From contig CAVRZR010000003.1 of NCBI GenBank assembly GCA_963725795.1, positions 387,359 to 451,358 on the forward strand: 64,000 nt of DNA, in the 5' to 3' direction. The translations under genes and the position numbers were made by a program. Source of the stretch: an uncultured Actinomycetes bacterium (GTDB taxonomy: Bacteria > Actinomycetota > Coriobacteriia > Anaerosomatales > CAVRZR01). How positions within the stretch are numbered: the first letter of the stretch is position 1; each line of letters starts with the position of its first letter. The notes below the pieces were generated by a model. It had not been told where the DNA came from. It worked only from the letters and a program-made list of their open reading frames with translations, and ran no database searches. Shown piece by piece: positions 1 through 64,000 of this stretch.

Positions 1-701
1 GTCCCGATCCGCCTTGCGCCAAGCGCTGCCCGAAGAAGGCGATCAGCAAGAAGGACAACGGCGCAGTCGGACGTGGACTTCGCATTGTGCGATCCGACTG
101 TCTGCCAGATCAACGGCCAGTACCCGTGCGTTATCGACTGCCAGCGCGGTGGCTATCCCAAGATCGGTGTCGGCAGCGACAGCTACGCCGAGCCGGCAAG
201 GCGTTCAAGTGCACGCTGTGCAGCGAGCGGGCTGGCGTGACCGACACGTCCGTGCGCATTCCAGAACCCGCCGACCTCGCAGCACTACGCGAGCGGCTAC
301 GCGAGCACGCTTGTGTTCCCGGGCAGCGACAACGCCACGGTGATCCACGAGCTCAGCGCACGCGCCGATGTGCGTGTCCACCTGCCCGGCCAAGGCGATG
401 CAGTGGGACACGCAGGCGAACATCGTCAAGTACCTGAGGGCGAACTACGTCCTTGCCGGTGGCACACAGGGCTGGGTCGGCAACGGCGCGGTGTACTGGG
501 CCAGCAAGAAGGGCGCTCTCGCTCCGCCGAAGGCTGACCCGTTCGTTGAGGACCACCTCGCTCCCGGTGCTGCGGGCATCTTCTCGAGCCCCGTCGCCAA
601 GGCTGCGATCGTCCCGACGATCCTCGTGGGAGGTCTCATGGCACTCAGCGCCAGGCGCGCTGCCAACGAAGAAGCCTGCTGTCACAGAAGGGGAGGTGTA
701 G
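1..701 (+). pseudogene. 4Fe-4S dicluster electron-transfer subunit (NrfC/HybA/DmsB-like), 5' end outside window, frame-disrupted as assembled
   Basis: Cys motifs of ferredoxin-type subunits are read in three frames: PPCAKRCPKKAI (frame 3, nt 9-44), LCDPTVCQINGQYPCVIDC (frame 1), KAFKCTLCSERAG (frame 3, nt 198-236), MCVSTCPAKAMQWD (frame 2, from nt 368). C-terminal hydrophobic helix IVPTILVGGLMAL. Stop TAG 699-701. At least 5 frame changes by my reading. Confidence 0.65.
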
Positions 702-706
702 GCGTG

Positions 707-2004
707 ATGACGAAGAGACTTGCACTGCTGTTCGCGATCGCGACGCTCGCTGTACTGCTCGTGCCTGCCCTCGCCTTCGCCAACTTCGGTCCGCACGGCA
801 ACTACGTCCAGGACACGGACGCGTGCGCCGGCTGTCACCGTGCTCACACGTCAGTGAGCACGATCACTTGGCCGACGGAGAGAACGACCACAGCGCTTTG
901 CTGGTCTCCACCGCGACCGAGATGTACGAGTTCTGCTACGCGTGTCACGACGCCACCAGCCAGGGTGCCGACACCAACGTCCAGCAGGGCCTCTACGAGG
1001 GCACGCTGTACGGCGAGAATCGAGGCTATCCTGAACGGCGGCGGTTTCGACTCGCTCGATCTGACGTCCACCACCTCGACGCACATGTACACCGGTTCGT
1101 CGTGGGGTGCGTACGGCGGCGGCTACACCGGCGCGGGCACGACGGGAGCCGACGGTGTGTACGATGCGCCGGACGATCCGTTCGATGCCAACCTCGGCGA
1201 GTCTGTCCAGATCAAGATGGACTGCGGCTCGTGCCACGATCCCCACGGCAGCGCGAACTACCGCATTCTGAAGGCCGTACGTCAACGGCAACTACGTCGG
1301 TGGCTACACGCCGACTCTCGGCGACCCCAGCAACCCGAGCCCGAACGGCTTCGTCTCGTCGAACGAGACCGGCTGGCCGGCGACGGGCTTCCAGCTGCAC
1401 ACCGAGTACCCGGGCTACATCCCGAACTACACCACGCCGCTGTACGCCAAGGGCTACGACGATGCCACGACGCGACCGGCAGCGAGCCCGATCAGCCCGT
1501 CGAAAGGGCATGAGCGGTTGGTGCGTGGGCTGTCACAGCACCTACATGATCGACAACGCACAGGCACGCCGTTTAGCGGGACCGTCGGAACGGTCACCAG
1601 GTCTGACGCCACCACGTATGCCGCCATGGCTTGGAACTACCAGGCCAACGACGGCGGACCGCTGGCCCTGCGCCACAAGCACCCGGTCAACGTCGAGCTC
1701 TCGACGTACAACGGTCCCGACGAGTCGTCTTTCGACAACTCGCCAGTGCTCGGTCAAGGCGCACTGCCTCTCGCGCACGATCTTGGCGGGAACGGCACGG
1801 TTGCCAACGCCCAGGACGGACTGGATCGAGTGCCTGACGTGCCACCGTGCTCACGGTACGTCGGCTAACATGACCGGCTTTGCGGCTGACGGTTCGCTCG
1901 CAGTGGACCTCGACGGCACAGCTCGCAACAACTTCTTCGCGAGCCCGTCTGCACTGCTTCGACTCGACAACCGCGGCGTGTGCGAGGTTTGCCACAACAA
2001 GTAG
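707..2004 (+). pseudogene. secreted hexaheme c-type cytochrome, paralog A (frame-disrupted as assembled)
   Basis: RBS GGGGAGG then ATG 707. Signal peptide MTKRLALLFAIATLAVLLVPALAFA. Six CXXCH motifs spread over frames 2/1/3: CAGCH (824-838), CYACH, CGSCH, CVGCH, CLTCH, CEVCH. Ends RGVCEVCHNK-TAG 2002-2004. N- and C-termini nearly identical to the 11444-12793 gene. At least 6 frame changes. Confidence 0.8.
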
Positions 2005-2034
2005 CAGTCCTCTGCACGTAGCACGTGCGCTACC

Positions 2035-3648
2035 TTGGAAGGGCCGGGGATCGTCCCGGCCCTTCCTGTGTTGTCCGGAGGATATGGAGCGGAGGCGCCC
2101 TTGAAGTCGCGTTCAGCCGTGCTCGTAACGGCTTCGGTCGTCATAACGCTGGCCTTGCCGGCGAACTTCGTCGCGCAGACGGTGCTCGCGGACGAGCTGA
2201 GCGCTTCTCACCACGTTGCGTTGCTGGCCTTCGCGACGTTCATCCTGGTGTTCTTGATGACCGGGATCCCTCGGCGGGAGGAGCTTCGAGCGCTCGGCCG
2301 ATACGGTGCGCTGCGCGCGGCGGCGGCGGGGATACTCGGTGTGTACGCGTCGCAGCAACTCGTCCTCGCGAATCGCTACACCGACGCTCCTCCGGGGTCG
2401 GAGGTACTGTTCTTCACGACGGCGGCATGGGGCGTGATCGTCGTGCTCGCGTCGCTTGTCGTGCCCAAGAATCGACCTACCGCGCTCCAGGTGCTCTTGT
2501 CGGGTGTCGCGCTCCTTGGCGCGGCGGGCATCCTTGCGAATTGGGAACGCCCCAGCTCGTTCTCGCCCTTCGTCCGCTACCCGACCGAGCACGTGGCCAT
2601 GCTTTTGGCGGGCGCGGCGTGGGCTGGTTTCACGCTCCTGATCGCTCCTCTGGGCCGACAGCACAGATGGCGCGCGCTGCTGCCCCTCGCCACCGCCGCC
2701 GCGGCGATCGCGAGCGCCGTGCCGCTGCTGATCGATCCTCTGCGGGGCGACATCGTGGGTGAGGCGCTTTCCGTCGCACCCCAGCTGCTCGTAGCGACTA
2801 CCACGTTCGCCGCTATCGTCATTTCCTGGTCGTGGCTGGTGAGTACCACCGACACGGTACGTCCGGCCTCGCTTCTGTTCCTCCCGCCGGTCTCACTCAC
2901 CATACTGGGCGTGTTCGAGCGGGAGGTGGGTGCCTTCGGTCCGAGTCCTCTGCTGTGGAACGTCGTGTGGTGGGCCTGCGCCGTGACGGTCGCGGGCGCG
3001 CTGGGCGTCGCACTTCTCGGCCGAGCCTCGCTCCTTGGCAGGCACGTGGACGGGGTTTCTGGGACTGGGGAGGGTGGAAGGCGCCCGACACGCGATGTTG
3101 CGCGAGTCCTGGCCTATGTGGCGCTGATCCTGTCGACGACTGCGGTCGTCGCGGCGCTCGTCGCAGTTCGGGCGCCTGCGTTCGCCGCGAACGTCGTCGG
3201 GATTCGAGGAGACGGCTCGGCGTACGCGGCGTCATGGACGATGCCGGGCGCGGAGACGGTGGGCGACGTGCTTGTCGTCCTGGCTTCGCTCGCAGCACTC
3301 GTCGGCGCGGTCGGCTTCATCCGCTCGCAATGGAGAGAGATAGCGTTGCTCGAACTTGCCGCGATACTACTCGTTGCGCTTCTTGCCGTGCCCATTCTCG
3401 TTCGTACGCCGCTCAGGACGTGGACTCGCTGGATCCCTGGCGAGGTCCAGCAAGATTACGGTACGGAATATGCAAGGTTGACGCTTGAGCCAACGGACGG
3501 AACGGCCTCACGAGTCGCTGTGGCCGGGTCCGTCGCGGCAGTCGGGTTGCTTGCGACCGCGTCAGCCTTGCGCGTCATCCGACGACGCAGGTCGACGCCC
3601 ACCGCGCTCACGCCGGGTGCGAATGACGAGTCGGAGAGTGGCACGTAG
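2035..3648 (+). CDS. polytopic integral membrane protein, family not recognised (intact ORF)
   Basis: 537-codon uninterrupted ORF made almost entirely of hydrophobic helices (12 or more by eye), with a short charged C-terminal tail. The true start may be TTG 2101, after the hairpin and a GGAGG at about 2089. Confidence 0.6.
   Translation: MEGPGIVPALPVLSGGYGAEAPLKSRSAVLVTASVVITLALPANFVAQTVLADELSASHHVALLAFATFILVFLMTGIPRREELRALGRYGALRAAAAGILGVYASQQLVLANRYTDAPPGSEVLFFTTAAWGVIVVLASLVVPKNRPTALQVLLSGVALLGAAGILANWERPSSFSPFVRYPTEHVAMLLAGAAWAGFTLLIAPLGRQHRWRALLPLATAAAAIASAVPLLIDPLRGDIVGEALSVAPQLLVATTTFAAIVISWSWLVSTTDTVRPASLLFLPPVSLTILGVFEREVGAFGPSPLLWNVVWWACAVTVAGALGVALLGRASLLGRHVDGVSGTGEGGRRPTRDVARVLAYVALILSTTAVVAALVAVRAPAFAANVVGIRGDGSAYAASWTMPGAETVGDVLVVLASLAALVGAVGFIRSQWREIALLELAAILLVALLAVPILVRTPLRTWTRWIPGEVQQDYGTEYARLTLEPTDGTASRVAVAGSVAAVGLLATASALRVIRRRRSTPTALTPGANDESESGT
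2037..2066 (+). terminator. stem-loop after hexaheme cytochrome A (12-bp GC stem, 6-nt loop)
   Basis: GGAAGGGCCGGG-GATCGT-CCCGGCCCTTCC followed by TGTGTTGT. It overlaps the first codons of the longest form of ORF 2035..3648. Confidence 0.45.
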
Positions 3649-3649
3649 C

Positions 3650-4627
3650 ATGCGAGACCACATAGACGCACGGCGGCGATCTGCGAATTCCGCGCGGTCG
3701 ATACTGCCGCTGGTGACAGTCATTGCGCTGATCGCCACCCTCTCGATCGTCGTGTCTCTTTCGAGCGGGTGCGCCGAAAAGACGGTGACCGTCCAGACCG
3801 GAGAGCGCGTGGTGTGCACGTACGGCGAAGAAGTCTCGTCGACGGTGCACGCGGTCAAAGTCCCCGCCGACGAGGCGAACAAGTACTCCGTTCGCACGAA
3901 GCGCATCAAGTGCGATCGGCACGCTCAGCTCGAAGCACTCTATGGCGAGGCGCAGAACGCGATCTCGAAAGGCGATCTTGCGACAGCCGAGAAGAAGCTC
4001 GCTCAAGTAGTAGCGAGCGACACCTCATTCGCATCGGCGGCGAGCCAACTTGCCGACATCAAGAGCGGTCGAAAGCCCGCCGTTGACCGCGCAACGACCG
4101 GGTCGACGGCCCCCTCCTCGGGCGACGCTGGGGCGGGCGAATGAAGCGGATCGTCACCGGGCAGTGGAAGCGGTTCCGGTACGGGCGGCACCAAACCGGC
4201 CGATCCCGCCGTCCCTGAAGGTCCGGTCGCGAGTCTGCTCGTCTACACGCCCGATGTCCTGAGCGGCTATCGAGCCAAGAAGCCCAAGGCCGACGTCTTC
4301 TCTATCACGCGCGAGTACCTTCCGCTCGGGAGCCAAGAAGTCGTCGCGCTGGTGGTTCAGACGGAGCAGCACCGGTCGGATCAGGCGGCGAAACAGTGGA
4401 TTGCAGATAATGTAAAGGCGTTGTACGCACGTTCGGCACAGAATGTGCGAATCGAAGGCCGCGACGTCTACATGGGCACGGATGGCAAGCGCTTCGCCGT
4501 CGCGGGCTGGCGGGCGGCCCGGTGAGTGTCGGCGATCGAGGCGGAGGCGGCATCAGATCCCGCAGCGTACATTCCCGCACTGAAGGCCGTGTCGCCGAAG
4601 TGGCCCAGTGACGCCGACAAAGAGTAG
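3650..4627 (+). pseudogene. lipoprotein with Gly/Ser linker and conserved C-terminal domain (disrupted as assembled)
   Basis: ATG 3650. Signal peptide plus lipobox LSSGC. In-frame TGA at 4142-4144 and 4523-4525 with sensible protein continuing after each. Final stop TAG 4625-4627. The C-terminal domain resembles that of the 14612-15468 product. Confidence 0.5.
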
Positions 4628-4657
4628 CCGTCGCATAGCACTACCAGCGGGTTCGTG

Positions 4658-4686
4658 TTGACCTCCCTCAGAGGCGAGGGTATCGT
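4658..4686 (+). promoter_or_regulatory. sigma-70-like promoter upstream of TPR gene
   Basis: TTGACC (4658-4663), 17-nt spacer, TATCGT (4681-4686), about 80 nt upstream of ATG 4765. Confidence 0.35.
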
Positions 4687-4764
4687 CGTGAAGGTTTACC
4701 CCGTGCGGGGACGGTCCCGGCAGACCACCGTGCGGGGTCAGTAGCAGACAAGGGTCGCGCACAC

Positions 4765-5839
4765 ATGGAGCAGACACCGGAAGTACGCATTGCCACGCCC
4801 GGCTCATCGGGCCGGCTCGACACGCTCTTGCGTTGGCTCGTCGTGCTCGGCGTCGCCGTCGTTCTCGGCCTTGGCGGCCTCCTCGGCTACTCCGTCTGGC
4901 AAGCCCGCAACGCCGAGGATCTGTCCACGCCGGCGGGTCGAGCCATCGCGGACCTCAAGGACCGCGTCAAGGCGACGCCGAACGACGCCGAGCTGCGCGT
5001 CCGCCTCGGAGAGGCACTCGCCACGGCCGGCCTGATCGACGAGGCCATCGAGCAGTTCCGGACCGCCGTCAAGCTCGAGCCAGAAGCACACCGGGGCCTA
5101 CCTCGACCTCGGCATCATCGCGATGCAGAAGAAGCAGCCCAAGACCGCCGAGGGCTACTTCAACAAGGTCGTCGAGCTCACGACGAACAGCGAGATGCGA
5201 GAACGTCAACCAGCGGCAGGGAGACCGCGTTCTTCTACCTGGGCGAGATCGCCCTGGACGCGAAGCGCTACGAGGACGCGGTCGCCAACTTCAAGGCGTC
5301 GCTGCGCATTCGCCGAGACGCATCCGACACCTACTACCTGCTCGCGCAGGCCCTCAAGGGAATGGATCGTAACGACGCGGCACTGAAGCAGCTCGATGCG
5401 GCGCTCGCGTTCGATCCCAACTACGCCGAGGCGCACTACCTCATGGGCGAGATCTACCTGGACCGACGGCGACAAGATCAACGCGGCGGTGCATTTCCGC
5501 CTAGCCGCCGACGAAGGCGCCGGACCAGGATCTTCCGCAGGAGGCGCTCGCGTCTCTCGGCACGGCCGACGAGGCTCTCGCGCGCGGGCAGGAGTACCTC
5601 GTGAAGGAAGAACCAGATGAGCAAGGCGATCGACGAGGCGCTGCTCGCACGCGCTCTCGACCCGAAGAGCGTCGACGCCGCGCTGTTCCACGGCGGACCG
5701 CCGACGCGTCCGGCAAGACCTCGGCGGCGGTGACGGCGTACACGGCGGTCGCGAACTCGAGCTTTCGAAGAACGCAACGGCCAAGGCCGCGCTCGCGAGG
5801 CTAAGCCAAGACCGCACCCAAGAAGAAGAAGCTAGATAG
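4765..5839 (+). pseudogene. membrane-anchored TPR-repeat protein (frame-disrupted as assembled)
   Basis: N-terminal TM helix LLRWLVVLGVAVVLGLGGLLGY. TPR-like helices: AELRVRLGEALATAGLIDEAIEQFRTAVKLEP, FFYLGEIALDAKRYEDAVANFKASLRIRRD, YYLLAQALKGMDRNDAALKQLDAALAFDPNYAEAHYLMGEIYL. Followed through frames 1/2/1/2/3/2 to TAG 5837-5839. Confidence 0.65.
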
Positions 5840-5850
5840 AGGGAGCACCC

Positions 5851-7399
5851 GTGACTCGCAGGCGCAGGCGTCTGGTGATTGCTCTTGCATTGCTCGCGAT
5901 CCTGATCGCGCTGCTGAGCGTCGCCTACATCAACTACCGGGCGACCCGCAACATCGGGTTCGGTCTCGACCTGAACACCGGCGCCAGCTCGGCGCAGCCC
6001 GAGTTCATGTACTCGTTCGGCAGGTACGGGCGCGAACCGGCTCTCAAGCACCCGCTTGGCGTGCTCGTCTGACGACGACCGCGTGTACGTCACGGACTCG
6101 CGAGACGGCGAGGTCTACGTCTTCACGCTCGCGGGCAGGCTGATCGAGCTCGTTCGGCAAGGGCAAGCTCCTCGTCCCGCTCTACGTCGCGAAGAACCCC
6201 AAGACCGGCGAGCTCTGGGTCACCGACCGCCGTCTGCGGAGCATCGAGGTCTTCGACCGCGGATGGCAAGTGGCTTCGGACGTTCGATCCCGAAACTCCC
6301 CAAGAACCAGCTGCCCACGTTCGAACCGGCAACGTCCAGTGGGCGCCGGTCGCACTCGACTTCGCACCGGACGGCACTCTCTACGTGACCGAGATCCTCA
6401 ACGGCCACAGGCTGCTCGAGTTCGACCCCGACGGCAAGTTCGTGAAGTCGACGGGCACCATGGGTCTCGGTGACGAAGGCCGACCAGGCGCCCGACGCGT
6501 TCCAGTTCCCGAACAGCGTGAAGGTCCTCGGCAACGAGGTCTGGGTCGCCGACAGCAACAACCGCCGGCTCAAGGTCTACGACCGGAACCTCGAGTTCAA
6601 GCGCTTCCTGGTCACCTCGGGTCTGCCGCGAGGCTTCGTCTTCCTGCCCGCGCAAGCGAAGGAGCCGCAGCGACTCGTCGTCGTGGACACGCTGTCGCAC
6701 GACGCGACGATCTGGGAGGCGCAGATCGGGCAAGAAGGTGCTGACTTTCGGGCAGCATGGCGTTCTGGACGGGCCAGTTCAGCTACCCGAACGACGTCTC
6801 CACCGACGGCGTCCGCCGGATGTTCGTCGCCGACACGTCCAACGGTCGCATCCAGGTGTGGGGTTGGCCCGTCAGAGGCGACTCCGATCCCGACGCCGCG
6901 CACGCCGCTTCAGTGGCTGCTGTGCCTGTCGCCCGCTGCTGCTCCTGCCGCTGCTCCTGCTCCTGCGCGTCGCAAGCGGTTCTTCGCCACCGCCGACTTC
7001 GTGCGAGCTGATGTACGACGCCGAGGAGATCGAGCTCTTGCCGGGCGGGCGGCGAAGTGGTTCGTGACGCCGGACGTACTACGAGGCCTTCAAGGCCGCG
7101 TCCAGGGCGACATCGAGATGTCGGAGCTGCTGAATCCGAGGAGCACTCCGAGTCCGACGCGCAGGCACTCATGGAGCGCTTCGAGCTCGACTACCCGTCA
7201 GCGGTCGGCACTCTCGATCGCGCAGCGCTCGAAGGTGTTCTGCACCGAGGATCCCGAGCTCCGTCGCCTTGCTCGCGTCATGGAAGTCGACGTCGTGAAC
7301 CGCGTCGAGTACATCGAGCGGTTCGTGAAAGAGCAGGCGCGATCAGCCCACGGCGCCGAGGACACGCCTCCGCCGCCCGACATCGGTGAGGATGCATAA
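5851..7399 (+). pseudogene. NHL-repeat beta-propeller protein with N-terminal anchor; the 3' third (TM helix plus soluble tail) may be a separate gene (frame-disrupted as assembled)
   Basis: RBS AGAGGGAG, GTG 5851. TM helix LVIALALLAILIALLSVAY. NHL-type blades: DRVYVTDSRDGEVYVF, GELWVTDRRLRSIEVFD, DGTLYVTEILNGHRLLEFDPDGKF, NEVWVADSNNRRLKVYD, RMFVADTSNGRIQVWGW. Then a Leu-rich helix LQWLLCLSPLLLLPLLLLL, RRKR, and an acidic tail ending TAA 7397-7399. Confidence 0.6.
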
Positions 7400-7412
7400 C
7401 TGACTCCAGAAC

Positions 7413-7456
7413 ACGGTCCCGGGTGAGCTCGCGACGCCTCCGGGACCGTTTCTTTG
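7413..7456 (+). terminator. Rho-independent terminator after NHL gene
   Basis: ACGGTCCCGG ... CCGGGACCGT (10-bp stem, 17-nt loop) followed by TTCTTTG. Confidence 0.6.
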
Positions 7457-7529
7457 CACTTGTACGCAAGGGATATGCGGTCGGAGACCGTTAGGAATCG
7501 CAAGATTTCCAGAATTAGCTGCTAACGCA

Positions 7530-7558
7530 TTGACTCAGGCCGACTGCGGGAATAGGAT
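7530..7558 (+). promoter_or_regulatory. sigma-70-like promoter of hydrogenase operon
   Basis: TTGACT (7530-7535), 17-nt spacer, TAGGAT (7553-7558), in a locally AT-richer 400-nt intergenic region. Confidence 0.45.
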
Positions 7559-7569
7559 ATGCGAGGGGC

Positions 7570-7589
7570 CATGTAACTTCTGTTACATG
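7570..7589. promoter_or_regulatory. 20-bp inverted repeat CATGTAAC-TTCT-GTTACATG (Rex-type operator candidate)
   Basis: Perfect 8+8 palindrome 12 nt downstream of the -10 box. It has the same TGTAAC-N4-GTTAC core as the site in the rex promoter (43761-43776). Confidence 0.45.
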
Positions 7590-7703
7590 ACGCTTGAGAC
7601 ACCACATACAGGCACGATGGGTCGGAGCCGGCACTTGGCCCCTCGGAAGAGTCCCGACGCGCGGAATGACTACCGTGAGCTGGGCGTTGTTCTCTAGTTG
7701 TAG

Positions 7704-7757
7704 GCCGCCTCCACCCGTATCGGGCGCTCGGCACGCGCTAAGGAGGTGGCCTTTTTC
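7704..7757 (+). promoter_or_regulatory. terminator-like hairpin plus U-tract inside the hydrogenase 5' leader (possible attenuator)
   Basis: GCCGCCTCC (7704-7712) pairs with GGAGGTGGC (7742-7750), followed by CTTTTTCT. A 7-codon uORF ATG 7759..TGA 7782 follows. The structural gene starts at 7825. Confidence 0.3.
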
Positions 7758-7824
7758 TATGCCGGGTTCGGAACAGGTATGAGGCGTTAGCTTTTTACGA
7801 GCAAGCGAAGGAGGTATGGAAGGC

Positions 7825-9213
7825 ATGGCGATAACCAGGCGTCAGTTTGTAACTAGGCTTGGTGCACTCGCTGCTGCCATGGGCGTTAGCCAGGTCGATC
7901 TGGCGAAGATGACCGAGGCTCTGGCGCACGGCGGCAGCAGCGGCGCGTGGGCAGGTGGCGACTGGACCAACAAGCCCAAGGTCATTTGGGTCCACGGCGC
8001 TGAGTGCACGGGATGCTCGACCTCGCTCCTCAGCCTCTTCGAGGACGTCACGGGCAAGGCGATCGAGGGCACGACGGTCTCGACGCTCACTGCGCTCGAC
8101 CTGTTAGCCGGTGGCGGCAGACGGCCAACGGTGCCAGGGTCGCCTCACCGGCTCGGTATCGACGCGGACACCTTACGGCCATCGCACGCTTGCTAGCGAC
8201 AGCAGCGGCTGCGGTAGCCACGGGTCTGTGACTTCGACAACGCTGCAACAGCACGCCCTACATCGCGAACATCGCCGACGTGCTGATCGACTTCATCGAC
8301 CTTCAGTATCACGAGACGGTGGGCAACGCAGGCGGCGACCTCGCGTCCAAGTTCCTCGCGGACCAGATGACAACGGCGGCACGACCCGTTCGTGCTGGTC
8401 GTCGAGGGCGCCGTGCAGGACAAGAGCAGTACGGGTCGGCGCGTGGGCACGACGACCGGCGCAGCTCCGTGGTGCTCGATCGGCGAGTCCGAGACAGGCA
8501 TCGGCCTCGGTGGACGCACCGCGAACTCAGCTTCGACGACGTGGTCTTCGACATCGGCACGAAGGCGAGCTGCGCGGCCATCATCGCGATCGGCCAGTGC
8601 GCCACGTTCGGCGGCTACCCGGCCTGCACGTCACCGGCGTTCGGCGCGAGCCAGACCGGTGCGAAGGGCGTCTACGACTTCTTCGTCTCGACGCCAACGA
8701 CGCTTGGCCGGCGGCCGCGAACAAGGTCATCAACGTCCCCGGCTGCCCGACGAACCCGTGGTGGTTCGTCCTGACGGTCGTCGCATGGCTCGTCGATGCG
8801 ACGCCGTGCTCGCCGGCGGCACCGGCCCGCTCGCAGATCCTCAACGGCGACCTGGCCTCGCCATCAAGGCGCACTGCGGTCGACAGCACTCGTCGTCTCA
8901 AGGCCGTCTACGGCACGCCGATGCACGGCCGTACTGCACGCGGTATCAGGACTTCCTGAACAACAGCTTCGCGCGAATCCCGGCGACGCCGGCTGCCTGC
9001 AGCTGATCGGCTGCAAGGGTCCGTCGACGATGACGCTGTGTGGAGCCGCATGGCTGGAACAGCCAGCAGCCGCACAACACCGCATCGTGGGAGCAGGGTC
9101 TTCGCAGACTTCAGGGCAACAAGGGCGGCAACTGCATCGCCGGTGGTCATCCGTGCATGGCATGCACGGAAAAGGGCTACCCGGACGCGTTCGTGCCGTT
9201 CGTTGTCCGCTAG
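7825..9213 (+). pseudogene. [NiFe] hydrogenase small subunit, Tat-exported (frame-disrupted as assembled)
   Basis: RBS GAAGGAGG. MAITRRQFVTRLGALAAAMG twin-arginine signal. VIWVHGAECTGCSTSLLS proximal-cluster motif. Later segments in other frames: IAIGQCATFGGYPAC, VINVPGCPTNPWW, IGCKGPSTMTLCG, CIAGGHPCMACTEKGYPDAFVPFVVR-TAG 9211-9213. At least 6 frame changes. Confidence 0.85.
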
Positions 9214-9237
9214 CGCAAGGAAGGAGGGAAGACGTAA

Positions 9238-11417
9238 ATGGCTATCAAAGAAGTCGACCCGATCTCACGAATCGAAGGTCACCTCGGCGTCAATGCGACG
9301 TCGAACGCGAGTCGACTACATCACCGAGGCCGACGTCCACGGCAACCTGTGGCGCGGCTTCGAGAACTTCCTGCTCGGCCGCGAGCCCAACGACGCGATC
9401 ACGTTCACGCAGCGCATCTGCGGTGTGTGCCCGGTGCCGCACGGTCAGACCTCGACGTACGCGGTCGAGGCTGCTCTCGGCTACAACGACAACTTCCAGA
9501 CTTAGGTCGGTCAGGGGCAACTACAGCCTGATGGGCCGGTCGTGCGAACGCCGTGACCGGTGGAGCCTCACCGACGATCGGCACGTCGGTCGGCAACGGG
9601 CATTCCGCTCAAGGCCGTCTACATCCGCAACCTGATCCTGTCGGCCGAGTTCCTGATGTCGAGCATCACGCACCAGTACCACCTGGCTGCGCCGAGCTAC
9701 ATCCAGGGACCGAACATCCCGCCGTGGACGCCGTACTTCACGAACAGCTACTACCACCCGCTGCTTCTGGCGACCGATCACGGCATCAACGCCGCGACGA
9801 CCAACGCGAACCAGCGCTGCCCAGCACGGGCTCGACGGCGCTACCGCTGCGCTCAACAGCCGGCTTCTCGGCGGACCTGTGGTCGGCCGTCATCAAGTCG
9901 TACGTGCACGCGCTGCGCATCCGTCGCCTCACCTTCGAGGCCGGCGCCATGTTCGCAGGACGCATGCCGATGACGTCGTCGTTCGTCGCCGGTGGCGTCA
10001 CCACCAGGAAGCAACGAGAACCTCTCGACGTCAAGTGCACGAAGTTCCGCAACCTCATCGCCGAGGTCGGCGACGTTCATCGTCCGGGAGTACGTACCGA
10101 TCTTCCTCGCGCTGGGTGCTCTGTATCCGAACTTCGACAACTTGGCGAATGCCACTCGCTCGCGGCGTCAACGTCACCATCAAGGACGCAGCGGTCGCCG
10201 GGGGCGTGGCGACGCCGGTCAACCTTTGGAGCGTCGGTAACAAGAGCGGCGATCCGCTGTCCGCAACCAGCACCGGATGGGGCGCAGGCCTCGGCAACTT
10301 CCTGTCGTGGGGCGGTTTCCCGCAGCCCAACGGTACCTGGGCATGACGCGCGGATACAAGATCGGTGATGGTGCGTTCACGACGATCAACGACACCACGG
10401 ACGTTCCCGCAAACTTACGGGAAGTCATCACCTACAGCCGCTACCAGAACCTTGGCGGCTACGTGGCCGGCACCGACAGCGCCTTCCCGGGCAATGTCTC
10501 TCGCACGATTCCGGAGCGAAACGACACCACGAAGTACTCGTGGATGAAGGCACCGCGCTACACCCAACGGCGTGCGAGGTCGGTCCGCTGGCCCGCATGG
10601 TCGTCGAGGGCTACGTGGTTCCGGCTCGACGCTTGCGTCGACTGTTCCGGGCTTCGGCGCCTACACGGTCGCCGCGGCGGCACCGAAGCCATGACCGGTC
10701 TCGACCCGGAGATGATCGGCCCGACATCGCCGTCGCGCTCGTGCGCGCCGGTCTTGCGACGCTGCACACATCGCTGACGGTGGGGCCACCGTGACAGTTG
10801 TCGACTACACCAATATCAACACGCTGACCAAGGCGGAGATCGTGGCTGGCTACACGTTCTACAACGCCGCTGGCGTCGGCGACTCGACATGCGCACATCC
10901 AGGGCGTCTCGGGAATCTGGGCACATGCGGAAGGGTGGCCTGTCGACGATGGACCGCCTGCGCGCTCGCGCGCTCGAGTCACTGGTGCTTGTTCAGAGCA
11001 TGATCGGCGCCGTCTCCAAGACCGCGACCGGTGTCAGTTTCCCGCTCTGGGTGGCTGGGTCGGCGAGCTCGCGGCTGCCGGTGGCGTACCTACACCAACA
11101 TCCTACCCGGTCACCACGACCTCGGATGGGGTGCCACGGAGGCACCTCGAGGCGCACTCATGCACGTCTGCACCCAGAGCCGGCAAGATCACCAAGTACC
11201 AGTGCGTCGTTCCCACGACGTGGAACGGTTCTCCCAAGGGCCGACCACCGGTGATCGCGGCGCGATCGAAGGCGGCCATCGACGGCGCCAAGTACGCCCC
11301 GACGAACCACGCCTTCACGGGTGGCGGTGGCAGCAATGCTTGAGCGCAGGTGGTGGCGTCGAAGCCTTGCGTGTTGCCCAGTCATTTGACCCGTGCATCG
11401 CATGCGCGGTTCACTAG
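9238..11417 (+). pseudogene. [NiFe] hydrogenase large subunit (frame-disrupted as assembled)
   Basis: RBS AAGGAAGGAGGG, ATG 9238. MAIKEVDPISRIEGHLGV; RICGVCPVPHGQTS (RxCGxCxxxH); GWGATEAPRGALMH; YQCVVPTTWNGSPKG; SFDPCIACAVH followed directly by TAG 11415-11417. About 726 codons. At least 8 frame changes. Confidence 0.85.
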
Positions 11418-11443
11418 AAACCGAAGAACAGGAGGTGAACAGG

Positions 11444-12793
11444 ATGAAGAAGCTAAGCTTTGTGATCGTACTCGCATTCGCGCTCGTCCTGCTCTTCGGT
11501 GGAGCAGCCTACGCGAACTTCGGCCCGCACGGCGGGTTTGCAACCGACACTGATTCATGCGCCGGTTGTCACCGTGCACACACGTCGTTCTCGAGTGTGA
11601 CGTGGAACGATGGCGACAATGACCATAGCGCGCTGCTCGTCTCGTCGGCGACGACGATTCTCGAGTTTTGCTACGCGTGCCACGGTGACGACGCTCCTGG
11701 CGCTGCGACCAACGTCGAGTCTGGCATCTTCAATCCCGGCCCAACGTCGGCGTAGGCTCGCCGGCAGGTTCGTACGCGTATGCGTCAGACTCTGCGTTCG
11801 GCGCTCCGCTCAACGGCGGCGGTTTCGCTGAGGCTGGATACACGGTCGAGACTCCGACACCGTGACCTTCGGCCCGTCACGTCCATGCACGATATGGATA
11901 CGGGCACTGCGACGGACCCGATGTGGGGCGACGGCTCGTCGGCTCCGCCGGCACGAACCTCACCTGCACGAGCTGCCACGACGTCCACGGTTCGTCGAAC
12001 TACCGACTCCTGAAGGACTTCGTGAACGGCAACCCCGTCGGTGGCTATGTCGGTACCGACGGCGAAACCCCGAACCCGGTCGTCAGGTCGACCGAGACGA
12101 ACTACCCGGTCGTCGGCTGGCTGAAGCATCACGCCGGCTCTGTGCAGATGAGCTCTTATCTGCCGAACTACACGTCGGAGCAACAAGTACAACGGCATCG
12201 CTCCTCGAACGACCCCGTAGGCGGCGACATCGCGTTTGCTGGTACGCACCTTTCAATCTCCACCTGGTGCGCTGCGTGTCACGAGGAGTATGACGATCAT
12301 GGCGCAGCCGTCGGCAGCACCGAGTTCTACGACTACGGTGACTACGAGAAGGGCAGCATCACAGGGATCGGCGGCGGTAACATGACCACGCCGAACTCAG
12401 TGACGGCGACCGGCACCGACTCTATCGGCAACCGCGCCCGTCATCGCCACCCGGTCAACATCTCGTTGGCTGCTGGTGTCGGTCCGGACCGTGCCCTGCA
12501 GCAGGAGGTCATCACGAGCGACGTTCTGCCGCTCGAGGATGGTCCTGACGCCGATGACGGTCCGTGGACGACGCACGACTACATGGGCTGCCTCACCTGC
12601 CATCGTGCACACGGTACCGCGTCGACCATGACCGGTTGGGCAGAGGCCCGCTACATCACGAACGCTTCTGCGGTCGTGACCTGGCTGCCTGGAGATCGCG
12701 CAGCCCGCCCAGAGTGGCGTGAACCCGAACTTCACCAGCGCCCTCCTGCGTACCAACAACCGCGGCGTGTGCGAACGCTGCCACAACAAGTAG
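11444..12793 (+). pseudogene. secreted hexaheme c-type cytochrome, paralog B, directly downstream of hydrogenase (frame-disrupted as assembled)
   Basis: RBS GGAGG, ATG 11444. Signal peptide MKKLSFVIVLAFALVLLFGGAAYA. CAGCH, CYACH, CTSCH, CAACH, CLTCH, CERCH. Ends RGVCERCHNK-TAG 12791-12793. At least 3 frame changes. Confidence 0.8.
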
Positions 12794-12842
12794 ACTGCGG
12801 GGTCAGGCCTGCAGCCCGCCCTTCATCCAGTCTGCTTGACGG

Positions 12843-12870
12843 CGAGGCCCCGGAGCGATCCGGGGCCTCG
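12843..12870 (+). terminator. stem-loop terminator after the hydrogenase-cytochrome operon
   Basis: CGAGGCCCCGG-AGCGAT-CCGGGGCCTCG (11-bp stem). A perfect TATAAT follows at 12906-12911. Confidence 0.55.
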
Positions 12871-12997
12871 CTCGGTATCTGAGTGCGCACGCGCAATTTG
12901 GTAAATATAATCTCTGGTGCGGCGTTCGGAATGGATCCACCGCTCATGCCCACGCTAGATGCGTCTCCAACCCGCACGTTAAGAGAAGAGAGCGACT

Positions 12998-14416
12998 GTG
13001 ACTGTCTCGTCCGAGATTGAACCTTCGGCAAGTGGCTATGGGGCCTGGGCCTCATCGGGAATCCATTCGAGCCTCATGAACCCTTTGAGGAGTACGACGA
13101 CCCGGGCGTCAAGCTCATCGCGCATGCGGCCGCGAACACGTTCCTCTGCGTCGTGGACCGGATCGCAGACGAAGCCGAGCCGGCTCCGATCTGGATCGAG
13201 AAGGCAGGCGATCTGCCGGCGGCGTACTATCTGGCTCCGCTTGCCGAATCGTTGGGCGTCCTCGGCTCCAACAGCGCAGCTCACGACATCATCCCGGCTT
13301 ACGTTCCGCTCGACACGATGCGCATGGGGCGCGTTCGGGCGGCGCTGTCGGCTGTTGCCGAGCGCATCGCGGGCGTGGACGTCGATCTTACCCTCGCCAT
13401 CTGGCTCGGCAAGACGCTCGAGAATGCTGACGACAGCCTCGAGGAATACGCCGCAATCTCCGAAAGCGACCTGGACGGGCTGATACAAGGCCCTGCGGTC
13501 GGATCCGAAAGGCACGATGGAGCGCTACCTGGGCGCGTGCGAGGAAGAGCGAGAGGGCCTCAACGACATCGATATGCTCATGCGTATCTCGACGGCCCGA
13601 ATCGAAGCCCTGGACGCCGACCCGGAGGAGACTGCTGAGGCGAAGACGACCGAAGCGCCCGACGATCAAATGTCAGAAGTCTTCACCCAATCGCTCGCTC
13701 CTGTGCCGGAAGCGGATGCGGAGGGCAACGGTCAGCAGCCGGAGGAATCGGAACCGGACGACGATCTCCCGCGACGGGACGCCCTGGTCGCCTACTTCGT
13801 CGCGCATGTTACGAAGCACCTTTCTCCCGTGATCGCGCGCGCGATACGTGCCTATCGGGCGCAGGGGATCACATCGATGACCGAAGAGCTGAAGGTCACC
13901 AAAGCCCCAACGAAGACACTGGCCGCGCTCGTTCGCTTCGCGACGTGCCGCTACCGCAAGGTCGTCATACTGTTCGATCGCTTCGAGATGTGGCCGGCGA
14001 TCCCGCAGGATCTGCAGCTGAAGATGCTCGGCACCTTCTCGCAGCTGCGGTGGGCGTTGAGAGACGGTGGTCTGCTCGCATTCGTGGTCAAATCCGGCGA
14101 AGTCCGGGAGCTGGACGAGCAGTTCGGCAATGCAACACGGGTGGTATGGGATATGCCGGGGCTCGCCGAACTTGAGGGCAATGCGCCCCCATATGATCCT
14201 GGCTTCGCGCAGGCGTGGGTGGACGCCGCGACGCTGGCCGGTCGCGAGCCGATCGACATGTCCGCCGATCCGGTCACCAGAGTGATCGCCGGCTCAGACG
14301 GGTCCCTCAGGTCTGCGGCGATCCTTCTTGCGGCTGCAGTCGACGACGCTGCGAGGCGTGGGGCCTCCACCATCGACGCCGCTGCTGCCGAGGCCGCGCT
14401 CACGACCGGGGAGTAG
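12998..14416 (+). pseudogene. hypothetical cytoplasmic protein, degenerate AAA+/ORC-Cdc6-like (two frame changes as assembled)
   Basis: RBS AAGAGAAGAGAG, GTG 12998. GNPFEPHEPFEE near the N-terminus. No GxxxxGK(S/T) motif. Acidic low-complexity insert (EADAEGNGQQPEESEPDDD). VVILFDRFE Walker-B-like strand. C-terminal helix bundle GSLRSAAILLAAAVDDAARRGASTID reminiscent of an AAA+ lid. Confidence 0.3.
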
Positions 14417-14611
14417 CCGCTACGCGGGGGGGAGACCCCCTCGGCGGTCTCCGCTAGCCGCAGAAACCGGACGCCACCTCTTGGTCGGAGGCTGGGTGAC
14501 GCCCGCTTGAGACAACTGGCACATGGCGTGCTGAACTTGTGCCTGTTGCACCTACCACGATGCCGCGACCAGGCGTCGGCTCTTCCCAGCTCGCTGAAGG
14601 CTCAAGGAGTC

Positions 14612-15468
14612 ATGCCAAAGGGACCAGATACGTCGAACGAGCCGATTGCCCGATCCGACCGCCGGACACTGCTGTGGACGGTCGGGTCTATCGTCGCGCT
14701 CGCCCTGGTCATTTACGGCACGGCTGCTATCTCCGCGCCACGGGGCTCCGACACCCTCAAGGATCGTGCGTCGGTCGAGACCCCTTCCGATGGCGCAACC
14801 GCTACGAGCGCGTCGCTCTACGATCAGGCACTCCAGGCAGAGCGCGGCTGGAGACACGACGCGCGCTGCCGAACTGGCGCACCAGGCCACTGAGGCTGAT
14901 CCGGGGAACACCCGGGCCCTTCAGCTGAGTGTGAGATTGGCTTCAGCGCCCAGTGGCGAGAAAGGCGGCACCCAGCCGGTCGCAACATCACCCGAGCAGC
15001 CTGCGAAGACACCTGGATCGACAGCAGGCCCCCACGTCGAGCTCGGCGCCATCGCAACCGCGCGTCGCTAAGATCACTTCGTTGTTGCCGGTGTCGGTCG
15101 CCGGCTACTGGCTCGGCACGGTTCAGGCGGATTCGGAGGACGCAGTCCTGTCGGCGGAGCCGGACGTGGGCTCGGTTCCTTCACGCACGGTCGTTCGAGC
15201 GCTTCTGTGTGTTCACGACCGCAAGAGCGATGCAGCTGCGCTCGAGTGGGTCGACAAGATGAGCAGACGCGTATACGCGAAGGGCCTGAGCGACGTTTCC
15301 GTTGCCGGCTCTCCGGCGGTCTTCGGCACTGATGGCACTCGCCTTGCGTGGTGTGCGTACGCAAGTGGTCCCTACGTCTTCGAAGTTGTCGTCACGGCTT
15401 CGGCGAGCCCTGTCGCGGCGAAGCAAGTCACCCTCAAGCTCGCCGAGGCATTTCGTACGAAACGCTGA
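14612..15468 (+). pseudogene. membrane-anchored hypothetical protein, paralogous C-terminal domain to the 3650-4627 product (frame-disrupted)
   Basis: RBS AAGGAG, ATG 14612. TM helix LLWTVGSIVALALVIYGTAAI. TPR-like helix pair. C-terminal domain ...DRKSDAAALEWVDKMSRRVYAKG...FGTDGTRLAWCAYASGPYVFEVVV. Read through frames 2/3/1. Confidence 0.45.
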
Positions 15469-15483
15469 CAGGAGGCACTCCAC

Positions 15484-16807
15484 GTGAAAGCTCGACGCCT
15501 GCTACCCCTCCTCGCTCTTGCCCTTGCGTTGTCCGCTCTCGTACCTGTGGTTGCGGCGGCTGACGGCCCGAGCGCGCCTTCCCTGAGTCCCAAGACGATC
15601 CTGACCGAGGGCTTTGAGCAGCCGAGAGTCCCTCGTCGCCCCACTACCCGTTGAGCAGTCTAAGCTCGATCTACTTCGTCCCGGTACTGCGTGGTGGGGT
15701 CGAATTACCGCTGCAGGTTCCTACCGCACCGGTGCTTACGGTCTGTGGTGCGCCGGGGCACGAAGGGGACGTGGCCGACGTACCCCGTGAGACTCTGCCG
15801 GCTACGCCATCTTCACGGTCGACACCGCACAGTACTACTCTGCGTACGCGGACTTCTGGTACCGCATGCCGTCGCGCGGAGCAGCGGATCAGAACTCGTT
15901 CAGAATCGACTGGCTTGCCGACGTACCGGCGCGCAGAACCGGTACGTCCAAGACTTCGCCAAGACGAGCTCTTGGAGCCACCGCGTCATCGACGTCACGC
16001 CCACGTTGCTTTCGAGCAGCGAAGGACGGGAACCTGTCTCGCACGAACGGCATCGTTCGAATCCGTTGGAACGACTCCGCCGAGGGCGGTGCCCAATCAC
16101 CGATGACCGGCGCGGGACCGTGCGTAGACGACTTCGCGATCACAGGCTGGAAGTACGGACCCGTTCGGGACTTGGCGTGGACAGTGAGTCCCGCCTCCGT
16201 GACGCTCACGTGGAAGCGACCGTACCGGACAACCGCGAACACCGTTCTCGAGGATCGAACCATCGGCTATCGGGTCTTCCGTGCGGTGAGAGGGACGTCG
16301 ACCTGGACACAGGTGACGCCCTCGCTTCTGCAGAATGCCGGAGCGGCACTGACGTATACGGACAACTCTGTCTCGGCCGGGGTGCTCTACACATACGCGG
16401 TCCAGACATTCGACGCAGCAGGCGGGTACGGCATGCCCAAGCTGCTCGGACAGGCCCCGGCGACGCCTGCGCGCGTGAAGGCGTCGCTAAGCGCGCCGAA
16501 TCCCTCGGCGAGCAGGATGACGCGCAACCGATACTACTCGGCCTACGGTTTCCTCAAGCCTCGGCATACCGCTGGGACCTACCCGGTTCGCATCTATGCA
16601 TATCGCTGGGAGAAGTACCACGGCAAGTACCAGTGGAGATCGAAGGTCAGCTTCTCGGCTCGCGCCTACAACTACTCCACCTACACGATGTACAAGGGCA
16701 ACGTCCGCCTGACGGTCGCTGGTACGTGGAAGGTGCGCGCCTACCACACCGACTCGGGGCACCTCCCGACGTGGAGTGCCTACTCTCGCAACCTCTACGT
16801 GAAATAG
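15484..16807 (+). pseudogene. secreted protein with jelly-roll-like N-domain, fibronectin-III domain and C-terminal beta-domain (frame-disrupted in the 5' third)
   Basis: RBS CAGGAGG, GTG 15484. Signal peptide VKARRLLPLLALALALSALVPVVAAA. FN3-like segment VRDLAWTVSPASVTLTWKRP...YRVFRAV...YTDNSVSAGVLYTYAVQTFDAAG. Intact from about 16100 to TAG 16807. Confidence 0.5.
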
Positions 16808-17314
16808 CCCCGTTCGGCGCATCGAGCGACGATTCGACAAGCGTCGCATTCTGCCAGGAATGCGGGTTCGGCACGAAGCGCGGGCGCCCGGATTGCCTGA
16901 CTCCACGTGAGCTTGAGCGCAAACCACTTCTTCCACTATCGGTTTCTGCTGCTCAGCCCGTATAATCGATTCCAAATGCCCGCCGATTTGGCAACGCGGG
17001 CGGAAAGACGGCCGACCGAGTCTGCCGCCGGTCGATTGTGTGCTGCACGCCGCATCCGGCTGAAGGGCCCACGTGGAAGATAGCAACGCCCAAAGAACCT
17101 GCCTGGGGTCGACGGTGTTCGTGCAGCCCAGCCAGCCCTCGCGCGCTCGGACGGGTCGATGAGTAGACACGGGCGACATTCTCGTGCGTCGGGCGCTTCC
17201 CGGCTTCGGGTGTATGCGCGCGCTCACTCGCTTGCGCTCGTTGGAGCGGCCGTCATCGTGGCGCTGGCCATGGTGGTCATCGGCGCGATCGTGAGCGCTT
17301 CGGCGGCCGACACG

Positions 17315-20270
17315 CACGAGATCACGGCCTCTGCCGGCGCGGGAGGAACGATCTCGCCCTCAGGCGCCGTGACCGTCCCCGATGGGTCGACGGAGACCTT
17401 CACCATCACGCCAGCCAAGGGATACGTCGTAGCCGATGTGGTCGTCGACGGGGGCAGTCAGGGCGGCCTGCTTAGCTACGCATTTAGCAACGTCACTGCC
17501 GCGCACACGATTTCAGCGACGTTTGCGGTGGCCTCGGCAACCGGCGGCACCGTTACGGAGATTCTGGGCTATCGGATCCACCGGTTCACGACGACCGGTA
17601 CGTTCACGCCGAACGGTGCGGGCCTGATAGACGCCCTCGTCGTCGGAGGTGGAGGCGCAGGCGGCAGTGTTTCCGCGGTGGCGAACTACTACGCCGGCGG
17701 CGGCGGAGGAGGCGGGTTCCGCACTCAGACAGACGTGAGCCGTCGACTCCGCAACAAGCGTTGTCGTTGGCAGCGGGGGCATCGCCGCAGCCGGCGCGCC
17801 GGGCGGCTATGGAAGCTCTTCGGCATTCGGCTCGATCGTCGCGACAGGTGGCGGTGGTGGCGGTGCCGCGACCGGCTCCACGACAGTGTACGCCGGCCTC
17901 AGCGGAGGCTCGGGCGGCGGAGGAGCACGATTCGGGACGTCATACGGACCGGGCGGTCTCGGCGCGCTCGGGGAAGGCTCGGACGGAGCGGCAGCAGCGG
18001 CGAACCGAGGCGGCGGTGGTGGCGGTGCGAGCGCGGCCGCGACCACGCAGAATGGTGGCGCCGGGCAGTCAAGCACGTTCTCGGGCGCGACCGTTCGCTA
18101 CGCCGGTGGTGGCGGAGCAGGCGGGCTCACCGCCGGTACGGGCGCTGACGGCGGCGGCAACGGCGCGAGCACGGCGAACGGATCGCCGGGCGCCGTCAAC
18201 ACCGGTGGCGGCGGCGGTGGCGCCGGCACCGGCGGCGCCACGCCGAGAACCGGGGGCAACGGCGGCAGCGGCGTCGTGATCGTCCGCTATGCGATTCCCA
18301 CGTACGTAGTGACAGCCACAGCCGGAGTCGGCGGGACGATCTCTCCGAGCGGTGTGACGACTGTGAACGTCGGCGCGAATCAGTCCTACACGGTCGCAGC
18401 CAATAGCGGCTACTGCATCGTCGACGTGAAGGTCGACGGTGCGAGCCAGGGTCCCGTCTCGGGATACACCTTCAGCAACATCGCGGCGGATCACACGATC
18501 GCCGCCACCTTCGCGACCTTCCCGGCCACGGGTGGCAGCTCGCCCGTGCAGGATGGCACGCACGTCGTCCAGACGTTCACCTCCAGCGACGTGTTCACTC
18601 CGGTGGCGCCCCTGACGGCCGATGTCCTCGTTGTCGGAGGAGGAGGCGCGGGCGGAGGCAACTCAGCTAACGCAGGCTTCTACGGCGGAGGTGGGGGCGC
18701 CGGAGGATTCCGGGCTGCCACAGACGTCGAGGTGAGCGCGTCTGCGACAGTCACCGTCGGTCCGGGAGGTCTCGGCGCTTCGGCGGCGCGGGGCGGCTCG
18801 GGTGGCGCATCTTCGTTCGCGACGATCACCGCCGTGGGTGGCGGTGGCGGAGGCGCGGGCTCGGCGACGAATGCCGACGGTCTCGGCGGCGGGTCTGGAG
18901 GCGGCGGTGGCCACTACACCGCTAACGGCTCCGGCTGGTGCGGGGACATCCGCTGAAGGGAATGCGGGAGCAGCTGCCGCGTCCGGCCCCGATCGGGGCG
19001 GCGGTGGTGGCGGAGCGGGATTGGCGGCCACGTCGCAGAACGGCGGGGCGGGCCAATCCAGCAGCATTTCGGGCGCGAGCGTCACCTACGCCGGCGGCGG
19101 AGGTGCTGGCGCAGCGACTCCTGGGACCGGGGCAGCTGGCGGTGGCAACGGCAGCGGTGCAGGCAACGGATCCGCCGCTACCCCGAATTCGGGAAGTGGC
19201 GGCGGTGGCAGCGGCACGGGCAACGCCAATGCGCGCTCAGGCGGGAATGGCGGGAGCGGTATCGTGATCGTTCGCTACCAGCTGCCGTCCACGACCCACA
19301 CGATCGCCGCCTCTGCGGGCGCCGGTGGATCCATCTCGCCGAACGGGGTGGCTACGGTCTTCGCGGGCGGCAGCCAGACATATTCGATCACACCCAACAG
19401 CGGCTACTACATATTCGATGTCGAGGTCGACGGCGTGAGCCAGGGATCCGTTGTGGCTTACACCTTCTCGAATGTGACTTCGGACCACACGATCACGGCG
19501 ACCTTCGCCGCGCTACCAGCGAGCGGTGGTGGCACTATCACGCGCGACGGCGACTTTGTTGTGCATACGTTCACGAGTGGCGGCACCTTCGCGCCCGTCG
19601 TACCGGTCAATGCCGAAGTCCTGGTGGTCGCCGGAGGCGGCGGCGGCGGACGTCAGCCAGGCACCAACGGCAGGTTCGCCGGCGGCGGCGGCGCTGGCGG
19701 AGTGACGACCGCAACAGTTGCTGTTGCGTCGCCGGCCACCGTAGTTGTTGGTACTGGCGGGATAGGACCTGGCAACGTCAACCCGGGGTCTGACGGCGGC
19801 GCCTCTTCATTCGGCGCGGTCACTGCCGTGGGCGGAGGCGGCGGCGGGTCCCTGGCGGGGCGAAGCGGCGGATCCGGCGGCGGCGGTGGATGTACTTCTG
19901 CGGCCCAGGGCGTGGGCGGATCCGGCACGGCGGGGCAGGGCTTCGCGGGCGGATCCGGACTGACGAACACGGCCGCCGGTGGCGGCGGTGGCGCAGGAGG
20001 CATCGGCGCGGGAGGTGCGGTCGGCGGGCAGGGCGGCGTTGGCGGGAGCGGCACGCCGAGTTCCATCTCCGGCTCGCTGCTCTACTACGCGGGTGGAGGC
20101 GGCGGCGGCGGTGCGTCCGCCGGTGCCGGGGGAACCGGCGGCGGCGGGGCGGGAGGTGCCGGAGCATCAGCAGGAGCCAACGCGACCTTCTATGGCGGCG
20201 GCGGTGGCGGCGGCTCTCTCGGTGGCAGCGGCTACAGCGGCGTCGTTGTCGTCCGCTACGAGATCCCCAG
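17315..20270 (+). repeat. three tandem ~1-kb coding modules, each [InlB-B-repeat-like beta domain + ~230-aa glycine-rich domain]
   Basis: Module starts at about 17315, 18300 and 19294. B-repeat consensus: H(T/E)I(T/A)ASAGAGG(T/S)ISP(S/N)G...G(Y)...DV.VDG.SQG....YTFSNV...HTI.ATFA. Gly-rich consensus: TGG......H.FTS.G.F.P.....D/EVLVVGGGGAGG...GGNGGSG(V/I)VIVRY.(I/L)P. Confidence 0.7.
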
Positions 20271-21568
20271 CTACGCCGTCACGGCCACGGCGAGCGCCGG
20301 CGGTTCGGTGTCGCCGAGCGGCACGACGAACGTGCTCTACGGCGGAAACCAGACCTTCGCGATCACGTCCTGACGTCGGCCATCATACCGTTGACGTCCT
20401 CGTGGACGGCGTGAGCCAGGGCGCTCTGTCCGCGTACACGTTCTCGAGTGTCACGGCGAGCCACACGATCTCCGCGAGCTTCGCCGCGGACACCTTCACC
20501 ATAGCGACGGAACCGAGCGTGAATGGCACGATCACGCCGTCCTCGCCGACGGTGGAGTATGGCTCCAATCAGACGTTCCTGATCCAGCCGGATCCCGGCT
20601 ACCACGTCGCGGACGTCCTGGCTGACGGCGCGAGCCAGGGTGCGGTCAGCTCCTACACGTTCTACAACGTGAGCGCCGCCGGTCACACGATCTCGGCGGT
20701 GTTCGAGCTGGACGCAGCGACGGTGCTGGGAGTCTCCTCGGCGCACCAGCCTCCGGCAGCATTCGCTGCGCGCTCCAGCAGGCGCGCGGTGGATGGATTC
20801 ACACTCGCGCGCGTCTCAGGCTCGGATCCCATCTCGGCCACGGGCGTCACTGTCACGAACAGCGGTACGTCGCCTGAGGCGAACGTGAGCGGGGTCTATG
20901 TCTACCGTGACGACGGAAATGACGAGTTCGGGGTGCCCGACATCGCGCTGAACGTCACGGCCGGCAGCTTCAACAGTCCGACTGCGACGGTGACATTCGA
21001 CAGTCCGGAGTCCGTCGGCACCACGCCGACCCAGTACTGGCTGGTGTACGAGTTCGCGCCTCTCGCGAACGACGGTGTCACCACGGATTCGCGCATCGCC
21101 GAAGTGAACGCCGGTCCGATTCCGGTCGATTACACCGTGACGGCCGGCGCAACGTTCACCGTCGACGCCATTGGCCCCAGCGTGGCGATCGACGCTCCGA
21201 CGAATGACGCGACTCTCCTCGGCGCGTCCACCGTCATCTCCGGGACCGCGTCGGATTCCGGCTCCGGTGTAGGCCTGGTAGAGGTCTCGATACTGCGCTC
21301 CGACGGCAAGTTCTGGACGGGCTCCGATTGGTCTGCGACCCAGACGTGGCGCTCGGCGATCGGTACGTCCACGTGGACCTATGGCTGGGTCCTCGATGCG
21401 GAGCAGAGCGGTCTTCAGACCTACACCATCTCAGCGCGTGCGACCGACGGCGTCGGCACCGGGGGAGACGAGGCGCTCGTGACCGGTGTTCGGGTGGAGA
21501 ACTCCACCCCGATCGAAGTCTCCGACGTGCCTCCGCCGCACGTCAGTACCGGCGACGACACGGACGCG

Positions 21569-22396
21569 TGCGCGATGTGCCACCGCTCCCATACCTCGGC
21601 CTCGACCGATACATGGCAGAGCGGGGAGGCGTCGGCCGCGCAGCGGACGTCACTCAGTGTCGGAACCGGAACGTACGACGCCGGCATGTGCTACTCGTGT
21701 CACGGCGTCGAGTTGCTCGGTTCTGGGACGGACATCCAGACCCCATTCCAGAGCGGCTCCGGCCATGTCCTGGCCCCTGACACGAGCCCGTACGGGCCCT
21801 CCCCCAAGGAGTGCAGCGACTGCCACGATCCGCATGGCACCGACCATACCTCCGGCGGGACGCCATATCCGGCGCTCCTACGCTCAATGGACGCGAGCGG
21901 AAGTCCCGTATACCAAGGCGACGTCTACTGCGTGAGCTGCCATGAAGTGCGACCCGGCAGCACGTGGGACGGGTTGGGCGTCTGGCGCACAACGGCGCAC
22001 GCGGGCATGCCCGGCCCCGCTTCGGGCACGGGCATCGTCTGCTCCGACTGTCACGACCCGCATGGGTCACCGAACGCCCCGACGATCGCGCCTCGCGTGT
22101 ATCCGCCCTCAGCGCCGGCTACGGCGGCGGTGACGGCGAACGATCGGACGCTGTGCGTGGCGTGCCACGCCGAAGCGACGGCCACCTGGGGTGGCTCCTC
22201 GCTCTACTCCTCCAGCTCGCATGCCTCGTCCAACGCGACCGTCGGCATTCCTGGCGAGTGGCCGGATCCGGATGCCTCTCGAAAGGTCGGAGAGTGTCAG
22301 GTCTGTCACAACCCGATGGGAGAGGATGACGGTACGGGACGCGCCCTTCCCAAGCTCACGCGGATCTCGGGCGAGAACCTCTGCTACACGTGCCAC
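21569..22396 (+). other. heme block 1 of giant protein: 8 CXXCH motifs
   Basis: CAMCH (21569-21583), CYSCH, CSDCH, CVSCH, CSDCH, CVACH, CQVCH, CYTCH (22382-22396), all in frame 2. Confidence 0.85.
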
Positions 22397-22479
22397 GGTG
22401 CCACCGGCCCCGCCCGGACGGACATGCGCACGGTAGCGGTCGAAACCACGCTGACGAGCGCGTTCGAGGTCGTGGCGAG

Positions 22480-23610
22480 CTTCAGCGCCGCCGGTGACAT
22501 GCCGGACTACGGGCGCGTGCTCTATTACTCGCAAGACAGCTCCGCGACACCGCCGAGGCCTCTCCTGGGCGCGAGGCCGCTCCGGACTGCGGCGGGCGTC
22601 GGCGCCGTCGCGGCGGGTGACATCGACGGAAACGGTCGTGCCGAGATCCTCGTGGCAGACTCCGCCTCGCTGCAGATAGACGTCTTCGCGTACGACAAGC
22701 TTCGCGGCGTGTCCGACCGTGTCGGTCCGGGTCTCCTGCCGGTGGCCGCCACTGCCGAGTACCTCGCTGTTGGTGACGTGCTGCTGGACTCATGGGGATT
22801 GCCGGAAGTCGTGATGATCGACAGGGGCGCGAACGAGCTGTACGTCTATCGCTACGCAGCCGCGACGTGGACTCTGGTCGATGGGCCGATCGCGGTCGGC
22901 AACGTGAGCGGGATGACCATCGGTGATGTGACCGGGACGTCTCAGGCCGATGTCGTGCTCACCGTTCACGGGCCGGATCGTGTCGTCGTCCTGTCGGAGG
23001 ACTCAGGCCACCTGCTCGAGAGCTCAGTGTTCGGTGCGCGCGCGGGCGTGCGCGGTCCGAGCATCGGCGATGTGTTGTCGGAGCCGGGCAATGAGATCGT
23101 CGTGGCCAATGCCGACGAAACGAGCGACACCGTGTCGGTCTATCGTGCCGACGGCACGACGCTCGGCCACCTCAACGGTGATGAGCTGCCCGGTCAGCGT
23201 GCGACGGCGTCCGCGATAGGAGACGTCCTGCCTGAGGTTCCCGGCCCCGAGGTTCTTGTTTCTTACGCGGATCCTCTGGCGGGCAGTCGGCTGGACGTGT
23301 TCTCGCTCGATGCTACGACCGGTGTGGGCACCGTGGTCGGCTACGACGCGGGAGAGCGTTTCAACCCGGCTGCGATCGCGGTCGGGGACGTGAATGGAGA
23401 CGGGCACAGCGAAGCGCTGCTAGCAAACGCCGGGGCGTTCACGCGTGACGGATCGCGCGAGCGCGCCTCGGTCTCTGTGTTCCGCGCAAACGGAACGGGG
23501 GACGGGCTTGTCGGGCCTCAGATCCTCTCTGGCGGTGGCGCGGAACTCGCGAGCGGGACTGTCCAAGTCGCGATCGCGGACGTGGGAGCGACCCCTCAGA
23601 CTGGACACCC
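22480..23610 (+). other. FG-GAP/VCBS-type beta-propeller region of giant protein
   Basis: About seven repeats of the GD(I/V)(D/N/T)G.G..(E/D)(I/V/L)(L/V)V type: GDIDGNGRAEILVAD, GDVLLDSWGLPEVVMID, GDVTGTSQADVVLT, GDVLSEPGNEIVVAN, GDVLPEVPGPEVLVSY, GDVNGDGHSEALLAN, IADVGATPQ. Confidence 0.6.
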
Positions 23611-23674
23611 GATCGGCGCGGTCCCGGATACGCATGTGTCGACCGAGACGTTCACTCTCGCTCGCCACGTCGAG

Positions 23675-24382
23675 TGCGTCGACTGCCACTCTCACGACGC
23701 TGACAGCGCGGACGCCTCCGCCCCTGTCGTCTTCGGCGCGCTGAAGGGCGCGTGGGGAGTTGCGGTTCAGAATCAGTCATCGGCTGCATACGACCTGACA
23801 CAGCAGCAGGGAGTCCGCTACGAGTACGAGCTCTGCCTGAAGTGCCATTCGCAGTGGTCGGCTCTGGAAGGCAGCGCCGACCTGGCGTCTCTGGTAAACA
23901 CGCGGAACGCGTCGGTGCATGCGATCGAAGAGCCGTCCGCCGACGCGAGCATCCCGGCTGGTTCGTTCCAGGACGGCTGGAGTGACGACTCGGCGCTTTA
24001 TTGCACCTCGTGTCATGGGAACTCGAATCCTTCAGAACCCGCAGGCCCGCATCGCTCGGGTGAGGCGCCCATCCTCGTTCGACCGTACTGGGGCGTCGCC
24101 CCGGACGATGCGGCGGGTCTGTGCTACGAATGTCACCGATATGCCGTGTATCTGACGGGAGCGGAAGACACGTTGGCGGATCCGAAGAGCGCCTTCTACC
24201 TGTCCACGGGTTCGGGCTCCACGGGCCAAGAGGCGCTGCACTCCTACCACGCAGATACACTCGGGTTCGCCTGCGGCTCGTGTCACGTCTCACACGGCTC
24301 GCGGCAGGAGCTGCACTTGCTGCGTTCGGACATCGGCTACACGCCCGATGCGAGCGGCGGCTCGTGCGCGAATCAGTGCCAC
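23675..24382 (+). other. heme block 2 of giant protein: 5 CXXCH plus 1 CX3CH
   Basis: CVDCH (23675-23689), CLKCH, CTSCH, CYECH, CGSCH, CANQCH (24365-24382). Confidence 0.8.
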
Positions 24383-24451
24383 GGAACCGGAGGCGCGACC
24401 AGGTCGTACCTCAGGCCGTAGCCGCGAACGCCTGCGACAGTCGGTGGTCGG

Positions 24452-25510
24452 CTAGCGGACCACGTAGACAGCCGTTCCCACGTTCACGATGTCGTACAAC
24501 TCCTCGACGTTCGCGCGCAGCATTCGGATGCAACCGTGGCTCGCGGCGGTGCCGATGGAGCCGACCTTGTTCGTGCCATGGATGCGGATTCCGGACGCAT
24601 TCAGGTTCAACGCCCGCGTGCCGAGCGGGTTGCCCGGCCCGGGAGGGATATACGCGGGCATGCTGGCGGCCCATGCACTCCCCGGATTCGACCATGAAGG
24701 CCTGTACCGCTTGAGCACGATCTTGAACTGCCCGAGCGGAGTCGGGTAGCCCGGCATTCCGACGGCGACGCGGTACGACTTCACGAGTTTCGCGCCGTTG
24801 TACAAGTAGAGACGCCGCTCCGACTTGTCCACCACGATCGTCTTGCCGAAGGAGGCCTCCGTGACTTTCGGTTTGATGATCGTGACCGGCACGGCAACGG
24901 TCTTCGGCAGCTTCTTAGAAGAGACGATCGCTGTCCTGATCGCGGTCGTGGCCTTCCACCGTTGCAGCTGCTCGCCCTTGACTGAGGCGCGTATCGACAC
25001 ACGGTTGCCGGAGACTTTGCGTACCGCATTCACCGGTGCCTTGTCGATCTTCTTGGCAAGACCATTCACCCAGACTTGGATTGCGGTGGTGTTCACGGTG
25101 TACCGTGGCTTGATGTCGACGGTCTGCGTGGTGCCCGCCAGGCTCTCAATGACGCGCGAGGCGAACGTGCTCGCCTCCCGCACCCGGAACGCATCTTCGA
25201 TCATCGCGCTCTGGTTGACGGTCACGAACTTGCCGGCGTCCATGAAGTAGGTCCGCTTGTAGCGAACGTAGACTGGTCGCTGAAGCCAGTCGGCAACGCT
25301 CGTCTCGATACAAGCGCTCAGTTGTTCCCTCGTCATGCCGCCGATGTCTATGGGCGAACCCACAGGACGCGTGAGGCGGACACCCTCAGGCACGGTTTGG
25401 GCGGTGTCGAGGTCCGAGGCAACAGCCCATGCCATCGTTCCGGACAACATGAGCAACGCGATCGCGAGCAGACCTACGAGGAACCGTCTCGCCTTGCTGG
25501 GTGCTTCCAT
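24452..25510 (-). CDS. L,D-transpeptidase (YkuD domain) with N-terminal anchor
   Basis: MEAPSKARRFLVGLLAIALLMLSG anchor. C-terminal YkuD signature GIRIHGTNKVGSIGTAASHGCIRM. ATG taken at 25510; the ORF is open to 25651. Confidence 0.85.
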   Translation of the reverse strand: MEAPSKARRFLVGLLAIALLMLSGTMAWAVASDLDTAQTVPEGVRLTRPVGSPIDIGGMTREQLSACIETSVADWLQRPVYVRYKRTYFMDAGKFVTVNQSAMIEDAFRVREASTFASRVIESLAGTTQTVDIKPRYTVNTTAIQVWVNGLAKKIDKAPVNAVRKVSGNRVSIRASVKGEQLQRWKATTAIRTAIVSSKKLPKTVAVPVTIIKPKVTEASFGKTIVVDKSERRLYLYNGAKLVKSYRVAVGMPGYPTPLGQFKIVLKRYRPSWSNPGSAWAASMPAYIPPGPGNPLGTRALNLNASGIRIHGTNKVGSIGTAASHGCIRMLRANVEELYDIVNVGTAVYVVR

Positions 25511-25758
25511 CAAGTCCTCCTGCCGAGCGCCTGGGCGATCACCCGATATGTGCCCCGAAGCGGCTCGCGCCTGAAGCGAGCTGCCACTCGGGCGTATTCT
25601 ACAATGGATTGCGAGAGCAGATTGCCTCCCCGGGTGACGGCTCATCAGCAAAATCGAGGCCGCAGCCTCAGGGATTGCTCCGGTTATGGCCGTGGACGCT
25701 GATCGCGGTAGGGATCCGGCCGTTCGTGAAGATGGTGCAGGGATCAGGAGAGCGCGAC

Positions 25759-26138
25759 GTGCCCAGATCCATCCTTGTGGTAGATGATGCGGTCTTCATG
25801 CGGCGGCTCCTCCGCGCGGTGTTCCTTCAAGCCGGCTACCAGGTCCACGAGGCGGTAGGGGGACGAGACGCGTCGAGAAGTACGCCGAACTCCGACCGGA
25901 TCTTGTCACGATGGATCTGGCGATGCCGGGAATCGGGGGCTTTGACGCCATCGCTCGCATCCGCGCACACGATTCGGACGCGCGCATCGTGGTCATCAGC
26001 GCGGAGACCTCCGATGCGGCAGCCTCTCGAGCCACTGAGCTGGGGGCGGTCGCCTTCGTCCGCAAGCCGTTTCAGCCGGAAACCGTGCTCGACGCCGTGC
26101 GGAAGGGACTGCTCGTGCCGCGAGCCCCTCGCTGCTAG
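25759..26138 (+). pseudogene. CheY-like single-domain response regulator (one frame change near 25865)
   Basis: VPRSILVVDDAVFMRRLL...(frame 1) continues as VEKYAELRPDLVTMDLAMPGIGGFDAIARIRAHDSDARIVVISAE...AFVRKPF (frame 3). The shift lies in the G-run gtaggggga. Confidence 0.7.
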
Positions 26139-26143
26139 ACTGG

Positions 26144-27694
26144 TTGGTAGTCCTGCAACAGATGCGAGAGCGGAGGGGCATGGAGGCCGCCGAGTCTTCG
26201 GCGAGGGCGCTCAAGGGGGTCAGGGCTGCGACCAGCATGGCGATCGTCGGCGGAAGCGATCACGCCGCGGCCATTGTGCGGCTGCTGGTGAAGCTTCCCG
26301 GCGTCTCGATCACCTCCGTCTGTGCGGAAGCCTCCCAGCCTGCCGGCCGCTTTGCCGAGGCATCGGGAATCAGGCTCGTGGGCGAGCCACTGGACGCGCT
26401 CGCGTCAGATCCTGCACCGGACATCGTTCTCGACCTCTCGGAGGACGTGGTTACGCGCGCCGCGCTTGAGAGCGCGCTGCCTCCCAGCACCGAACTCCTG
26501 GGCGGAGCCTCTGCCGATCTACTCCTGGAAGTGCTCAGCGGCGCGGTTCACCAGCCGCCCGAGCACCCCCGGCAGTTCTCCGAGCTCGCGCAATCTGAGG
26601 CGATCGGCCGCGCTCGCCGCATGGAGGCGTCGAATGCCGCGCTTGCGCGTGCGAATCGTGATCTGGAAGCGCGTCTGGCCGAGGTCTACTTCATGCACGA
26701 GTTCGTGAAGGCGCTGGTCGCGTATCGCCGGATCGAGGACGTGTCGAGCGTCGTCGTTGATGCGTGCGCGGGTATCGTGGGCGCCGACCTCACGGCGGTC
26801 TACATTCTGGATCGCGAGGAATGGGTACTCCGGCTGGCCCAAGTTCAGGGCAGACCCATGTCGGGTGTCACCGCCGAGGTCCAGCTCTCGGATCCGCTGT
26901 TCGGACTCGCTGTCTCTGAGGGCAGCGCACGACTCGAAGACGGGCAGGCCTGCTCGGCCTGGCTGGCATCGGGTTCCGGTCGCGTTCGCACGCAGGTGGC
27001 ACTTGCCCTGCGGGCCGGAGGCGAGCCGATCGGCGTGTTGGCGCTGGGTTGGTCCGCACACCGCGGGTTGGAGACGCCGGAACTCGAGAGACTGCGCGTG
27101 ATGGCCGACCAGTCCGCTCTGTCGTTGCAGAACGCGCTGTTGCACGCAGAACTCGAGCAGATGTCGGTCACGGATCGCCTTACGGAACTCTTCAATCACG
27201 GCTACGTGACGCAGCGCTTGGATCAGGAGCTAGGGCGTGCCGGCCGCTTCGGCCACCCGCTCTCCGTGATCATGCTCGACATCGATGACTTCAAGGGGTT
27301 CAACGATCGCTACGGCCACATCATCGGGGACGAAGTGCTGCGGTCTGTGAGCAAGCTCATACGCGAGAACCTCCGTGAGATGGACGTTGCCGCCCGATAT
27401 GGCGGCGAGGAGTTCCTCGTTCTCGTGCCGGAGACAGGGCCCCGGGGCGCGCGAGCGGTTGCCGATCGTATCCGTGAGAGTGTTGCCAACAACGTGTTCT
27501 TGCGCGACGCCGCTGGGGAAGACGTTCACGCCTCAGTCTCGGTCGGCGTCGCGACCTTCCCTGCTGCGGGCGAAACGGTCGAGTCGCTCATCAGGGCCGC
27601 CGACGATGCGATGTACGCCGCCAAGCGCGCGGGTAAGAACCGGGTGACGCTATCGGACTTGAACCCCGACACGGGGGCCGCCGAGGAGGTCTGA
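26144..27694 (+). CDS. diguanylate cyclase: N-terminal domain, coiled coil, GAF, GGDEF (GGEEF active site, RxxD I-site)
   Basis: DRLTELFNHGYV...MLDIDDFKGFNDRYGHIIGDEVL...LREMDVAARYGGEEFLVLVPE. The preceding about 150 aa are GAF-like. Start codon uncertain (26144/26162/26180). Confidence 0.85.
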   Translation: MVVLQQMRERRGMEAAESSARALKGVRAATSMAIVGGSDHAAAIVRLLVKLPGVSITSVCAEASQPAGRFAEASGIRLVGEPLDALASDPAPDIVLDLSEDVVTRAALESALPPSTELLGGASADLLLEVLSGAVHQPPEHPRQFSELAQSEAIGRARRMEASNAALARANRDLEARLAEVYFMHEFVKALVAYRRIEDVSSVVVDACAGIVGADLTAVYILDREEWVLRLAQVQGRPMSGVTAEVQLSDPLFGLAVSEGSARLEDGQACSAWLASGSGRVRTQVALALRAGGEPIGVLALGWSAHRGLETPELERLRVMADQSALSLQNALLHAELEQMSVTDRLTELFNHGYVTQRLDQELGRAGRFGHPLSVIMLDIDDFKGFNDRYGHIIGDEVLRSVSKLIRENLREMDVAARYGGEEFLVLVPETGPRGARAVADRIRESVANNVFLRDAAGEDVHASVSVGVATFPAAGETVESLIRAADDAMYAAKRAGKNRVTLSDLNPDTGAAEEV

Positions 27695-27719
27695 GGCCGT
27701 TGCGGCCGACGCTATCCGG

Positions 27720-28061
27720 ATGAGCCTGAAGAGCGCCCTTCGCGCGCTACCTGACGACCGTGTCACGTTCACCACGACTGAGACCGTGGTGCGGTATCTC
27801 GATGGCCACCGGGCGGTCAGCGTCGACGCCTTCAAGATCGCCTCGGTCACGGGGCTCGACCCTGCCCGGATCCAACAGATCCTCACAGTCCTGGCCGAGG
27901 GCGGAGTGCTAGACTGCTTTGGCGAACCGCCCGGGTACAAGTTCGTCCGGGACAAGGTGCTGGAGATAGAGACCCAACTCTTCCTTCGGTCATCGCACAG
28001 CCACACGGATTCGCTCCAGTCGAACGTCGAGCGCTACAGACGGCTCTACGGCGGCAGGTAG
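27720..28061 (+). CDS. small hypothetical protein (possible winged-helix)
   Basis: 113-codon ORF in the same orientation, immediately after the cyclase. Segment IQQILTVLAEGGVLD resembles a recognition helix. No firm motif. Confidence 0.35.
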   Translation: MSLKSALRALPDDRVTFTTTETVVRYLDGHRAVSVDAFKIASVTGLDPARIQQILTVLAEGGVLDCFGEPPGYKFVRDKVLEIETQLFLRSSHSHTDSLQSNVERYRRLYGGR

Positions 28062-28086
28062 CGCGAGATACCCGGAGCGAGGGACG

Positions 28087-28983
28087 ATGGAACCCATCAA
28101 GGTGGGCGATCGCGGGCCCGCCGTGGAAGACATACAGCAGCGTTTGTCGTTGCTCGGCTACGACCTCGGAGCGGCCGGCATCGACGGCGTGCTCTTGGGC
28201 GACACACTCTCGGCGATCCGTCAGTTCCAGGCCGAGCGGGGTTTGCTCCCAGAGGGCGTGGTGGGCGACAAGACATGGGCGGCTCTCGTCGACGCGACGT
28301 TTCTCTTCGGCGACCGCATGCTCTATCTCCGAGTGCCTCACTTCCACGGGCGCGACGTGCTCGTGCTGCAGCAGGCCCTGAACGTGCTCGGTTTCCCATG
28401 CGCGCTCGACGCCATCTTCGGCACCCGTACGGAGAAAGCGCTGCGGGAGTTCCAGCGCAACGTGGCGCTGCCCGCCGATGGGATCGTCGGTCCCGACACC
28501 GTCTCCGCGATCCGCAACCTGAGACACCTGTGGGAGGGCAAGCACACGCACTTGCTGGATGCAGGGCTTGGGAACGAGGTTGCCAACGCGCGCCTGTTGG
28601 AGGCCACCGCCATCGATGTCCGTCCGGAGGACGCCGCGTCTGAGGAATTCACCGCGCGCGTGGCGAACCTCGCGTTCGCTCTCACAGACGACGCCCGCAT
28701 CAGCTTGCTCGCGCGGGCCGAGGAGCCAGCGGCGGACGCGGATGTGCTCGTCAGAGTTCAGGGCGGTGGCACGGACCTCGCTGTACCCGACGTGCCTTTC
28801 GTCATAGTCGGCGACGCAGTACCGGACGTCTTAGCCTCTCGGATGCGAATCGCATTCGCCGCGTCTGATGCGAAGCCGCGGGAGGTGCTGGTCGATGTCT
28901 CGTCGGCTATGAGCGGAGGCGAACGGGAGGCCCAGCAGGCGGCGGTACTTCTCCTCGACGCGCTCTGTGCGGCTTTGGACTGA
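28087..28983 (+). CDS. protein with two peptidoglycan-binding (PG_binding_1-like) repeats
   Basis: GDRGPAVEDIQQRLSLLGYDLG...IRQFQAERGLLPEGVVGDKTWAAL and GRDVLVLQQALNVLGF...LREFQRNVALPADGIVGPDTVSAI. Confidence 0.7.
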   Translation: MEPIKVGDRGPAVEDIQQRLSLLGYDLGAAGIDGVLLGDTLSAIRQFQAERGLLPEGVVGDKTWAALVDATFLFGDRMLYLRVPHFHGRDVLVLQQALNVLGFPCALDAIFGTRTEKALREFQRNVALPADGIVGPDTVSAIRNLRHLWEGKHTHLLDAGLGNEVANARLLEATAIDVRPEDAASEEFTARVANLAFALTDDARISLLARAEEPAADADVLVRVQGGGTDLAVPDVPFVIVGDAVPDVLASRMRIAFAASDAKPREVLVDVSSAMSGGEREAQQAAVLLLDALCAALD

Positions 28984-29045
28984 GCAGACCGGCAATGCTA
29001 GCCTAGAATGGTTCGACTGCATTCGATCATCCAGGGAGGCCTGTT

Positions 29046-30101
29046 CTGAGGGGCCGAAGCAGGACATACCTCATCTTCTTTCTCGCATGCCTCGTCGCTC
29101 TCTCAGCGAGTCCGGCTCTCGGGGCGCCCACCTCATCCAGTAAGCGGGCCGATGCCCGCGAGGTGAAAGCGCAGATCGACAGGCTCGATCGCAGGGTCGA
29201 GATCGCCGCGGAAGACTACAACGAGGCTTCCGAGCGCTTGGCCGAGTTGCGCAAGGGCGTGCGGGCGGAGCAAAAGCGCGTAGCGAAGGCTACCAAGCGG
29301 ATCGATGCCCTGCAGACAGACTTGAACGCACGCGTTTGGAGCATGTATCGCAGCGGTCCGGTGACGTTCGTTGAGGTTCTTCTCCAAGCCGAGGACTTCG
29401 ACGAATTCGCTTCGACCTGGGACACGCTGCGCAAGCTCAACGTACGCGACGCGCAAGACGTGGTCGCGCTCAACGAGGCGCGCGCCGAAGCCCGCGCGGC
29501 ACGCAAGGCGCTCGCGCTGAAGGAGGCCAAGGCCAAGCGCGTCGTCAAACGGATGGCTGAGCGCAGGGCGAGCATCCAGTCGCAGCTGGCGTCACGCAAG
29601 CGAATGCTTCAGGGTCTCGAGAGTCAGATCGCTGCTCTTGAGGCTGCCGAGGAAGCGCGAGCCGCCGCAAGGGTGCGAGCCGCTGCGGCAGCCGCCGCAG
29701 CATCCGTGGCGCGCTACGTGCCGGTCGTCGAACGCTACTTCCCGCCCCCCACCCGCGCGGCGCGCGGTGAAGTCGTCTCGGTCGCCCAACGTTACCTCGG
29801 GGCTCCCTACCGGTGGGGCGCTTCGGGTCCGAACAGCTTCGATTGCAGCGGATTCACGATGTACGTCTACCAGCAGGTGGGCGTATCCCTGCCCCACAAC
29901 TCGGGTGCTCAGTACGGCAGCGGAGAACATGTCTCGCGCGCGGATCTGCAGCCGGGCGATCTCGTCTTCTTCGGCTCGCCGATACACCACGTCGGCATCT
30001 ACGTCGGCGGCGGAGCATACATCCACTCGCCCCACACTGGGGACGTGGTGAAGATCTCCCCGCTCGATCGCGGAGACTACGCAGGCGCCGTCCGCCCGTA
30101 G
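29046..30101 (+). CDS. secreted NlpC/P60 peptidoglycan endopeptidase with coiled-coil N-domain
   Basis: Signal peptide RGRSRTYLIFFLACLVALSASPALGAP. Long coiled coil. C-terminal YRWGASGPNSFDCSGFTMYVYQ...GDLVFFGSPIHHVGIYVGGG. No ATG/GTG/TTG in frame between stop 29004-29006 and 29163; CTG 29046 follows GGGAGG. Confidence 0.75.
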   Translation: MRGRSRTYLIFFLACLVALSASPALGAPTSSSKRADAREVKAQIDRLDRRVEIAAEDYNEASERLAELRKGVRAEQKRVAKATKRIDALQTDLNARVWSMYRSGPVTFVEVLLQAEDFDEFASTWDTLRKLNVRDAQDVVALNEARAEARAARKALALKEAKAKRVVKRMAERRASIQSQLASRKRMLQGLESQIAALEAAEEARAAARVRAAAAAAAASVARYVPVVERYFPPPTRAARGEVVSVAQRYLGAPYRWGASGPNSFDCSGFTMYVYQQVGVSLPHNSGAQYGSGEHVSRADLQPGDLVFFGSPIHHVGIYVGGGAYIHSPHTGDVVKISPLDRGDYAGAVRP

Positions 30102-30223
30102 CCGAATTCCCGTTCGAGGCCAGCTCGCTTCACTGAGAAGTGCCCGTCATCGCTACAGTGACCCTCTCATGCTGCCGAAAATCGTCACGTGGGGGTACAA
30201 GCTGGGGTACGAGGGAGTGTGAG

Positions 30224-31327
30224 ATGGCGGACATCGGTGGGCTACTGCGAATCATGGTGAGTCTCGGAGGCTCCGACCTGCACATTAAGGCCGGCGCTCC
30301 TCCTTCCGTTCGAGTGGACGGCGTACTCAGGGTGCTGAGAGACATGCCTGCATACACGCCCCAAGAGGCTGAAGCGCTGGCTGCAAGCATCATGAACGAC
30401 CGGCAGCGCCTGCAGTTCGAGAATCAGCACGAGGTTGATTTCGCCTACTCAGTACACGATGTGGGCCGATTCCGGGCCAACGTGTTCCATCAGCGTGGCA
30501 CGGTGGGCGTCGCGTTGCGTCGCGTCGTCAAGGGCAACGCGACCATCCATGAGCTCGGGCTGCCGGCCACGGTTCTCAAACTGGCAGACGAGCCGCGCGG
30601 GCTCGTTCTGGTCACGGGCACCGCTGGATCGGGAAAGACGACAACGCTGGCCTCGATGATCGCGCACATCAACTCCTCGCGCGAGGGACACATCGTGACC
30701 ATCGAGGACCCCATCGAGGTGCTACACACCGATGACCGATGCGTCATCAATCAGCGGGAGATCGGTCTGGACACGGATTCCTACGCCGATGCACTGCGAC
30801 ACGTCGTCCGGCAGGACCCGGACATCATCTTCATCGGCGAGATGCGCGACCACGAGACCGTGTCGGCGGCCCTCACTGCCGCAGAGATCGGCAACCTGGT
30901 GCTCTCGACGCTACATACGATCGACGCCACGGAGACTATCAGCCGCATCATCGACTTCTTCCCTCCATACCAGCAGAAGCAGATCCGGCTCATGCTGGCA
31001 TCCACGCTCAAGGGGATCATTTCGCTCCGGCTCATCCCATCAGTCAGTGGTGGGCTCGTGCCTGCGGTTGAGATCATGGTCATGACCGGCACGATTCGCG
31101 AGTACATAACGGATCCGGAGCAGACGTACAAGATCCGTGACGCCATGGAAGACGGTGTCTACTACGGCATGCAGACGTTCGATCAGAGTCTGCTCCGGCT
31201 CTTCCAGGAGGGACGCATCGCCCTGGACGACGCCATCGCCATGGCGGCCAACGCGCATGACTTCAAGATCAAGCTGCGGCAGATCGGCGTATCGGCGGCC
31301 GAGACGGCTCGAAGCGGCGTCTACTGA
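30224..31327 (+). CDS. pilT: type IV pilus retraction ATPase PilT
   Basis: LVLVTGTAGSGKTTTLASMI Walker A; IVTIEDPIE; DPDIIFIGEMRD Walker B; VLSTLHT; typical PilT length of 367 aa. Confidence 0.85.
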   Translation: MADIGGLLRIMVSLGGSDLHIKAGAPPSVRVDGVLRVLRDMPAYTPQEAEALAASIMNDRQRLQFENQHEVDFAYSVHDVGRFRANVFHQRGTVGVALRRVVKGNATIHELGLPATVLKLADEPRGLVLVTGTAGSGKTTTLASMIAHINSSREGHIVTIEDPIEVLHTDDRCVINQREIGLDTDSYADALRHVVRQDPDIIFIGEMRDHETVSAALTAAEIGNLVLSTLHTIDATETISRIIDFFPPYQQKQIRLMLASTLKGIISLRLIPSVSGGLVPAVEIMVMTGTIREYITDPEQTYKIRDAMEDGVYYGMQTFDQSLLRLFQEGRIALDDAIAMAANAHDFKIKLRQIGVSAAETARSGVY

Positions 31328-31725
31328 GCGCCGCTGCGGCGCATCTGCCAACGACCTACCCTACCCAGCAGCCACGTCGCACACAGCGCGCCCACGCACG
31401 CGCCGAGCGTGTCCACCCCCCAGTCGGCGATATCCGGTGTGCGCATCGGGACGAACGCCTGGTGGAACTCGTCAGTGACTCCGTAGATCGAAGCCACGAG
31501 CACTGCGAGCGCGACCGCCGTGCCCGGCGTATGACTCCGGCGGAGAGGGAGCACGAGTAGCGCTCCGAGGCCGGCATACACGACGAAGTGACCGAGTGTC
31601 GCGTATCCACCCGGCAGCTTCGACCCGGGAACGGCCGAAAGCCTGAAGATCAGCGCCATCCACGCCGCCGACGGCAGCCACCGGAGCAGGAGGCCGGCTC
31701 GCGATACCCGACTGCGTGCACACAC
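31321..31725 (-). CDS. VanZ-like membrane protein
   Basis: WMALIFRLSAVPG...LGHFVVYAGLGALL...IYGVTDEFHQAFVPMRTPDIADWGVDTLGA. Start taken at GTG 31725; the ORF is open to 31833. Confidence 0.55.
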   Translation of the reverse strand: MCARSRVSRAGLLLRWLPSAAWMALIFRLSAVPGSKLPGGYATLGHFVVYAGLGALLVLPLRRSHTPGTAVALAVLVASIYGVTDEFHQAFVPMRTPDIADWGVDTLGACVGALCATWLLGRVGRWQMRRSGAQ

Positions 31726-31800
31726 GTCGCTCGTCCTCCGCTCCGCACAAGTTGTGCGCGAGTCTAGCACTCGATCCTCGCGAGGCGCTTCGGGTCGGGG

Positions 31801-32772
31801 TTGACGCACCTCCCTCTCGATGGGACGGTGCACACTCGGGCCGTAGAGCGTTCGCGCGGGAGGGCAGCATTGAGTCGAAACGCATCGGTGGCGGCGGTGG
31901 TGATCGCGGCGGCGTGCTTCGGCACGCTTGCGGTTCTGACTACCCTTGCGTACGAGCAGGGAGCTCGACCGCTCCCGCTTCTTACATGGCGCTTCGCGCT
32001 CGCATCGGTCCTTCTCTTCGGCTACCTGGCTGTCAAGCGGCCGCGGTCCGTGCTCGCGCCACTGTCAGACGTCATCCGCTACGGGGCACTGGCCGTCTTC
32101 GGCTACGGTGCCGCTTCGATCTGCTTCTTCTACGCCCTGAAGTTCACTGATGCCTCGGTAGTGGCAGTGCTTCTGTACACGTATCCCGCGATGGTCGCTC
32201 TTGCCGAATCCGTACTGTCACGGCGTCCCCTGACGCCGATGCGCGCACTTGCCGTGGCGCTGACCTTTGGCGGTTGCGTGCTGGTCCTCAACCCCTTCGG
32301 GGCGGGTGCGGCCGTGCAGCCCGTCGGGGTCGTGCTTGGACTTGGCGCCGCGGTCGGCTACAGCGTCTTCAACATGCTCTCGCACCGGTGGCTTCCTGGC
32401 CGCTCGCGTCTCGTGCTGATGGCCTACACCTTCGGGATCGCCGGCATCGGGATCGGTCTCATCACATTGCTTCGGGGAGACACGCTCTCGACAGCCGGCT
32501 GGACGTCCGCTGTGTGGGCGTTGCTGGGAGCGATCGTCTTGCTGCCGACGTTCCTTGCTGTCGTGCTCTACCTGCGGGGCATCCAGGAGCTCGGACCCTC
32601 GCAGGCGTCGATTCTCTCGACCTTCGAGCCCATCTTCACTATCCTGCTCGCGGCCGTCGCTTTGGGCGAGCGGCTCACGCTCGTCCAGTGGGCAGGCGCC
32701 GCGCTCGTTGTGGCAGGAGTGATGACGGCGGAGCGAGAGGCGCGTCCGACCGAGGATCTGGCTCTCATCTAG
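31801..32772 (+). CDS. EamA/DMT-family transporter (10 TM)
   Basis: Two EamA-like halves, e.g. FGYGAASICFFYALKFTDASVVAVLLYTYPAMVAL and AVVLYLRGIQELGPSQASILSTFEPIFTILLAAVALGERL. Start uncertain. Confidence 0.7.
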   Translation: MTHLPLDGTVHTRAVERSRGRAALSRNASVAAVVIAAACFGTLAVLTTLAYEQGARPLPLLTWRFALASVLLFGYLAVKRPRSVLAPLSDVIRYGALAVFGYGAASICFFYALKFTDASVVAVLLYTYPAMVALAESVLSRRPLTPMRALAVALTFGGCVLVLNPFGAGAAVQPVGVVLGLGAAVGYSVFNMLSHRWLPGRSRLVLMAYTFGIAGIGIGLITLLRGDTLSTAGWTSAVWALLGAIVLLPTFLAVVLYLRGIQELGPSQASILSTFEPIFTILLAAVALGERLTLVQWAGAALVVAGVMTAEREARPTEDLALI

Positions 32773-32785
32773 CGAGGAGACACAC

Positions 32786-33100
32786 GTGGCGGACCGTCGC
32801 GTCGACTACTACCGCGTCCTGCAAGTCCGTCGCGACGCGGAACCTGAAGTCATCGAGCGCGCGTACAAGGCGCTCTCGCTCAAGTACCACCCTGACGTCG
32901 CTCCGCCGCATCAAAGACCTGCTGCGACGAAGCGGATGCAACTCATCAATGAGGCGTATGGAACCCTCAAGGACCCTTCGGCGCGCCGACGCTACGACGC
33001 GACGCTCCCGCCGGAGGGGATGCCGCGTACTGCGTGGGACGAGTTCTGGGAGAAAGGTCTTGTCGGGCTCTTCCGGGAACGCTACTCCGCTCGGCGCTAG
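32786..33100 (+). CDS. J-domain (DnaJ N-terminal domain only) protein
   Basis: DYYRVLQVRRDAEPEVIERAYKALSLKYHPDV...INEAYGTLKDPSARRRYD. Confidence 0.7.
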   Translation: MADRRVDYYRVLQVRRDAEPEVIERAYKALSLKYHPDVAPPHQRPAATKRMQLINEAYGTLKDPSARRRYDATLPPEGMPRTAWDEFWEKGLVGLFRERYSARR

Positions 33101-34285
33101 CGATCCGCGTTTGTGCGCGGTCCGGCTCGGCGAATGCCGAGCGTGTGCCTGCCCAGGGTCCGGGCCAGTATCGGTGCAGAGAGCCCGATGACCTGGGGCG
33201 GGCAGAGCTCCTGGCAACAGTAGCAGCGGATGCACGTGCGGTGATCGAACGTCGGGCCCCCCTGACCAATCGCGATCGCACCGACCGGGCACGATCGTTC
33301 GCACGTGCGGCACTTCGTGCAGCCGCTTGTGCGTGCGAGATACGGTCTCGCTGTCGTCCACTGCCGGAGCCGCCTGCCGAGCCAGCGCGGCATCCTGCTC
33401 GAGAGATCGCGTGAAGGCAGCTCGAACTCGGCGGGAGAGAGTGCTCGCCAGTCCTCCCCGAGCATCTCGACCGCGTCCGCGCCGCTTGGACCCAAACCGC
33501 GCCGGGACGCCGCCTTGTTCGTGTAGACCTCGAGAGGGTCGAGCCCGGCCATCGCCGAGGCAACCACATCCAGGGCCACCGAATCGGTCGACGCAATCAA
33601 CGCTCCGATGGCGCGCGGTTTGCCGCCGGCAGGTCCATCGCCCTCCATACCGACGACGGCGTCCATCACTGCGAGGGCGGGTCGGCAGGCGAGCATGAGA
33701 TCGACGAGCATCTCGCCGAAGTCATCGCGGTCCGGCACCTTCAGATGGTATTGCGCTTTCTCCAGAGCCCGGGATGCAACCAAAGAGGTTCTTCACAGCA
33801 CCCGTGAACATCATGAAGCCGTGCGTCTTGAACTTGGGCACTGAGATCAAGACGTCCGCCTCGGCGACCAATCGTCCGACTGTGAACGCGCCGTAGAGCG
33901 TGCCGCTCGGGTTCGCGACCCTGATCGCGTCATCGTCGAACAGAACGAGTTCGGCCTCTTCTTCCGAGCAGACGGCGGCCATGCCCGTCGCCGCGTGCAA
34001 GGACCTGATCTGCGCGGAGGTGTTCGGACCGCCGGGACTGTCCCCGACCATCGGGAGACCGCCTGCTGCGCGCACCGAACGGACGAGAGCCCGGACGACT
34101 TCGGGATGCGTGGTGACAGCGCGCTCGGGCGTCGCCTTGGCGAGAAGGTTGACCTTGATCAGTACGCGGTCTCCCTCGCCGACGAATGCGCTCATGCCTC
34201 CGAGGGGAGCCAATGCGGCGTCGAGCGCAGCCGATACCGCCTCCGGATCGTAGGTGGCGCAGTGCGCGATGCTGACGCCGCTCAC
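33097..34285 (-). pseudogene. DUF362-domain protein with C-terminal 2x[4Fe-4S] ferredoxin domain (one frame change near 33775)
   Basis: GTG 34285. ...VLIKVNLL...VTTHPEVVRALV...ISVPKFKTHGFMMFTGAVKNLFGCIPG then a shift (G-run) to LEKAQYHLK...MDAVVGMEGDGP... and CTKCRTCERSCP / CIRCYCCQELCP. Confidence 0.7.
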
Positions 34286-34309
34286 CGGAGGGCGCGGCTC
34301 AGACGCCGA

Positions 34310-34648
34310 CTATGCTTCGACAGCATCGAGCTTGGTCTGAACGGCGCGCATGATCGCGGGATAGGACACCGCGCCATCGTAGAGCGGCGTGCCGTCGACC
34401 ACGGTTACCGGGTACAAGAGCCCACGCAGCTCGATCTCGTCGATCAGGCGGCGATGCTCGGCCTGTACGTCTGCTTGTGCGACATCGAGATAGACGATCC
34501 GAACGGAGTCGCCGAAACGGCGCTCGAGTTCGGCACGGACGATGGCCGTGATCTCCTCCGGAGACCACGACGGACCTCAACCGCCGCTGAAACATGAGGT
34601 CTGCGCGGGAAGATCGAGAACTTGGATTTTCACGGCCGGTTCTGCCAT
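34310..34648 (-). CDS. ArsD/YuzD-like thioredoxin-fold protein with in-frame UGA (candidate selenoprotein, C-X4-U)
   Basis: RBS AGGAG, ATG 34648. MAEPAVKIQVLDLPAQTSCFSGG-TGA(34579-34577)-GPSWSPEEITAIVRAELERRFGDSVRIVYLDVAQ...YPVTVVDGTPLYDGAVSYPAIMRAV...-TAG 34312-34310, all in one frame. Resembles ArsD (VFDPAMCCSTGVCG...LPLLLLDGE). Confidence 0.5.
34545..34571 (-). promoter_or_regulatory. SECIS-like hairpin 6 nt downstream of the in-frame UGA
   Basis: mRNA sense GUCGUGGUCUCC-GGA-GGAGAUCACGGC: 12 bp including two G-U pairs that would be mismatches on the opposite strand. The GG of the apical loop lies 17-19 nt after the UGA. Confidence 0.4.
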
Positions 34649-34674
34649 GTCTACTGCTCCTGTTCGCTCGTCGG

Positions 34675-34879
34675 CTAGTTCGATGATATCGCTTGGCCCG
34701 GACATACCCGCGCGCACACACCACAGCCCGCACACAGTTCGTCGAGAACGGCGTATCCGTTGGCGCCGGGGTAGGGCCCGCCGGGAACGGGGATTATTGC
34801 GCCTTTCGGACATACACGGCGCGCCGGGCAGCCCGGGTGATCTGTCGCAGGCGCTGGTGTCGATGCTGACGATACTCAT
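34675..34879 (-). pseudogene. small 2x[4Fe-4S] ferredoxin (frame change in first cluster motif)
   Basis: RBS GGAAGGA, ATG 34879. MSIVSIDTSACD... then a shift to ...GCPARRVCPKGAIIPVPGGPYPGANGYAVLDELCAGCGVCARVCPGQAISSN-TAG 34677-34675. Confidence 0.55.
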
Positions 34880-34923
34880 CGTGATCCTTCCGTTCACATG
34901 TGATGCCCTACTCTTGACTTCGG

Positions 34924-34952
34924 AATATACCCCATGGGGTATCGGTTGGCAA
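34924..34952 (-). promoter_or_regulatory. sigma-70-like promoter of the ferredoxin / Sec-protein / DUF362 operon
   Basis: Minus-strand TTGCCA (34952-34947), 17-nt spacer, TATATT (34929-34924), about 45 nt upstream of ATG 34879. Confidence 0.45.
34927..34942. promoter_or_regulatory. perfect 16-bp palindrome ATACCCCATGGGGTAT (operator candidate, CsoR/RcnR-like shape)
   Basis: Fills the spacer and overlaps the -10 of the minus-strand promoter. It sits in the divergent intergenic region with ridA. Confidence 0.5.
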
Positions 34953-35026
34953 GCACACGTGACTCTCGACGGAGCGGGATGGCGCGCGCAGTTGGTAGAC
35001 TCGAGCCGGCTAAGAGAGGAGCTGCC

Positions 35027-35497
35027 GTGACATCATCGAGGATCGTTGCCGGGCGCCTGGCCGACGCGGGACTTGAACTGCCGACCCCGCCCGCTGCGCT
35101 GGGGCAATACGTGCCCGCCGTGCGTTGGGCGGATGTCGTCTTCACGTCGGGCCAACTCCCGTTGCGCGAGGGGGATTTGATCGCCAGCGGGCTCGTCGGA
35201 CAGGAGGTGTCCGTGGAGGTGGCGGCCCTGTGTGCTCGGCAGGCCGTGCTGAACGCACTTGCGGCGGCTGCGACCGTATGCGATCTCGACGAAGTCGATC
35301 GCGCGATCAAGCTGGTCGGGTACGTTGCCAGCGCCGAGACATTCACAGCGCAGCCGACAGTCGTCAATGGCGCGAGCGAAGTGCTCGCGATCGCGTTCGG
35401 CGAAGCCGGAAGGCATGCACGGGAGGCCGTGGGCGTGGCCAGGCTCCCGCTCGACTCGCCCGTGGAGCTGTCACTCGTCCTGGGTCTCGCTACCTGA
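35027..35497 (+). CDS. ridA: RidA/YjgF-family reactive-intermediate deaminase
   Basis: RBS GAGAGGAG, GTG 35027. ...VVFTSGQLPL...QARQAVLNALAA...VKLVGYVAS...ARLPLDSPVEL typical of YjgF/RidA. Confidence 0.75.
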   Translation: MTSSRIVAGRLADAGLELPTPPAALGQYVPAVRWADVVFTSGQLPLREGDLIASGLVGQEVSVEVAALCARQAVLNALAAAATVCDLDEVDRAIKLVGYVASAETFTAQPTVVNGASEVLAIAFGEAGRHAREAVGVARLPLDSPVELSLVLGLAT

Positions 35498-35758
35498 ACG
35501 GACCTCAAACGAAGCGCCGTGGGAAGCGTGAATCGTCGCACGGAGCTGCAGTCGACCCGCACTCGACGCTGGCGCGCGTGATTCGAAACACGGTGCACGT
35601 GCGGGCAGGGAAGATGCGTGCGGCGTCGAATCTCGTGGCAGATGCTGGACTGTGCGGTTGAGGGCGGCCAGCGGTTTCAGATATCGTTAGCTTTCAGGAA
35701 TGGGAGCGGGCGCTGCCCGTTCTTGTCGTGCGCGGCGAGAGCACCCGGGAGAGGACAC

Positions 35759-37792
35759 ATGGCGAAGATCTCGTTTGCTGGATGGAAGGACCCGGTCCGG
35801 AGGCCCCGGTACATCATCTGGACCGGTGTCGCGGTTCTCGTGATCGCGGTTTTCGCGATTCTCGCGTTAGGGGCGACCTCGACCTACTGGTTCTGCGCCA
35901 GCATCTGCCACAAGGTCCAAGACGACAGCATCATCGCCTACAACCGCTCCAGCCATAGCCAGATCTCATGCATGTCATGCCACGAGCCGGTGAACGCCGA
36001 TCCGGTGACGTTCATCCTCGCCAAGGCGGAAGCCCTCGGCGAGTTGTATCTCACGGCCCTGAACAAGTACGAGCTGCCGCTGAACGCGGAGAGCCACTAC
36101 TCCCTGGAGCTGGAGTCCAGGCAGTGCACTCAATGCCATTCGGAGAACCGCATCATCACGCCGACACAGGGCGTGATCATCGACCACGATGTCCACGCCG
36201 AGAAGGAAGTGCAGTGTACGTACTGTCACAACCGGATCGCGCATCGGGAGGACTTCGAACTCACGCTGAAGAACCCGGACGGTAGTCCGAGTCACAAACA
36301 CGACGACTTCATGTCCATGACCGCGTGCTTCCGTTGCCACAGCCAGGGCGAGGACGGGCTCGAGCGTCCGCTCGAGGCGGCGGGAACATGCAGCCTCTGT
36401 CATCCGTCGAACTTCCAGCTCAAGCCCGCCAGCCACTTCGAGCAGGACTTCTACCCCAAGGGCCACGCCGAACTGGCAGCCGAGGTCCAGACCGAGACGG
36501 CCGAGGCGCGCAAGGAGGCTGAGGCCGAGGGCGAAGGCGAGGGCGGCGAGGAGCCTCTCGGCATGCAGCTCCCGACGGTGGCCGAGGTGAACTACTGCGA
36601 GACGTGCCACAACAAGGAGACCTTCTGCAACGGTTGCCACGGCATGGAGATGCCGCACCCGGCCGAATTCCTCGAACCTGCGAGTCCGACCGATCCGGCG
36701 GGCCACCCCGAGGTGTCGAAGAAGGCACCGGATAAGTGCGAGATGTGCCACCAGGTCAAGAAGACGGACTTCTGCAACAAGTGCCACCACGGTACGTACG
36801 TGAGCTGGGACTACAAGTCCGCGCCGCCGTGGATCAACCAGCACGCCACGGCGGTCAACAAGACCGGCATAGCGCCGTGCACCCAGAAGTGCCATACCAC
36901 GACGTTCTGTTCGGACTGCCACACCAAGCTCAAGCCGATACCGACGTCCCACAAGCAGAAGACGTGGCTGCACAACAAGACGACCGTGACTGTGCCGGGT
37001 CAGGCTGCGGCGAAGCCGACCGCGCTGCACGCGACCAACGCGCTGAACGACATGGAGACCTGCACGGTGTGTCACGGCAACAAGGACGCGAACGCGAAGT
37101 TCTGCAAGGCATGCCATAAGCTGGAGACGCCTCACCCCGAGCAGTTCAAGGAGTTCCACTCCAAGACTGGCAAGTCCAATCCGGCCGTGTGCCTGAACTG
37201 CCATCGATTCACCGAGATCTGCAGCAACTGTCACCACATCGGCTCGTCGCTCAGGGCCCCGTGGATGAACATCCATGGAGCCTCGGTGGCGAAGAACGGA
37301 GCGGCAGGCTGCATAGAGAAGTGCCACCAGAAGAAGGACTGCGTTGCGTGCCATACCTCTCGCAAGGTCGTTCCCGCATCGCACAAGACGAAGGACTTCG
37401 TGAAGCGTACGAAGCCCGACGTACCCGCGAAGCACACGACGCAGTACGAGCAGAACTCAGACGCATGCACCTACTGCCACGGCGACGGCGGTCCGAATGC
37501 CAAGTTCTGTAAGAGCTGTCACAAGCTCGACATGCCGCACCCGATCGACGAGAACAACAAGCAGAAGTTCCCGCACAAGGATCAGCTCAACAAGGGCGCG
37601 TACAAGAAGGTGCAGTGTACGAACTGCCATACGCAGTACTTCTGCGACAGCTGCCATCACGAGGGCGCCTCGGCTAAGCAGCCCTGGCGGACGTACCACC
37701 CCACTGTCGTGAAGAAGAACGGCGCGGAACCCTGCTTCGAGTGCCACGCCGAGACGTTCTGTTCGTACTGCCACGTGCGACTCAACAAGTAG
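35759..37792 (+). CDS. membrane-anchored 24-heme c-type cytochrome: NapC/NirT-like N-terminal module plus three hexaheme repeats (intact)
   Basis: ATG 35759. TM helix YIIWTGVAVLVIAVFAILALGA. 21 CXXCH plus 3 CX3CH (CASICH 35894, CTQKCH, CIEKCH) in 677 codons. The first four motifs are spaced as in NapC/NirT/CymA quinol dehydrogenases. Confidence 0.9.
   Translation: MAKISFAGWKDPVRRPRYIIWTGVAVLVIAVFAILALGATSTYWFCASICHKVQDDSIIAYNRSSHSQISCMSCHEPVNADPVTFILAKAEALGELYLTALNKYELPLNAESHYSLELESRQCTQCHSENRIITPTQGVIIDHDVHAEKEVQCTYCHNRIAHREDFELTLKNPDGSPSHKHDDFMSMTACFRCHSQGEDGLERPLEAAGTCSLCHPSNFQLKPASHFEQDFYPKGHAELAAEVQTETAEARKEAEAEGEGEGGEEPLGMQLPTVAEVNYCETCHNKETFCNGCHGMEMPHPAEFLEPASPTDPAGHPEVSKKAPDKCEMCHQVKKTDFCNKCHHGTYVSWDYKSAPPWINQHATAVNKTGIAPCTQKCHTTTFCSDCHTKLKPIPTSHKQKTWLHNKTTVTVPGQAAAKPTALHATNALNDMETCTVCHGNKDANAKFCKACHKLETPHPEQFKEFHSKTGKSNPAVCLNCHRFTEICSNCHHIGSSLRAPWMNIHGASVAKNGAAGCIEKCHQKKDCVACHTSRKVVPASHKTKDFVKRTKPDVPAKHTTQYEQNSDACTYCHGDGGPNAKFCKSCHKLDMPHPIDENNKQKFPHKDQLNKGAYKKVQCTNCHTQYFCDSCHHEGASAKQPWRTYHPTVVKKNGAEPCFECHAETFCSYCHVRLNK
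36596..37792 (+). repeat. three tandem intragenic repeats, six heme motifs each
   Basis: Repeat starts at TGC 36596, 37061 and 37466. Shared pattern CxxCH-x8-11-FCxxCHk(l)(e/d)mPHP ... CxxCH-x4-5-(F/I)CxxCHh ... PW ... C(x2-3)CH-x3-4-(F/D)CxxCH. Confidence 0.8.
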
Positions 37793-37817
37793 CGCAGACG
37801 CTCCAGGCAAGAAACAC

Positions 37818-37846
37818 GAGAGCCCGGGCCTTGTGCCCGGGCTCTT
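37818..37846 (+). terminator. stem-loop terminator after 24-heme cytochrome
   Basis: GAGAGCCCGGGC-CTTGT-GCCCGGGCTCTT (12-bp stem). Confidence 0.55.
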
Positions 37847-37927
37847 CGCTGTGGCACGCGGACCTCGGATTCGCTGGCGCGATTCATCTTTGCGCTGGTG
37901 TCGCGAGCGTGTATGATACGGCGGCGT

Positions 37928-38004
<77 letters not shown>

Positions 38005-38062
38005 GCCCGCACCTTCAACGGCAGGCCTCAGCGCCTGCCGTTGCCCATCTGGGGAGCAAGGT

Positions 38063-38737
38063 TTGTACGAAACGCTGCTCCAGCTGTTCGGCTACGGCCT
38101 GTGCCATCAACTGCCCGAACGCTCCTTGTTCGGCGGATCCGTACAGGTGCCCGTTTGCGCTCGGGACACGGGGATATACGTCGGCATCGTCCTGTCGCTC
38201 ATCCTTGTTGCTGCGCTGCAGTGGCGGCCGTCCTCGCTTCCGTCGATGCGTGTGGGACTGGTCATGGTCGCCTTCGTCGGCGTCATGGCGCTTGACGGCG
38301 TGACCTCCTATGCGGGCCTCCGACAGACGACGAACGAACTCCGACTGATCACCGGGCTGCTGTCCGGGTACGCGATCGGCGCTCTGATGGCGCCTCTTCT
38401 CAACGATCAGCTCTGGCGGCGCTCGTCGGCGGAGCGCGTGCTTGGCGACGCGAGGAGCTTCTGGCTCTGGCTCGCTTCGATTCCGGTGGCGTATGTCCTC
38501 ACGTGGTGGGGAGGCGACGTCTTGGGGCGGCTGTTCCCGCTATTGGTCGTTGTAGCCATCCTGTGGTCGTTCACGGTTGCCAACCTTCTGATCGTCACCC
38601 TGTTCCGCCGCTTCGAGCGGCGCGCTGACACCGTCATCCAGGCGTGGGCGCCGATAGGCATCGCTTTCGCGCTCGCGTGGATTGAGATCGCTGCCAGCGC
38701 CGGTATCAAGTTGGTGCTCGTGTCGCTCTTGTCCTGA
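38063..38737 (+). CDS. DUF2085-family membrane protein
   Basis: LFGYGLCHQLPERSLF...VPVCARDTGIY signature followed by 4-5 TM helices. TTG 38063 after GGGGAG; the ORF is open from 37898, overlapping the tRNA. Confidence 0.6.
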   Translation: MYETLLQLFGYGLCHQLPERSLFGGSVQVPVCARDTGIYVGIVLSLILVAALQWRPSSLPSMRVGLVMVAFVGVMALDGVTSYAGLRQTTNELRLITGLLSGYAIGALMAPLLNDQLWRRSSAERVLGDARSFWLWLASIPVAYVLTWWGGDVLGRLFPLLVVVAILWSFTVANLLIVTLFRRFERRADTVIQAWAPIGIAFALAWIEIAASAGIKLVLVSLLS

Positions 38738-38814
38738 TCGAGTGCTGGATCAGCGAACCGTGTCACACCGCGGACGTACTCTCCTAGCGAACACACGTTC
38801 GAGAGGAGAGAGTC

Positions 38815-39153
38815 ATGGATACCGATGATCGTGGCTGGCTGCTCTGGCCGCTGCTGTGCAGCCTCAAACGAGAAGCCCGTTCGGTTCGCCTTATGCCCGA
38901 GAAAGCCGTGGCCGTCGCTGTTCGTGCCGCCTCGGACAGGTTCGCGGATCTTGCACACGTACGCATGGACAACGCAACGACGCGACGTGTTGCCGCTTAC
39001 TTCTGGGGAACTGCACGCCGAGCCGCTCTTCGCTCGGATCGCGCGTACGCGCATCGGGTGGTTCGTGCGACGCTGGCCGCGGATCTGGCTGCGGCGGGGT
39101 GGGAACCCCGGGCGATAGACACAGAGCTCGAACGTGCCGGACTATCTGCCTGA
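38815..39153 (+). CDS. hypothetical protein
   Basis: 112-codon ORF with RBS GAGGAGAGAG 5-8 nt before ATG 38815. No motif recognised. Confidence 0.4.
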   Translation: MDTDDRGWLLWPLLCSLKREARSVRLMPEKAVAVAVRAASDRFADLAHVRMDNATTRRVAAYFWGTARRAALRSDRAYAHRVVRATLAADLAAAGWEPRAIDTELERAGLSA

Positions 39154-39585
39154 GGTTGCGGCCGAGAACAATACGTTGCCGTTGGCAGCGTCCAAGGCCC
39201 AGAGGCGTCTCGCGGAAAGAATCTCGCCCGGACCGCCGTAGACCTCGATCACGACGAGTGCGCGCGTTCCGTTGACAACGGCGTGCTCCACATACACTGG
39301 TACGGAACCCGTGTCCGCCGGAAGCGATCGCGTTATCGTGTTGGCCGCTTGAGCTGCGGTTGAACCGCGAGCCCTGAGTTGCACGAGGGCTTCGTGACGA
39401 AGCGAGGATGCATCTGCCGTTGGCTGCGTCGCAACATGGCCGACCTCCACGTCATCGAGGAGGCGCTCGAGATCCGGAGCGGTGTACGTTGATCCATCCT
39501 CGACGTAGCTGACGATGTTGTGCCCGCAGCCGGACAGTATCAGCGCAAGTGCAAACGCGATCGCGAGCCGTATTGAAGCGCTGAT
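39142..39585 (-). CDS. lipoprotein, hypothetical
   Basis: Signal peptide plus lipobox SASIRLAIAFALALILSGC. No ATG/GTG/TTG precedes it in frame (a TGA lies just upstream). ATC 39585 lies 9 nt after GAAGGGGG. Confidence 0.45.
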   Translation of the reverse strand: MSASIRLAIAFALALILSGCGHNIVSYVEDGSTYTAPDLERLLDDVEVGHVATQPTADASSLRHEALVQLRARGSTAAQAANTITRSLPADTGSVPVYVEHAVVNGTRALVVIEVYGGPGEILSARRLWALDAANGNVLFSAATSGR

Positions 39586-39694
39586 CGTGGTCCACCCCCT
39601 TCAGGCTTCGATTACGATAGCAGGCGTGCTATCACCAACGGGTATGCTGTGCGCGTAGCCGAAGTACGCAGGCGACTGGGAACCCTGGAGACCG

Positions 39695-40501
39695 ATGCAG
39701 CCTATCATCGCGTTCGTTTCTGATTTCGGCCTGGAAGACACCTGGGTCGGCGTGTGCCATGCAGTGATCCATCAGAGGTGTCCGGACGCTCGGGTGGTCG
39801 ACTTGGCACACCACATTCCGCCGTACGACATCTGGAAGGGTGCGGTTGTCGCGGCCGCCGGCACGTACCAGCTGCCCGATGCCGTTCACTTGATCGTGGT
39901 CGATCCGGGGGTCGGCGAGGGACGGCGCGATCTCTGTCTGGTGACTGCTCGCGGCACGCTCGTGGTCGGACCGGACAACGGCGTCTTGGTGCCCGCTGCT
40001 GCCCGGTCGGGTGGCATTGCGGAAGCGTATGTCCTGGACGCGCATCTCCTCTTAGTCGATCAACCTCTGGCAACGTTCCATGGCAGAGATATCCTCGCAC
40101 CTGCGGCCGCCGTATTGGCCTGCGGAGAGCCACCCTCGTCGCTCGGAGAGAGGATCGAACCGGACGCGTTGGTCGCCGCACCCTTCACGCCCGCCCACGA
40201 GGAGAACGGATACCTTGTGGGCGTTGTGCTCGAATCAGACCGGTTCGGTTCGATCCGCACCTCGGCGACCGCCGAGGATGCTGTGGCTCGCGGCTACATC
40301 GGTCGAATGCTGGAGGTCAGCGTCGGACACTCTCGCTTGGCCATGCTTTGCGGCACGACCTTCTCGGACGTGCCAGAAGGCGATCTGATCGCTCTGGTCG
40401 ACGCTTCAGGGTGGCTGACGATCGCGGAGAACACCGGCAGCGCGTTCGAACGCCTCGGCGTGGAGCCGGGCACGCACGTCAGGATCCTTGTTCTCGAGTG
40501 A
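39695..40501 (+). CDS. SAM hydroxide adenosyltransferase / SAM hydrolase family (DUF62)
   Basis: IAFVSDFGLEDTWVGVCHAVI...HLIVVDPGVG...VGPDNGVL...FHGRDILAPAAA typical of the fluorinase/chlorinase-like DUF62 family. Confidence 0.7.
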   Translation: MQPIIAFVSDFGLEDTWVGVCHAVIHQRCPDARVVDLAHHIPPYDIWKGAVVAAAGTYQLPDAVHLIVVDPGVGEGRRDLCLVTARGTLVVGPDNGVLVPAAARSGGIAEAYVLDAHLLLVDQPLATFHGRDILAPAAAVLACGEPPSSLGERIEPDALVAAPFTPAHEENGYLVGVVLESDRFGSIRTSATAEDAVARGYIGRMLEVSVGHSRLAMLCGTTFSDVPEGDLIALVDASGWLTIAENTGSAFERLGVEPGTHVRILVLE

Positions 40502-40555
40502 CTGTCACACCTCTCGGATACCGTCGGCTGGGTCGGCACCGACGGGAGAGGCAAC

Positions 40556-41560
40556 GTGAAGGCACAGTACATCGCTGAACTGACCGAGGGCAGCAGAGTC
40601 GATACGACGTTCGTGATGCGCGCCAAAGAGATGCGCGCCACGCGGGCCGGCGAGGCGTTCTTGGCGCTTGAGCTGGCCGATCGAAGCGGGCAGATTCCGG
40701 CTGTTTGGTTCCGACCGGACATCGCGGCCAGCGCCATCCCCATCTCCACTGTGGTGCGCGCTTGCGGCACCGTGACTCGCTTTCGGCAGGTAAGACGCAT
40801 ATCGCTCGACTCGATGAGGCCTGAAGACCGCTGGGCCGCCGATGATTTCCTCGCTCGCGGGCAGCGAGACGAAGATGAGCTGCTGGCCGAGCTCCGCGCG
40901 TTGGTGACATCGGTCTCGGACCCGACGCTGGCCAAAGTGCTTCGCCGTGTGTTCGGCGACAAGGCCTTCTTCGCACGGTTTCGCGAGTGCGCCGGTGCGC
41001 AGTCGTACCACCATGCGCACCTCGGGGGATTGCTCGAACACACCGTCGCCGTCGGCTCGCTCTGCAGCCATCTCGCCGCTGCCTACCCATCGGTACACCG
41101 CGACCTCCTCGTCACCGCGGCGCTCCTGCACGACATCGGAAAGGTGGACGAGCTCGCATCCGCGACCTCTATCGAGTACACGAATGAAGGACGTTTGTTG
41201 GGCCACGTGCTGCTCGGCATGCAACGCATCTCGGAGGCCGCTCGGCGCGCCGGTGCGGGCCGCAGCAACACGATCGTGCTTCAGCTCGAACACGCCGTTC
41301 TCTCTCACCACGGGGAACTCGAGTGGGGTTCCCCAAAACGGCCGTCAACGCTGGAGGCCTTGCTGCTACACCACGCTGACAACCTCGATGCCAAAGCCGC
41401 AGGATTCGCCTCGCTGACGGCTTGCGCTACCCGTGCCGACGAGGTGTGGACCGATGCCTCGAATCTGTTCAGACGGCCGCTCTACGCTCCGCGCCCCGCC
41501 GAGGATGAGCGCGATCGTCCCATCGCTGAAGAGGGGCAGGATCTGAGTCTGTCCGCGTGA
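40556..41560 (+). CDS. OB-fold plus HD-domain 3'-5' exoribonuclease (YhaM-like)
   Basis: N-terminal OB fold (FLALELADRSGQIPAVWF). HD domain HHAHLGGLLEHTV...LLHDIGKV...SHHGELEWGSP. Confidence 0.7.
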   Translation: MKAQYIAELTEGSRVDTTFVMRAKEMRATRAGEAFLALELADRSGQIPAVWFRPDIAASAIPISTVVRACGTVTRFRQVRRISLDSMRPEDRWAADDFLARGQRDEDELLAELRALVTSVSDPTLAKVLRRVFGDKAFFARFRECAGAQSYHHAHLGGLLEHTVAVGSLCSHLAAAYPSVHRDLLVTAALLHDIGKVDELASATSIEYTNEGRLLGHVLLGMQRISEAARRAGAGRSNTIVLQLEHAVLSHHGELEWGSPKRPSTLEALLLHHADNLDAKAAGFASLTACATRADEVWTDASNLFRRPLYAPRPAEDERDRPIAEEGQDLSLSA

Positions 41561-41700
41561 AGACAGCGCTGGGGCCGGATTGCCGCCCGGCTGTGGCTAG
41601 GCCACGCGCCGCACGAGGGCGACGCCTCGGTGGAGTGCGCGCGTCGATGCACTAGAATCGACTCGTTGCGCCGGGCCCAACAAGGAACAAGGGAGCGATC

Positions 41701-42495
41701 ATGTCGTTGCCGTCGGTCGAGATAGGCGTCTTCGGAGGAAGCGGCTTCTACGAACTGCTCGACGATCCCGAGGAGCACCGCATCAACACGCCCTTCGGGG
41801 CGCCGTCCTCGCCTGTGATGACGGGTTCCATCGGCGGCAAGGCCGTCGCATTCATGCCTCGGCACGGCACGAGCCATCAGTATCCGCCGCACATGATCAA
41901 CTATCGCGCGAACGTGTGGGCGATGAAGGAACTGGGCGTCGTACGGCTCATCGGACCGAACGCGTGCGGTTCCCTTCAGTCACACGTCCAGCCGGGCGAC
42001 TTCGTCGTCTGCGATCAATTCGTCGACCGAACGTGGGGCCGGAAGGACACGTATTTCGATGGTCCGATCACCACCCACGTGTCGTCGGCCGACCCCTACT
42101 GCCCGACGATGCGGCGTATCGCCCTCGACGCGGCGGCAGAGCTTGGCATCACGGCTCATGCGGCCGGAACTGTCGTGGTCATTCAGGGCCCTCGCTTCTC
42201 GACGCGGTCGGAGTCGCGGTGGTTCGCGTCACAAGGGTGGGAAGTGATCAACATGACGCAGTACCCGGAGGCCTACCTCGCGAGGGAGCTGGAGATCTGC
42301 TATCTGAACATCTCGCTTATCACCGACTACGACGTGGGTACAGAGAACGTGGGCCCAGTGAGCAACGACGAAGTCGTGAGAGTGTTCGCGGAGAACAACC
42401 ACAAGCTGAAGGACCTCCTATACAAGATCATTCCCGCCCTGCCAGCCGAGAGGCCGTGTCCGTGTGCATCGGCGCTGGACGGTGCCGCGTTCTGA
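41701..42495 (+). CDS. mtnP: S-methyl-5'-thioadenosine phosphorylase
   Basis: IGVFGGSGFYEL...TPFGAPSSPV...FMPRHG..H.YPPH.INYRANVWAMKELGV...NMTQYPEAYLARELEICY. Confidence 0.85.
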   Translation: MSLPSVEIGVFGGSGFYELLDDPEEHRINTPFGAPSSPVMTGSIGGKAVAFMPRHGTSHQYPPHMINYRANVWAMKELGVVRLIGPNACGSLQSHVQPGDFVVCDQFVDRTWGRKDTYFDGPITTHVSSADPYCPTMRRIALDAAAELGITAHAAGTVVVIQGPRFSTRSESRWFASQGWEVINMTQYPEAYLARELEICYLNISLITDYDVGTENVGPVSNDEVVRVFAENNHKLKDLLYKIIPALPAERPCPCASALDGAAF

Positions 42496-42563
42496 CCAGC
42501 CGGCAGTTCTCCTGCGCGACACGGTGTCCGCAACGAGTCGGTGCGCTCGGCCAGAGGAGTGCC

Positions 42564-43688
42564 ATGTTCAACCTGCCGTCCGTGCGCATCGGTGTCTTCT
42601 TCGGGATCCCCATCGAGCTGAACCCGACGTGGTTCATCATCTTCGTGCTCGTGGCGGCTTCCCTCGCGTTCGGGACCTTTCCTGCCAACCCCGAGTTCGC
42701 GGGTTGGGGCCAAGCGGGCTACATAGCGGCTGGACTGCTGACCGCCCTGCTCTTCTTTGCCTCCATCGTGTTCCACGAGCTGAGCCACTCGCTGGTCGCT
42801 CGCTCCGGAGGACTCAAGATCGAGCGGGTCACGCTATTCATATTCGGCGGAGTGGCGCAGATGGCCGAGGAGCCGCACACGCCTGGCGCCGAGTTCGTGA
42901 TGGCCATCGCGGGTCCGCTTGCAAGCCTCCTCCTGGCAGGGGTCTTCTTCGCCGCGGAGGTCGCAAGCCGGCTCGGCGGACTTCCCTCCTGGATCTGGGG
43001 TCCGCTCGCATACCTCGCTCAGATCAACCTGATCGTCGGCGTCTTCAACCTCCTGCCCGGTTTCCCGCTCGATGGCGGTCGCGTGCTGAGGTCGGTTCTT
43101 TGGGGGATCACCCACGATCAACTCAAGGCGACCAAATGGGCCGCGCGTTCCGGCCAGTTCATCGGCTACTCCATGGTCGCGTTGGCGGTATTCGGCGTGT
43201 TGCAGGGAACGCTCGGCCTCGTCTGGTTCGGCCTCATAGGCTGGTTCATCGCAGTCCTCGCGGACAGCTCGTACAGACAGGAGCTGCAGAAGAGCCGGCT
43301 CCACGCCATATCCGTGGCCACCGCGATGTCGCCCTCGCCCGTGGTTGCGCCAGGCGATATCACCCTCGAGCAACTCGCGCACGACTACTTCCTGGGCGGG
43401 CGGCATAGCCGATACCCGGTCCTCTTGGACGGCCAAGTGATCGGATTGATCTCACTCGCCGAAGCGAAGCGGTTGCCGCGTGAAGCTTGGGGCAGCACCC
43501 GCGTTGCCGACGTTGCCAACCGCGATATGCAGTCGCTGCTCGTCCAGGCGGAGGCGCCGCTGGACGCCGCCCTCCCGAGACTCATGGGGGAGAAGCCCGG
43601 CGCGCTTCTGGTCGTTTCGGGCGGACGCCTCGTAGGCATCCTCACGAGAGCCGATGTCATCTCGCGGCTGCGACGCAGCGAGATCTGA
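42564..43688 (+). CDS. site-2 protease family (M50) metalloprotease with C-terminal CBS pair
   Basis: HELSHSLVAR (HExxH), LPGFPLDGGRVL, multiple TM helices, then two CBS-like units. Confidence 0.8.
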   Translation: MFNLPSVRIGVFFGIPIELNPTWFIIFVLVAASLAFGTFPANPEFAGWGQAGYIAAGLLTALLFFASIVFHELSHSLVARSGGLKIERVTLFIFGGVAQMAEEPHTPGAEFVMAIAGPLASLLLAGVFFAAEVASRLGGLPSWIWGPLAYLAQINLIVGVFNLLPGFPLDGGRVLRSVLWGITHDQLKATKWAARSGQFIGYSMVALAVFGVLQGTLGLVWFGLIGWFIAVLADSSYRQELQKSRLHAISVATAMSPSPVVAPGDITLEQLAHDYFLGGRHSRYPVLLDGQVIGLISLAEAKRLPREAWGSTRVADVANRDMQSLLVQAEAPLDAALPRLMGEKPGALLVVSGGRLVGILTRADVISRLRRSEI

Positions 43689-43749
43689 CACGCCCTCGGC
43701 CGTTCGACGGACTTTCTCGCTGGAATGCGGAATTACCGCGGCAAACCCG

Positions 43750-43778
43750 TTGCCGAAGTATGTAACAGTTGTTACGAT
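43750..43778 (+). promoter_or_regulatory. rex promoter with embedded inverted repeat TGTAAC-AGTT-GTTACG (43761-43776)
   Basis: TTGCCG (43750-55), 17-nt spacer, TACGAT (43773-78). GTAACA-GT-TGTTAC palindrome at 43762-43775, 37 nt upstream of GTG 43812. Confidence 0.4.
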
Positions 43779-43811
43779 ATCTGCTACTTCGACCGGCACG
43801 AAGGGCTCACC

Positions 43812-44462
43812 GTGGTTGTAGCCAGCGAGCGAATTCCTGAGGGTGTGATCGAGCGCCTGCCAACCTATCTGGGCGCGCTGATGCAACTTCGGCAGGAGGG
43901 CCACAGCACGATCTCGTCGGCCAGCTTGGGCGACCTCATCGAGATCAACCCTGCTCAGATCCGCCGCGATCTCGCCTATTTTGGGTCGTTCGGCAAGCGT
44001 GGTGTCGGATACGATCTCATGACGCTGATCAACCGAATCCAGAGCATCCTCGGGTCGGACCACACGCACGGAATCGTGCTGGTTGGAGCGGGTAACCTGG
44101 GATCCGCGATCGCGGCATATGACGGCCTTCGGGCTCGCGGCTTCCGAGTCGCCGCCATCTTCGACAACGACCCGTCCAAGGTCGGGAAGCGGATTGGCGA
44201 CCTCATCGTCCAGGACATGTCGCACCTCGAGAAGACCGTACGCGAGCAGGATGTGAAGATCGGGGTGATCGCCGTGTCGCCCGAGGCGGCGCAGGCAGCG
44301 GCCGATGCGCTCTGCTCAACGGGGGTGAGCGTGATTCTCAATTACGCGCCCACCATTGTGCACGTGCCACGCGAGGTCACACTTCACAACACCGACCCCG
44401 TGAGGGAGTTGCTGCACACGCTGTACTACCTGTCGCGCGCGGAGGGCGTAGCCAGGGTATAG
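43812..44462 (+). CDS. rex: redox-sensing transcriptional repressor Rex
   Basis: IPEGVIERLPTYLGALMQL...ISSASLG...QIRRDLAYFGSFGKRGVGY...VLVGAGNLGSAIA...IFDNDPSKVG. Start GTG 43812; the ORF is open from 43725. Confidence 0.85.
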   Translation: MVVASERIPEGVIERLPTYLGALMQLRQEGHSTISSASLGDLIEINPAQIRRDLAYFGSFGKRGVGYDLMTLINRIQSILGSDHTHGIVLVGAGNLGSAIAAYDGLRARGFRVAAIFDNDPSKVGKRIGDLIVQDMSHLEKTVREQDVKIGVIAVSPEAAQAAADALCSTGVSVILNYAPTIVHVPREVTLHNTDPVRELLHTLYYLSRAEGVARV

Positions 44463-44550
44463 GCGTGATGGTACGCTTCCTGCGGTATGTCATCCGGCCA
44501 GCTAGACCGGTTGTAGTTTTCATCGGCGAACTCAAGAAGGTGGAGAGACC

Positions 44551-44799
44551 ATGGCGCTGCTAGGCATCCCGGGTTTGGGAACCGGCGAACTCGTCATCAT
44601 CCTCGTGATCGTGCTCGTCTTGTTCGGCCCCAAGCGGCTTCCGCAGCTCGGCAAGAGCCTTGGCAAGACGGTGAAGTCCATGCGCGATGGGCTGGAAGGT
44701 AAGGGCGAGGAAGAGGAAGAAGAGCCCGTCGTGAAGGCCAAGGCCGAGGTGGCCGACAAGCCGAAGGCGACTGAGTCCGAAGAGACTGACGAGCAGTAG
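44551..44799 (+). CDS. tatA: twin-arginine translocase subunit TatA/E
   Basis: GELVIILVIVLVLFGPKRLPQLGKSLGKTVKSMRDG followed by an acidic tail. Confidence 0.85.
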   Translation: MALLGIPGLGTGELVIILVIVLVLFGPKRLPQLGKSLGKTVKSMRDGLEGKGEEEEEEPVVKAKAEVADKPKATESEETDEQ

Positions 44800-44975
44800 G
44801 TTTCCCGCCGGGCGCGTGCGCCTGCCTGCACTTCTCGCTCCGGAGCTTGTGCACCGGATCAATTCGAGTATACTTTCCGGGACATTCTCGGGCTGCCCGG
44901 TACAGCGGGGCAGCCCGTCCGCTTGAGACGACGCGCGCAGGCCGTGGGCTGCGCCTTTGGACGACGGGGGTCCGC

Positions 44976-45452
44976 ATGCACAAAGAAATCGCGCTTACGC
45001 CAGAGGGGCAGACCAAACTCGAGGAAGAACTGCACCACCTCGAGACCGTGCGTCGTCGCGAGGTCGGCGAGCGCATCAAGGAGGCCAAGGAGTTCGGCGA
45101 CATCTCCGAGAACTCCGAGTACGACGACGCCAAGAACGAACAGGCGTGGGTCGAGAGCCGGATCGCCGAGGTCAGCCAGATCCTCGCTCACGCGACGATA
45201 ATCAGCAAGCCGAAGAAGACCGACAAGGTCACCTTGGGCTCGAAGATCCAGTTGCGCGACACCGTCAGCGGCACGGTCTTCGTATACCGGATCGTCGGAT
45301 CCGCCGAAGCGGATCCCGCGAACGACCGCATCTCGAACGAATCACCGGTGGGCCAAGCCGTCGTCGGCAAGAAGAAGGGCGAGAAGGTGACGGTCACCAC
45401 TCCGTCCGGCCGCGAGCTCGAGTACGAAGTCCTCTCGATCAGCACACGATAG
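44976..45452 (+). CDS. greA: transcription elongation factor GreA
   Basis: LTPEGQTKLEEELHHLETVRRREVGERIKEAKEFGDISENSEYDDAKNEQ...SNESPVGQAVVGKKKGE. Confidence 0.9.
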   Translation: MHKEIALTPEGQTKLEEELHHLETVRRREVGERIKEAKEFGDISENSEYDDAKNEQAWVESRIAEVSQILAHATIISKPKKTDKVTLGSKIQLRDTVSGTVFVYRIVGSAEADPANDRISNESPVGQAVVGKKKGEKVTVTTPSGRELEYEVLSISTR

Positions 45453-46958
45453 ATGTCCGACCTCGATAGCTCGCCGATCGCAGGGGGCCCGGCGGACGAT
45501 CCGTTCGCCGCCCGGCGTGCCAAGCTCCAAGCATTGCGTGAGGCGGGACTCGAGCCCTACAAGGACAGCTTCAACGCCACCCATCGCGCATCCCAAGTGA
45601 TCGACGAGTTCGGTTCGCTCGAGCCGGGCGGGGAGAGTGGCACCACGGTCTCGGTCGCGGGTCGACTTGTGGCTCGGAGGGATCAGGGCAAGCTGGCATT
45701 CCTGGTCATCCGTGACTCTTCCGGCGACCTTCAGCTGTTCTGCCGACAGAACCTCCTCGGCGGCGAGACCTTCGAGGCAGTGACCGCCCTGGATCTGGGC
45801 GATTGGATCGGCGCGACCGGGGAGGTCCTGCGAACCCGCCGCGGCGAGCTGTCGGTAGCTCCGCGTACAGTCGAGCTGCTCTCGAAGTCGCTGCGCCCGC
45901 TCCCGGAGAAGTTCCACGGCCTCACCGATACCGAGACCCGGTACCGGCAGCGCTACGTCGACCTCATCGCCAACCCTGAGGTGCGCGACGTCTTCCTTGC
46001 CCGGTTCAAGATCATCTCCGCCATCCGGCGGTTCATGGAGTCGCGCGGATTCCTCGAAGTCGAGACTCCGATGCTCCATCCCATCCCGGGAGGGGCCGCG
46101 GCCAAGCCGTTCGTGACACACCACAACGCACTCGACATGGAACTCTACCTGCGGATCGCTCCCGAGCTCTACCTCAAGCGCTTGCTGGTGGGAGGCTTCG
46201 AGCGTGTGTTCGAGATCAACCGTTCGTTCCGCAACGAGGGCATCTCCATCAAGCACAACCCCGAGTTCACGATGCTCGAGGCCTACCAGGCGTTCACCAA
46301 TATGACCGGAATGATGGAGTTGACCGAGTCGCTCATCACCACGGTCGCCGAAGAGGTCCTCGGTACGCTCAAGATCGTCTATCAAGGCACGGAGGTCGAC
46401 CTTGCTCCTCCGTGGCGAGTCGCCACGATGATCGCGCTCACGAGCGAGGCGGCGGGCGAGGATGTCTCGTTCGCGCGCACGCTCGAGGAGTTGCGGACGC
46501 TATGCGAGCGCCACGAGGTACCCGTCGAGCGTGCGTGGGGTCGGGGCAAGCTCATCAACGAGCTCTTCGAGAAACTCGTGGAGCACCGCCTGATGCAGCC
46601 CACGTTCGTCACCGAGTACCCACTCGAGACGTCCCCGCTTGCGCGCAAGAAGCCGGGCGAGCCGGACCTGACCGAACGCTTCGAGCTTCTGATCTGCGGG
46701 CGTGAGATGGCGAACGCCTTCTCGGAACTCGTCGATCCCGTGGACCAGCGCGAGCGTTTTGCCGCGCAGTCTGCGGCCAAGGCCGACGGCGACGAGGAAG
46801 CGATGGGCTACGACGAGGACTACCTGCGCGCGCAGGAGTACGGCATGCCGCCCGCGGGGGGGCTGGGCATAGGCATCGACCGACTCGTGATGTTGCTCAC
46901 CGACTCTGCCTCGATCCGCGATGTTCTGCTCTTCCCTCACATGCGTGCGGAAGCCTGA
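45453..46958 (+). CDS. lysS: lysine--tRNA ligase (class II)
   Basis: 501-codon intact ORF. FLEVETPMLHPIPGGAAAKPF, ELYLKRLLVGGFERVFEINRSFRNEG, GLGIGIDRLVMLLT. Confidence 0.92.
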   Translation: MSDLDSSPIAGGPADDPFAARRAKLQALREAGLEPYKDSFNATHRASQVIDEFGSLEPGGESGTTVSVAGRLVARRDQGKLAFLVIRDSSGDLQLFCRQNLLGGETFEAVTALDLGDWIGATGEVLRTRRGELSVAPRTVELLSKSLRPLPEKFHGLTDTETRYRQRYVDLIANPEVRDVFLARFKIISAIRRFMESRGFLEVETPMLHPIPGGAAAKPFVTHHNALDMELYLRIAPELYLKRLLVGGFERVFEINRSFRNEGISIKHNPEFTMLEAYQAFTNMTGMMELTESLITTVAEEVLGTLKIVYQGTEVDLAPPWRVATMIALTSEAAGEDVSFARTLEELRTLCERHEVPVERAWGRGKLINELFEKLVEHRLMQPTFVTEYPLETSPLARKKPGEPDLTERFELLICGREMANAFSELVDPVDQRERFAAQSAAKADGDEEAMGYDEDYLRAQEYGMPPAGGLGIGIDRLVMLLTDSASIRDVLLFPHMRAEA

Positions 46959-47117
46959 TCGCGTTCGATCGGCCACGCAATCTGAGTCATGGACACTCAC
47001 ATCTCGCTGGCACCACGCTTGCTCACCCTTCGATATGCCCGTTCGGCGTCAGGGCGGCGGGTATACTTACATCGACTACTCCGACCCGTCCGGGTCGTCT
47101 GTCTTCGGGAGGAAGCC

Positions 47118-49667
47118 ATGTTCGAACGATTTACTGAGAAGGCGCGCCGGGTGATCGTCTACGCCCAAGAAGAGGCGCGAATGCTGAACCAGAACTACAT
47201 CGGAACCGAACACCTGCTGCTCGGCCTCATTCGCGAGCAGGACGGGATCGCGGCGAAGGCCCTCGAGAGCCTCAACATCTCGCTCGAGGACGTGCACGCG
47301 CAGGTCGAGGAGCTCATCGGCCGAGGTACGTTCGTGCCGACGGGACACATCCCGTTCACCCCGCGCGCGAAGAAGGTCCTTGAGCTCTCGCTCCGAGAGG
47401 CCCTGCAGCTCGGCCACAACTACATCGGCACCGAGCACATCCTGCTCGGGCTCATCCGCGAGGGCGAGGGAGTCGCCGCGCAGGTGCTCCTCAACCTCGG
47501 TGCCGATCTGGAGAAGGTCCGGTCAGCGGTCATACAGCTGCTCTCGGGTCACTATGGCAAGTCGAGTGAGAGTGGCGAGGAACGTCGGGGTGGCGGGTCG
47601 ATGCTCGACGAGTTCGGCCGAAACCTGACCCGGCAGGCCAGGGACGGCAAGCTGGATCCTGTCATCGGCCGGCAAACGGAGATCGAGCGAGTCATGCAGA
47701 TCCTCTCGCGCCGCACGAAGAACAACCCGGTTCTGATCGGTGAGCCCGGAGTCGGCAAGACTGCGGTCGCGGAAGGCCTCGCGCAGCGGATCGCGGCGGA
47801 CGAGGTACCCGAGACGATCAAGGACAAGCAGCTCTACACGCTGGACCTGGCGGCACTCGTCGCGGGCAGCAAGTACCGCGGCGAGTTTGAGGACCGCCTC
47901 AAGAAGGTTATGAAGGAGATTCACGACCGCGGCGACATCATCTTGTTCGTGGACGAGATGCACACCTTGGTCGGTGCGGGTGCAGCCGAAGGCGCAATCG
48001 ATGCCGCGAGCATCATCAAGCCCGCGCTTTCGCGCGGAGAGCTTCAGACGATCGGCGCGACCACGCTGGACGAGTACCGCAAGTACGTCGAGAAGGATCC
48101 GGCCCTCGAGCGCAGGTTCCAGCCGATCATGGTCGGCGAGCCGACTGTCGCGGAGACAGTCGAGATCCTTCGCGGTCTGCGCGATCGCTATGAGGCCCAT
48201 CATCGTGTGTCCATCACCGATGGCGCCATCGACGCTGCGGCCGAACTGGCCAGCCGATACATCTCAGACCGCTTCATGCCGGACAAGGCCATCGACCTCA
48301 TCGACGAGGCCGGTTCGAAAATGCGCATCAAGATGATGACCGCGCCGCCGGACGTACGTGAGGTAGAGGAGCGTCTGAAGCGAGTACGCGCTGAGAAGGA
48401 AGCCGCCATCGAGGCTCAGGAGTTCGAGAAGGCCGCCTCGCTGCGCGACAAGGAAAAGCAGATTCTCGCTGAGAAGCGCACCATCGAGGAGGAATGGCTG
48501 AAGCCGGACAACCGCCGCATCGTGGAGGTGACCGAGAAGGAGATCGCCGAGGTCGTCTCGATGTGGACCGGTGTGCCCGTCACCGCGCTCACCGAGGAGG
48601 AGACAGAGAAGCTTCTGCGCATGGAAGCGTCGATCCACGAGCGCATCGTCGGTCAGGACGAGGCCGTCGTCGCCGTCTCCAAGGCCATTCGCCGCGCGCG
48701 CGCTGGCCTGAAGGACCCGCGTCGCCCCGCAGGGTCGTTCATCTTCCTCGGCCCGTCGGGCGTTGGAAAGACGGAACTCTCGAAAGCGCTCGCCGAGTTC
48801 TTGTTCGGCAGCGAGGACGCACTCATCTCGCTGGACATGTCCGAGTACATGGAAAAGCACACGGTCTCGCGGCTTATCGGTTCGCCTCCGGGCTACGTCG
48901 GCTTCGACGAGGGTGGCCAGCTCACCGAGCTCGTTCGCCGGAAGCCGTACTCGGTGATCCTCTTCGACGAGATCGAGAAGGCACACCCGGACGTGTTCAA
49001 CGTCTTGCTGCAGATCCTCGAAGAAGGTCGTCTCACTGACGCACAGGGGCGCAAGATCGACTTCAAGAACTCGATCGTCATCATGACGAGCAACCTGGGT
49101 GCGCGCGATATCGCAAAGAAGTCGATGCTCGGATTCACGCTGTCGACAGGCGAAGGTCTTGCATACAGCGATCTCAAGGACCGTGTGACGGGCGAGCTCA
49201 AGAAGCTGTTCCGTCCCGAGTTCCTGAACCGGGTGGACGAGGTCATCGTGTTCCACGACCTGTCCAGCGATGAGATCGAGCAGATCGTCGATCTGATGAT
49301 GGACCGGCTTCGCGAGCAGCTGCTCTCGCAGGGCATGGGGCTTACGCTGGCGGAGGATGCACGCGCCCTCCTGGCGAAGTCCGGTTTCGACCCTTCTCTC
49401 GGCGCTCGTCCGCTTCGTCGCGCGATCCAGCGTGCCGTCGAGGACCCGCTCTCGGAGCAGATCCTGGCCGGGCAGTGGAAGGCCGGCGACGTGATCGATG
49501 TCTACATGGAAGACGACGCCATCCAGTTCCGCAAAGGAGAGGGTCCCGTGGTCGCCCCGCTGGTCGAGGACGATGCGAAGCCGAAGGCGACCGTGCCCGC
49601 GCGTGGTTCCAGGCGGAGCGGTAGCCGAGCGGGCGGGCGCGCCTCCGGCGGCGCGGCCGGCGAGTAG
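47118..49667 (+). CDS. clpC: ATP-dependent Clp protease ATP-binding subunit ClpC
   Basis: [24 protein letters not shown] Clp-N repeats, two AAA modules ([18 protein letters not shown]), UVR-like linker. ATG 47118; the ORF is open from 46989. Confidence 0.92.
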
Positions 49668-49673
49668 GGCCGA

Positions 49674-51026
49674 GTGGGCTCGAAGCCGCGCACGGTATGG
49701 CGCTGCCAGCAGTGCGGCGCTACGGCCCTGCGGTGGTTCGGGCGATGCAACGAGTGCGGCGAGTACGGGTCGCTCGTGGAAGAGATCGAACGGCCGGCCA
49801 AGCCCGAAAGGGTGGCCGGCCGTTCTGCGCATGTGGCGCTGTCGGAGCTCGCGTCGGAAGACGACGCCGAACGCGACAGCACGGGCATCGGTGAATTCGA
49901 CCGGGTTCTCGGCGGCGGGCTCGTGAAGGGTAGTCTCGTGTTGCTCGGCGGCGAACCCGGCATCGGCAAGTCGACGCTCCTGCTTCAAGTCGCCGAGTCG
50001 CTTGCCGGTCGAGGCTCTCGCGTCCTGTATGTGTGCGGGGAGGAGTCGCCGCAACAGGTGGCGCTTCGTGCGCGGCGACTTGGGGCCAAGGCTGACTCGC
50101 TCTTGCTGCTCCCCGAGGTCGACATTGCCGCCATCGAATCCGCCACTGAGGAACTCGGACCCGACTTGCTCATCGTCGATTCGATCCAGACCGCGACCGA
50201 CGGCGATCTTGGTGGGGCCGCCGGAAGCGTCGGTCAAGTGAGGGCTTGCACGGCTCGATTGATGCGAGTCGCGAAAGATCGGAATGTCGCGACGGTCATC
50301 GTCGGCCACGTCACGAAGGAAGGCGCCATCGCGGGTCCGCGTGTGCTTGAGCACATCGTCGACACGGTCCTGTACTTCGAGGGAGATCGCGATCACGCGT
50401 TTCGCGTGGTCCGCGCTGTGAAGAACCGGTTCGGTTCCACAAGCGAGGTGGGCATCTTCGAGATGGGCGAACGCGGCCTCGTGCCCGTGGAGGCGCCCTC
50501 GGCAGCGCTTCTCGCCGATCACGCGGATTCTGTCGCCGGATCGGTGGTCATGGCGACCGTCGAAGGCTCGAGGCCGCTGCTCGTCGAGATACAGGCCTTG
50601 GTGAGTCCGAGCTATCTCCCCGCGCCGCGGCGATTGGCCACCGGTATTGACTCGGGACGCCTGCTTCAGGTGTTGGCCATCCTTGAGCGCCGGATGGGGT
50701 TGTCGTTCGGGGGGCAGGACGTCTACGTGAACGTCGCTGGAGGACTGCGTATTGCCGAGCCGGCGGCCGATCTTCCACTTGCGCTCGCGCTTGTGTCGGC
50801 TCTGCTCGATGCGCCGCTCGGACGGAGCTTCGCCGCCTTCGGCGAGCTCGCCCTGACTGGGGCGGTCAGGCCGGTAGGGCGGACCGACGCGCGATTGAAG
50901 GAATGCGCGAGGATGGGTCGGGATCGCGTGCTCGCTTCGGTCCGCTCAAAGGAAGACTCAGCCGGGCTCGTTCAGGTCTCGTCGCTGGCGGACGCCGTCG
51001 ACGCCGCGGGGTTGCCGACCCGCTGA
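49674..51026 (+). CDS. radA: DNA repair protein RadA
   Basis: CQQCGATALRWFGRCNECG zinc ribbon, GGEPGIGKSTLLLQ Walker A, KNRFG motif, Lon-like C-domain. Confidence 0.92.
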   Translation: MGSKPRTVWRCQQCGATALRWFGRCNECGEYGSLVEEIERPAKPERVAGRSAHVALSELASEDDAERDSTGIGEFDRVLGGGLVKGSLVLLGGEPGIGKSTLLLQVAESLAGRGSRVLYVCGEESPQQVALRARRLGAKADSLLLLPEVDIAAIESATEELGPDLLIVDSIQTATDGDLGGAAGSVGQVRACTARLMRVAKDRNVATVIVGHVTKEGAIAGPRVLEHIVDTVLYFEGDRDHAFRVVRAVKNRFGSTSEVGIFEMGERGLVPVEAPSAALLADHADSVAGSVVMATVEGSRPLLVEIQALVSPSYLPAPRRLATGIDSGRLLQVLAILERRMGLSFGGQDVYVNVAGGLRIAEPAADLPLALALVSALLDAPLGRSFAAFGELALTGAVRPVGRTDARLKECARMGRDRVLASVRSKEDSAGLVQVSSLADAVDAAGLPTR

Positions 51027-51120
51027 CGCCGGTCTGTGCCCGTCCGTGTGGGACAATCGAGGTGTCGGTGCGAGGCGCATCGGAGCCGGGACGTTCGGGG
51101 AACGTAGGGAGTGGCGCTCG

Positions 51121-52182
51121 ATGGACGCCAGGACAGATGAGCTGCTCCGCTTGGAGCTGAGCAAAGTCGCACCGGGCACACGGTTGCGCGAAGCGCTCGA
51201 ATCCATCATCGCCGGGGGTACCGGCGCGCTCATCGTCATCGGCGACGTCGCGAACGTCGCAGCGGTCAGCAATGGCGGTTTCGCCATCGACATCCCGTTC
51301 ACACCGCAACGTCTGTTCGAGCTGGCCAAGATGGACGGGGCGATAATCCTCGACGGCGACTGTGAGCGCATTCTCAAGGCGAACGTCCATCTCGTTCCGG
51401 ACCCGTCGCTGCCTACCTCCGAGACCGGGATGCGACACCGCACCGCCGAGCGTGTCAGCAGTCAGACGCGGGCGCTCGTCATATCCGTGTCGCAACGGCG
51501 CGAAGTCGTGAACCTGTATCTGGCAGGTCGCCGCCTGACGCTCGACGAGATCGTTGTCTCACTCGCCAAGGCCAACCAGGCCCTCCAGACGCTGGAGCGC
51601 TATCGCACGCGGCTGGACGCCGAGCTGTCGAGGCTTACCTCGCTCGAGTTCTATGATCTGGTCACCCTAGGCGACGTCACCCAAGCGATCGGCCGCGTCG
51701 AACTCGTGCAGCGCGTCTCGCGCGAGGTCTCGCGATTCATCGCTCAGCTTGGCACGGAGGGCCGGCTTATCCGCATGCAGGCAGACGAGCTGACCGCAGG
51801 GGTTGACGACGACTACGTCCTGCTGTTGCGCGACTATGCGTCGGACCCGAACGTGCGCAAGATCGCGGGAGTGCGTGCGAAGCTCAGCGAGGTGCAGACT
51901 GACCGCCTGTTCGAGCCCGACTCAGTCGCGCCGATCCTCGGTCTGTCCGCGGCGACGTTGGGTCCGGAAGACCACGTCCGCGCGCGGGGGTATCGCGCGC
52001 TCGCCAGGATACCCATGCTTCCTTCGAACATCGTCCATCGCATTGTCGAACGTTTCGGGTCGCTTCCGGTTATCCTCACGGCGAGTGCTGCCGATTTAGA
52101 TGATGTGGACGGCGTGGGCGCTCGACGCGCGCGGTCGATCTTGAATGGTCTCGCGCGGGTTCGGTCGCATGTGACCGCGTGA
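51121..52182 (+). CDS. disA: DNA integrity scanning protein DisA (diadenylate cyclase)
   Basis: GTGALIVIGD...DGAIILD...ETGMRHRTAERVS (DAC domain), C-terminal HhH (LDDVDGVGARRARSI). Confidence 0.9.
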   Translation: MDARTDELLRLELSKVAPGTRLREALESIIAGGTGALIVIGDVANVAAVSNGGFAIDIPFTPQRLFELAKMDGAIILDGDCERILKANVHLVPDPSLPTSETGMRHRTAERVSSQTRALVISVSQRREVVNLYLAGRRLTLDEIVVSLAKANQALQTLERYRTRLDAELSRLTSLEFYDLVTLGDVTQAIGRVELVQRVSREVSRFIAQLGTEGRLIRMQADELTAGVDDDYVLLLRDYASDPNVRKIAGVRAKLSEVQTDRLFEPDSVAPILGLSAATLGPEDHVRARGYRALARIPMLPSNIVHRIVERFGSLPVILTASAADLDDVDGVGARRARSILNGLARVRSHVTA

Positions 52183-52293
52183 CCTCTCTTGTCGCTCGTC
52201 ACACGTGATAACATCGTAGTTTAGCTGCGGAAACGCGAAATATGCGAGGGGGTGAGATGAAGGCCGGTACGCCTCGTGCGCCAGCCCTGAGCC

Positions 52294-53385
52294 ATGATCG
52301 CCGAGATAACGCGTTACACGTTTGTGGTCGCCGGAGCGATCGTCGGCTACAAGACGACCGGCCTCTTCGACTGGACGGAGACGACGGGCTTTTCCCAGAA
52401 TCTGGTCATCTTCCTCTTCGTTCTCCTTGGAGCCTCGATAGGCTACGTCTTCGGCGGCATCATCGGTCGCGAGTTCGCCATCATCTGGTCCAGGATCGAG
52501 GACAAGATCCGCCTCACAGCCCCGTCTGATCTCCTTCTCGGGACGGCCGGCCTGATCGCCGGGTTGATCGTTGCGCTTCTCATCTCGGTTCCGCTCAGGT
52601 TCGTGCCGGCGTCGTGGCTTGCGATCGTGATGTCGGCGATGCTGCTGGGCATCGGTGCCTACGCTGGGGTGAGGATCGCGCTCGTGAAGCGCCGCGACTT
52701 CGTGCACCTGCTCGCCGGCGCGTTCCCCGGTCTGCTGAACGATGAGAATGGAGGCGCCCCGAACGGGGACGTGCTAAGGCCACTGCTGCTCGATACGAGC
52801 GCCATCATCGACGCTCGTTTTGCCGAACTGGTCCGTCTCGGCTATCTGAGGGGGCATCTTCGTGTTCCGCGCTTCGTACTTGCCGAGCTCCAGACTCTCG
52901 CTGACTCGGCCGACGACATGAAGCGCGCGCGTGGCAGACGCGGCTTGGATCTGCTGGACACCCTTAGCGCCAAAGACCTTAAGGTCGAGACGTTCGAAGC
53001 AGACTTCCCCGAATTCCCGGCCGTGGACGACAAGCTCATCCGGCTCGCCACTCAGGTGCGCGGGACGCTCGTCACGGTGGACTTCAACCTCACCAAGGTG
53101 GCTCGGCTCGAAGGGGTCGAGGTCCTCAACATGAACGAGCTGGCCGCCAGCCTGCGGCCGACCTTCCTTCCCGGTGAGGTCCTCTCCATCCGCATCGCCC
53201 GCGAAGGCAGGGAGCCCGAGCAGGGCGTCGGCTACCTTGAAGACGGGACGATGGTCGTCGTGCAGCAGGGCAGGAACCTCATCGGCCAGGAGGTCGACAC
53301 GGAGGTCACGTCGGTCCTGCAGACGTCTGCCGGGCGAATGATCTTCGCCCGAGTGCGCAACGGTTCAAACGGAGAGAGCCGGTGA
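52294..53385 (+). CDS. membrane-anchored PIN/TRAM domain protein (YacL-like)
   Basis: Four N-terminal TM helices, PIN core LLLDTSAIIDARF, C-terminal TRAM (GEVLSIRIAREGREPEQGVGYLEDGTMVVV). Conserved position between disA and ispD. Confidence 0.75.
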   Translation: MIAEITRYTFVVAGAIVGYKTTGLFDWTETTGFSQNLVIFLFVLLGASIGYVFGGIIGREFAIIWSRIEDKIRLTAPSDLLLGTAGLIAGLIVALLISVPLRFVPASWLAIVMSAMLLGIGAYAGVRIALVKRRDFVHLLAGAFPGLLNDENGGAPNGDVLRPLLLDTSAIIDARFAELVRLGYLRGHLRVPRFVLAELQTLADSADDMKRARGRRGLDLLDTLSAKDLKVETFEADFPEFPAVDDKLIRLATQVRGTLVTVDFNLTKVARLEGVEVLNMNELAASLRPTFLPGEVLSIRIAREGREPEQGVGYLEDGTMVVVQQGRNLIGQEVDTEVTSVLQTSAGRMIFARVRNGSNGESR

Positions 53386-54108
53386 CATCGGGCGCCCTCT
53401 CGCCAACCCTCGGGCTGATCTTGGCGGCCGGTGGCTCCGCCAGTCGTTTCGGCCATGCCGAAGGGAAGCAACTTGCTCCGCTTGGGGGCAAGACGGTTCT
53501 GGCTTGGGCGCTCGACGCCTTCCTTTCGCTGGATTCGCTGCGAGCCGATCGCTCTCGTGACGCATCCGGAGCGACTCGACGAGTATGCTGCGCACGTCGA
53601 GCCGCTGCTCGGGCCGGGCGTGTCGCTCAGCGTCGTCGCGGGCGGAGACACACGGCAGCGGTCGGTGTCGGCGGGTTTGTCGTCTCTGCCCACGAGCTGC
53701 GATCTCATCGCCGTTCACGACGGAGCGCGCCCGCTCGTGACGGCGCCGCTGGTGCGATCGGCGATCTCGTGGCTCGAGCAGGACAACACGGCGGACGGCC
53801 TCGTCGTGGGCCATCCCAGCGTGGACACCCTGAAACACGTTGAGGACGGCGTCGTCGTAGCGACACCGGATCGCACGCTGTTCTGGTCCGTTCAGACTCC
53901 GCAGATCTTTCGCGGAGCGTCGTTGCGTCTCGCCCATGAGCGAGCTGAGGCCGAGAGGTTCGAAGGCACCGACGACGCCTCGCTGGTCGAGCGCCTCGGC
54001 GGACGGATCCTCGCGTTCGCCGGACCGCGCGACAACATCAAGATCACACACGCGGAGGACCTGCTGGTCGCGGAGGCGATCCTTTCCGCTCGGATGCCGG
54101 GAGAATGA
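53382..54108 (+). pseudogene. ispD: 2-C-methyl-D-erythritol 4-phosphate cytidylyltransferase IspD (one frame change near 53540)
   Basis: GLILAAGGSASRFG...KQLAPLGGKTVLAWAL (frame 3) continues as IALVTHPERL...VVAGGDTRQRSV...IAVHDGARPLV...TPQIF (frame 1). Confidence 0.8.
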
Positions 54109-54590
54109 TGGGCACGACCCGTATCGGCCTTGGCTTTGACGTGCATGCCTTCGTCGAGGGCCGGCCGCTCGTACTCGGTGGGGTGGAAGTCGCGCACGAG
54201 CGCGGGCTTGCGGGCCATTCGGACGCGGACGTCGTGACGCACGCGCTGATGGACGCGATCCTCGGAGCGATGCGTGCCGAGGACATAGGCACGCACTTCC
54301 CGGACAGCGACGCTCAGTACGACGGGGCGCGGTCGCTCGAGCTGCTCGTTCATGTCGCGCGTTTGATGGCAGACGAGGGCTGGCGCCTCGTCGATGCAGA
54401 CATCGTTGTCGCGCTCGAGCGGCCAAAGCTCGCGCCGCATCGAGATCGGATGCGCGATTCCCTTGCCGGCGCGCTGGGTGTCTCGATCGACCGTGTGGGC
54501 ATCAAGGCCACCACGACGGAGGGCCTCGGCTTCACCGGCCGTGAGGAGGGCGTGGCGGCATGGGCAGTCGCGCTCCTCGAACGCGACTGA
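54105..54590 (+). CDS. ispF: 2-C-methyl-D-erythritol 2,4-cyclodiphosphate synthase
   Basis: RIGLGFDVHAF...LGGV...GLAGHSDADVVTHALMDAILGA...DIG..FP. Confidence 0.9.
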   Translation: MMGTTRIGLGFDVHAFVEGRPLVLGGVEVAHERGLAGHSDADVVTHALMDAILGAMRAEDIGTHFPDSDAQYDGARSLELLVHVARLMADEGWRLVDADIVVALERPKLAPHRDRMRDSLAGALGVSIDRVGIKATTTEGLGFTGREEGVAAWAVALLERD

Positions 54591-54748
54591 CCGCCTGCTA
54601 CGGGGCTCTCGCGGCTGGGCGCTCGTCTTCACAGGAAACGAGAGCATGACGCGGTGGGCTCGCGTTGACACTGTTCGGACGCGGAAGCGATAGTTAGCGC
54701 GCACGTCGGCCAAGCCGTGAGTCACACCGTGGAGCGAGGCGCCATCAG

Positions 54749-55555
54749 ATGTTCGGCCGCATCCGAGAAGACATACGTGCCGTCAAGGAGCGCGATCCCG
54801 CGGCGACCTCGACCGCCAGCGTGCTGCTCAACTACCCTGGCGTTCACGCCATCTGGTGGCACAGATTCGACCACTGGCTCTGGATCCACGGACGTCGCGG
54901 GATTGCCAGGTGGTTGTCGCAAGCGACCCGGTTCTTCACCGGCATCGAGATCCACCCCGGTGCGGTCATCGGCGAGCGCTTCTTCATCGACCACGGCATG
55001 GGTGTGGTGATCGGCGAAACGACGATCATCGGCAACGACGTCACGCTGTATCAAGGAGTCACCCTCGGCGGCACGGGCAAGGAAACCGGCAAGCGCCATC
55101 CGACGCTTGAGGATTGCGTGGTCGTCGGCGTTGGCTCTGCAGTGCTTGGCAACATCACGATCGGCCGAGGTTCGCGCGTGGGTGGAGGTGCGGTCGTCAT
55201 TGACGACGTGCCGCCCAACTCCACGGCCGTCGGCGTACCTGCGCGAGTCGTGGTGCGCGCTGGCGAGCGCGTCGACGTCATCGACCTGCACCACGAGGAT
55301 CTACCCGACCCCGTCGTCGAGATGTTCCGCTGTCTGACGCGCCGACTCGACCGGCTGGAGCGGCGATTGTCGGCTGACGAGGCTACCGGGGACGAGCGGG
55401 GCGAGCCCGTGTTTCCCGCGGCGCTCTCCGGTGAGGACGCCGAGGTAAGCGACCACACGCCGGATACGGATACAATGCCCGCAGAGTGCGCGGCGGGCAA
55501 CGAGCCGGCCTCCGAAACGCAGCCCTCCGACACCAGGACTGACAACCGATCGTAG
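54749..55555 (+). CDS. cysE: serine O-acetyltransferase with about 90-aa acidic C-terminal extension
   Basis: ERDPAA.S...[14 protein letters not shown]...[39 protein letters not shown] hexapeptide repeats. Confidence 0.85.
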
Positions 55556-55620
55556 CCCGGTTCCCTCTCGGGTGCCGCCTGCGTTCCGGGTCGGTTCCCG
55601 CATCGACCACGAGGAATCCC

Positions 55621-57114
55621 ATGCGAGTCCACAACACGCTCACGCGACGCAAAGAGGAGTTCGTCACCCGCGAACCCGGGCGCGTGACCATGTACGTCTG
55701 CGGGCCGACCGTCTACAACCACATCCACATCGGCAACGCGCGAACCTTCCTCAGCTTCGACGTCATCAGGCGATACCTGACGTACCGCGGCTTTGAGGTC
55801 ACGTTCGTGCAGAACATCACCGACGTCGATGACAAGATCATCAACCGAGCCGCCGAGGAAGGCCGCTCGGCGGCCGAAGTGGCGGCCGAGTACAGCGAGG
55901 CGTTCATCTCGGCCATGGACGCCTTGGGCATCCAAGTGCCGACGGTGCGGCCTAGGGCCACCGAGACGATCCCGCAGATGATCGAGATGAGCGAGATGCT
56001 CATCCAGCGCGGACACGCCTACGTCGTCGATGGCGATGTGTATTTCTCGGTACGCAGCTTTCCCGGATACGGCAAGCTCTCCGGCCGCGATATCGACGAG
56101 CTGCAGGCCGGCGCCCGAGTCGACGTCGACCAGCGCAAGCGCGACCCGCTGGATTTCGCGCTCTGGAAGGCAGCCAAACCCGGCGAGCCGCATTGGCCGA
56201 GCCCGTGGGGCGAGGGCCGTCCGGGGTGGCACCTCGAGTGTTCGGTCATGTCCTATGAACAGCTCGGGCTGACGTTCGATATCCATGGCGGTGCCAGCGA
56301 CCTCATCTTCCCGCACCACGAGAACGAGCTGGCGCAATCGGAAGCCGCCTTCGGTGTGCCATTCGTGCGCTACTGGATGCACGGCGGCCTGCTCCAGGTG
56401 AATGCCGAGAAGATGAGCAAGTCACTCGGCAACTTCATGCTCTTGAAGGACGTGCTGGCCGCCTACGACGCACCGGTTGTCCGGCTCTTCATGTTGCAGA
56501 CGCACTACCGCAGTCCTCTCGAGTTCTCCACCGACCGGCTCGACGAAGCGAGCACCGCCTACGAGCGGCTCGCGAATCTCGTGAAGAACGTGCGTTGGGC
56601 GCGGGCCGCTTCGACGCGGGGCTCCGGCGCTCCCGAAACGGCACGAGAGCAGCTGGTCGCTGCCTCTCTGGCCGCGCGGGGCAAGTTCGAGCAGGAGATG
56701 GACGACGATTTCAACACAGCCGGGGCGCTCGCAGCCGTCTTTGGTCTTGCCAAGGCTGCAAACACGTTCCTTGCCGAGTATCACGCCGAGGCGTCGACGG
56801 ACGACCTTGTCGCACTCGCCGAAGCTGAGTCAGATGTCATCGAACTACTCGATGTCCTCGGTATCGCCATTCAGGAGACGGCGCATCATTCGGGCTACCC
56901 CCAGACCGTCGTCAGCCTCGCCGCGGACCTGGCCGGCTATGCGGGGTCCAGTCCTGAGGAAGCCGTGAGCGCGCTTCTCAGTGCGCGCTCGGTCGCGCGA
57001 TGCGAGAAGAACTGGGCGGCGGCAGATGCCGTTCGCGATGGACTGGTCGGGCTCGGTTTCACGATCGAGGACACCCCGCAGGGCGCTCGCGTCGAATACG
57101 CCCAAAGGGGCTAG
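55621..57114 (+). CDS. cysS: cysteine--tRNA ligase
   Basis: [18 protein letters not shown] (HIGH), KMSKSLGN (KMSKS), 497 codons intact. Confidence 0.92.
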
Positions 57115-57118
57115 GCCG

Positions 57119-57859
57119 ATGGCAGCGCTCGTCGAAGGGCGCCACGCGGTGCTCGAAGCGCTCCGGTCGGGCATGCCGCTCGAGCGGATCTACGTCGCGG
57201 AGGGCACCCGGCTGGCCGACGTGGCGCCCGAGTCAGCGTCGCTCGCCGCTTCCGCAGGCGTCCCCGTCGAGAGCGTCTCTCGCCGCTGGCTCGCGGAGCA
57301 TAGCGAGCGCGGCGCTCACCAGGGACTCATGGCCGCGGTCGCTCCGTTCAGGTACGTCGCACTCGAGCGGATCCTGGCCGAGGCGAGCAACAAGCCGGAC
57401 AGCCTGCTCGTCGCGCTCGATCAGGTTACCGACTCGGGCAACTTCGGTGCGATCGCGCGTTCGGCGGAAGTGGTCGGAGCCGACGGCCTGATCACGACCA
57501 AACGTCGGTCGGCCGCCATCGGCGCGGGCGCATACAAGACATCCGCAGGGGCCCTTTCCTGGCTGCCGGTCGCACAGGAGCCGAATCTGGTGCGGGCGTT
57601 GGAGGCATGCAAGCACGCCGGCTACTGGGTGCTTGGCGCGTCCGAGCATGCCTCCGAGACTATCTGGCGCCAGCCATTCGAAGGTCGTCTGGTCGTCGTG
57701 CTGGGCGCAGAGGGGGCGGGCCTGTCGCGACTGGTTCTGGAGACGTGCGACCTCACCGCGTCGCTGCCGGTGAGCGGTCATGTCGCGTCGCTGAACGTTG
57801 CTCAGGCGGCGGCTGTCTTCATGTACGAGTGGACGAGGCGCACCCAGAAGGAGCGCTAG
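57119..57859 (+). CDS. rlmB: TrmH-family 23S rRNA 2'-O-methyltransferase (RlmB-like)
   Basis: EGRHAVLEAL...LDQVTDSGNFGAIARSAEVVGA...VVLGAEGAGLSRLV...IPVSGHVASLNVAQAAAV. Confidence 0.8.
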   Translation: MAALVEGRHAVLEALRSGMPLERIYVAEGTRLADVAPESASLAASAGVPVESVSRRWLAEHSERGAHQGLMAAVAPFRYVALERILAEASNKPDSLLVALDQVTDSGNFGAIARSAEVVGADGLITTKRRSAAIGAGAYKTSAGALSWLPVAQEPNLVRALEACKHAGYWVLGASEHASETIWRQPFEGRLVVVLGAEGAGLSRLVLETCDLTASLPVSGHVASLNVAQAAAVFMYEWTRRTQKER

Positions 57860-58369
57860 ATGCGGACGCTCGTGGTCGATGGGTACAACGTGCTCCGCGC
57901 CTCTGGGCGCTATCGGAGACTGGCCGAATCCGATCTCGAGTCTGCTCGCGCAGCGCTGGTGAGAGACGTAGCCGCGTTTGCCGCCGGGACCTATCGCGCG
58001 GTGGTCGTGTTCGATGGGGCTGCCAATCCCGCATCTGACGGCGTGCCGCACCATGTCGCAGGGGCAGCGATCGTATTCTCGGCGCACGGAATCGATGCCG
58101 ACGCCGTGATCGAGTCCCTCGCACATCGGCACCGCGCTCGCGGCGAGGAGGTCACCGTGGTGACGTCCGATGCCCAGACGCAGTGGGCCGTCCTCGGAGA
58201 GGGCGTCCTGCGCATGTCGGCAAGCGAATTCGTCGACGCACTTGCCAGCGAGTCAACGGAGTGGGGCAGTCACAACCCGGCAGGGAGTACGCGGCAGACG
58301 CTCGATCTCAGGGTGGATCCCGAGGTCAGGGAGGCGTTGACGCGGTGGGCGAGGGGTGCGATTCCGTAG
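57860..58369 (+). CDS. NYN-domain ribonuclease (YacP/Rae1-like)
   Basis: LVVDGYNVL...VVVFDG...VVTSD... Position between rlmB and sigH as in Bacillota. Confidence 0.7.
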   Translation: MRTLVVDGYNVLRASGRYRRLAESDLESARAALVRDVAAFAAGTYRAVVVFDGAANPASDGVPHHVAGAAIVFSAHGIDADAVIESLAHRHRARGEEVTVVTSDAQTQWAVLGEGVLRMSASEFVDALASESTEWGSHNPAGSTRQTLDLRVDPEVREALTRWARGAIP

Positions 58370-58452
58370 CAGCATGCTTTTGCATGGATCCTTGCGGACT
58401 CATGCATGAGCGTCTTGTGGACACGGTGTGGAGATTCATTGGTAACAATCAG

Positions 58453-58482
58453 TTGACAGCGCGATGTACGTACGCCTATCGT
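58453..58482 (+). promoter_or_regulatory. sigma-70-like promoter upstream of sigH
   Basis: TTGACA (58453-58), 18-nt spacer, TATCGT (58477-82). Confidence 0.4.
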
Positions 58483-58560
58483 CGAGGAGTCCCTTCGTCA
58501 TGCCGGTGGCGATGCCCTCCCCCTGGGCGCTTCTGGGGGGTTCCTATGGGAGGGGTTTGA

Positions 58561-59211
58561 TTGTACGCACACAGTGGTGCCGCGTCCCTGCCTGGGAACC
58601 TTCGCGGCACAGAACTCGCACTGGTCCTTGCCGCACAGCAGGGCGACCAGCGGGCGAGCGGTGAACTCGTCCGAAAGTATAGAAGTCTCGTTCGATGCAA
58701 GGCTCGTTCGTATTACCTCGTTGGCGCGGATCGCGAGGACATCATCCAAGAAGGCCTCATCGGCCTCTTCAAGGCGATTCGAGACTACGATCCCACGCGG
58801 CAAGCGAGCTTCAGATCGTTTGCCGAACTCTGCGTGACCCGGCAGATGATCACCGCGGTGAAGACCGCCACCCGCCACAAGCACACGCCGCTCAACGGCT
58901 ACGTCTCGCTCAATCGCTCGACATCCGTGGACGAGGACGGAGAGCGGCTCCTGTCCGACATCCTCGCCGCGAAGGAGATCTGCGATCCTGCCGAGATAGT
59001 GATCTCGGCCTGGGAGAGCGAGTTCATACGGCAGGGGATCGTCGAGTCACTCTCATCGTTCGAGTCCAAAGTCCTTAAGCTCTACATGGACGGGCGCTCG
59101 TATCAGGAGATCGCCGAGAATCTGGGCCGGCACGCGAAGTCCGTGGACAACGCCTTGCAGCGCGTCAAGCGCAAGACGGAGGCCCAGATCAGCCGAGCAA
59201 GATTCTGCTAG
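58561..59211 (+). CDS. sigH: RNA polymerase sigma factor, Bacillus SigH (sigma-30)-like
   Basis: KYRSLVRCKARSYYLVGADREDIIQEGLIGLFKAIRDYD...SFRSFAELCVTRQMITAVKTATRHKHTPLN...YMDGRSYQEIAENLGRHAKSVDNALQRVKRK closely parallels B. subtilis SigH. Start (TTG 58561) uncertain. Confidence 0.8.
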   Translation: MYAHSGAASLPGNLRGTELALVLAAQQGDQRASGELVRKYRSLVRCKARSYYLVGADREDIIQEGLIGLFKAIRDYDPTRQASFRSFAELCVTRQMITAVKTATRHKHTPLNGYVSLNRSTSVDEDGERLLSDILAAKEICDPAEIVISAWESEFIRQGIVESLSSFESKVLKLYMDGRSYQEIAENLGRHAKSVDNALQRVKRKTEAQISRARFC

Positions 59212-59349
59212 CTAGCGTGCGGCGGAGCACAGGCGTCGGCTCCTCAGCTCACGTTTCCGAGTCGCGTCCACTGTCCAGCGTCGGCTCGCCGATTCGCCGC
59301 CTCGCCTCCTGACACGCGCCCAGACCTCTGCGTAGAATAGAGCCCGCTC

Positions 59350-59425
59350 GCTGGCGTAGCTCAATTGGCAGAGCAGCTGATTTGTAATCAGCAGGTTGTA
59401 GGTTCAAGTCCTATCGCCAGCTCCA
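59350..59425 (+). tRNA. tRNA-Thr (anticodon TGT)
   Basis: Acceptor GCTGGCG/CGCCAGC, anticodon arm GCTGA-TTTGTAA-TCAGC, T loop GGTTCAAGTCC, encoded CCA. Confidence 0.95.
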
Positions 59426-59435
59426 CAAGAACCAA

Positions 59436-59459
59436 AAGGCCCGGCTCCGGCCGGGCCTT
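59436..59459 (-). terminator. terminator of the cyclase gene (also closes the tRNA-Thr unit)
   Basis: AAGGCCCGGC-TCCG-GCCGGGCCTT. On the minus strand it is followed by TTTTGGTT. Confidence 0.55.
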
Positions 59460-59483
59460 CGCGTCTCCGGGCAAGGCCACACG

Positions 59484-61082
59484 CTACGCGTCGGCTGTCT
59501 CGAGTTCGGCCGAATCCGTCGTCTTGGGGGCAAGGAGAACACGCGGGTCGCACGGCACCTGTCCGTCACCCCACAGAACCTCCACCACCTCAACCGGATT
59601 CGCTATGTTCTTCAGCTCGAACTCGCCGTGGGATGCCGTCTTGATGCTGCGGTCCTTCGTCTTCGCTGCGATGTCGCGCGTCACCAGGACTTGTCCGCCG
59701 TCGCCGAGGCTCATCACGCGCGCGGCTAGATTGAGCGCAGCGCCGATGAACGGACGGCCGCCCTTGTCGAGCACGACCTCTCCGTCCGCGACGCCGATCC
59801 TGATGAGGATCTCGCGCTCGCGAGGATGGGCGGCGTTGTAGCGCTGAAGTGTCTGTTGCATGTCCACAGCGGCGCACACGGCGTTCTCGGCGGTTTCGAA
59901 CGAGGCGATGAGCCCGTCTCCTCCCGTCGACTTGCCCTTGCCGCCGCGTGCTTCGAGGACCGGCAGCAACAGGTCGCGGTGACGCTGGACCGCCTTCGCC
60001 GTCACGAAGCTGCCCTCCTCTTCGGTCATGCGGCTGAAGGACTTCATGTCGGTGATCATGACGACCGACTGCGTCGTGTGCTTGGTCGCGATCTTGTCTT
60101 CGGCAGAGGCGATCAGCCGAAGCAGCTCGTCCACGTCGGCGTCCTCGGTCGCCATACCTCGCTGCGTCGGCGCCGCATGTTGTCCGATTCGAGCGGGAAC
60201 GACCTTGAACGCGCGGTCCCAAACGAGCGCGCCCGCGACCGCGATCACCGCCGATAGCGCACCCATCAGAACGAGCGCGCCGGCATCGATCGGGACGTTG
60301 AATGCGGCTCTGACAGCCGCGCTCCCCAAGGCGGCTATGGCGACGCCCGCGCCAGACGCGACCATCGACATCCCGAACTGCCGCGGGTCGCCGGCAGGGC
60401 GGCGGAGGCGTCCGGTCACGGTCGCAGCGAGAGCCCACACGAGCGGCTGCAGCAACAGGACCGCGACGTGGGTGACCTCCGTGAGACCAGCCCAGACATC
60501 CTTAGCTGCAGCGGCGCCGATAGCGCCGAATGCGGGACCGACCCAGCCGAAAGCGAGAAGATTCTCAGGCGCCTTGGCGAAAGTGACCAGACCGTTGCCT
60601 CCCCCGAGGAAGACGGTGGCGGACCAGCCGCTGCCCATCACGATGCCTGCGACCTCGAGCGCTAGGCACGCGACGAAGGCGGCCAGGGCCCCTCGCGCGG
60701 AGCCAAAGACGTAGCCGGCAAGCACGGGGACGGCCCACGCAGGTCCGAGAGCGGCTCCAACGAAGGCAGCAGCCACGATCACTGCCGCAGGCACGATGCC
60801 GCCACCGAGGTATTGAGCCGCAGCGAGTCCGATGATCAGGAAGGCGAGTCCGACGATCGCGTTCGCTGCCATGAGCGGGATCGAAGCCACGATGACAAGC
60901 GCTGCCGTCGCGACCTCGGTGGAGAAGAGGGCGACTCCTCCGACCGCGACCGAGATCAGCGCTGCCGCCGCACTGGGACGGAAGTGGAGGGCGGAGAGCG
61001 CGAGCCATGTCCCCATCGCGAATGCGAACGCCACGAGCCACCGCAAGAGGTCGCGGTTCGTCCGTACCCCCTGCTCGGACAT
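59484..61082 (-). CDS. class III adenylate/guanylate cyclase with large polytopic N-terminal membrane domain
   Basis: About 300 aa of Ala/Gly/Val-rich TM helices, then the cyclase homology domain VVMITDMKSFSRMTEEEG...GKSTGDGLIASFE...IRIGVADGEVV...GRPFIGAALNLAARV. Confidence 0.8.
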   Translation of the reverse strand: MSEQGVRTNRDLLRWLVAFAFAMGTWLALSALHFRPSAAAALISVAVGGVALFSTEVATAALVIVASIPLMAANAIVGLAFLIIGLAAAQYLGGGIVPAAVIVAAAFVGAALGPAWAVPVLAGYVFGSARGALAAFVACLALEVAGIVMGSGWSATVFLGGGNGLVTFAKAPENLLAFGWVGPAFGAIGAAAAKDVWAGLTEVTHVAVLLLQPLVWALAATVTGRLRRPAGDPRQFGMSMVASGAGVAIAALGSAAVRAAFNVPIDAGALVLMGALSAVIAVAGALVWDRAFKVVPARIGQHAAPTQRGMATEDADVDELLRLIASAEDKIATKHTTQSVVMITDMKSFSRMTEEEGSFVTAKAVQRHRDLLLPVLEARGGKGKSTGGDGLIASFETAENAVCAAVDMQQTLQRYNAAHPREREILIRIGVADGEVVLDKGGRPFIGAALNLAARVMSLGDGGQVLVTRDIAAKTKDRSIKTASHGEFELKNIANPVEVVEVLWGDGQVPCDPRVLLAPKTTDSAELETADA

Positions 61083-61431
61083 AGCCCCTCCTCAGTAGTG
61101 CAGCGTTCCCGCCCAACGAACGTTGTCGAGTCAGAATGATGAACCAGTGAGAGGGGGCGTACAACGGCAATGGGGATCGGACGGGGGTACTCCGAACCCA
61201 TTCTTCGGCCGAAGGCGACGGGCTCCTCAAGGCATTCCGGGCGGGGGAGTCGTCCCGAGGTGGCCAGCCCGACACGCAGAGCCGAGTCAAAGGAGCAGCT
61301 AGACGGGTATTTCTTATGGGCACGCCCGGAGGCGTTGTCGTCGTTGACACCCTCTGGAGCCTGGGGTAGTATTCGTGTGCCTTTCTCAAGGCATGCAACT
61401 TGATAAGCGTACAGCGGGTCTATTTTTTTGT

Positions 61432-61516
61432 GGGAGTGTGCCCGAGTGGCTAAAGGGGACGGGCTGTAAACCCGTTGGCTACGCCTACCTTGGTTCGAAT
61501 CCAAGCGCTCCCACCA
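61432..61516 (+). tRNA. tRNA-Tyr (anticodon GTA), long variable arm
   Basis: Acceptor GGGAGTG/CGCTCCC, anticodon arm ACGGG-CTGTAAA-CCCGT, variable arm TGGCTACGCCTAC, encoded CCA. Confidence 0.95.
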
Positions 61517-61519
61517 CGT

Positions 61520-61595
61520 GCCCACATAGCTCAGTCGGCAGAGCACTTCCTTGGTAAGGAAGAGGTCATCGGTTCAAGTCCGATTGTGGGCTCCA
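61520..61595 (+). tRNA. tRNA-Thr (anticodon GGT)
   Basis: Acceptor GCCCACA/TGTGGGC, anticodon arm CTTCC-TTGGTAA-GGAAG, encoded CCA. Confidence 0.95.
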
Positions 61596-61635
61596 CGACT
61601 CACACCTGCCGACCGCGCGAGCGGTCGAGCGGTAC

Positions 61636-61711
61636 GGCGGTGTAGCTCAGCGGCTAGAGCACACGGTTCATACCCGTGGAGTCACTGGTTCGAATCCAGT
61701 CACCGCTACCA
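61636..61711 (+). tRNA. tRNA-Met (anticodon CAT), elongator type
   Basis: Acceptor GGCGGTG/CACCGCT, anticodon arm CACGG-TTCATAC-CCGTG, encoded CCA. Confidence 0.9.
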
Positions 61712-61853
61712 GGTTTTGCGCATCGCCCACGGGAGATGCTAGTACGGTACGTTACATTTCTTGTGTCAGGAGCACAGGCACACGACACCGAGGGTCGCTG
61801 AAGGCCACGAAGTGCCGGCTCCATCGAAAGCGATCCTTTGAAGGAGGAGACTC

Positions 61854-63038
61854 ATGGCGAAGAAGAAGTTCGAGCGTACGAAGACCCACGTGAACGTGGG
61901 TACCATCGGGCACGTCGACCACGGCAAGACCACGCTGACTGCCGCGATCACGAAGCGTCAGGCTTCGAAGGGCTTCGCGGACTTCACGCCGTTCGATCAG
62001 ATCGACAAGGCTCCGGAAGAGCGCGAGCGCGGCATCACGATCGCTATCGCGCACGTCGAGTATGAGACCGCGGCGCGTCACTACGCCCACGTCGACTGCC
62101 CGGGCCACGCGGACTACGTCAAGAACATGATCACGGGTGCGGCCCAGATGGACGGCGCCGTCCTCGTCGTGTCGGCCGCCGACGGCCCCATGCCGCAGAC
62201 CCGCGAGCACATCCTGCTCGCCCGTCAGGTCGGCGTTCCCTACATCATCGTCTACATGAACAAGATCGACATGGTCGACGATCCCGAGCTCATCGAGCTC
62301 GTCGAGATGGAAGTCCGCGAGCTTCTCTCCGAGTACGAGTTCCCGGGCGACGACACCCCGATCATCAAGGGCTCGGCCCTCAAGGCGCTCGAGGGCGATG
62401 AGGAGGCCATGACCTCGATCGACGAGCTCCTTGACGCGATCGACACCTACATCCCCGATCCCGTTCGCGACATCGACAAGCCTTTCCTCATGGCCATCGA
62501 GGACGTCTTCACCATCACCGGACGTGGCACCGTCGCCACCGGCCGTGTCGAGCGTGGCGTCGTGCACGTGAGCGACGAGGTCGAGATCGTCGGCATCCAC
62601 GAGACCAAGAAGACCGTCGTGACCGGCGTCGAGATGTTCCGCAAGCTGCTGGACGAGGCACAGGCCGGCGACAACATCGGCGTGCTGCTTCGCGGTATCG
62701 CCCGCACGGAGATCGAGCGCGGCCAGGTTCTCTGCAAGCCGGGCTCGATCACCCCGCACACCGACTTCACGGGTCAGGTCTACATCCTGACCAAGGACGA
62801 AGGCGGCCGCCACACGCCCTTCTTCGACGGCTACCGTCCGCAGTTCTACTTCCGCACGACCGACGTCACCGGCGTTGCCCACCTTCCCGAGGGCACCGAG
62901 ATGGTCATGCCTGGCGACAATATCGAGATCCGTGGCGAGCTCATCAACCCGATCGCCATGGAAGAGGGGTTGCGTTTCGCCATTCGAGAAGGCGGACGGA
63001 CCGTAGGATCCGGTCGAGTGATCAAGATCCTGAAGTAG
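61854..63038 (+). CDS. tuf: elongation factor Tu
   Basis: [33 protein letters not shown]...DCPGHADY...NKID; 394 codons. Confidence 0.97.
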
Positions 63039-63202
63039 CCACCGCGCTCAGAAGACATCCGACGCGGGGTCCGGGACTGCAAGACGCCCGGCCCCGCTTC
63101 GATGCTCACACAGGCGCGCACGTTTTGACACGGTCAAAAACGGGGTGCTAGAGTACCCTACCGCGCCCGGCCCTCCCTTGGGTCCGGCTGTATGGAGGAA
63201 CG

Positions 63203-63352
63203 ATGAGAACGCTCGTCACGCTGGCCTGCACGGAGTGCAAGCGCCGCAACTACACCACGAATAAGAACAAGCAGAACAACCCGGAGCGGATCGAGTACAA
63301 GAAGTACTGCAAGTGGTGCCGGTGTCACACGGTCCACAAAGAGACGCGATAG
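63203..63352 (+). CDS. rpmG: 50S ribosomal protein L33
   Basis: Below the ORF-track cutoff; translated by hand: [57 protein letters not shown]. Confidence 0.9.
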
Positions 63353-63389
63353 TTGTCACCCGAGGCGAGCAACGGACGGGACAATACGC

Positions 63390-63466
63390 AGGCCAGTAGC
63401 TCCAATTGGTAGAGCGCCGGTCTCCAAAACCGGATGTTGGGGGTTCGAGCCCCTCCTGGCCTGCCA
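63390..63466 (+). tRNA. tRNA-Trp (anticodon CCA)
   Basis: Acceptor AGGCCAG/CTGGCCT, anticodon arm CCGGT-CTCCAAA-ACCGG, encoded CCA. Confidence 0.95.
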
Positions 63467-63541
63467 GAAGCATCCCGCCGCAGCGGTGCGGCGTTTAGAC
63501 GAGCAACCCGATGCCGGTTGCACGAGACGGACAGGAAGAAC

Positions 63542-63772
63542 ATGGCCACAAAGGCAGTAGCCGCCAGCAAGCCGAACCTGTTTCAGCGGCTCGGCAAGTA
63601 CTTCAGCGACGTGCGCGCGGAACTCAAGCGCGTCGTTTGGCCGACGCGGCCCGAGGTGATCAACTCCAGCGTGGTCGTCATCATCACGCTCATATTCTTC
63701 ACCGTGCTCACCTTCCTGCTCGACCAGATCGTCGTCTTCCTCATCAACTCGATCGCGAAGATCGGGGGCTAG
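63542..63772 (+). CDS. secE: preprotein translocase subunit SecE
   Basis: FFSDVRAELKRVVWPTRPEVINSSVVVIITLIFFTVL; single TM; conserved position before nusG. Confidence 0.85.
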   Translation: MATKAVAASKPNLFQRLGKYFSDVRAELKRVVWPTRPEVINSSVVVIITLIFFTVLTFLLDQIVVFLINSIAKIGG

Positions 63773-63775
63773 CGC

Positions 63776-64000
63776 GTGGCTAAGAAGTGGTACGTGATCC
63801 ACACGTACTCGGGATACGAGAACAAGGTCAAGACCAATCTCGAGCACCGCATAGAATCCATGGGCATGGGCCACAAGATCTTCGACGTGCTCATTCCCAA
63901 GGAGACCGTCACCGATCTCAAGGCCGGCGGCAAGCGTGTCACCAGCGAGAAGAAAGTCTTCCCGGGCTACATCCTGGTCCAGATGGAACTGGATGATGAT
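63776..64000 (+). CDS. nusG: transcription termination/antitermination factor NusG (3' end outside window)
   Basis: VAKKWYVIHTYSGYENKVKTNLEHRIESMGM...VLIPKE...FPGYILVQM. Confidence 0.9.
   Translation, partial: MAKKWYVIHTYSGYENKVKTNLEHRIESMGMGHKIFDVLIPKETVTDLKAGGKRVTSEKKVFPGYILVQMELDDD

What the first reader, a model, noticed from the sequence alone, without database searches (positions are those of the whole stretch)
1..24421. Hydrogenase plus multiheme-cytochrome island: candidate H2-linked extracellular electron-transfer pathway of a monoderm
Seen in sequence, all on the + strand:
- A Tat-signal [NiFe] hydrogenase (7825-11417) is followed directly by a secreted hexaheme cytochrome (11444-12793), not by a b-type cytochrome.
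- Upstream lie an Fe-S subunit with a C-terminal anchor helix, a paralogous hexaheme cytochrome and a membrane protein of 12 or more helices (1-3648).
- TPR and NHL-propeller proteins follow (4765-7399).
- Downstream is a 14-heme giant surface protein (17159-24421).

Established knowledge: Tat-exported uptake hydrogenases oxidise H2 outside the cytoplasm and reduce cytochromes. Chains of multiheme cytochromes spanning membrane, wall and surface are the known solution for metal reduction in Gram-positive bacteria such as Thermincola. NHL-repeat proteins often accompany such cytochromes.

Inference: the island encodes a wire from H2 to an extracellular acceptor, or the reverse (electron uptake to make H2). 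I cannot match this component set to a described system, in particular cytochrome c as the immediate hydrogenase partner combined with a giant chimeric terminal cytochrome.
Basis: partly seen in the sequence, partly recalled or inferred. Interest (0 to 1): 0.8.

Follow-up and report, generated by a model that had tools for sequence, protein, structure and literature searches.

The report
Hydrogen/formate enzymes wired to OmcS-like cytochromes
A Gram-positive (Coriobacteriia-type) bacterium encodes an exported formate dehydrogenase and an exported hydrogenase side by side, each followed by its own six-heme cytochrome related to the Geobacter 'nanowire' protein OmcS, plus a giant surface cytochrome; this probably lets it pass electrons between hydrogen or formate and minerals, electrodes or partner cells, and the many apparent gene breaks are sequencing noise.

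Summary
In detail: every listed gene is present at the stated coordinates on the + strand.

1. The window starts inside a formate-dehydrogenase operon. Intact syntenic loci carry a Tat-exported, selenocysteine FDH-N-type alpha subunit just upstream.
2. The island is two paralogous cassettes, each led by its own TPR+NHL pair. Cassette A runs FdnG, FdnH-like, cyt1, (transporter), unkA. Cassette B runs hydrogenase small subunit, large subunit, cyt2, unkB, p286.
3. Both hexaheme cytochromes are homologs of Geobacter OmcS (profile vs PDB E=8e-9 and 5e-11, collinear, all six heme sites plus the inter-subunit His16). As in Geobacter, an NHL gene accompanies them.
4. The ~80 frameshifts are technical. 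They are ±1 indels without homopolymer bias, the large subunit shows 0/156 changes at invariant residues, and relatives are intact.

The 12+-helix membrane protein has a DMT transporter fold and is not a redox subunit.

The H2/formate-to-outside wire reading is supported by comparative genomics, but it is not new as a concept (Hernsdorf 2017, Kobayashi 2021, Khomyakova 2022). Cytochrome c as a hydrogenase partner is textbook. What appears unreported is the OmcS-family identity of the dedicated partners and the modular cassette. Verdict: new variant of a known kind.

The parts
1..701 (+). FdnH/HybA-like four-cluster Fe-S subunit of formate dehydrogenase (5' end cut by the window; about 5 frameshifts), with a C-terminal membrane-anchor helix
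   Evidence: Frameshift-aware alignment: 94% identity to the intact L081 ortholog and 75% to L001. NCBIfam HybA/FDH-beta/DmsB-type hits on the L002 ortholog. Upstream FdnG is present in syntenic loci.
707..2004 (+). cyt1: secreted hexaheme OmcS-family cytochrome paired with the formate dehydrogenase (about 6 frameshifts)
   Evidence: 6 CXXCH. 93% identity to intact L081 cyt1. The family profile A3 hits OmcS 6EF8 at E=5e-11.
2101..3648 (+). DMT-fold membrane protein (10-TM transporter core plus extra helices and a small beta domain); intact
   Evidence: AF2 pLDDT 92, pTM 0.92. Foldseek best hits are YddG 5I20, PfCRT, TPT and LicB, TMt 0.66-0.71. JGI names homologs 'DMT-like permease'. Present in 26 of 59 cassette-A loci.
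3650..4611 (+). unkA: lipoprotein-type extracytoplasmic protein with no known domain; paralog of p286
   Evidence: 96% identity to L081 unkA. Lipobox in L001 ortholog; paralogous to p286/p264 at E~1e-10. No Pfam or NCBIfam hit.
4765..5800 (+). Membrane-anchored TPR protein, first gene of the hydrogenase cassette (about 8 frameshifts)
   Evidence: Pfam TPR families. Aligns to L001/L002 TPR. Precedes NHL in both cassettes across loci.
5851..7399 (+). Membrane-anchored NHL beta-propeller protein (13-17 frameshifts)
   Evidence: NHL/DUF5128 hits on orthologs. Alignment. An NHL gene also neighbours omcS in Geobacter (PMC9070056).
7825..9213 (+). [NiFe] hydrogenase small subunit with a Tat signal and no C-terminal membrane anchor (about 13 frameshifts)
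   Evidence: 81% identity to L001 after correction. Pfam Oxidored_q6 and NiFe_hyd_SSU_C on orthologs. Closest PDB entry is the NiFeSe small subunit 2WPN_A.
9238..11417 (+). [NiFe] hydrogenase large subunit (~725 aa, long-insert clade) ending at DPCIACAVH with no C-terminal extension (18-19 frameshifts)
   Evidence: 0 of 156 deviations at columns at least 95% conserved.
11444..12793 (+). cyt2: secreted hexaheme OmcS-family cytochrome paired with the hydrogenase (6-7 frameshifts)
   Evidence: 6 CXXCH. 89% identity to intact L081 cyt2. The family profile A2 hits only OmcS in the PDB, E=8e-9, profile positions 38-427 vs OmcS 8-406 of 407.
12918..14416 (+). unkB: conserved ~480-aa protein with no known domain or signal peptide; specific to cassette B
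   Evidence: 65% identity to L001 unkB. Present in 10 of 10 B-only loci. No Pfam hit.
14612..15468 (+). p286: N-terminally anchored protein, paralog of unkA
15540..16807 (+). Big_5/Ig-like-domain protein conserved in cassette B
   Evidence: tblastn to L002 Big5 and L001 'big'. Big_5 Pfam hit on the L002 ortholog.
17159..21427 (+). N-terminal surface-repeat region of the giant protein: membrane anchor/signal, 3x (InlB B-repeat + glycine-rich domain) and further Ig-like repeats (3 frameshifts)
   Evidence: Pfam Flg_new_2 and Gly_rich_2. Frame changes at about 17759, 18900-19250 and 20371.
21428..24421 (+). Conserved 'bigcyt' module: 13 CXXCH + 1 CX3CH with an FG-GAP propeller between hemes 8 and 9; its first ~180 aa are homologous to the N-terminal half of the OmcS-like cytochromes
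   Evidence: 44% identity to the L002 1007-aa ortholog. Pfam Paired_CXXCH_1, MtrC/F domain and FG-GAP. Homology to cyt2 at E=1.6e-12. Accompanies 21 of the 69 cassette loci: 19 with A, 2 with B only.
35618..37792 (+). Outside the finding: 21-heme cytochrome with an NapC/NirT/NrfH-type N-terminal domain (candidate quinol-linked membrane cytochrome)
   Evidence: 21 CXXCH. Pfam Cytochrom_NNT. NCBIfam NrfH.

Best explanation
The island is two tandem, paralogous 'dehydrogenase-to-cytochrome-wire' cassettes of a monoderm Coriobacteriia-type bacterium.

Cassette A (its start lies upstream of the window) encodes a Tat-exported, selenocysteine FDH-N-type formate dehydrogenase (FdnG plus membrane-anchored FdnH-like Fe-S subunit) with no cytochrome b. 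Cassette B encodes a Tat-exported, anchorless group-1 [NiFe] hydrogenase with no cytochrome b and no protease-cleaved C-terminus.

Each enzyme is followed, with operon-like spacing, by its own secreted hexaheme cytochrome of the OmcS family. Each cassette also carries its own membrane-anchored TPR and NHL-propeller proteins (probable cytochrome assembly or scaffold factors, as proposed for the NHL gene next to Geobacter omcS) and an unkA/p286-type anchored protein.

Shown: homology, topology signals, gene order and its conservation.

Inferred:
- Formate and H2 are oxidised at the outer face of the membrane.
- Electrons go from the enzymes' distal Fe-S clusters straight into the OmcS-like hemes and not into the quinone pool.
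- The chain is probably reversible (electron uptake to make H2/formate).
For: - Synteny: 53 A-only, 10 B-only and 6 tandem A+B loci among 78 species-level loci, nearly all Coriobacteriia, Actinomycetota or Thermoleophilia. Intact copies exist in L001, L002/L003 and L081.
- FdnG: Tat signal, FDH-N alpha as best model, in-frame TGA inside HQARI-U-HSSTVAG...FGRGAMTNHW.
- Hydrogenase: closest solved relatives are the soluble periplasmic NiFeSe/NiFe enzymes; Tat motif and no anchor.
- OmcS homology: cyt2 profile gives OmcS as the only PDB hit, E=7.9e-9, full length. cyt1 profile gives E=5.2e-11, next hit 0.002. All six CXXCH plus His16, 110, 147, 257 and 335 equivalents are conserved.
- NHL next to omcS in Geobacter (PMC9070056).
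- Thermoleophilia locus L047 has the same TPR-NHL-OmcS-like unit next to cytochrome b plus multiheme c genes, which fits interchangeable input modules on a common output.
- bigcyt N-terminus is homologous to the OmcS-like proteins, and surface-type repeats are fused to it.
- Physiology of relatives: the EMTCatB1 FDH and its adjacent multiheme (locus L044 is a cassette A) are highly expressed on a working cathode (PMC7943316). Parvivirga hydrogeniphila is an obligate Fe(III) reducer on H2/formate with an FDH+multiheme cluster (PMC9686372).
- 24-26 nt spacers with Shine-Dalgarno sequences between small subunit, large subunit and cyt2.
Against: - No experiment exists on this cytochrome family.
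- Oxidising H2/formate and reducing the acceptor both outside the membrane creates no proton-motive force. Growth-supporting respiration would need an additional inward or quinone-linked route that is not encoded in the cassettes. The only membrane protein is a DMT-type transporter found in under half of the A loci.
- The Foldseek comparison of the AF2 cytochrome model gave no OmcS hit (pLDDT 63), so the fold relationship rests on sequence profiles.
- bigcyt accompanies only 21 of the 69 cassette loci within the +/-10 kb examined.
- The hydrogenase described for the cultured Anaerosomatales is a different one (group 1i with cytochrome b).
- Cassette presence in P. hydrogeniphila itself was not verified by sequence.
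- Direction of electron flow is undetermined.
Confidence: 0.55

Rival explanations
1. Cytochrome-c3-like hub for ordinary respiration. The hexaheme cytochromes act as monomeric partners, as TpIc3 does for Desulfovibrio periplasmic hydrogenases and FDHs. They hand electrons from H2/formate to membrane complexes (for example the NrfH/NapC-type 21-heme cytochrome, nitrite or sulfur reductases, or inward transmembrane conduits). The system would then serve soluble or cell-associated acceptors and energy conservation, not extracellular transfer.
For: - The closest solved hydrogenases are the c3-coupled periplasmic enzymes.
- Bioenergetics favours electrons re-entering the membrane (inference).
- An NrfH/NapC-type 21-heme cytochrome lies 11 kb downstream.
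- EMTCatB1 encodes nitrite respiration.
- bigcyt is absent from most cassette loci within +/-10 kb.
Against: - The partner is OmcS-family and not c3-family.
- It travels with NHL/TPR as omcS does.
- The cassettes contain no quinone-reactive or transmembrane redox subunit.
- A surface-repeat-fused 14-heme protein is part of the island.
- Relatives are Fe(III)- or electrode-active.
Confidence: 0.22
2. Primarily an electron-uptake device. The cytochromes collect electrons from cathodes, Fe(0) or partner cells, and the exported hydrogenase and FDH work reductively to release H2 and formate outside the cell, as proposed for EMTCatB1 feeding a methanogen.
For: Cassette-A genes of EMTCatB1 are among the top 10% of transcripts on a methane-producing cathode, and the FDH Fe-S subunit is higher in closed circuit than in open circuit (PMC7943316). 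L044 confirms the cassette. OmcS in Geobacter also works in uptake (PMC9070056 text).
Against: - Making H2/formate outside the cell yields no obvious energy for the producer.
- Cultured Anaerosomatales consume H2/formate.
- Sequence cannot give direction; this is a direction variant of the best explanation rather than a distinct mechanism.
Confidence: 0.15
3. The island is a decaying pseudogene cluster in this genome and does nothing.
For: About 80 frameshifts are concentrated in 1-20.4 kb, whereas 24.4-64 kb holds intact housekeeping genes and one clear frameshift.
Against: - The indels are +/-1 nt, 45 insertions to 37 deletions, with no homopolymer bias (2.37 vs 2.36 random).
- There are essentially no in-frame stops. 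The single one, at 4142, sits in a low-complexity linker and looks like an indel pair.
- The large subunit has 19 frameshifts yet 0 of 156 changes at columns at least 95% conserved, against 0.5% in intact homologs.
- All 25 heme motifs are kept.
- The closest relative L081 has these genes intact while its own FdnG is shredded, typical of an error-prone long-read assembly.
Confidence: 0.05

Closest known systems
Geobacter sulfurreducens OmcS (hexaheme nanowire cytochrome, PDB 6EF8/6NEF) with the neighbouring NHL-repeat gene GSU2505
   Same: Similar size (about 400-450 aa). Six CXXCH in the same order over the full length. Shared N-terminal CxxCHxxH, CHDPHG, WCxxCH, CLxCHRAH and C-terminal CxxCHxK. 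His16, 110, 147, 257 and 335 equivalents conserved. An NHL-propeller gene lies alongside.
   Different: Only profile-level similarity. The host is a monoderm. The genes sit directly behind a hydrogenase or a formate dehydrogenase rather than being charged by periplasmic PpcA-E (PMC10954620). Two paralogous copies exist. A TPR partner is present. Polymerisation is unknown.
Desulfovibrio/Desulfomicrobium periplasmic [NiFe]/[NiFeSe] hydrogenases (HynAB, HysAB) and FdhAB with cytochrome c3
   Same: Tat-exported, anchorless heterodimer. Closest solved structures (1CC1, 2WPN, 2FRV). A c-type multiheme cytochrome is the direct acceptor, with no cytochrome b. Hydrogenase and FDH run in parallel on a cytochrome pool.
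   Different: The large subunit is about 200 aa longer with inserts and has no C-terminal extension. The partner is OmcS-family and not tetraheme c3. The host is a monoderm without a periplasm. No Qrc/Hmc/Tmc-type complex is nearby.
E. coli formate dehydrogenase-N (FdnGHI)
   Same: Tat signal; Sec active-site motif; FDH-N alpha is the best model; beta subunit with a C-terminal membrane helix.
   Different: FdnI (dihaem cytochrome b, quinone site) is absent and replaced in gene order by the hexaheme c cytochrome. The alpha subunit is about 1290 aa with insertions.
Thermincola potens / Carboxydothermus ferrireducens multiheme chain of Gram-positives (ImdcA, PdcA, CwcA, OcwA)
   Same: The concept is the same: multiheme c cytochromes spanning membrane, wall and surface of a monoderm metal reducer.
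   Different: No sequence match of cyt1, cyt2 or bigcyt to any solved structure other than OmcS, so none to OcwA if its structure is in the copy searched. The input here is an exported dehydrogenase and not a quinol oxidase.
Published relatives: Coriobacteriaceae EMTCatB1 FDH + multiheme 1c0406 (PMC7943316); Parvivirga hydrogeniphila cluster MCL4079376-90 (PMC9686372); Coriobacteriales S27 OmcS homolog (PMC7399161); Horonobe Actinobacteria (PMC5520028)
   Same: Same lineage. The same cassette A is verified in EMTCatB1 (L044). The same proposal of H2/formate-linked extracellular electron transfer or uptake has been made.
   Different: None of these papers links the OmcS homolog to the dehydrogenase operons, describes the hydrogenase-cytochrome cassette B, or describes the TPR-NHL module.
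HydDB group 1i 'Coriobacteria-type' [NiFe] hydrogenase
   Same: Same class of organisms; respiratory uptake type.
   Different: As described, group 1i has a cytochrome b subunit and a maturation protease. The enzyme here has neither in its cassette, and its large subunit ends at the last Ni ligand motif.

Membership tests
OmcS family (hexaheme cytochrome) | Six CXXCH motifs collinear with OmcS over the whole protein, with significant sequence-profile similarity | tested here: met
   A2 profile vs PDB: OmcS is the only hit, E=7.9e-9, profile positions 38-427 vs OmcS residues 8-406 of 407. A3 profile: E=5.2e-11.
OmcS family (hexaheme cytochrome) | His in CxxCHxxH (OmcS His16, which ligates heme 5 of the next subunit; own knowledge of Wang et al. 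2019) and the other non-motif His ligands | tested here: met
   The His16 equivalent is invariant in 65 of 65 and 17 of 17 sequences. His110, 147, 257 and 335 equivalents are conserved in A2.
OmcS family (hexaheme cytochrome) | Same three-dimensional fold | tested here: inconclusive
   AF2 model pLDDT 63, pTM 0.64. Foldseek against the PDB gave no significant hit.
OmcS family (hexaheme cytochrome) | Polymerises into conductive filaments | not testable with these tools
   Needs multimer modelling with hemes, or cryo-EM.
Group 1 respiratory uptake [NiFe] hydrogenase | Large-subunit Ni-binding motifs (RxCGxC ... DPCxxCxxH) and NiFeSe_Hases domain | tested here: met
   RICGVC and DPCIACAVH are present. 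PF00374 on homologs. 0 of 156 deviations at conserved columns.
Group 1 respiratory uptake [NiFe] hydrogenase | Tat signal on the small subunit; Fe-S small-subunit domains | tested here: met
   MAITRRQFV. Oxidored_q6 plus NiFe_hyd_SSU_C on orthologs. Alignment to 2WPN_A.
Group 1 respiratory uptake [NiFe] hydrogenase | C-terminal extension of the large subunit removed by a maturation endopeptidase (typical of the group; own knowledge) | tested here: not met
   The window and all 70 clade members examined end at ...DPCIACA[V/I]H.
Group 1 respiratory uptake [NiFe] hydrogenase | Formal subgroup (HydDB classifier / phylogeny) | not tested
   No classifier was available. By score it is nearest to group 1a NiFeSe enzymes (NCBIfam; PDB), far below the family cut-offs.
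HydDB group 1i / 1c / 1d membrane-bound types | Cytochrome b (or HybB) membrane subunit in the operon | tested here: not met
   The gene after the large subunit is the hexaheme c cytochrome in the window and in all 10 B-only loci and the tandem loci whose fetched flank reaches it.
FDH-N-type formate dehydrogenase (FdnGHI) | Tat-exported Mo-bisPGD alpha subunit with the Sec/Cys active-site motif | tested here: met
   Met in the syntenic relative L003 (TIGR01553 E=2.5e-101 plus the N-terminal piece; Tat signal; TGA in the motif). The window itself lacks this gene because it starts inside the beta subunit.
FDH-N-type formate dehydrogenase (FdnGHI) | Four-cluster beta subunit with a C-terminal TM helix | tested here: met
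   Window 1-701.
FDH-N-type formate dehydrogenase (FdnGHI) | Dihaem cytochrome b gamma subunit (quinone site) | tested here: not met
   Absent. cyt1 follows the beta subunit after 5 nt.
Qrc / alternative complex III type (Mo-like + Fe-S + multiheme c + NrfD) | NrfD-like quinone-interacting membrane subunit; catalytically dead Mo-subunit | tested here: not met
   The membrane protein has a DMT fold. The Mo subunit keeps the Sec motif.
DMT (drug/metabolite transporter) superfamily | 10-TM DMT fold | tested here: met
   Foldseek: 5I20 (YddG) E=4e-5, prob 1.00, TMt 0.69; also PfCRT, TPT, LicB and SLC35. Pfam EamA was not detected in the window protein at E<0.01.

The most novel reading that the evidence does not exclude
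The OmcS-like hexahemes polymerise, as OmcS does, into heme filaments that cross the thick Gram-positive wall. They would be charged directly by a docked hydrogenase or formate dehydrogenase ('enzyme-fed nanowires'). The TPR/NHL pair would act as the assembly machinery, and the 14-heme protein, whose N-terminus mimics an OmcS-like subunit, would act as filament cap or surface terminus. This would be a widespread actinobacterial route for H2/formate-driven mineral reduction, interspecies electron transfer and cathodic H2/formate production.
Probability: 0.25. Interest if true: 0.85.

Novelty: new variant of a known kind. Interest (0 to 1): 0.64.

Why it matters
How Gram-positive bacteria move electrons across a thick wall, and what feeds electrons into cytochrome nanowires, are open questions. 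In Geobacter the feeders are small periplasmic cytochromes.

Here an OmcS-family cytochrome is hard-wired, gene next to gene, to a hydrogenase and to a formate dehydrogenase that have both lost their quinone-reactive subunits. The arrangement recurs in dozens of species-level genomes from aquifers, sediments, soils, bioanodes and biocathodes.

If functional as inferred, it gives a compact route linking H2/formate to minerals, electrodes or syntrophic partners. That is relevant to subsurface H2 consumption, corrosion, electromethanogenesis and bioelectrosynthesis. It is directly testable, because cultured relatives exist (Parvivirga hydrogeniphila, Anaerosoma tenue).

It also shows that a frameshift-ridden locus in a metagenome assembly can be rescued and interpreted.

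Tried and rejected
- GC3 frame plot: too noisy to define frames.
- Retrieval of the window's own source contig (592,725 bp; 100% match P0121) failed, so the true upstream sequence and accession could not be read.
- Foldseek of the cytochrome model gave only noise.
- PDB sequence searches gave nothing useful for single cyt2 or for bigcyt.
- Idea that Fe-S + cytochrome + membrane protein form a Qrc/ACIII-like quinone reductase: rejected. The Mo subunit is a genuine Sec-FDH and the membrane protein has a DMT fold.
- Idea that the membrane protein is NrfD-like: rejected.
- Idea that the locus is pseudogenised: rejected.
- Idea that the hydrogenase is the group 1i enzyme described for Anaerosomatales: not supported, because there is no cytochrome b or protease.
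- L081 was first taken for the same organism, but it is only 83-90% identical at DNA level.

Full report
**1. What is in the sequence**

The window is 65% G+C. On the + strand of 1-24421 there are 25 CXXCH motifs, against 0.47 +/- 0.67 in shuffles. They fall as 6 at 824-1981, 6 at 11558-12770 and 13 at 21569-24272. A C-terminal CANQCH brings the giant protein to 14 hemes. ORF listings and stop-to-stop translations showed that most genes here change frame repeatedly.

A stitched large-subunit query found a large clade of 650-720-aa [NiFe] large subunits in Coriobacteriia and Actinobacteria MAGs. The contigs of the two best NCBI hits (L001, L002) carry the same genes, in the same order, intact. 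Frameshift-aware alignment to these orthologs, and later to the closer relative L081, placed every gene:

| Gene | Coordinates |
|---|---|
| Fe-S subunit | 1-701 |
| cyt1 | 707-2004 |
| membrane protein | 2101-3648 |
| unkA | 3650-4611 |
| TPR | 4765-~5800 |
| NHL | 5851-7399 |
| hydrogenase small subunit | 7825-9213 |
| hydrogenase large subunit | 9238-11417 |
| cyt2 | 11444-12793 |
| unkB | ~12918-14416 |
| p286 | 14612-15468 |
| Big_5-like protein | ~15540-16807 |
| giant protein | 17159-24421 |

**2. The frameshifts are technical**

A codon-usage Viterbi over the whole window put about 25 of 36 same-strand frame switches in 1-13.5 kb and 3-4 in the front of the giant gene. Beyond 24.4 kb, nearly all switches are ordinary gene boundaries. 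That region holds intact lysS, clpC, radA, disA, ispD, cysE, cysS, an rRNA methylase, a sigma factor and tuf, with one clear frameshift in a DUF362/ferredoxin gene near 33770.

The ~80 inferred events are +/-1-nt indels: 45 insertions and 37 deletions. They show no homopolymer enrichment (mean local run 2.37 vs 2.36 +/- 0.07 at random). There are essentially no in-frame stops. The one at 4142 lies in a Gly/Ser linker and looks like an indel pair.

After correction, all 25 heme motifs are intact. The large subunit has 18-19 frameshifts, yet it deviates at 0 of 156 columns that are at least 95% conserved in 70 homologs (intact homologs deviate at 0.5%). Natural decay with that many indels should have brought many substitutions and stops; this step is inference from general knowledge of pseudogene evolution.

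The closest relative found is L081 (ENA ERZ25039554 contig_55911), at 83-90% DNA identity. It has Fe-S, cyt1, membrane protein, unkA, NHL, large subunit (725 aa) and cyt2 as single genes, while its own FdnG region is shredded. That is the behaviour of error-prone long-read metagenome assemblies.

I could not retrieve the window's own 592,725-bp source record. I put about 90-95% on the frameshifts being technical artefacts.

**3.

The window begins inside the Fe-S gene. In L002/L003 the gene upstream is a Tat-signal FDH-N-type alpha subunit. It is split by gene callers exactly at an in-frame TGA within HQARI-U-HSSTVAGLAAAFGRGAMTNHW, which I recognise as the FdnG selenocysteine motif. L081 has Molydop_binding fragments in the same place.

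The Fe-S protein is FdnH/HybA-like with a C-terminal helix. No FdnI-type cytochrome b follows. cyt1 starts 5 nt after the Fe-S stop.

**4. Architecture: two paralogous cassettes**

A scan of species-representative genomes with the cytochrome alignment gave 395 related stretches. The best 80 (78 loci) are almost all Coriobacteriia, Actinomycetota or Thermoleophilia MAGs. They include Coriobacteriaceae EMTCatB1 and an Anaerosomatales MAG.

Mapping all island proteins onto these loci gave:

| Type | Loci | Gene order |
|---|---|---|
| Cassette A only | 53 | TPR, NHL, FdnG, FdnH-like, cyt1, (membrane protein in 26 of 59), unkA, (bigcyt in 19) |
| Cassette B only | 10 | TPR, NHL, small subunit, large subunit, cyt2, unkB, p264/p286, Big_5, (bigcyt in 2) |
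| A+B in tandem, as in the window | 6 | both, in series |
| Bare module | 4 | TPR, NHL, cytochrome |

Several genomes hold A and B at separate loci. TPR, NHL, the cytochrome and unkA/p286 are paralogous between the cassettes. So TPR and NHL in the window lead the hydrogenase cassette; they do not trail the first unit.

In the Thermoleophilia locus L047, the bare TPR-NHL-cytochrome unit is preceded by a cytochrome b (PF01292) and two multiheme c genes. That is a quinol-dehydrogenase-type input.

**5. Identity of the parts**

- **Hydrogenase.** The closest solved structures are the soluble periplasmic [NiFeSe] enzymes (1CC1, 2WPN), then D. gigas and A. vinosum [NiFe]. NCBIfam gives the same ranking, far below the cut-offs. 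The small subunit has a Tat motif and no anchor. The large subunit, in the window and in all 70 clade members checked, ends at DPCIACA[V/I]H, so there is no protease-cleaved extension.
- **Cytochromes.** cyt1 and cyt2 are 41-44% identical paralogs with a cleavable signal (AFA|NFGPHG) and an invariant C-terminus NRGVCExCHNK. A single sequence finds nothing in the PDB. The cyt2-type profile (65 sequences) hits only OmcS (6EF8/6NEF), E=7.9e-9, profile positions 38-427 against OmcS 8-406 of 407. The cyt1-type profile (17 sequences, including EMTCatB1) hits OmcS at E=5.2e-11, with the next hit at 0.002. All six heme motifs align, as do the equivalents of His16 (CxxCHxxH), His110, His147, His257 and His335. 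NCBI itself names one member 'OmcS'. The AF2 model was weak (pLDDT 63) and Foldseek found nothing, so the structural test is inconclusive.
- **Membrane protein.** A very confident model (pLDDT 92) has a DMT transporter core: YddG 5I20, PfCRT, TPT, LicB, TMt 0.66-0.71. It is not a redox subunit.
- **Giant protein.** The N-terminal ~1400 aa are InlB-B-repeat and glycine-rich surface modules. The C-terminal ~1000 aa are the conserved bigcyt, with Paired_CXXCH, MtrC/F-like and FG-GAP regions. The first 180 aa of bigcyt are homologous to the N-terminal half of the OmcS-like proteins (E~1e-12). bigcyt has no PDB relative by sequence.

**6. Literature**

- Hernsdorf 2017 (PMC5520028) noted Horonobe Actinobacteria with many multiheme cytochromes plus uptake hydrogenases that could feed metal respiration.
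- Kobayashi 2021 (PMC7943316) found the EMTCatB1 formate dehydrogenase with its adjacent multiheme cytochrome, and a NiFe hydrogenase, highly expressed on a methane-producing cathode. They proposed electron uptake through the cytochromes. L044 shows this is a cassette A.
- Khomyakova 2022 (PMC9686372) isolated Parvivirga hydrogeniphila, an obligate Fe(III) reducer on H2 or formate. They singled out an FDH+multiheme cluster. The hydrogenase they describe is group 1i with cytochrome b and a protease, unlike the one here.
- Arbour 2020 (PMC7399161) recorded in one sentence an OmcS homolog (28% identity) in a Coriobacteriales genome from an anode biofilm, without gene context.
- No paper in the library mentions OmcS together with Coriobacteriia.
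- PMC9070056 states that the NHL gene GSU2505 lies next to omcS and may be needed for its assembly or expression.
- In Geobacter, OmcS wires are charged by PpcA-E (PMC10954620).

**7. Mechanism**

Shown: homology, export and anchor signals, tight operon spacing with Shine-Dalgarno sites, and conserved modular synteny.

Inferred: formate and H2 are oxidised outside the membrane. Electrons enter the cognate OmcS-like cytochrome directly, because both enzymes lack a quinone-reactive subunit. They then move through the heme network to the 14-heme surface protein and on to external acceptors, or in reverse. TPR, NHL and unkA/p286 are assembly or scaffold factors.

The L047 arrangement suggests one output unit with interchangeable inputs: quinol, formate or H2.

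The main weakness is bioenergetic. Donor oxidation and acceptor reduction on the same side of the membrane give no proton-motive force. Either the chain also feeds an inward or quinone-linked route (the rival c3-like hub reading; the NrfH-type 21-heme cytochrome at 35618-37792 is a candidate link), or it serves non-growth functions such as uptake, interspecies transfer or redox balancing.

My confidence split is 0.55 for the bidirectional extracellular wire, 0.22 for the c3-like hub, 0.15 for uptake as the primary role, and 0.05 for a dead locus.

**8. Novelty and verdict**

The general idea is published, and cytochrome c as a hydrogenase partner is classical.

Three things appear unreported:
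- Both dehydrogenases' dedicated partners belong to the OmcS family.
- They sit in a conserved TPR-NHL-dehydrogenase-cytochrome cassette that occurs in A, B, tandem and bare forms.
- The hydrogenase clade lacks both cytochrome b and the C-terminal extension.

I class this as a new variant of a known kind, interest about 0.64. The most novel reading still open is enzyme-fed OmcS-like filaments crossing a Gram-positive wall, at p~0.25.

Noticed in passing
window 35618-37792 (+), followed by 37898-38737: A 724-aa cytochrome with 21 CXXCH motifs and an NapC/NirT/NrfH-type N-terminal domain, followed by a DUF2085 membrane protein. It is a candidate quinol-linked entry or exit point for the heme network, 11 kb downstream of the island.
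   Followed up: partly
window 9238-11417 and 70 homologs (P0001-P0120): The whole large-subunit clade ends exactly at DPCIACA[V/I]H, with no C-terminal extension. Maturation would therefore not need the usual endopeptidase, which is unusual for group-1-type enzymes. The proteins are also about 150-200 aa longer than solved group-1 large subunits.
   Followed up: partly
window 1-20400 vs 24400-64000: Indel errors are extremely patchy: about 5 per kb in most island genes, none in the 1.5-kb membrane-protein gene or the last 4 kb of the giant gene, and about one in the remaining 40 kb. The cause is unknown (low or strain-mixed coverage of an accessory island in a long-read assembly?).
   Followed up: partly
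window ~33766 (- strand, ORFs 33097-33783 and 33722-34285): A DUF362 + 4Fe-4S ferredoxin-domain gene is split into two overlapping ORFs. This is the only clear frameshift outside the island.
   Followed up: no
window 4142-4144: In-frame TGA inside unkA within a Gly/Ser-rich linker (GAGE*SGSS vs GAGGSSGGSS in L081). Probably a compensating indel pair, not a true nonsense codon.
   Followed up: partly
window 24452-25651 (-), 28087-28983, 29163-30101; L002 20557-21612 (-): Peptidoglycan-remodelling genes lie directly downstream of the giant surface cytochrome: YkuD L,D-transpeptidase with PG_binding_4, a PG_binding_1 protein, and an NlpC/P60 hydrolase. The YkuD gene is in the same position in L002. 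There may be a link to passing cytochromes through the wall.
   Followed up: no
window 26144-27694 and 30140-31327: A GAF-GGDEF diguanylate cyclase and a type II/IV secretion-family ATPase (T2SSE) lie between the island and the 21-heme cytochrome.
   Followed up: no
L003 280-1896 and 3045-4604: Upstream of FdnG in the intact relative lie a 538-aa multiheme cytochrome with a c7-type 'nanowire_3heme' domain and the cassette-A NHL protein. The corresponding region of the window's genome lies before position 1.
   Followed up: partly
L047 3831-11092: Thermoleophilia locus with cytochrome b561 (PF01292), two multiheme c cytochromes, TPR, NHL and an OmcS-like cytochrome. A radical-SAM gene follows, and a ferrochelatase-containing gene lies on the opposite strand.
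   Followed up: partly
PDB 9yuq_N: The second-best PDB hit of the cyt1-type profile (E=0.002) is a 218-aa 'putative multiheme cytochrome c' present as 16 chains in one entry, possibly another filament-forming cytochrome. Not examined.
   Followed up: no
L001 small subunit, residue ~59: In L001 the first proximal-cluster motif reads ECTGDS where the window and NiFeSe enzymes have CTGCS. This is a possible Cys-to-Asp ligand change in one relative.
   Followed up: no

What the first reader, a model, noticed from the sequence alone, without database searches (positions are those of the whole stretch)
17159..24421. About 2,420-codon chimeric surface protein fusing adhesin-like domains, glycine-rich modules, an integrin-like propeller and 14 hemes
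Seen: four ORF pieces join sensibly into one protein. In order it contains:
- an N-terminal anchor helix;
- 3 x [InlB-B-repeat-like domain + ~230-aa Gly-rich module];
- two more B-repeat domains;
- an unassigned ~150-aa domain;
- an Ig-like domain (IDAPTNDATLLGASTVISGTASDSGSGVGLVEVSI...);
- 8 CXXCH motifs;
- an FG-GAP propeller of about seven blades;
- 5 CXXCH plus 1 CX3CH.

Established knowledge: B-repeat, Ig-like and FG-GAP domains are extracellular adhesion or scaffold domains, and CXXCH marks covalent c-type heme.

Inference: this is a cell-surface terminal reductase whose long stalk could carry the heme domains beyond the wall or S-layer. I do not know of a described cytochrome with this combination. 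There is no LPXTG or other C-terminal sorting signal, so anchoring would be through the N-terminal helix.
Basis: partly seen in the sequence, partly recalled or inferred. Interest (0 to 1): 0.85.

Follow-up and report, generated by a model that had tools for sequence, protein, structure and literature searches.

The report
Long-stalked 14-heme surface cytochrome gene
This is one very long gene for a secreted 14-heme electron-transfer protein of an iron-reducer-like Gram-positive bacterium (class Coriobacteriia). A rare 1,400-residue array of adhesin-like and phage-fibre-like domains sits in front of a heme–propeller–heme core that is common but uncharacterised, and the gene looks split into four only because of what are most probably three one-base assembly errors.

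Summary
Four + strand ORF pieces (17159-24421) join into a 2,419-residue protein once single extra bases are removed at about 17738, 18936 and 20368. All 28 cysteines of the C-terminal part lie in 13 CXXCH motifs plus one CX3CH.

The heme–propeller–heme core is not unique. It is a conserved family of about 1,000 residues: 72 protein clusters, 66 with the same heme count. Members occur mainly in Coriobacteriia/Anaerosomatales MAGs and in the obligate Fe(III) reducer Parvivirga hydrogeniphila. They sit at the end of a syntenic cluster encoding an FeS protein, smaller cytochromes, a membrane protein, an NHL protein and, in some genomes, a NiFe hydrogenase.

Only 5 of the 72 carry a long N-terminal extension, and this would be the longest. 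An uninterrupted 1,665-residue relative (P0003) has the same architecture with one module instead of three.

The frameshifts are most likely consensus errors. The adjacent 14 kb holds about 61 more indels, almost no in-frame stops, and 42-70% identity to intact orthologs after frame correction.

The N-terminal helix looks like a cleavable signal peptide rather than an anchor.

Verdict: real; a new long-stalk variant of a known kind; moderately interesting.

The parts
17159..17311 (+). N-terminal signal peptide or signal anchor (residues 1-51; basic n-region, 21-residue hydrophobic stretch, ASA|AD)
   Evidence: Read from the sequence. Relatives have AXA-type signal peptides at this position. 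SignalP was not available.
17312..17530 (+). B-repeat-like domain 1 (divergent InlB B-repeat, Flg_new_2 type)
   Evidence: Aligns with B2-B5. Pfam Flg_new_2 hits on B3 and on B4+B5.
17531..18302 (+). Glycine-rich module 1 (Gly_rich_2); contains frameshift site 1 (extra base at about 17738)
18303..18521 (+). B-repeat-like domain 2
18522..19293 (+). Glycine-rich module 2 (Gly_rich_2; best Pfam stretch is residues 480-707); contains frameshift site 2 (extra base at about 18936)
19294..19518 (+). B-repeat-like domain 3
   Evidence: Flg_new_2 covers profile positions 1-71 of 73, E = 0.0012, 19.2 bits, below the 23.6-bit cutoff.
19519..20274 (+). Glycine-rich module 3 (Gly_rich_2); modelled fold resembles phage tail-tip and fibre proteins and the ALK glycine-rich domain
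   Evidence: AlphaFold2 pLDDT 82.7. Foldseek hits 9d93_Q, 7ypx and 7lir. phrog_2295 E = 4e-55.
20275..20491 (+). B-repeat-like domain 4; contains frameshift site 3 (extra base at about 20368)
20492..20710 (+). B-repeat-like domain 5
   Evidence: Flg_new_2 34.1 bits for B4+B5, above the cutoff.
20711..21178 (+). Unassigned domain of about 155 residues; conserved in the extended relatives P0003, P0006, P0007 and P0033 (present twice in P0006/P0007)
   Evidence: No Pfam hit. Conservation read from the sequences.
21179..21511 (+). Bacterial Ig-like domain (Big_7)
   Evidence: PF17957, 31.7 bits.
21512..22465 (+). N-terminal heme domain with 8 CXXCH motifs
   Evidence: Seven of the eight motifs are invariant across 51 relatives and the first is at least 90% conserved.
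22466..23578 (+). Seven-bladed FG-GAP beta-propeller with two DxDxDG-type loops (DIDGNG, DVNGDG)
23579..24421 (+). C-terminal heme domain with 5 CXXCH plus the invariant CX3CH (CANQCH), and the stop codon
1..16804 (+). Upstream part of the conserved cluster, riddled with indels in this assembly: 4Fe-4S protein (3-698), 6-heme cytochrome (~700-2001), polytopic membrane protein (2035-3648), unknown (3666-4594), TPR (4645-5691), NHL propeller (5851-7357), NiFe hydrogenase small subunit (7605-9210) and large subunit (9250-11414), second 6-heme cytochrome (11450-12790), unknown (13045-14401), small protein (14953-15468), surface protein (15695-16804)
   Evidence: Synteny and frameshift-aware alignments. 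Pfam on intact orthologs. Heme counts come from the orthologs.

Best explanation
**What it is.** 17159-24421 encodes one secreted protein of 2,419 residues. It is the terminal, cell-surface multiheme cytochrome of a conserved extracellular electron-transfer gene cluster of an Anaerosomatales-like member of the Coriobacteriia.

**Working core (about the last 970 residues).**
- It belongs to a conserved family: an octaheme domain, a seven-bladed FG-GAP beta-propeller, then a hexaheme domain with an invariant CX3CH site.
- Enough invariant histidines are present for bis-His ligation of all 14 hemes.

**N-terminal extension in this organism.** An array of about 1,400 residues precedes the core: 3 x (B-repeat + glycine-rich domain with a phage-fibre-tip-like fold), 2 B-repeats, an unassigned domain and an Ig domain.

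**Proposed mechanism (inferred).**
1. Electrons from H2 (the cluster's NiFe hydrogenase) or from other donors enter through the FeS/membrane module and the small 6-heme cytochromes.
2. They are passed to the 14-heme protein.
3. That protein reduces insoluble or extracellular acceptors such as Fe(III) minerals.
4. The N-terminal array acts as an adhesin or holdfast that binds wall polymers, a partner protein or the substrate surface, rather than as a conducting stalk.

**Frame changes.** The three frame changes are single-base insertion errors of the assembly, not biology.
For: **One gene**
- There are exactly three one-base events against the intact ortholog P0003, and none in the last 4 kb.
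- The repaired repeats align with no gap at the junctions.
- P0003 is an uninterrupted 1,665-residue ORF on a Logan (public sequencing-run) contig. It has the same domain order and an in-frame upstream signal sequence.
- The closest relative, L020, shares the N-terminal array at 65% identity.

**Errors, not decay**
- About 61 further indels lie in roughly 13 kb of neighbouring cluster genes. Control genes to the right have 0-2 each.
- Corrected-frame identity to intact orthologs is 42-70%.
- Only about one in-frame stop was seen. About 3% of random substitutions would create a stop, so decay with at least five substitutions per indel (a ratio I assumed, not measured) predicts at least 9.
- A compensating -1/+1 pair 22 nt apart leaves the conserved residues in the shifted frame.
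- L020 shows the same island-limited damage at different positions.

**Cytochrome**
- 13 CXXCH plus 1 CX3CH against 0.03 expected by chance.
- The same count is found in 66 of 72 relatives.
- The motifs and about 16 further His are invariant or nearly invariant in 51 sequences.
- Pfam hits: Paired_CXXCH_1, Cytochrome_C7 and MtrC/MtrF domains II/IV.

**Propeller:**

**Role in electron transfer**
- The syntenic cluster holds an FeS protein, cytochromes, a membrane protein, an NHL protein and a hydrogenase.
- In Parvivirga hydrogeniphila the family member ends a cluster of Mo-oxidoreductase, FeS protein, cytochrome, membrane protein, NHL protein and a CW_binding_2 protein. That organism is an obligate Fe(III) reducer growing on H2 or formate, and its cytochrome clusters were proposed as the determinants (PMC9686372).

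**Adhesin nature of the array:** Foldseek hits to the mycobacteriophage Bxb1 tail tip, the cyanophage Pam3 fibre and the ALK glycine-rich domain; PHROG tail-fibre families.
Against: - No reads are available, so the frameshifts cannot be proven to be errors. Their sites are not at homopolymers, and the damage is oddly confined to the island.
- No experiment links any family member to Fe(III) reduction, and Anaerosoma tenue has many cytochromes yet does not reduce Fe(III) (PMC9686372).
- The heme domains were modelled at low confidence, so heme wiring across the propeller is unknown.
- The stalk has no cofactors, so electron delivery to a distal heme domain is unexplained.
- Signal peptide cleavage was not predicted with a dedicated tool.
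- The source organism could not be identified.
Confidence: 0.7

Rival explanations
1. The frameshifts are real. The whole respiratory island (hydrogenase, small cytochromes, NHL protein, N-terminal part of the big gene) is decaying, and the big gene is a pseudogene or survives only as the 1,336-residue C-terminal product that the public annotation calls.
For: - The damage is confined to 1-20.4 kb while ClpC, LysRS, CysRS and EF-Tu are intact.
- The sites are not at homopolymers.
- The public gene call is 1,336 residues.
Against: - There are about 64 indels but only about one in-frame stop, where at least 9 are expected under decay.
- Corrected-frame identity stays at 42-70%.
- A compensating indel pair keeps the conserved residues in the shifted frame.
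- The relative L020 has the same pattern at different sites. That would require parallel, very recent decay in two lineages.
- The 1,336-residue call starts inside a B-repeat and has no signal peptide, so it could not be exported for heme attachment.
Confidence: 0.13
2. The four pieces are independent neighbouring genes (adhesins plus a cytochrome), not a fusion.
For: ORF lists and the public annotation split them.
Against: - The pieces break in the middle of domains.
- Only the first piece has a signal sequence, and the later pieces lack plausible starts.
- The joins restore repeat alignments with no gap at the junctions.
- P0003 is a single ORF with the same order.
Confidence: 0.03
3. It is one intact surface cytochrome, but its job is not mineral Fe(III) reduction. 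It could serve electron uptake from or delivery to a partner cell or electrode, reduction of humics, sulfur compounds or other metals, or the propeller could be a catalytic or substrate-binding site.
For: - The relative EMTCatB1 (P0030) is, from my own recollection, from an electromethanogenic biocathode; this was not checked here.
- Family members occur in many non-iron habitats.
- The array of phage-fibre-like domains suggests binding to cell-surface glycans.
- A. tenue carries many multiheme cytochromes without reducing Fe(III) (PMC9686372).
Against: The only cultured organism shown here to carry a family member is the obligate Fe(III) reducer P. hydrogeniphila. No catalytic residues are evident.
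Confidence: 0.2

Closest known systems
Coriobacteriia/Anaerosomatales 'cytochrome c3 family protein' of about 1,000 residues (for example MX659_07245 of Parvivirga hydrogeniphila Es71-Z0120 = P0029; P0015, P0016, P0022)
   Same: - The same 8-heme / FG-GAP propeller / 5+1-heme core at 36-64% identity over about 78% of the query.
- The same 13 CXXCH + CX3CH count.
- The same position at the end of the FeS–cytochrome–membrane–NHL cluster.
   Different: In these proteins the signal peptide is followed directly by the first heme motif. They lack the ~1,400-residue B-repeat / Gly-rich / Ig array. None has been studied experimentally.
P0003 (1,665 residues, Logan run SRR24079448) and L020 (MAG MFD05942.bin.3.284)
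   Same: The same full architecture, including B-repeat + Gly_rich_2 modules, the unassigned domain and the Ig domain. P0003 is 50% identical over 100% of the C-terminal 1,231-residue query, and L020 is 64-67% identical.
   Different: P0003 has one module instead of three. L020's copy is itself chopped by at least 17 indels.
CFE_2239 of Carboxydocella thermautotrophica 019 (17-heme cytochrome fused to an adhesin-like part; PMC6085454)
   Same: The concept is the same: a secreted Gram-positive multiheme cytochrome fused to adhesin-like domains and proposed as a terminal Fe(III) reductase.
   Different: It has a different heme count, the adhesin part lies C-terminal to the heme domain, and no FG-GAP propeller or Gly_rich_2 domains are reported. 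Homology to this protein was not tested here.
MtrC/OmcA/MtrF decaheme cytochromes (Shewanella) and OcwA (Thermincola potens)
   Same: They are surface terminal reductases. The Pfam MtrC/MtrF domain II/IV model hits at 53.6 bits. Non-heme beta domains alternate with heme domains.
   Different: There is no detectable sequence relative in the PDB. The beta insertion here is a 7-bladed propeller rather than a Greek-key barrel. This protein has 14 hemes, and the host is Gram-positive with no outer-membrane porin.
FG-GAP propellers (integrin alpha, ITFG2, CRTAC1)
   Same: A seven-bladed fold, FG-GAP repeat profiles and two DxDxDG-type loops.
   Different: Here the propeller is embedded between two multiheme domains of a bacterial protein. 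Calcium binding and the ligand are unknown.
Gly_rich_2 (PF21722) proteins; phage tail-tip and fibre proteins (Bxb1 9d93_Q, Pam3 7ypx); ALK/LTK glycine-rich domain
   Same: Sequence family (158 bits) and predicted fold.
   Different: Most of the listed homologs are single-domain proteins of about 440 residues (more than 2,200 homologs found). Here three copies alternate with B-repeats and are fused to a cytochrome.

Membership tests
Multiheme c-type cytochrome | Several CXXCH (or variant) covalent heme-binding motifs, far above chance | tested here: met
   13 CXXCH plus 1 CX3CH. All 28 core Cys lie in these motifs. Shuffles give a mean of 0.03 and a maximum of 1.
Multiheme c-type cytochrome | Conserved distal axial ligands (His or Met) for each heme | tested here: inconclusive
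   About 16 further His are invariant or nearly invariant in 51 relatives. That is enough for bis-His ligation, but pairing them with hemes needs a structure.
Multiheme c-type cytochrome | Export signal, so that heme attachment happens outside the cytoplasm | tested here: met
   The N-terminus has a basic region, a hydrophobic stretch and an ASA|A site. Relatives have AXA signal peptides. This was judged by eye; no predictor was run.
Multiheme c-type cytochrome | Covalently bound heme in the mature protein, and a maturation system in the genome | not testable with these tools
   No ccm or ccs gene was identified among the window genes I scanned. CcmE and CcmF lie 8 kb downstream in P. hydrogeniphila. 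Heme staining is needed.
Coriobacteriia 14-heme FG-GAP cytochrome family (unnamed; labelled 'cytochrome c3 family protein') | Collinear core of 8 CXXCH, propeller, 5 CXXCH and a terminal CX3CH | tested here: met
   E = 0 to 1e-144 for 72 clusters, 36-64% identity, and 66 of 72 have the identical motif count.
Coriobacteriia 14-heme FG-GAP cytochrome family (unnamed; labelled 'cytochrome c3 family protein') | Position at the downstream end of the FeS / cytochrome / membrane protein / NHL cluster | tested here: met
   Synteny with L001, L003, L006, L007, L014, L015, L018, L023 and L083.
FG-GAP / integrin-alpha-type beta-propeller | Seven four-stranded blades matching FG-GAP repeat profiles | tested here: met
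   FG-GAP_3 50 bits in 4 stretches and FG-GAP 29.8 bits. 29 strands at pLDDT 80-97. ITFG2 and CRTAC1 are the top fold matches.
FG-GAP / integrin-alpha-type beta-propeller | Calcium-binding DxDxDG loops that are occupied | not testable with these tools
   Two such motifs are present (DIDGNG, DVNGDG). Occupancy is unknown.
Divergent InlB B-repeat (Flg_new_2, PF18998) | Domain of about 70 residues matching the profile end to end above the gathering score | tested here: met
   B4+B5 score 34.1 bits against a cutoff of 23.6, covering profile positions 2-70 of 73. B3 alone scores 19.2 bits, below the cutoff, but covers the full length.
Gly_rich_2 (PF21722) | Profile match above the cutoff | tested here: met
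   158 bits, three stretches. The fold resembles phage fibre-tip proteins and the ALK glycine-rich domain.
MtrC/OmcA-type outer-surface decaheme cytochromes | Four-domain layout (beta-barrel, pentaheme, beta-barrel, pentaheme) forming the staggered heme cross | tested here: not met
   Only the local Pfam domain II/IV model hits. There is no PDB sequence relative. The layout here is 8 hemes, propeller, 6 hemes. It may work like MtrC but is not a member.
Sortase-anchored (LPXTG) surface protein | C-terminal LPXTG, hydrophobic stretch and basic tail | tested here: not met
   The C-terminus is ...GGATRSYLRP. The only LPXTG-like match is an internal LPASG at residue 785.

The most novel reading that the evidence does not exclude
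The protein is a self-contained 'adhesin-on-a-cytochrome' device for Gram-positive cells. Three domains borrowed from phage receptor-binding proteins, together with B-repeats, grip a defined glycan or mineral surface on the cell's own wall, on a partner cell or on an iron mineral. An integrin-like propeller wedged between an 8-heme and a 6-heme chain acts as a docking or gating site for the electron acceptor or for a partner cytochrome. This would be a structurally new class of terminal reductase, with length variants (1,000 to 2,400 residues) tuned to wall or matrix thickness.
Probability: 0.3. Interest if true: 0.75.

Novelty: new variant of a known kind. Interest (0 to 1): 0.55.

Why it matters
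How Gram-positive bacteria move respiratory electrons across a thick wall to minerals is known in molecular detail for very few proteins (OcwA, and OmhA/Smh of Carboxydothermus).

This family matters for several reasons:
- It is widespread in the subsurface and soil lineage Anaerosomatales/OPB41.
- It sits in a P. hydrogeniphila gene cluster that appears to be the one proposed to confer Fe(III) reduction on that organism.
- No structure has been solved for any sequence relative of its heme domains.
- I found no published description of a cytochrome that places a seven-bladed FG-GAP propeller between two heme chains.

The natural length series (core only; +1 module; +3 modules; fn3-type stalks) offers ready-made variants for testing whether surface reach or adhesion limits extracellular electron transfer.

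There is also a practical lesson. This assembly, and at least one related MAG, contain a respiratory island so dense in indels that automated annotation splits or misses the hydrogenase, the cytochromes and the N-terminal 1,080 residues of this protein. Metabolic inference from such MAGs will under-call this capacity.

Tried and rejected
- **Finding the source record.** Exact-protein look-ups failed, and cluster look-up gave no accession or name. The organism is therefore inferred only from relatives.
- **Independent reads across junction 3.** A pattern tolerant of both versions found nothing in metagenome contigs. A protein-based metagenome scan gave one weak locus.
- **GC3 and codon-usage gene calling**. 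This was too noisy in the left 20 kb, which in hindsight is explained by the indels.
- **Counting in-frame stops from plain blastx HSPs**. Wrong-frame and opposite-strand shadow hits swamped the result, so I replaced it with a frameshift-aware alignment script.
- **Homopolymer or motif association of the frameshift sites**. None was convincing; ACGT occurred near 6 of 16 sites, which is not significant.
- **Recent repeat collapse as the cause.** Rejected, because the modules align collinearly but are clearly divergent, at roughly half of the positions.
- **Programmed frameshifting.** Rejected, because the sites are not conserved in L020 or P0003 and dozens more occur in neighbouring genes.
- **PDB sequence search for the heme domains** found no cytochrome relative. 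AlphaFold2 models the heme domains poorly, so heme geometry could not be analysed.
- **Supplement of PMC9686372** did not list locus tags. Equating P0029's cluster with that paper's 'second cluster' therefore rests on gene content only.

Full report

ORF listing shows four overlapping + strand ORFs: 17159-18148, 17886-18956, 18802-20373 and 19979-24421. Their frames step 2, 0, 1, 2. The open stretches overlap, so each hand-over is possible.

At each hand-over the leaving frame turns into arginine-rich nonsense. The entering frame continues the same domain.

Removing one base at each of 17738, 18936 and 20368 gives a 2,419-residue protein with no stop. The three B-repeat + Gly-rich modules and the five B-repeats then align with no gap at any of the junctions.

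I wrote a frameshift-aware protein-to-DNA alignment (BLOSUM62, frameshift penalty 14). Against the intact relative P0003 it finds exactly three events, each one extra base, at about 17738-17750, 18936 and 20368. It finds none in 20420-24418.

**2. Domains**

- Pfam finds Gly_rich_2 three times (158 bits), Paired_CXXCH_1, Cytochrome_C7, MtrC/MtrF domain II/IV and Cytochrom_c3_2.
- On isolated segments it finds Flg_new_2 (the divergent InlB B-repeat; 34.1 bits for B4+B5), Big_7 (31.7 bits), FG-GAP_3 (50 bits, 4 stretches) and FG-GAP.
- The ~155-residue domain has no Pfam hit.
- There are 8 CXXCH, then 5 CXXCH plus CANQCH. All 28 Cys of the core lie in these motifs. Shuffles give 0.03 CXXCH on average.
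- AlphaFold2 on a 51-sequence alignment models the middle ~370 residues as 29 strands, i.e. seven blades, at pLDDT 80-97. The heme domains come out poorly, which I take to reflect the absence of hemes from the model.
- Foldseek puts the FG-GAP propellers ITFG2 and CRTAC1 on top. A profile search of PDB sequences finds only FG-GAP proteins and no cytochrome relative.
- There is no C-terminal LPXTG.

**3. It is a member of a large, unstudied family**

A search with the C-terminal 1,231 residues returned 72 strong hits (E from 0 down to 1e-144) at 36-64% identity, most of them 980-1,040 residues long. The few names they carry are 'cytochrome c3 family protein', 'predicted CXXCH cytochrome family protein' or 'hypothetical protein'. 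They come from Coriobacteriia, Anaerosomatales and Actinomycetota MAGs, from strain EMTCatB1 and from Coriobacteriia bacterium Es71-Z0120.

Key facts about the family:
- 66 of 72 have exactly 13 CXXCH + 1 CX3CH.
- In 51 aligned members, seven of the first eight CXXCH motifs and all six C-terminal motifs are invariant, and the first motif is at least 90% conserved. About 16 further histidines are invariant or nearly so.
- A scan of one genome per species found 220 stretches that passed the tblastn check. About 30 of the 80 kept loci cover the whole core; the rest match only part of it, in other phyla.
- Only 5 of the 72 proteins have more than 150 residues before the first heme motif: this one, P0003, P0006, P0007 and P0033.
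- Twelve carry a C-terminal extra domain of about 160 residues. P0035 carries 797 residues of Ig-like repeats.

The heme–propeller–heme combination is therefore common. The long N-terminal array is the rare part, and at 1,469 residues this would be the longest seen.

**4. The fusion is real elsewhere**

P0003 (1,665 residues) is a single ORF on a 7.6-kb Logan contig (public run SRR24079448). Its order is B-repeat, Gly_rich_2, B-repeat, the unassigned domain, Ig, 8 hemes, propeller, 6 hemes. An in-frame upstream extension supplies a signal sequence. Its flanking genes are homologs of window 13042-14401 and 14953-15468.

P0006 and P0007 (2,042 and 2,067 residues) use fn3-type stalks and two copies of the unassigned domain instead.

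**5. Genomic context**

blastx against intact ORFs of the fetched relatives shows that window 1-24.4 kb is a syntenic cluster. Pfam on intact orthologs supports the assignments. The genes in order are:

| Window position | Gene |
|---|---|
| 3-698 | 4Fe-4S protein |
| ~700-2001 | 6-heme cytochrome |
| 2035-3648 | polytopic membrane protein |
| 3666-4594 | unknown protein |
| 4645-5691 | TPR protein |
| 5851-7357 | NHL propeller |
| 7605-9210 | NiFe hydrogenase small subunit |
| 9250-11414 | NiFe hydrogenase large subunit |
| 11450-12790 | second 6-heme cytochrome |
| 13045-14401 | unknown protein |
| 14953-15468 | small protein |
| 15695-16804 | surface protein |
| 17159-24421 | the big cytochrome |

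In Parvivirga hydrogeniphila Es71-Z0120 the 977-residue family member ends a related cluster: molybdopterin oxidoreductase, FeS protein, cytochrome, membrane protein, unknown protein, NHL protein, and a 1,223-residue protein with CW_binding_2 repeats. CcmE and CcmF lie 8 kb downstream.

That organism is an obligate Fe(III) reducer growing on H2 or formate, with no quinones detected. The authors singled out a cytochrome cluster containing a molybdopterin enzyme as the likely determinant of Fe(III) reduction (PMC9686372). By gene content it appears to be this cluster, but I could not map locus tags.

**6. Are the frameshifts biological?**

The same frameshift-aware alignment was run on the neighbouring genes against intact orthologs:

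| Gene | Frameshifts | In-frame stops |
|---|---|---|
| FeS protein | 4 | 0 |
| First 6-heme cytochrome | 8 | 1 |
| Membrane protein | 0 | 0 |
| Unknown at 3.7 kb | 1 | 0 |
| TPR | 6 | 0 |
| NHL | 13 | 0 |
| Hydrogenase small subunit | 11 | 0 |
| Hydrogenase large subunit | 15 | 0 |
| Second 6-heme cytochrome | 2 | 0 |
| Unknown at 13 kb | 1 | 0 |

That is about 61 frameshifts in roughly 13 kb, of both signs, with corrected-frame identity of 42-70%.

Eight control genes at 24.4-36.5 kb behave differently:
- Four have no events.
- Two have single events at the alignment's N-terminal edge, probably artefacts of using stop-to-stop subject ORFs.
- The DUF362/Fer4 gene has one clear frameshift at 33766.
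- The L,D-transpeptidase gene has two frameshifts and one stop in its poorly conserved upstream part.

ClpC, LysRS, CysRS and EF-Tu further right are present as full-length ORFs; the last three match database proteins exactly.

Three observations argue for errors rather than decay:
1. **Too few stops.** About 2.8-3.3% of random substitutions in these genes would create a stop. Neutral decay with at least five substitutions per indel (my assumption from general knowledge of bacterial pseudogenes) predicts at least 9 stops. About one is seen.
2. **A compensating pair.** At 4510/4532 a -1/+1 pair 22 nt apart leaves the conserved residues (GGPVSV against EGPIAV in the ortholog) in the shifted frame and a stop in the nominal frame. 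That is what a local consensus slip produces.
3. **An independent relative with the same pattern.** L020 (a MAG labelled MFD05942.bin.3.284, 64-67% identical) has the same architecture. It carries 12 events in the first 1.2 kb and 5 in the last 3.2 kb of its ortholog, at different positions. Its hydrogenase and small cytochrome are also chopped. Four downstream genes checked the same way are clean apart from single edge events.

Other relatives, such as L001 and L014, have intact genes.

I conclude, at about 85% confidence, that the three frame changes are consensus errors. The most likely setting is a low-coverage or strain-variable island of a long-read assembly. This last step is inference, because the sequencing platform of the window's contig is unknown and the sites are not at homopolymers. 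Why the damage is confined to the island remains unexplained.

**7. The N-terminus and the array**

Core-only relatives start with classical signal peptides ending in AXA just before 'APHV...C..CH', for example ...PAFAFA|ATAPHV and ...APALA|ETAPHV. The window protein has a basic n-region, a 21-residue hydrophobic stretch and ASA|AD. No predictor was available.

The Gly_rich_2 module was modelled with 40 homologs at pLDDT 82.7 and pTM 0.80. It matches mycobacteriophage Bxb1 tail-tip chains (26-28% identity), the cyanophage Pam3 fibre and, more weakly, the ALK/LTK glycine-rich domain. It also hits PHROG families of tail fibres and phrog_2295 at E = 4e-55. More than 2,200 homologs exist. The listed ones are mostly single-domain proteins of about 440 residues, and a few carry a prepilin N-terminal domain.

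These are compact binding-type domains. The array therefore reads as an adhesin or holdfast rather than an inert spacer.

**8. Mechanism**

Shown:
- a secretion signal;
- 14 conserved heme sites;
- a seven-bladed FG-GAP propeller between the heme domains;
- adhesin-type domains in front;
- a conserved cluster with a hydrogenase, an FeS/membrane module and small cytochromes.

Inferred:
- Electrons from H2 or other donors pass through the cluster's small cytochromes to this protein at the cell surface, and from there to extracellular acceptors such as Fe(III) minerals.
- The array holds the protein on the wall, on a partner protein or on the substrate.
- The propeller, with two DxDxDG loops, is a docking site.

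Unknown:
- the heme geometry;
- how electrons reach a heme domain held far from the membrane by a stalk without cofactors.

**9. Comparison and novelty**

The kind of protein is known. It is a Gram-positive surface multiheme cytochrome fused to adhesin-like parts, as proposed for CFE_2239 of Carboxydocella (PMC6085454), and it is functionally comparable to OcwA and MtrC.

The core family is present in databases but, as far as I could find, has not been described. A full-text search for FG-GAP together with multiheme returned only an anammox paper. It also has no solved relative.

This gene is a long-stalk variant of that family, so I rate it a new variant of a known kind. Interest is moderate, not 0.85:
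- The striking 'chimera' is mostly a family trait plus a modular extension that is also seen in P0003.
- In this assembly the gene needs three repairs.
- In its favour, the family is a good and tractable target for studying Gram-positive extracellular electron transfer.

Noticed in passing
window 1-20400 (and L020 1-16500): An island dense in indels. There are about 64 frame changes in cluster genes against about 1-3 in the next 12 kb, with almost no in-frame stops, and the sites are not at homopolymers. The same island-limited pattern appears in the related MAG L020 at different positions. Probably a consensus-error artefact of a low-coverage or strain-variable region, but this is unexplained.
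   Followed up: partly
window 35618-37792 (+): An intact 724-residue membrane-anchored NapC/NirT-type multiheme cytochrome with 21 CXXCH and 3 CX3CH motifs. It is a candidate membrane entry point for the electron-transfer chain.
   Followed up: partly
window 7605-11414 (+): NiFe hydrogenase small and large subunit genes are embedded in the cytochrome cluster, as also in L007, L015, L018 and L023. The stop-to-stop open frames of the L018 orthologs are unusually long (537 and 827 residues, upper bounds on protein length). In the window these genes are broken by 11 and 15 frameshifts.
   Followed up: partly
window 24452-31327: Cell-wall genes lie directly downstream and are conserved there in relatives: an L,D-transpeptidase (YkuD + PG_binding_4, minus strand), a PG_binding_1 protein and an NlpC/P60 hydrolase. 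A GAF-GGDEF cyclase and a T2SSE-type ATPase are also present. This may be relevant to getting a 250-kDa cytochrome through the wall.
   Followed up: no
window 33097-34285 (-): A DUF362 + 4Fe-4S gene is split by a single frameshift at 33766. The orthologs in L020 and L014 are single ORFs. This shows that indels also occur outside the island.
   Followed up: partly
window 3666-4594 (+), about 4510 and 4532: A compensating -1/+1 pair of indels 22 nt apart. The conserved residues are encoded in the shifted frame and a stop appears in the nominal frame.
   Followed up: yes
window 43725-44462 (+): A Rex-like redox-sensing regulator (Put_DNA-bind_N + CoA_binding). PMC9686372 notes that a Rex-type repressor accompanies a cytochrome cluster in P. 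hydrogeniphila.
   Followed up: no
L083 6212-9883 (Parvivirga hydrogeniphila): A 1,223-residue protein with CW_binding_2 cell-wall-binding repeats and BNR/Sortilin-type propeller hits sits immediately upstream of the 977-residue family member. It is a possible wall-anchoring partner for the core-only cytochromes.
   Followed up: no
proteins P0011, P0013, P0017, P0021, P0028, P0031, P0054, P0059, P0063-P0065, P0072: Twelve family members carry a conserved C-terminal extra domain of about 160 residues after the CX3CH motif. Its function is unknown. P0035 instead has 797 residues of repeats after the motif.
   Followed up: no
window 37928-38004; 59350-63466: Six tRNA genes (Pro, Thr, Tyr, Thr, Met, Trp), five of which flank the EF-Tu gene. 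This is an ordinary housekeeping region.
   Followed up: no

Follow-up and report, generated by a model that had tools for sequence, protein, structure and literature searches.

A Probable Selenocysteine-Containing Thioredoxin-Fold Protein Related to YuzD and ArsD in Anaerosomatales

Introduction

A short gene on the minus strand of contig CAVRZR010000003.1, from an uncultured bacterium of the order Anaerosomatales, is interrupted by an in-frame TGA, and the question is whether this codon ends translation, reflects an error, or is read as selenocysteine (Sec). The locus was analyzed within a stretch of 64,000 nucleotides, referred to below as the window. The initial annotation of the window had proposed a Sec-containing protein similar to ArsD and YuzD, and the conserved UGA, the Cys/Sec pair and a hairpin constrained at the RNA level all bear this reading out. 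According to PMC13188914, the commonest kind of bacterial selenoprotein is a small protein with a thioredoxin fold that has Sec in place of a redox Cys.

Judged from the sequences compared here, the gene almost certainly encodes a Sec-containing thioredoxin-fold protein, because each of the related genomes studied keeps both the internal UGA and the hairpin. The fuller reading is considered very probable. It describes a small selenoprotein of 112 amino acids with a thioredoxin fold, related to YuzD (DUF1462) and ArsD, in which a SECIS element would direct Sec insertion at UGA24 and which would function as a redox carrier.

Reading Frame and Public Annotation

The features of the locus are summarized in Table 1. 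The sequence from the ATG (34648-34646) to the TAG (34312-34310) on the minus strand constitutes one frame, and the TGA at codon 24 is its sole interruption; the coordinates and the translation given in the initial annotation were reproduced exactly. The translation around codon 24 reads ...AQTSCFSGG*GPSWSPEE.... Public gene calls are nearly all of a shortened kind, with products of about 60-90 amino acids. A start codon conserved among the relatives is absent 3' of the TGA, and the gene callers pick differing, non-homologous starts. In the window, the gene has no in-frame ATG, GTG or TTG after the TGA before codon 78.

Table 1. Features of the candidate selenoprotein locus, in window coordinates.
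Feature	Position	Strand	Basis or remark
Candidate selenoprotein CDS	34310..34648	-	112 codons, predicted Sec at codon 24; DUF1462/ArsD-like, thioredoxin fold
In-frame TGA, predicted to be read as selenocysteine (U24)	34577..34579	-	TGA in 81/81 sequences and 6/6 distant homologs
Cys19 codon (TGT), putatively paired with U24 as C-x4-U	34592..34594	-	Cys in 81/81 sequences
Shine-Dalgarno-like AGGAG, 8 nt 5' of the ATG	34657..34661	-	Direct sequence reading
Conserved core of the putative SECIS	34549..34567	-	5' arm UGGUCUCC 34567-34560, loop GGA 34559-34557, 3' arm GGAGAUCA 34556-34549
Full 12-bp hairpin as folded in the window	34545..34571	-	Minimum-free-energy fold; lower 4 bp lineage-specific
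7-Cys ferredoxin gene (C-x5-C-x5-CP ... CxxCxxCxxxCP), upstream	34675..34879	-	Pfam Fer4; conserved Cys pattern
DUF362 + 4Fe-4S dicluster domain gene, downstream	33097..34285	-	Pfam DUF362
Putative promoter TTGCCA-17-TATATT, 5' of the ferredoxin gene	34924..34952	-	Consensus scan, 10/12 positions

Conservation of the UGA Codon and Its Cys Counterparts

The comparison covered 81 sequences, namely the window and its counterparts in 80 related MAGs at species level (Coriobacteriia/Anaerosomatales), with protein identities of 55-84% across this set. Locus L018 lies on the complete chromosome OW818687.1. The initial annotation had left the codon in related strains to be checked. At the identical position, TGA, and not TGC or TGT, was found in 80/80 genomes as well as in the window, which places the feature far beyond chance. 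TGA is likewise kept in all six distant homologs inspected, whose GC contents range from 42 to 64%. Full-length conservation runs across the TGA in the 80 genomes; the residues on both sides are kept while their codons vary, and GPSWSPEE, directly 3' of the UGA, comprises the most conserved residues of the protein. Cys19 is encoded by TGC and TGT alike across the 81 sequences, and this Cys is also invariant in the alignment A3. The same genes use TGA as their normal stop codon in 28 of the 80 genomes, and thus TGA is not reassigned.

The alignment with Cys-containing homologs, which had also been suggested, places a Cys at the UGA position in syntenic orthologs, in distant homologs and in a solved structure. 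The orthologs L081, L086 and L087 have TGC at this codon and share the same gene pair and synteny. Distant Cys forms (P0129, P0161, P0163 and P0173) align Cys with the UGA and show the motif C-x4-C-G-P. In the structure 1XG8, U24 is aligned with the second Cys of the CASC (CxxC) motif, and the first Cys of this motif is aligned with Ser21.

The SECIS Hairpin

A 12-bp hairpin with the apical loop GGA, noticed in the initial annotation, is the minimum-free-energy fold in the window (34571-34545), but it is conserved across relatives for 8 bp only. The upper eight pairs form in at least 97% of 77 distinct sequences, and the lower four pairs form in just 25-78% of relatives. The conserved 8-bp stem begins 9 nt 3' of the UGA, with the GGA loop 17 nt from it. 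Folding energies are -28 kcal/mol for a stretch of 56 nt (z = -2.74; 0/200 shuffles as good), -19.5 kcal/mol for the 30-nt hairpin stretch alone and -9.3 kcal/mol for the 8-bp core. A G-U pair, G15-U29, is kept in 81/81 close sequences and is G-C in the distant homologs L089 and L092; the second G-U pair of the hairpin is part of the non-conserved lower stem.

The conservation of the hairpin in orthologs, another point raised in the initial annotation, was found at the RNA level, with near-zero synonymous variation (3/81 Pro codons differ). Across the 81 sequences, the codons from +4 to +9 relative to the UGA (TGG TCT CCG GAG GAG ATC) are synonymously near-invariant, the exceptions being three CCA/CCC codons. 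Ser+5 is TCT in 79/79 sequences, while other Ser columns use six codons with TCT in 1-5%. Pro+6 is CCG in 78/81, both Glu residues are GAG in 81/81, and Ile is ATC in 79/79. The codons of invariant residues outside the hairpin vary freely, and the synonymous constraint on the hairpin codons relaxes in the Cys forms. Because the stem doubles as coding sequence for the conserved W-S-P-E-E-I, its sequence hardly varies, and since the stem is invariant within the close clade, it provides no covariation signal there. Distant homologs preserve the pairs via one-sided changes plus one C-G to A-U replacement, and L088 carries another hairpin whose distance from the UGA is compatible. The covariation signal rests on a few hand-picked distant sequences.

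The bSECIS model described in PMC13188914 has a 3-9 nt loop having G at its first two positions, an upper stem of 4-16 bp, a distance of 16-37 nt from the UGA and an MFE of -7.5 kcal/mol or lower. The conserved core falls within all four constraints quoted there (GGA loop, 8-bp stem, 17 nt, -9.3 kcal/mol). As with bacterial SECIS elements of the E. coli fdhF type (Zhang and Gladyshev model per PMC13188914), the hairpin follows the UGA closely within the ORF, and it likewise has a 3-nt apical loop starting with GG, an 8-bp upper stem and an MFE below -7.5 kcal/mol. It differs in that its stem sequence is family-specific and matches no Rfam model. In a permissive scan of positions 34250-34750, none of the Rfam SECIS families was matched, and only a chance miRNA match was obtained.

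Family Assignment and Fold

The window protein matches the Pfam family DUF1462 (PF07315) with 33.9 bits against a gathering cut-off of 25. DUF1462 was matched by 35/35 family members and ArsD weakly by 31/35 (E <= 1); for the window protein itself, no ArsD match at E <= 1 was obtained from Pfam or NCBIfam. For the Cys form P0002, the ArsD score is 23.8 bits, with a family cut-off of 90. In the PDB profile search, 1XG8 was matched at E = 4e-5. The structure of the Cys ortholog P0002 was modelled with AF2 (pLDDT 77.6), and Foldseek with this model ranked 1XG8 first, ArsD structures second to fifth, and thioredoxins thereafter, with TM values of 0.45-0.65. The model predicts a thioredoxin-like fold for the family, the topology beta-alpha-beta-alpha ... 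beta-beta-alpha matching solved thioredoxin-fold proteins. The thioredoxin fold of ArsD/YuzD type that had been proposed from the sequence agrees with these Pfam and Foldseek results.

The YuzD-like proteins (PF07315; 1XG8, S. aureus SA0798) represent the best match in both sequence and structure. They share with the present family a size of about 110 amino acids, the thioredoxin-like fold and the place of the active-site residue after strand 1. They carry a CxxC motif (CASC) composed entirely of Cys, whereas the present motif is C-x4-U, in which the second position alone is in common and is predicted to be Sec. YuzD-like proteins are known from Firmicutes; members of the present family come from Coriobacteriia and a number of uncultured lineages, and in each case the gene has an in-frame UGA together with a SECIS hairpin.

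ArsD (PF06953, NF033727; PDB 3MWH, 3KGK, 3KTB) has the same thioredoxin-like fold without a classical CxxC, and the spacing of its cysteine loop is equal; the profile matches are weak but consistent. The metalloid site of ArsD consists of Cys12, Cys13 and Cys18 (CCSTGVC), and the spacing Cys13-x4-Cys18 equals C-x4-U. With this numbering, C19 and U24 of the Sec form would be the equivalents of Cys13 and Cys18, with Ser at the equivalent of Cys12, and the Cys forms read CCSSGCC. The present family differs from ArsD in scoring far under the family thresholds, in having neither an ars operon nor an ArsA partner in the neighbourhood, and in apparently lacking the Cys12 equivalent in its Sec form. 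A Sec-containing ArsD is not known from the literature.

Genomic Neighbourhood and Selenocysteine Machinery

The 7-Cys ferredoxin gene is located directly upstream in 75/81 loci, and the DUF362-ferredoxin gene directly downstream in 32/81. The motif TTGCCA-17-TATATT may possibly serve as the promoter of this operon. In the window, 1-nt insertions disrupt both genes, the ferredoxin gene at 34832-34837 (located against L001) and the DUF362 gene near 33766, with the DUF362 profile positions 1-135 and 128-199 matched in two different frames. Since both neighbouring genes are frameshifted, either assembly errors or operon decay in this genome is indicated.

The neighbours include genes for ferredoxin, DUF362-Fer4, RidA, DnaJ-domain, EamA and multiheme cytochrome proteins, and none of arsA, arsB, acr3, arsC and arsR was found in the conserved neighbourhood. 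Distant members adjoin genes for a TrxR-like flavoprotein, thioredoxins, DsbA and the known selenoprotein TIGR02187, and one of them adjoins a CsoR-type metal-sensing repressor. The TIGR02187 gene, which lies beside one distant member (L090), carries its own in-frame TGA; it was the only such gene nearby in the scan for Fdh-, UxxC- and CxxU-type TGAs.

None of selA, selB, selC and selD was found within the 64-kb window, which is part of a 593-kb contig, or in 0.94 Mb of related loci. ARAGORN detected no tRNA-Sec in the window or in 85 loci. SelA, SelB and SelD were not detected by Pfam among about 40 window ORFs, and motif scans for SelD and SelA over the 0.94 Mb of loci were empty.

Alternative Readings of the Locus

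A sequencing error or nonsense mutation, with a true codon of TGC or TGT, is suggested by the 1-nt indels that break both neighbouring genes on this 593-kb contig and by similar split genes in related MAGs (L053 and L061). Assemblies from many projects would not share a substitution error at one and the same base, and the hairpin 3' of the TGA is under RNA-level selection; with the same TGA in 80/80 independent species-level genomes and 6/6 distant homologs, this reading is effectively refuted and has next to no probability. Translation could also end at the UGA to give a 23-residue peptide, with a separately initiated, N-terminally shortened DUF1462 protein following, as is implied by the public gene calls, which are nearly all of the shortened kind with products of 62-87 amino acids. 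No conserved start follows the UGA, none being present in the window frame until codon 78; GPSWSPEE, right after the UGA, is the most conserved part of the protein; and the short product would be without strand 1 and the entire active-site loop of the thioredoxin fold. A split gene is rejected on these grounds as extremely improbable. Nearly as improbable is a UGA read as an amino acid other than Sec, either Trp or Gly by reassignment, or Cys or Trp by hairpin-stimulated near-cognate suppression. Two pipelines do give the codon as W (P0001 and P0179), and no selA, selB, selC or selD is found within the window. However, the DNA behind both W calls reads TGA, and translation under table 11 does not yield these products. 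Reassignment is rejected by the 28 of 80 genes that still end in TGA, and the aligned residue in homologs is Cys, the hallmark of Sec/Cys pairs. The hairpin fits the SelB-type SECIS model in distance, loop G content and stem length, and a known selenoprotein gene that carries its own UGA lies beside one distant member.

The protein could be a true selenoprotein and yet act as an ArsD-like chaperone, in which Cys19 and Sec24 would bind As(III), Sb(III) or selenium and pass it to a partner. The C-x4-U spacing equal to Cys13-x4-Cys18 of ArsD, the resemblance of CCSSGCC in the Cys forms to CCSTGVC, the weak ArsD matches in Pfam and NCBIfam, the second to fifth ranks of ArsD structures in the fold search and the CsoR-type repressor beside one distant member are consistent with such a role. 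It is nonetheless unlikely: the conserved neighbourhood is without arsA, arsB, acr3, arsC and arsR, the neighbours are electron-transfer and thiol-redox proteins, the ArsD score is far under the cut-off (23.8 bits versus 90), and the Sec form would keep only two of the three ArsD ligands.

Proposed Mechanism

In the preferred reading, a Sec-containing redox carrier, the UGA at codon 24 would be decoded as Sec through a SECIS inside the CDS, formed by the 8-bp stem UGGUCUCC/GGAGAUCA and the GGA loop. This element would recruit SelB carrying Sec-tRNA(Sec), as the established mechanism in bacteria would imply. Together, Sec24 and the invariant Cys19 would form a C-x4-U pair on a flexible loop from strand 1 to helix 1, in the place of the YuzD-like CxxC and of Cys13/Cys18 of ArsD. 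The fold, the motif and the gene neighbourhood suggest that this pair most likely alternates between a selenolate/thiol and a selenenylsulfide state, as in a thioredoxin-like redox carrier. The likely electron partner in this lineage would be the co-transcribed 7-Cys ferredoxin, and the DUF362-ferredoxin protein probably takes part too in about 40% of genomes.

A further, rather doubtful proposal is that the ferredoxin and the Sec protein, joined in some genomes by the DUF362-ferredoxin protein, constitute an unrecognised selenium-dependent electron-relay module, with Sec24/Cys19 completing or adjoining a cluster. Seven Cys leave one ferredoxin cluster a ligand short; Sec24 or Cys19 could complete it, and direct reduction of the selenenylsulfide by this cluster would follow, as in ferredoxin:thioredoxin reductase. 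Such a module, if real, would be the first lead to what the YuzD and DUF362 families do in iron-reducing subsurface Actinobacteria.

Relationship to Known Selenoproteins and Implications

The family is absent from the accessible part of a catalogue of May 2026 that lists 119 families of prokaryotic selenoproteins, NCBIfam has no model for it, and no literature pairing DUF1462, YuzD or ArsD with the term selenoprotein was found. The initial annotation could assign the protein to no known selenoprotein family, and this holds for NCBIfam and for that part of the catalogue. Sec-thioredoxin and Sec-glutaredoxin (both UxxC), the PF13192 'Sec.1/Sec.2' proteins and TIGR02187 PDO are all small thioredoxin-fold proteins with Sec in place of a redox Cys, and they have Cys-containing homologs and an intragenic bSECIS in common with the present family. 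The differences are the Pfam family, PF07315, which lies outside the catalogue as far as its accessible part extends, and the motif, which is C-x4-U followed by GP instead of UxxC, CxxU or CxU. A search pattern for the family would be TGAGGNCCNNNNTGGTCTC.

The bacterial selenoproteome would thereby gain a well-supported new family, and hundreds of database fragments, named 'DUF1462 family protein' or 'disulfide oxidoreductase YuzD', would represent the C-terminal two thirds of a selenoprotein. Anaerosomatales has cultured members (PMC9686372), and therefore selenium labelling and genetics may be feasible. The tight pairing with the 7-Cys ferredoxin suggests an electron donor that is open to testing, and the position of Sec would mark the catalytic residue in YuzD/DUF1462 and the ArsD-like proteins, two thioredoxin-fold families that are poorly understood.

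Reading Frame and the UGA Codon

The candidate gene is preceded by AGGAG, sited 8 nt upstream of its ATG, and its translation around the UGA is MAEPAVKIQVLDLPAQTSCFSGG*GPSWSPEE..., which agrees with the initial annotation of a single frame broken only by this TGA. A protein search revealed 292 relatives. Among the best 120, 113 are gene calls of 61-87 aa that start after the UGA position, 6 are full-length 121-aa proteins with CCSSGCCGP, and in one (P0001) the UGA position is occupied by W. The fragments are named "DUF1462 family protein" or "hypothetical protein" at NCBI.

When GTDB species were scanned with one genome each, 80 loci were obtained, all from MAGs labelled Coriobacteriia, Anaerosomatales or Actinomycetota. 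An in-frame stop lies at exactly the UGA codon in 80/80, where the surrounding pattern is C-x-[SGI]-G-G-*-G-P-x-W-[ST]-P-E-E, and it is TGA in all 81 sequences including the window. TGC or TGT, the replacement that was to be looked for in related strains, was thus found in none of the 80 related genomes. The family genes themselves terminate with TAG (47), TGA (28) or TAA (5); because TGA also serves as their genuine stop, it is not reassigned in these organisms. The W of P0001 was rejected as a real residue, since the DNA has TGA and the pipeline read it with another genetic code. The Sec TGA appears as W in two public gene calls, P0001 (locus L082, JGI) and P0179 (locus L088, ENA), whose contigs do not come from organisms using genetic code 4 or 25 but were apparently translated with one of these codes.

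Features of the window
Feature	Position	Strand	Remark
Candidate selenoprotein CDS	ATG 34648-34646 to TAG 34312-34310	-	single frame, 112 codons
In-frame TGA, codon 24	34579-34577	-	sole interruption of the frame
Hairpin	34571-34545	-	12 bp, loop GGA
Partner ferredoxin	34675-34879		seven, not eight, conserved Cys: C-x5-C-x5-CP ... CxxCxxCxxxCP
Ferredoxin 1-nt insertion	34832-34837		CCCGGG in the window vs CCCGG in related locus L001
DUF362 gene 1-nt insertion	about 33766		GGGCTCTGGAG in the window vs GGGC-CTCGAG in L001
Multiheme c-type cytochromes	19979-24421, 35618-37792, 11923-12882		large
DUF2085 membrane protein, mechanical ORF	37898-38737
tRNA-Pro(CGG)	37928-38004
Longer ORFs in window 1-19000	2035-3648, 6470-7399, 13517-14416, 15866-16807		no Pfam match

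The Hairpin as a Probable SECIS Element

The hairpin is the minimum-free-energy (MFE) fold of the region. For a 56-nt stretch the folding energy is -28 kcal/mol (z = -2.74), a value reached by 0 of 200 shuffles, and for the 30-nt hairpin stretch alone it is -19.5 kcal/mol. Across the 81 sequences, synonymous variation is essentially nil in the six codons after Ser+3 (counted from the UGA), TGG TCT CCG GAG GAG ATC: TCT for Ser+5 in 79/79, CCG for Pro+6 in 78/81, GAG for both Glu in 81/81, and ATC for Ile+9 in 79/79. Ser+3 itself is written with six codons and is TCT in only 4/79, and the invariant DGAVSYP block shows a synonymous entropy of 0.75-2.1 bits per codon, its Ser being TCT in 1/80. 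Since codons are near-invariant in this block while other conserved residues vary freely, the block is constrained as RNA. Its extent is exactly that of an 8-bp stem, UGGUCUCC/GGAGAUCA, together with the GGA loop. The pairs of this stem are formed in at least 97% of the sequences and the four lower pairs in only 25-78%; of the 12-bp helix initially described, which does form in the window, 8 bp are conserved and the lower 4 bp are not. No covariation can be seen in the close clade, as the stem does not vary there. In three of the 121-aa proteins with Cys at the UGA position (Cys forms), the codons for W-S-S-E-E-I vary (TCT or TCA, GAA or GAG, ATC or ATT), and the core hairpin is weaker, at -1.3 to -6.4 vs -9.3 kcal/mol.

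[quoted passage not shown] With the loop GGA, a stem of 8 bp, a distance of 17 nt and -9.3 kcal/mol, the candidate lies within all these limits, as expected of the SECIS-like hairpin proposed at first. An Rfam scan gave no match to any SECIS model.

Cysteine Homologs and Fold

A Cys aligned with the UGA, one of the checks proposed initially, was found in both close and distant homologs. At the codon aligned with the UGA, the Cys forms have TGC. They share with the Sec loci a 60-aa ferredoxin upstream and a DUF362 gene downstream, the synteny extends further to DUF2085 and SAM_HAT genes, and the Cys forms are true orthologs of the Sec gene. Distant full-length homologs such as P0173 (C-DAVD-C-GP) and P0129 (C-GSTT-C) also have Cys at the site. 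Of the solved structures, the family profile matches one, 1XG8 (S. aureus SA0798, YuzD-like; E = 4e-5), in which the second Cys of the CASC motif aligns with U24.

The window protein matches Pfam DUF1462 with 33.9 bits (threshold 25). All 35/35 full-length members match DUF1462, and 31 of them also match ArsD weakly. NCBIfam has no model for the protein; the window protein has no match there at E <= 1, and the Cys form has a sub-threshold ArsD match (23.8 bits vs 90). The AlphaFold model of the Cys ortholog P0002 has a pLDDT of 77.6, which falls below 50 in the Cys loop, and its best structural match is 1XG8, followed by ArsD (3KTB, 3MWH, 3KGK) and thioredoxins. Because of these Pfam and structural matches, the ArsD/YuzD-like thioredoxin fold originally assigned is right. 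The metalloid-binding residues of ArsD are Cys12, Cys13 and Cys18; by this numbering, the Cys13-Cys18 spacing equals that of C19-x4-U24 in the Sec form.

Distant Family Members

An exhaustive profile search recovered only 62 clusters at 50% identity, again mostly truncated proteins. An in-frame TGA is present at the same site in 6/6 distant members whose DNA was inspected. Among 12 hand-picked variant sequences, paired cells make up 93.8% vs 90.2 +/- 1.2% in shuffles, with one compensatory pair and four one-sided changes; this gives modest support, from a selected sample, to conservation of the hairpin.

Loci of distant family members with an in-frame TGA
Locus	GC	Motif	Hairpin
L088	42%	C-x2-U	unrelated sequence GCUUCA[CGGG]UGAAGC, loop 22 nt after UGA
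L089	60%	CCTSGU	G-U -> G-C
L090	61%	CRSGGU	closing C-G pair -> A-U
L091	55%	CFSGGU	closing pair open; 7-bp stem, loop AGGCA
L092	64%	CRVGU	C-G -> U-G, G-U -> G-C
L093	61%	CFSFGU	closing pair open; 7-bp stem, loop GGGAG

The L090 member adjoins a gene for a protein disulfide oxidoreductase of TIGR02187 (272 bits vs cut-off 185), a known selenoprotein family. This downstream gene has its own in-frame TGA in UxxC and was split into two ORFs by the gene caller. Upstream lies an FmdB-type zinc-ribbon gene ending ...GGG-TGA-G-I-stop, with Sec three residues from the end, so that a selenoprotein gene cluster (L090:337-1180 and L090:1706-2374) surrounds the family member. Because these adjacent genes, including TIGR02187, have in-frame TGAs, the L090 lineage uses Sec. 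A second FmdB-type zinc-ribbon gene (L089:1549-1994; ...GGG-TGA-R-I-stop) lies just upstream of the L089 member, and a TlpA/AhpC-TSA-like WCGPC protein is encoded on the other strand. DsbA, PDO and TlpA-like proteins are neighbors of the L089 and L090 members, and a CsoR-type repressor of the L093 member. At L091:3001-4220, the Sec gene, preceded by genes for a thioredoxin-domain and a DUF302 protein, directly abuts, on its downstream side, the gene for a TrxR-like flavoprotein of 323 aa (Pyr_redox_2), which suggests that the reductant there is not the ferredoxin found in the window's clade.

Gene Neighborhood and Function

The small ferredoxin with seven conserved Cys is encoded directly upstream in 75/81 loci, and an Asp follows its first Cys (CDRSP/CDNSP) in nearly all sequences printed. 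One of its clusters would be either 3Fe-4S or bound with a non-Cys or external ligand. Directly downstream in 32/81 loci is a DUF362 protein whose C-terminal part is a 4Fe-4S dicluster domain; the function of DUF362 is not known, and its Pfam clan also includes the LarA N-terminal domain (PMC11770544). The intergenic gaps of 26 and 24 nt, with a promoter-like site upstream of the ferredoxin gene, suggest that the three genes may form one operon. Wider synteny in the clade covers RidA, NrfH-like multiheme cytochrome, DUF2085, SAM_HAT, DnaJ-domain, EamA and VanZ genes, and includes no ars genes. Because the theme of the neighbors is thiol and electron-transfer chemistry, a redox carrier is tentatively favored over a metalloid chaperone.

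Both flanking genes are frameshifted in the window. Since similar splits occur in two related MAGs (L053 and L061), assembly errors are the likely cause; real decay or pseudogenization in this genome is a lesser possibility. Window 1-19000 consists mostly of short ORFs with coding-like GC3; lineage-specific proteins or further frameshifted genes may lie there. The DUF2085 ORF overlaps the tRNA gene at its 5' end, so its true start lies downstream of 38004. One of the window's cytochromes (1480 aa) has MtrC/MtrF-like and FG-GAP domains, and another (724 aa), NrfH-like at its N-terminus, has many CxxCH motifs. Such proteins fit the iron-reducing Anaerosomatales (PMC9686372).

Novelty and Classification

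A May 2026 review lists, with domain identifiers, 119 families and subfamilies of prokaryotic selenoproteins, mostly defined by NCBIfam models (PMC13188914). Neither PF07315 nor PF06953 is among them, and the motifs C-x4-U and GGUGP occur in none of the entries. Full-text literature searches combining DUF1462, YuzD or ArsD with selenoprotein terms returned nothing. Together with the lack of an NCBIfam match, this agrees with the initial view, in which the protein could not be placed in a known selenoprotein family. Sec machinery was not found in the 64-kb window, part of a 592,725-bp contig, or in the related loci examined.

The conserved UGA, the Cys homologs, the RNA-level constraint on the hairpin and the fold support the original interpretation as a Sec-containing ArsD/YuzD-like protein, and the gene very probably encodes a selenoprotein. 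Its mechanism of action can be proposed only tentatively. We conclude that its family is new and of a well-known kind, that of thioredoxin-fold selenoproteins whose bSECIS lies within the gene, and this candidate matters for both the selenoprotein field and genome annotation.
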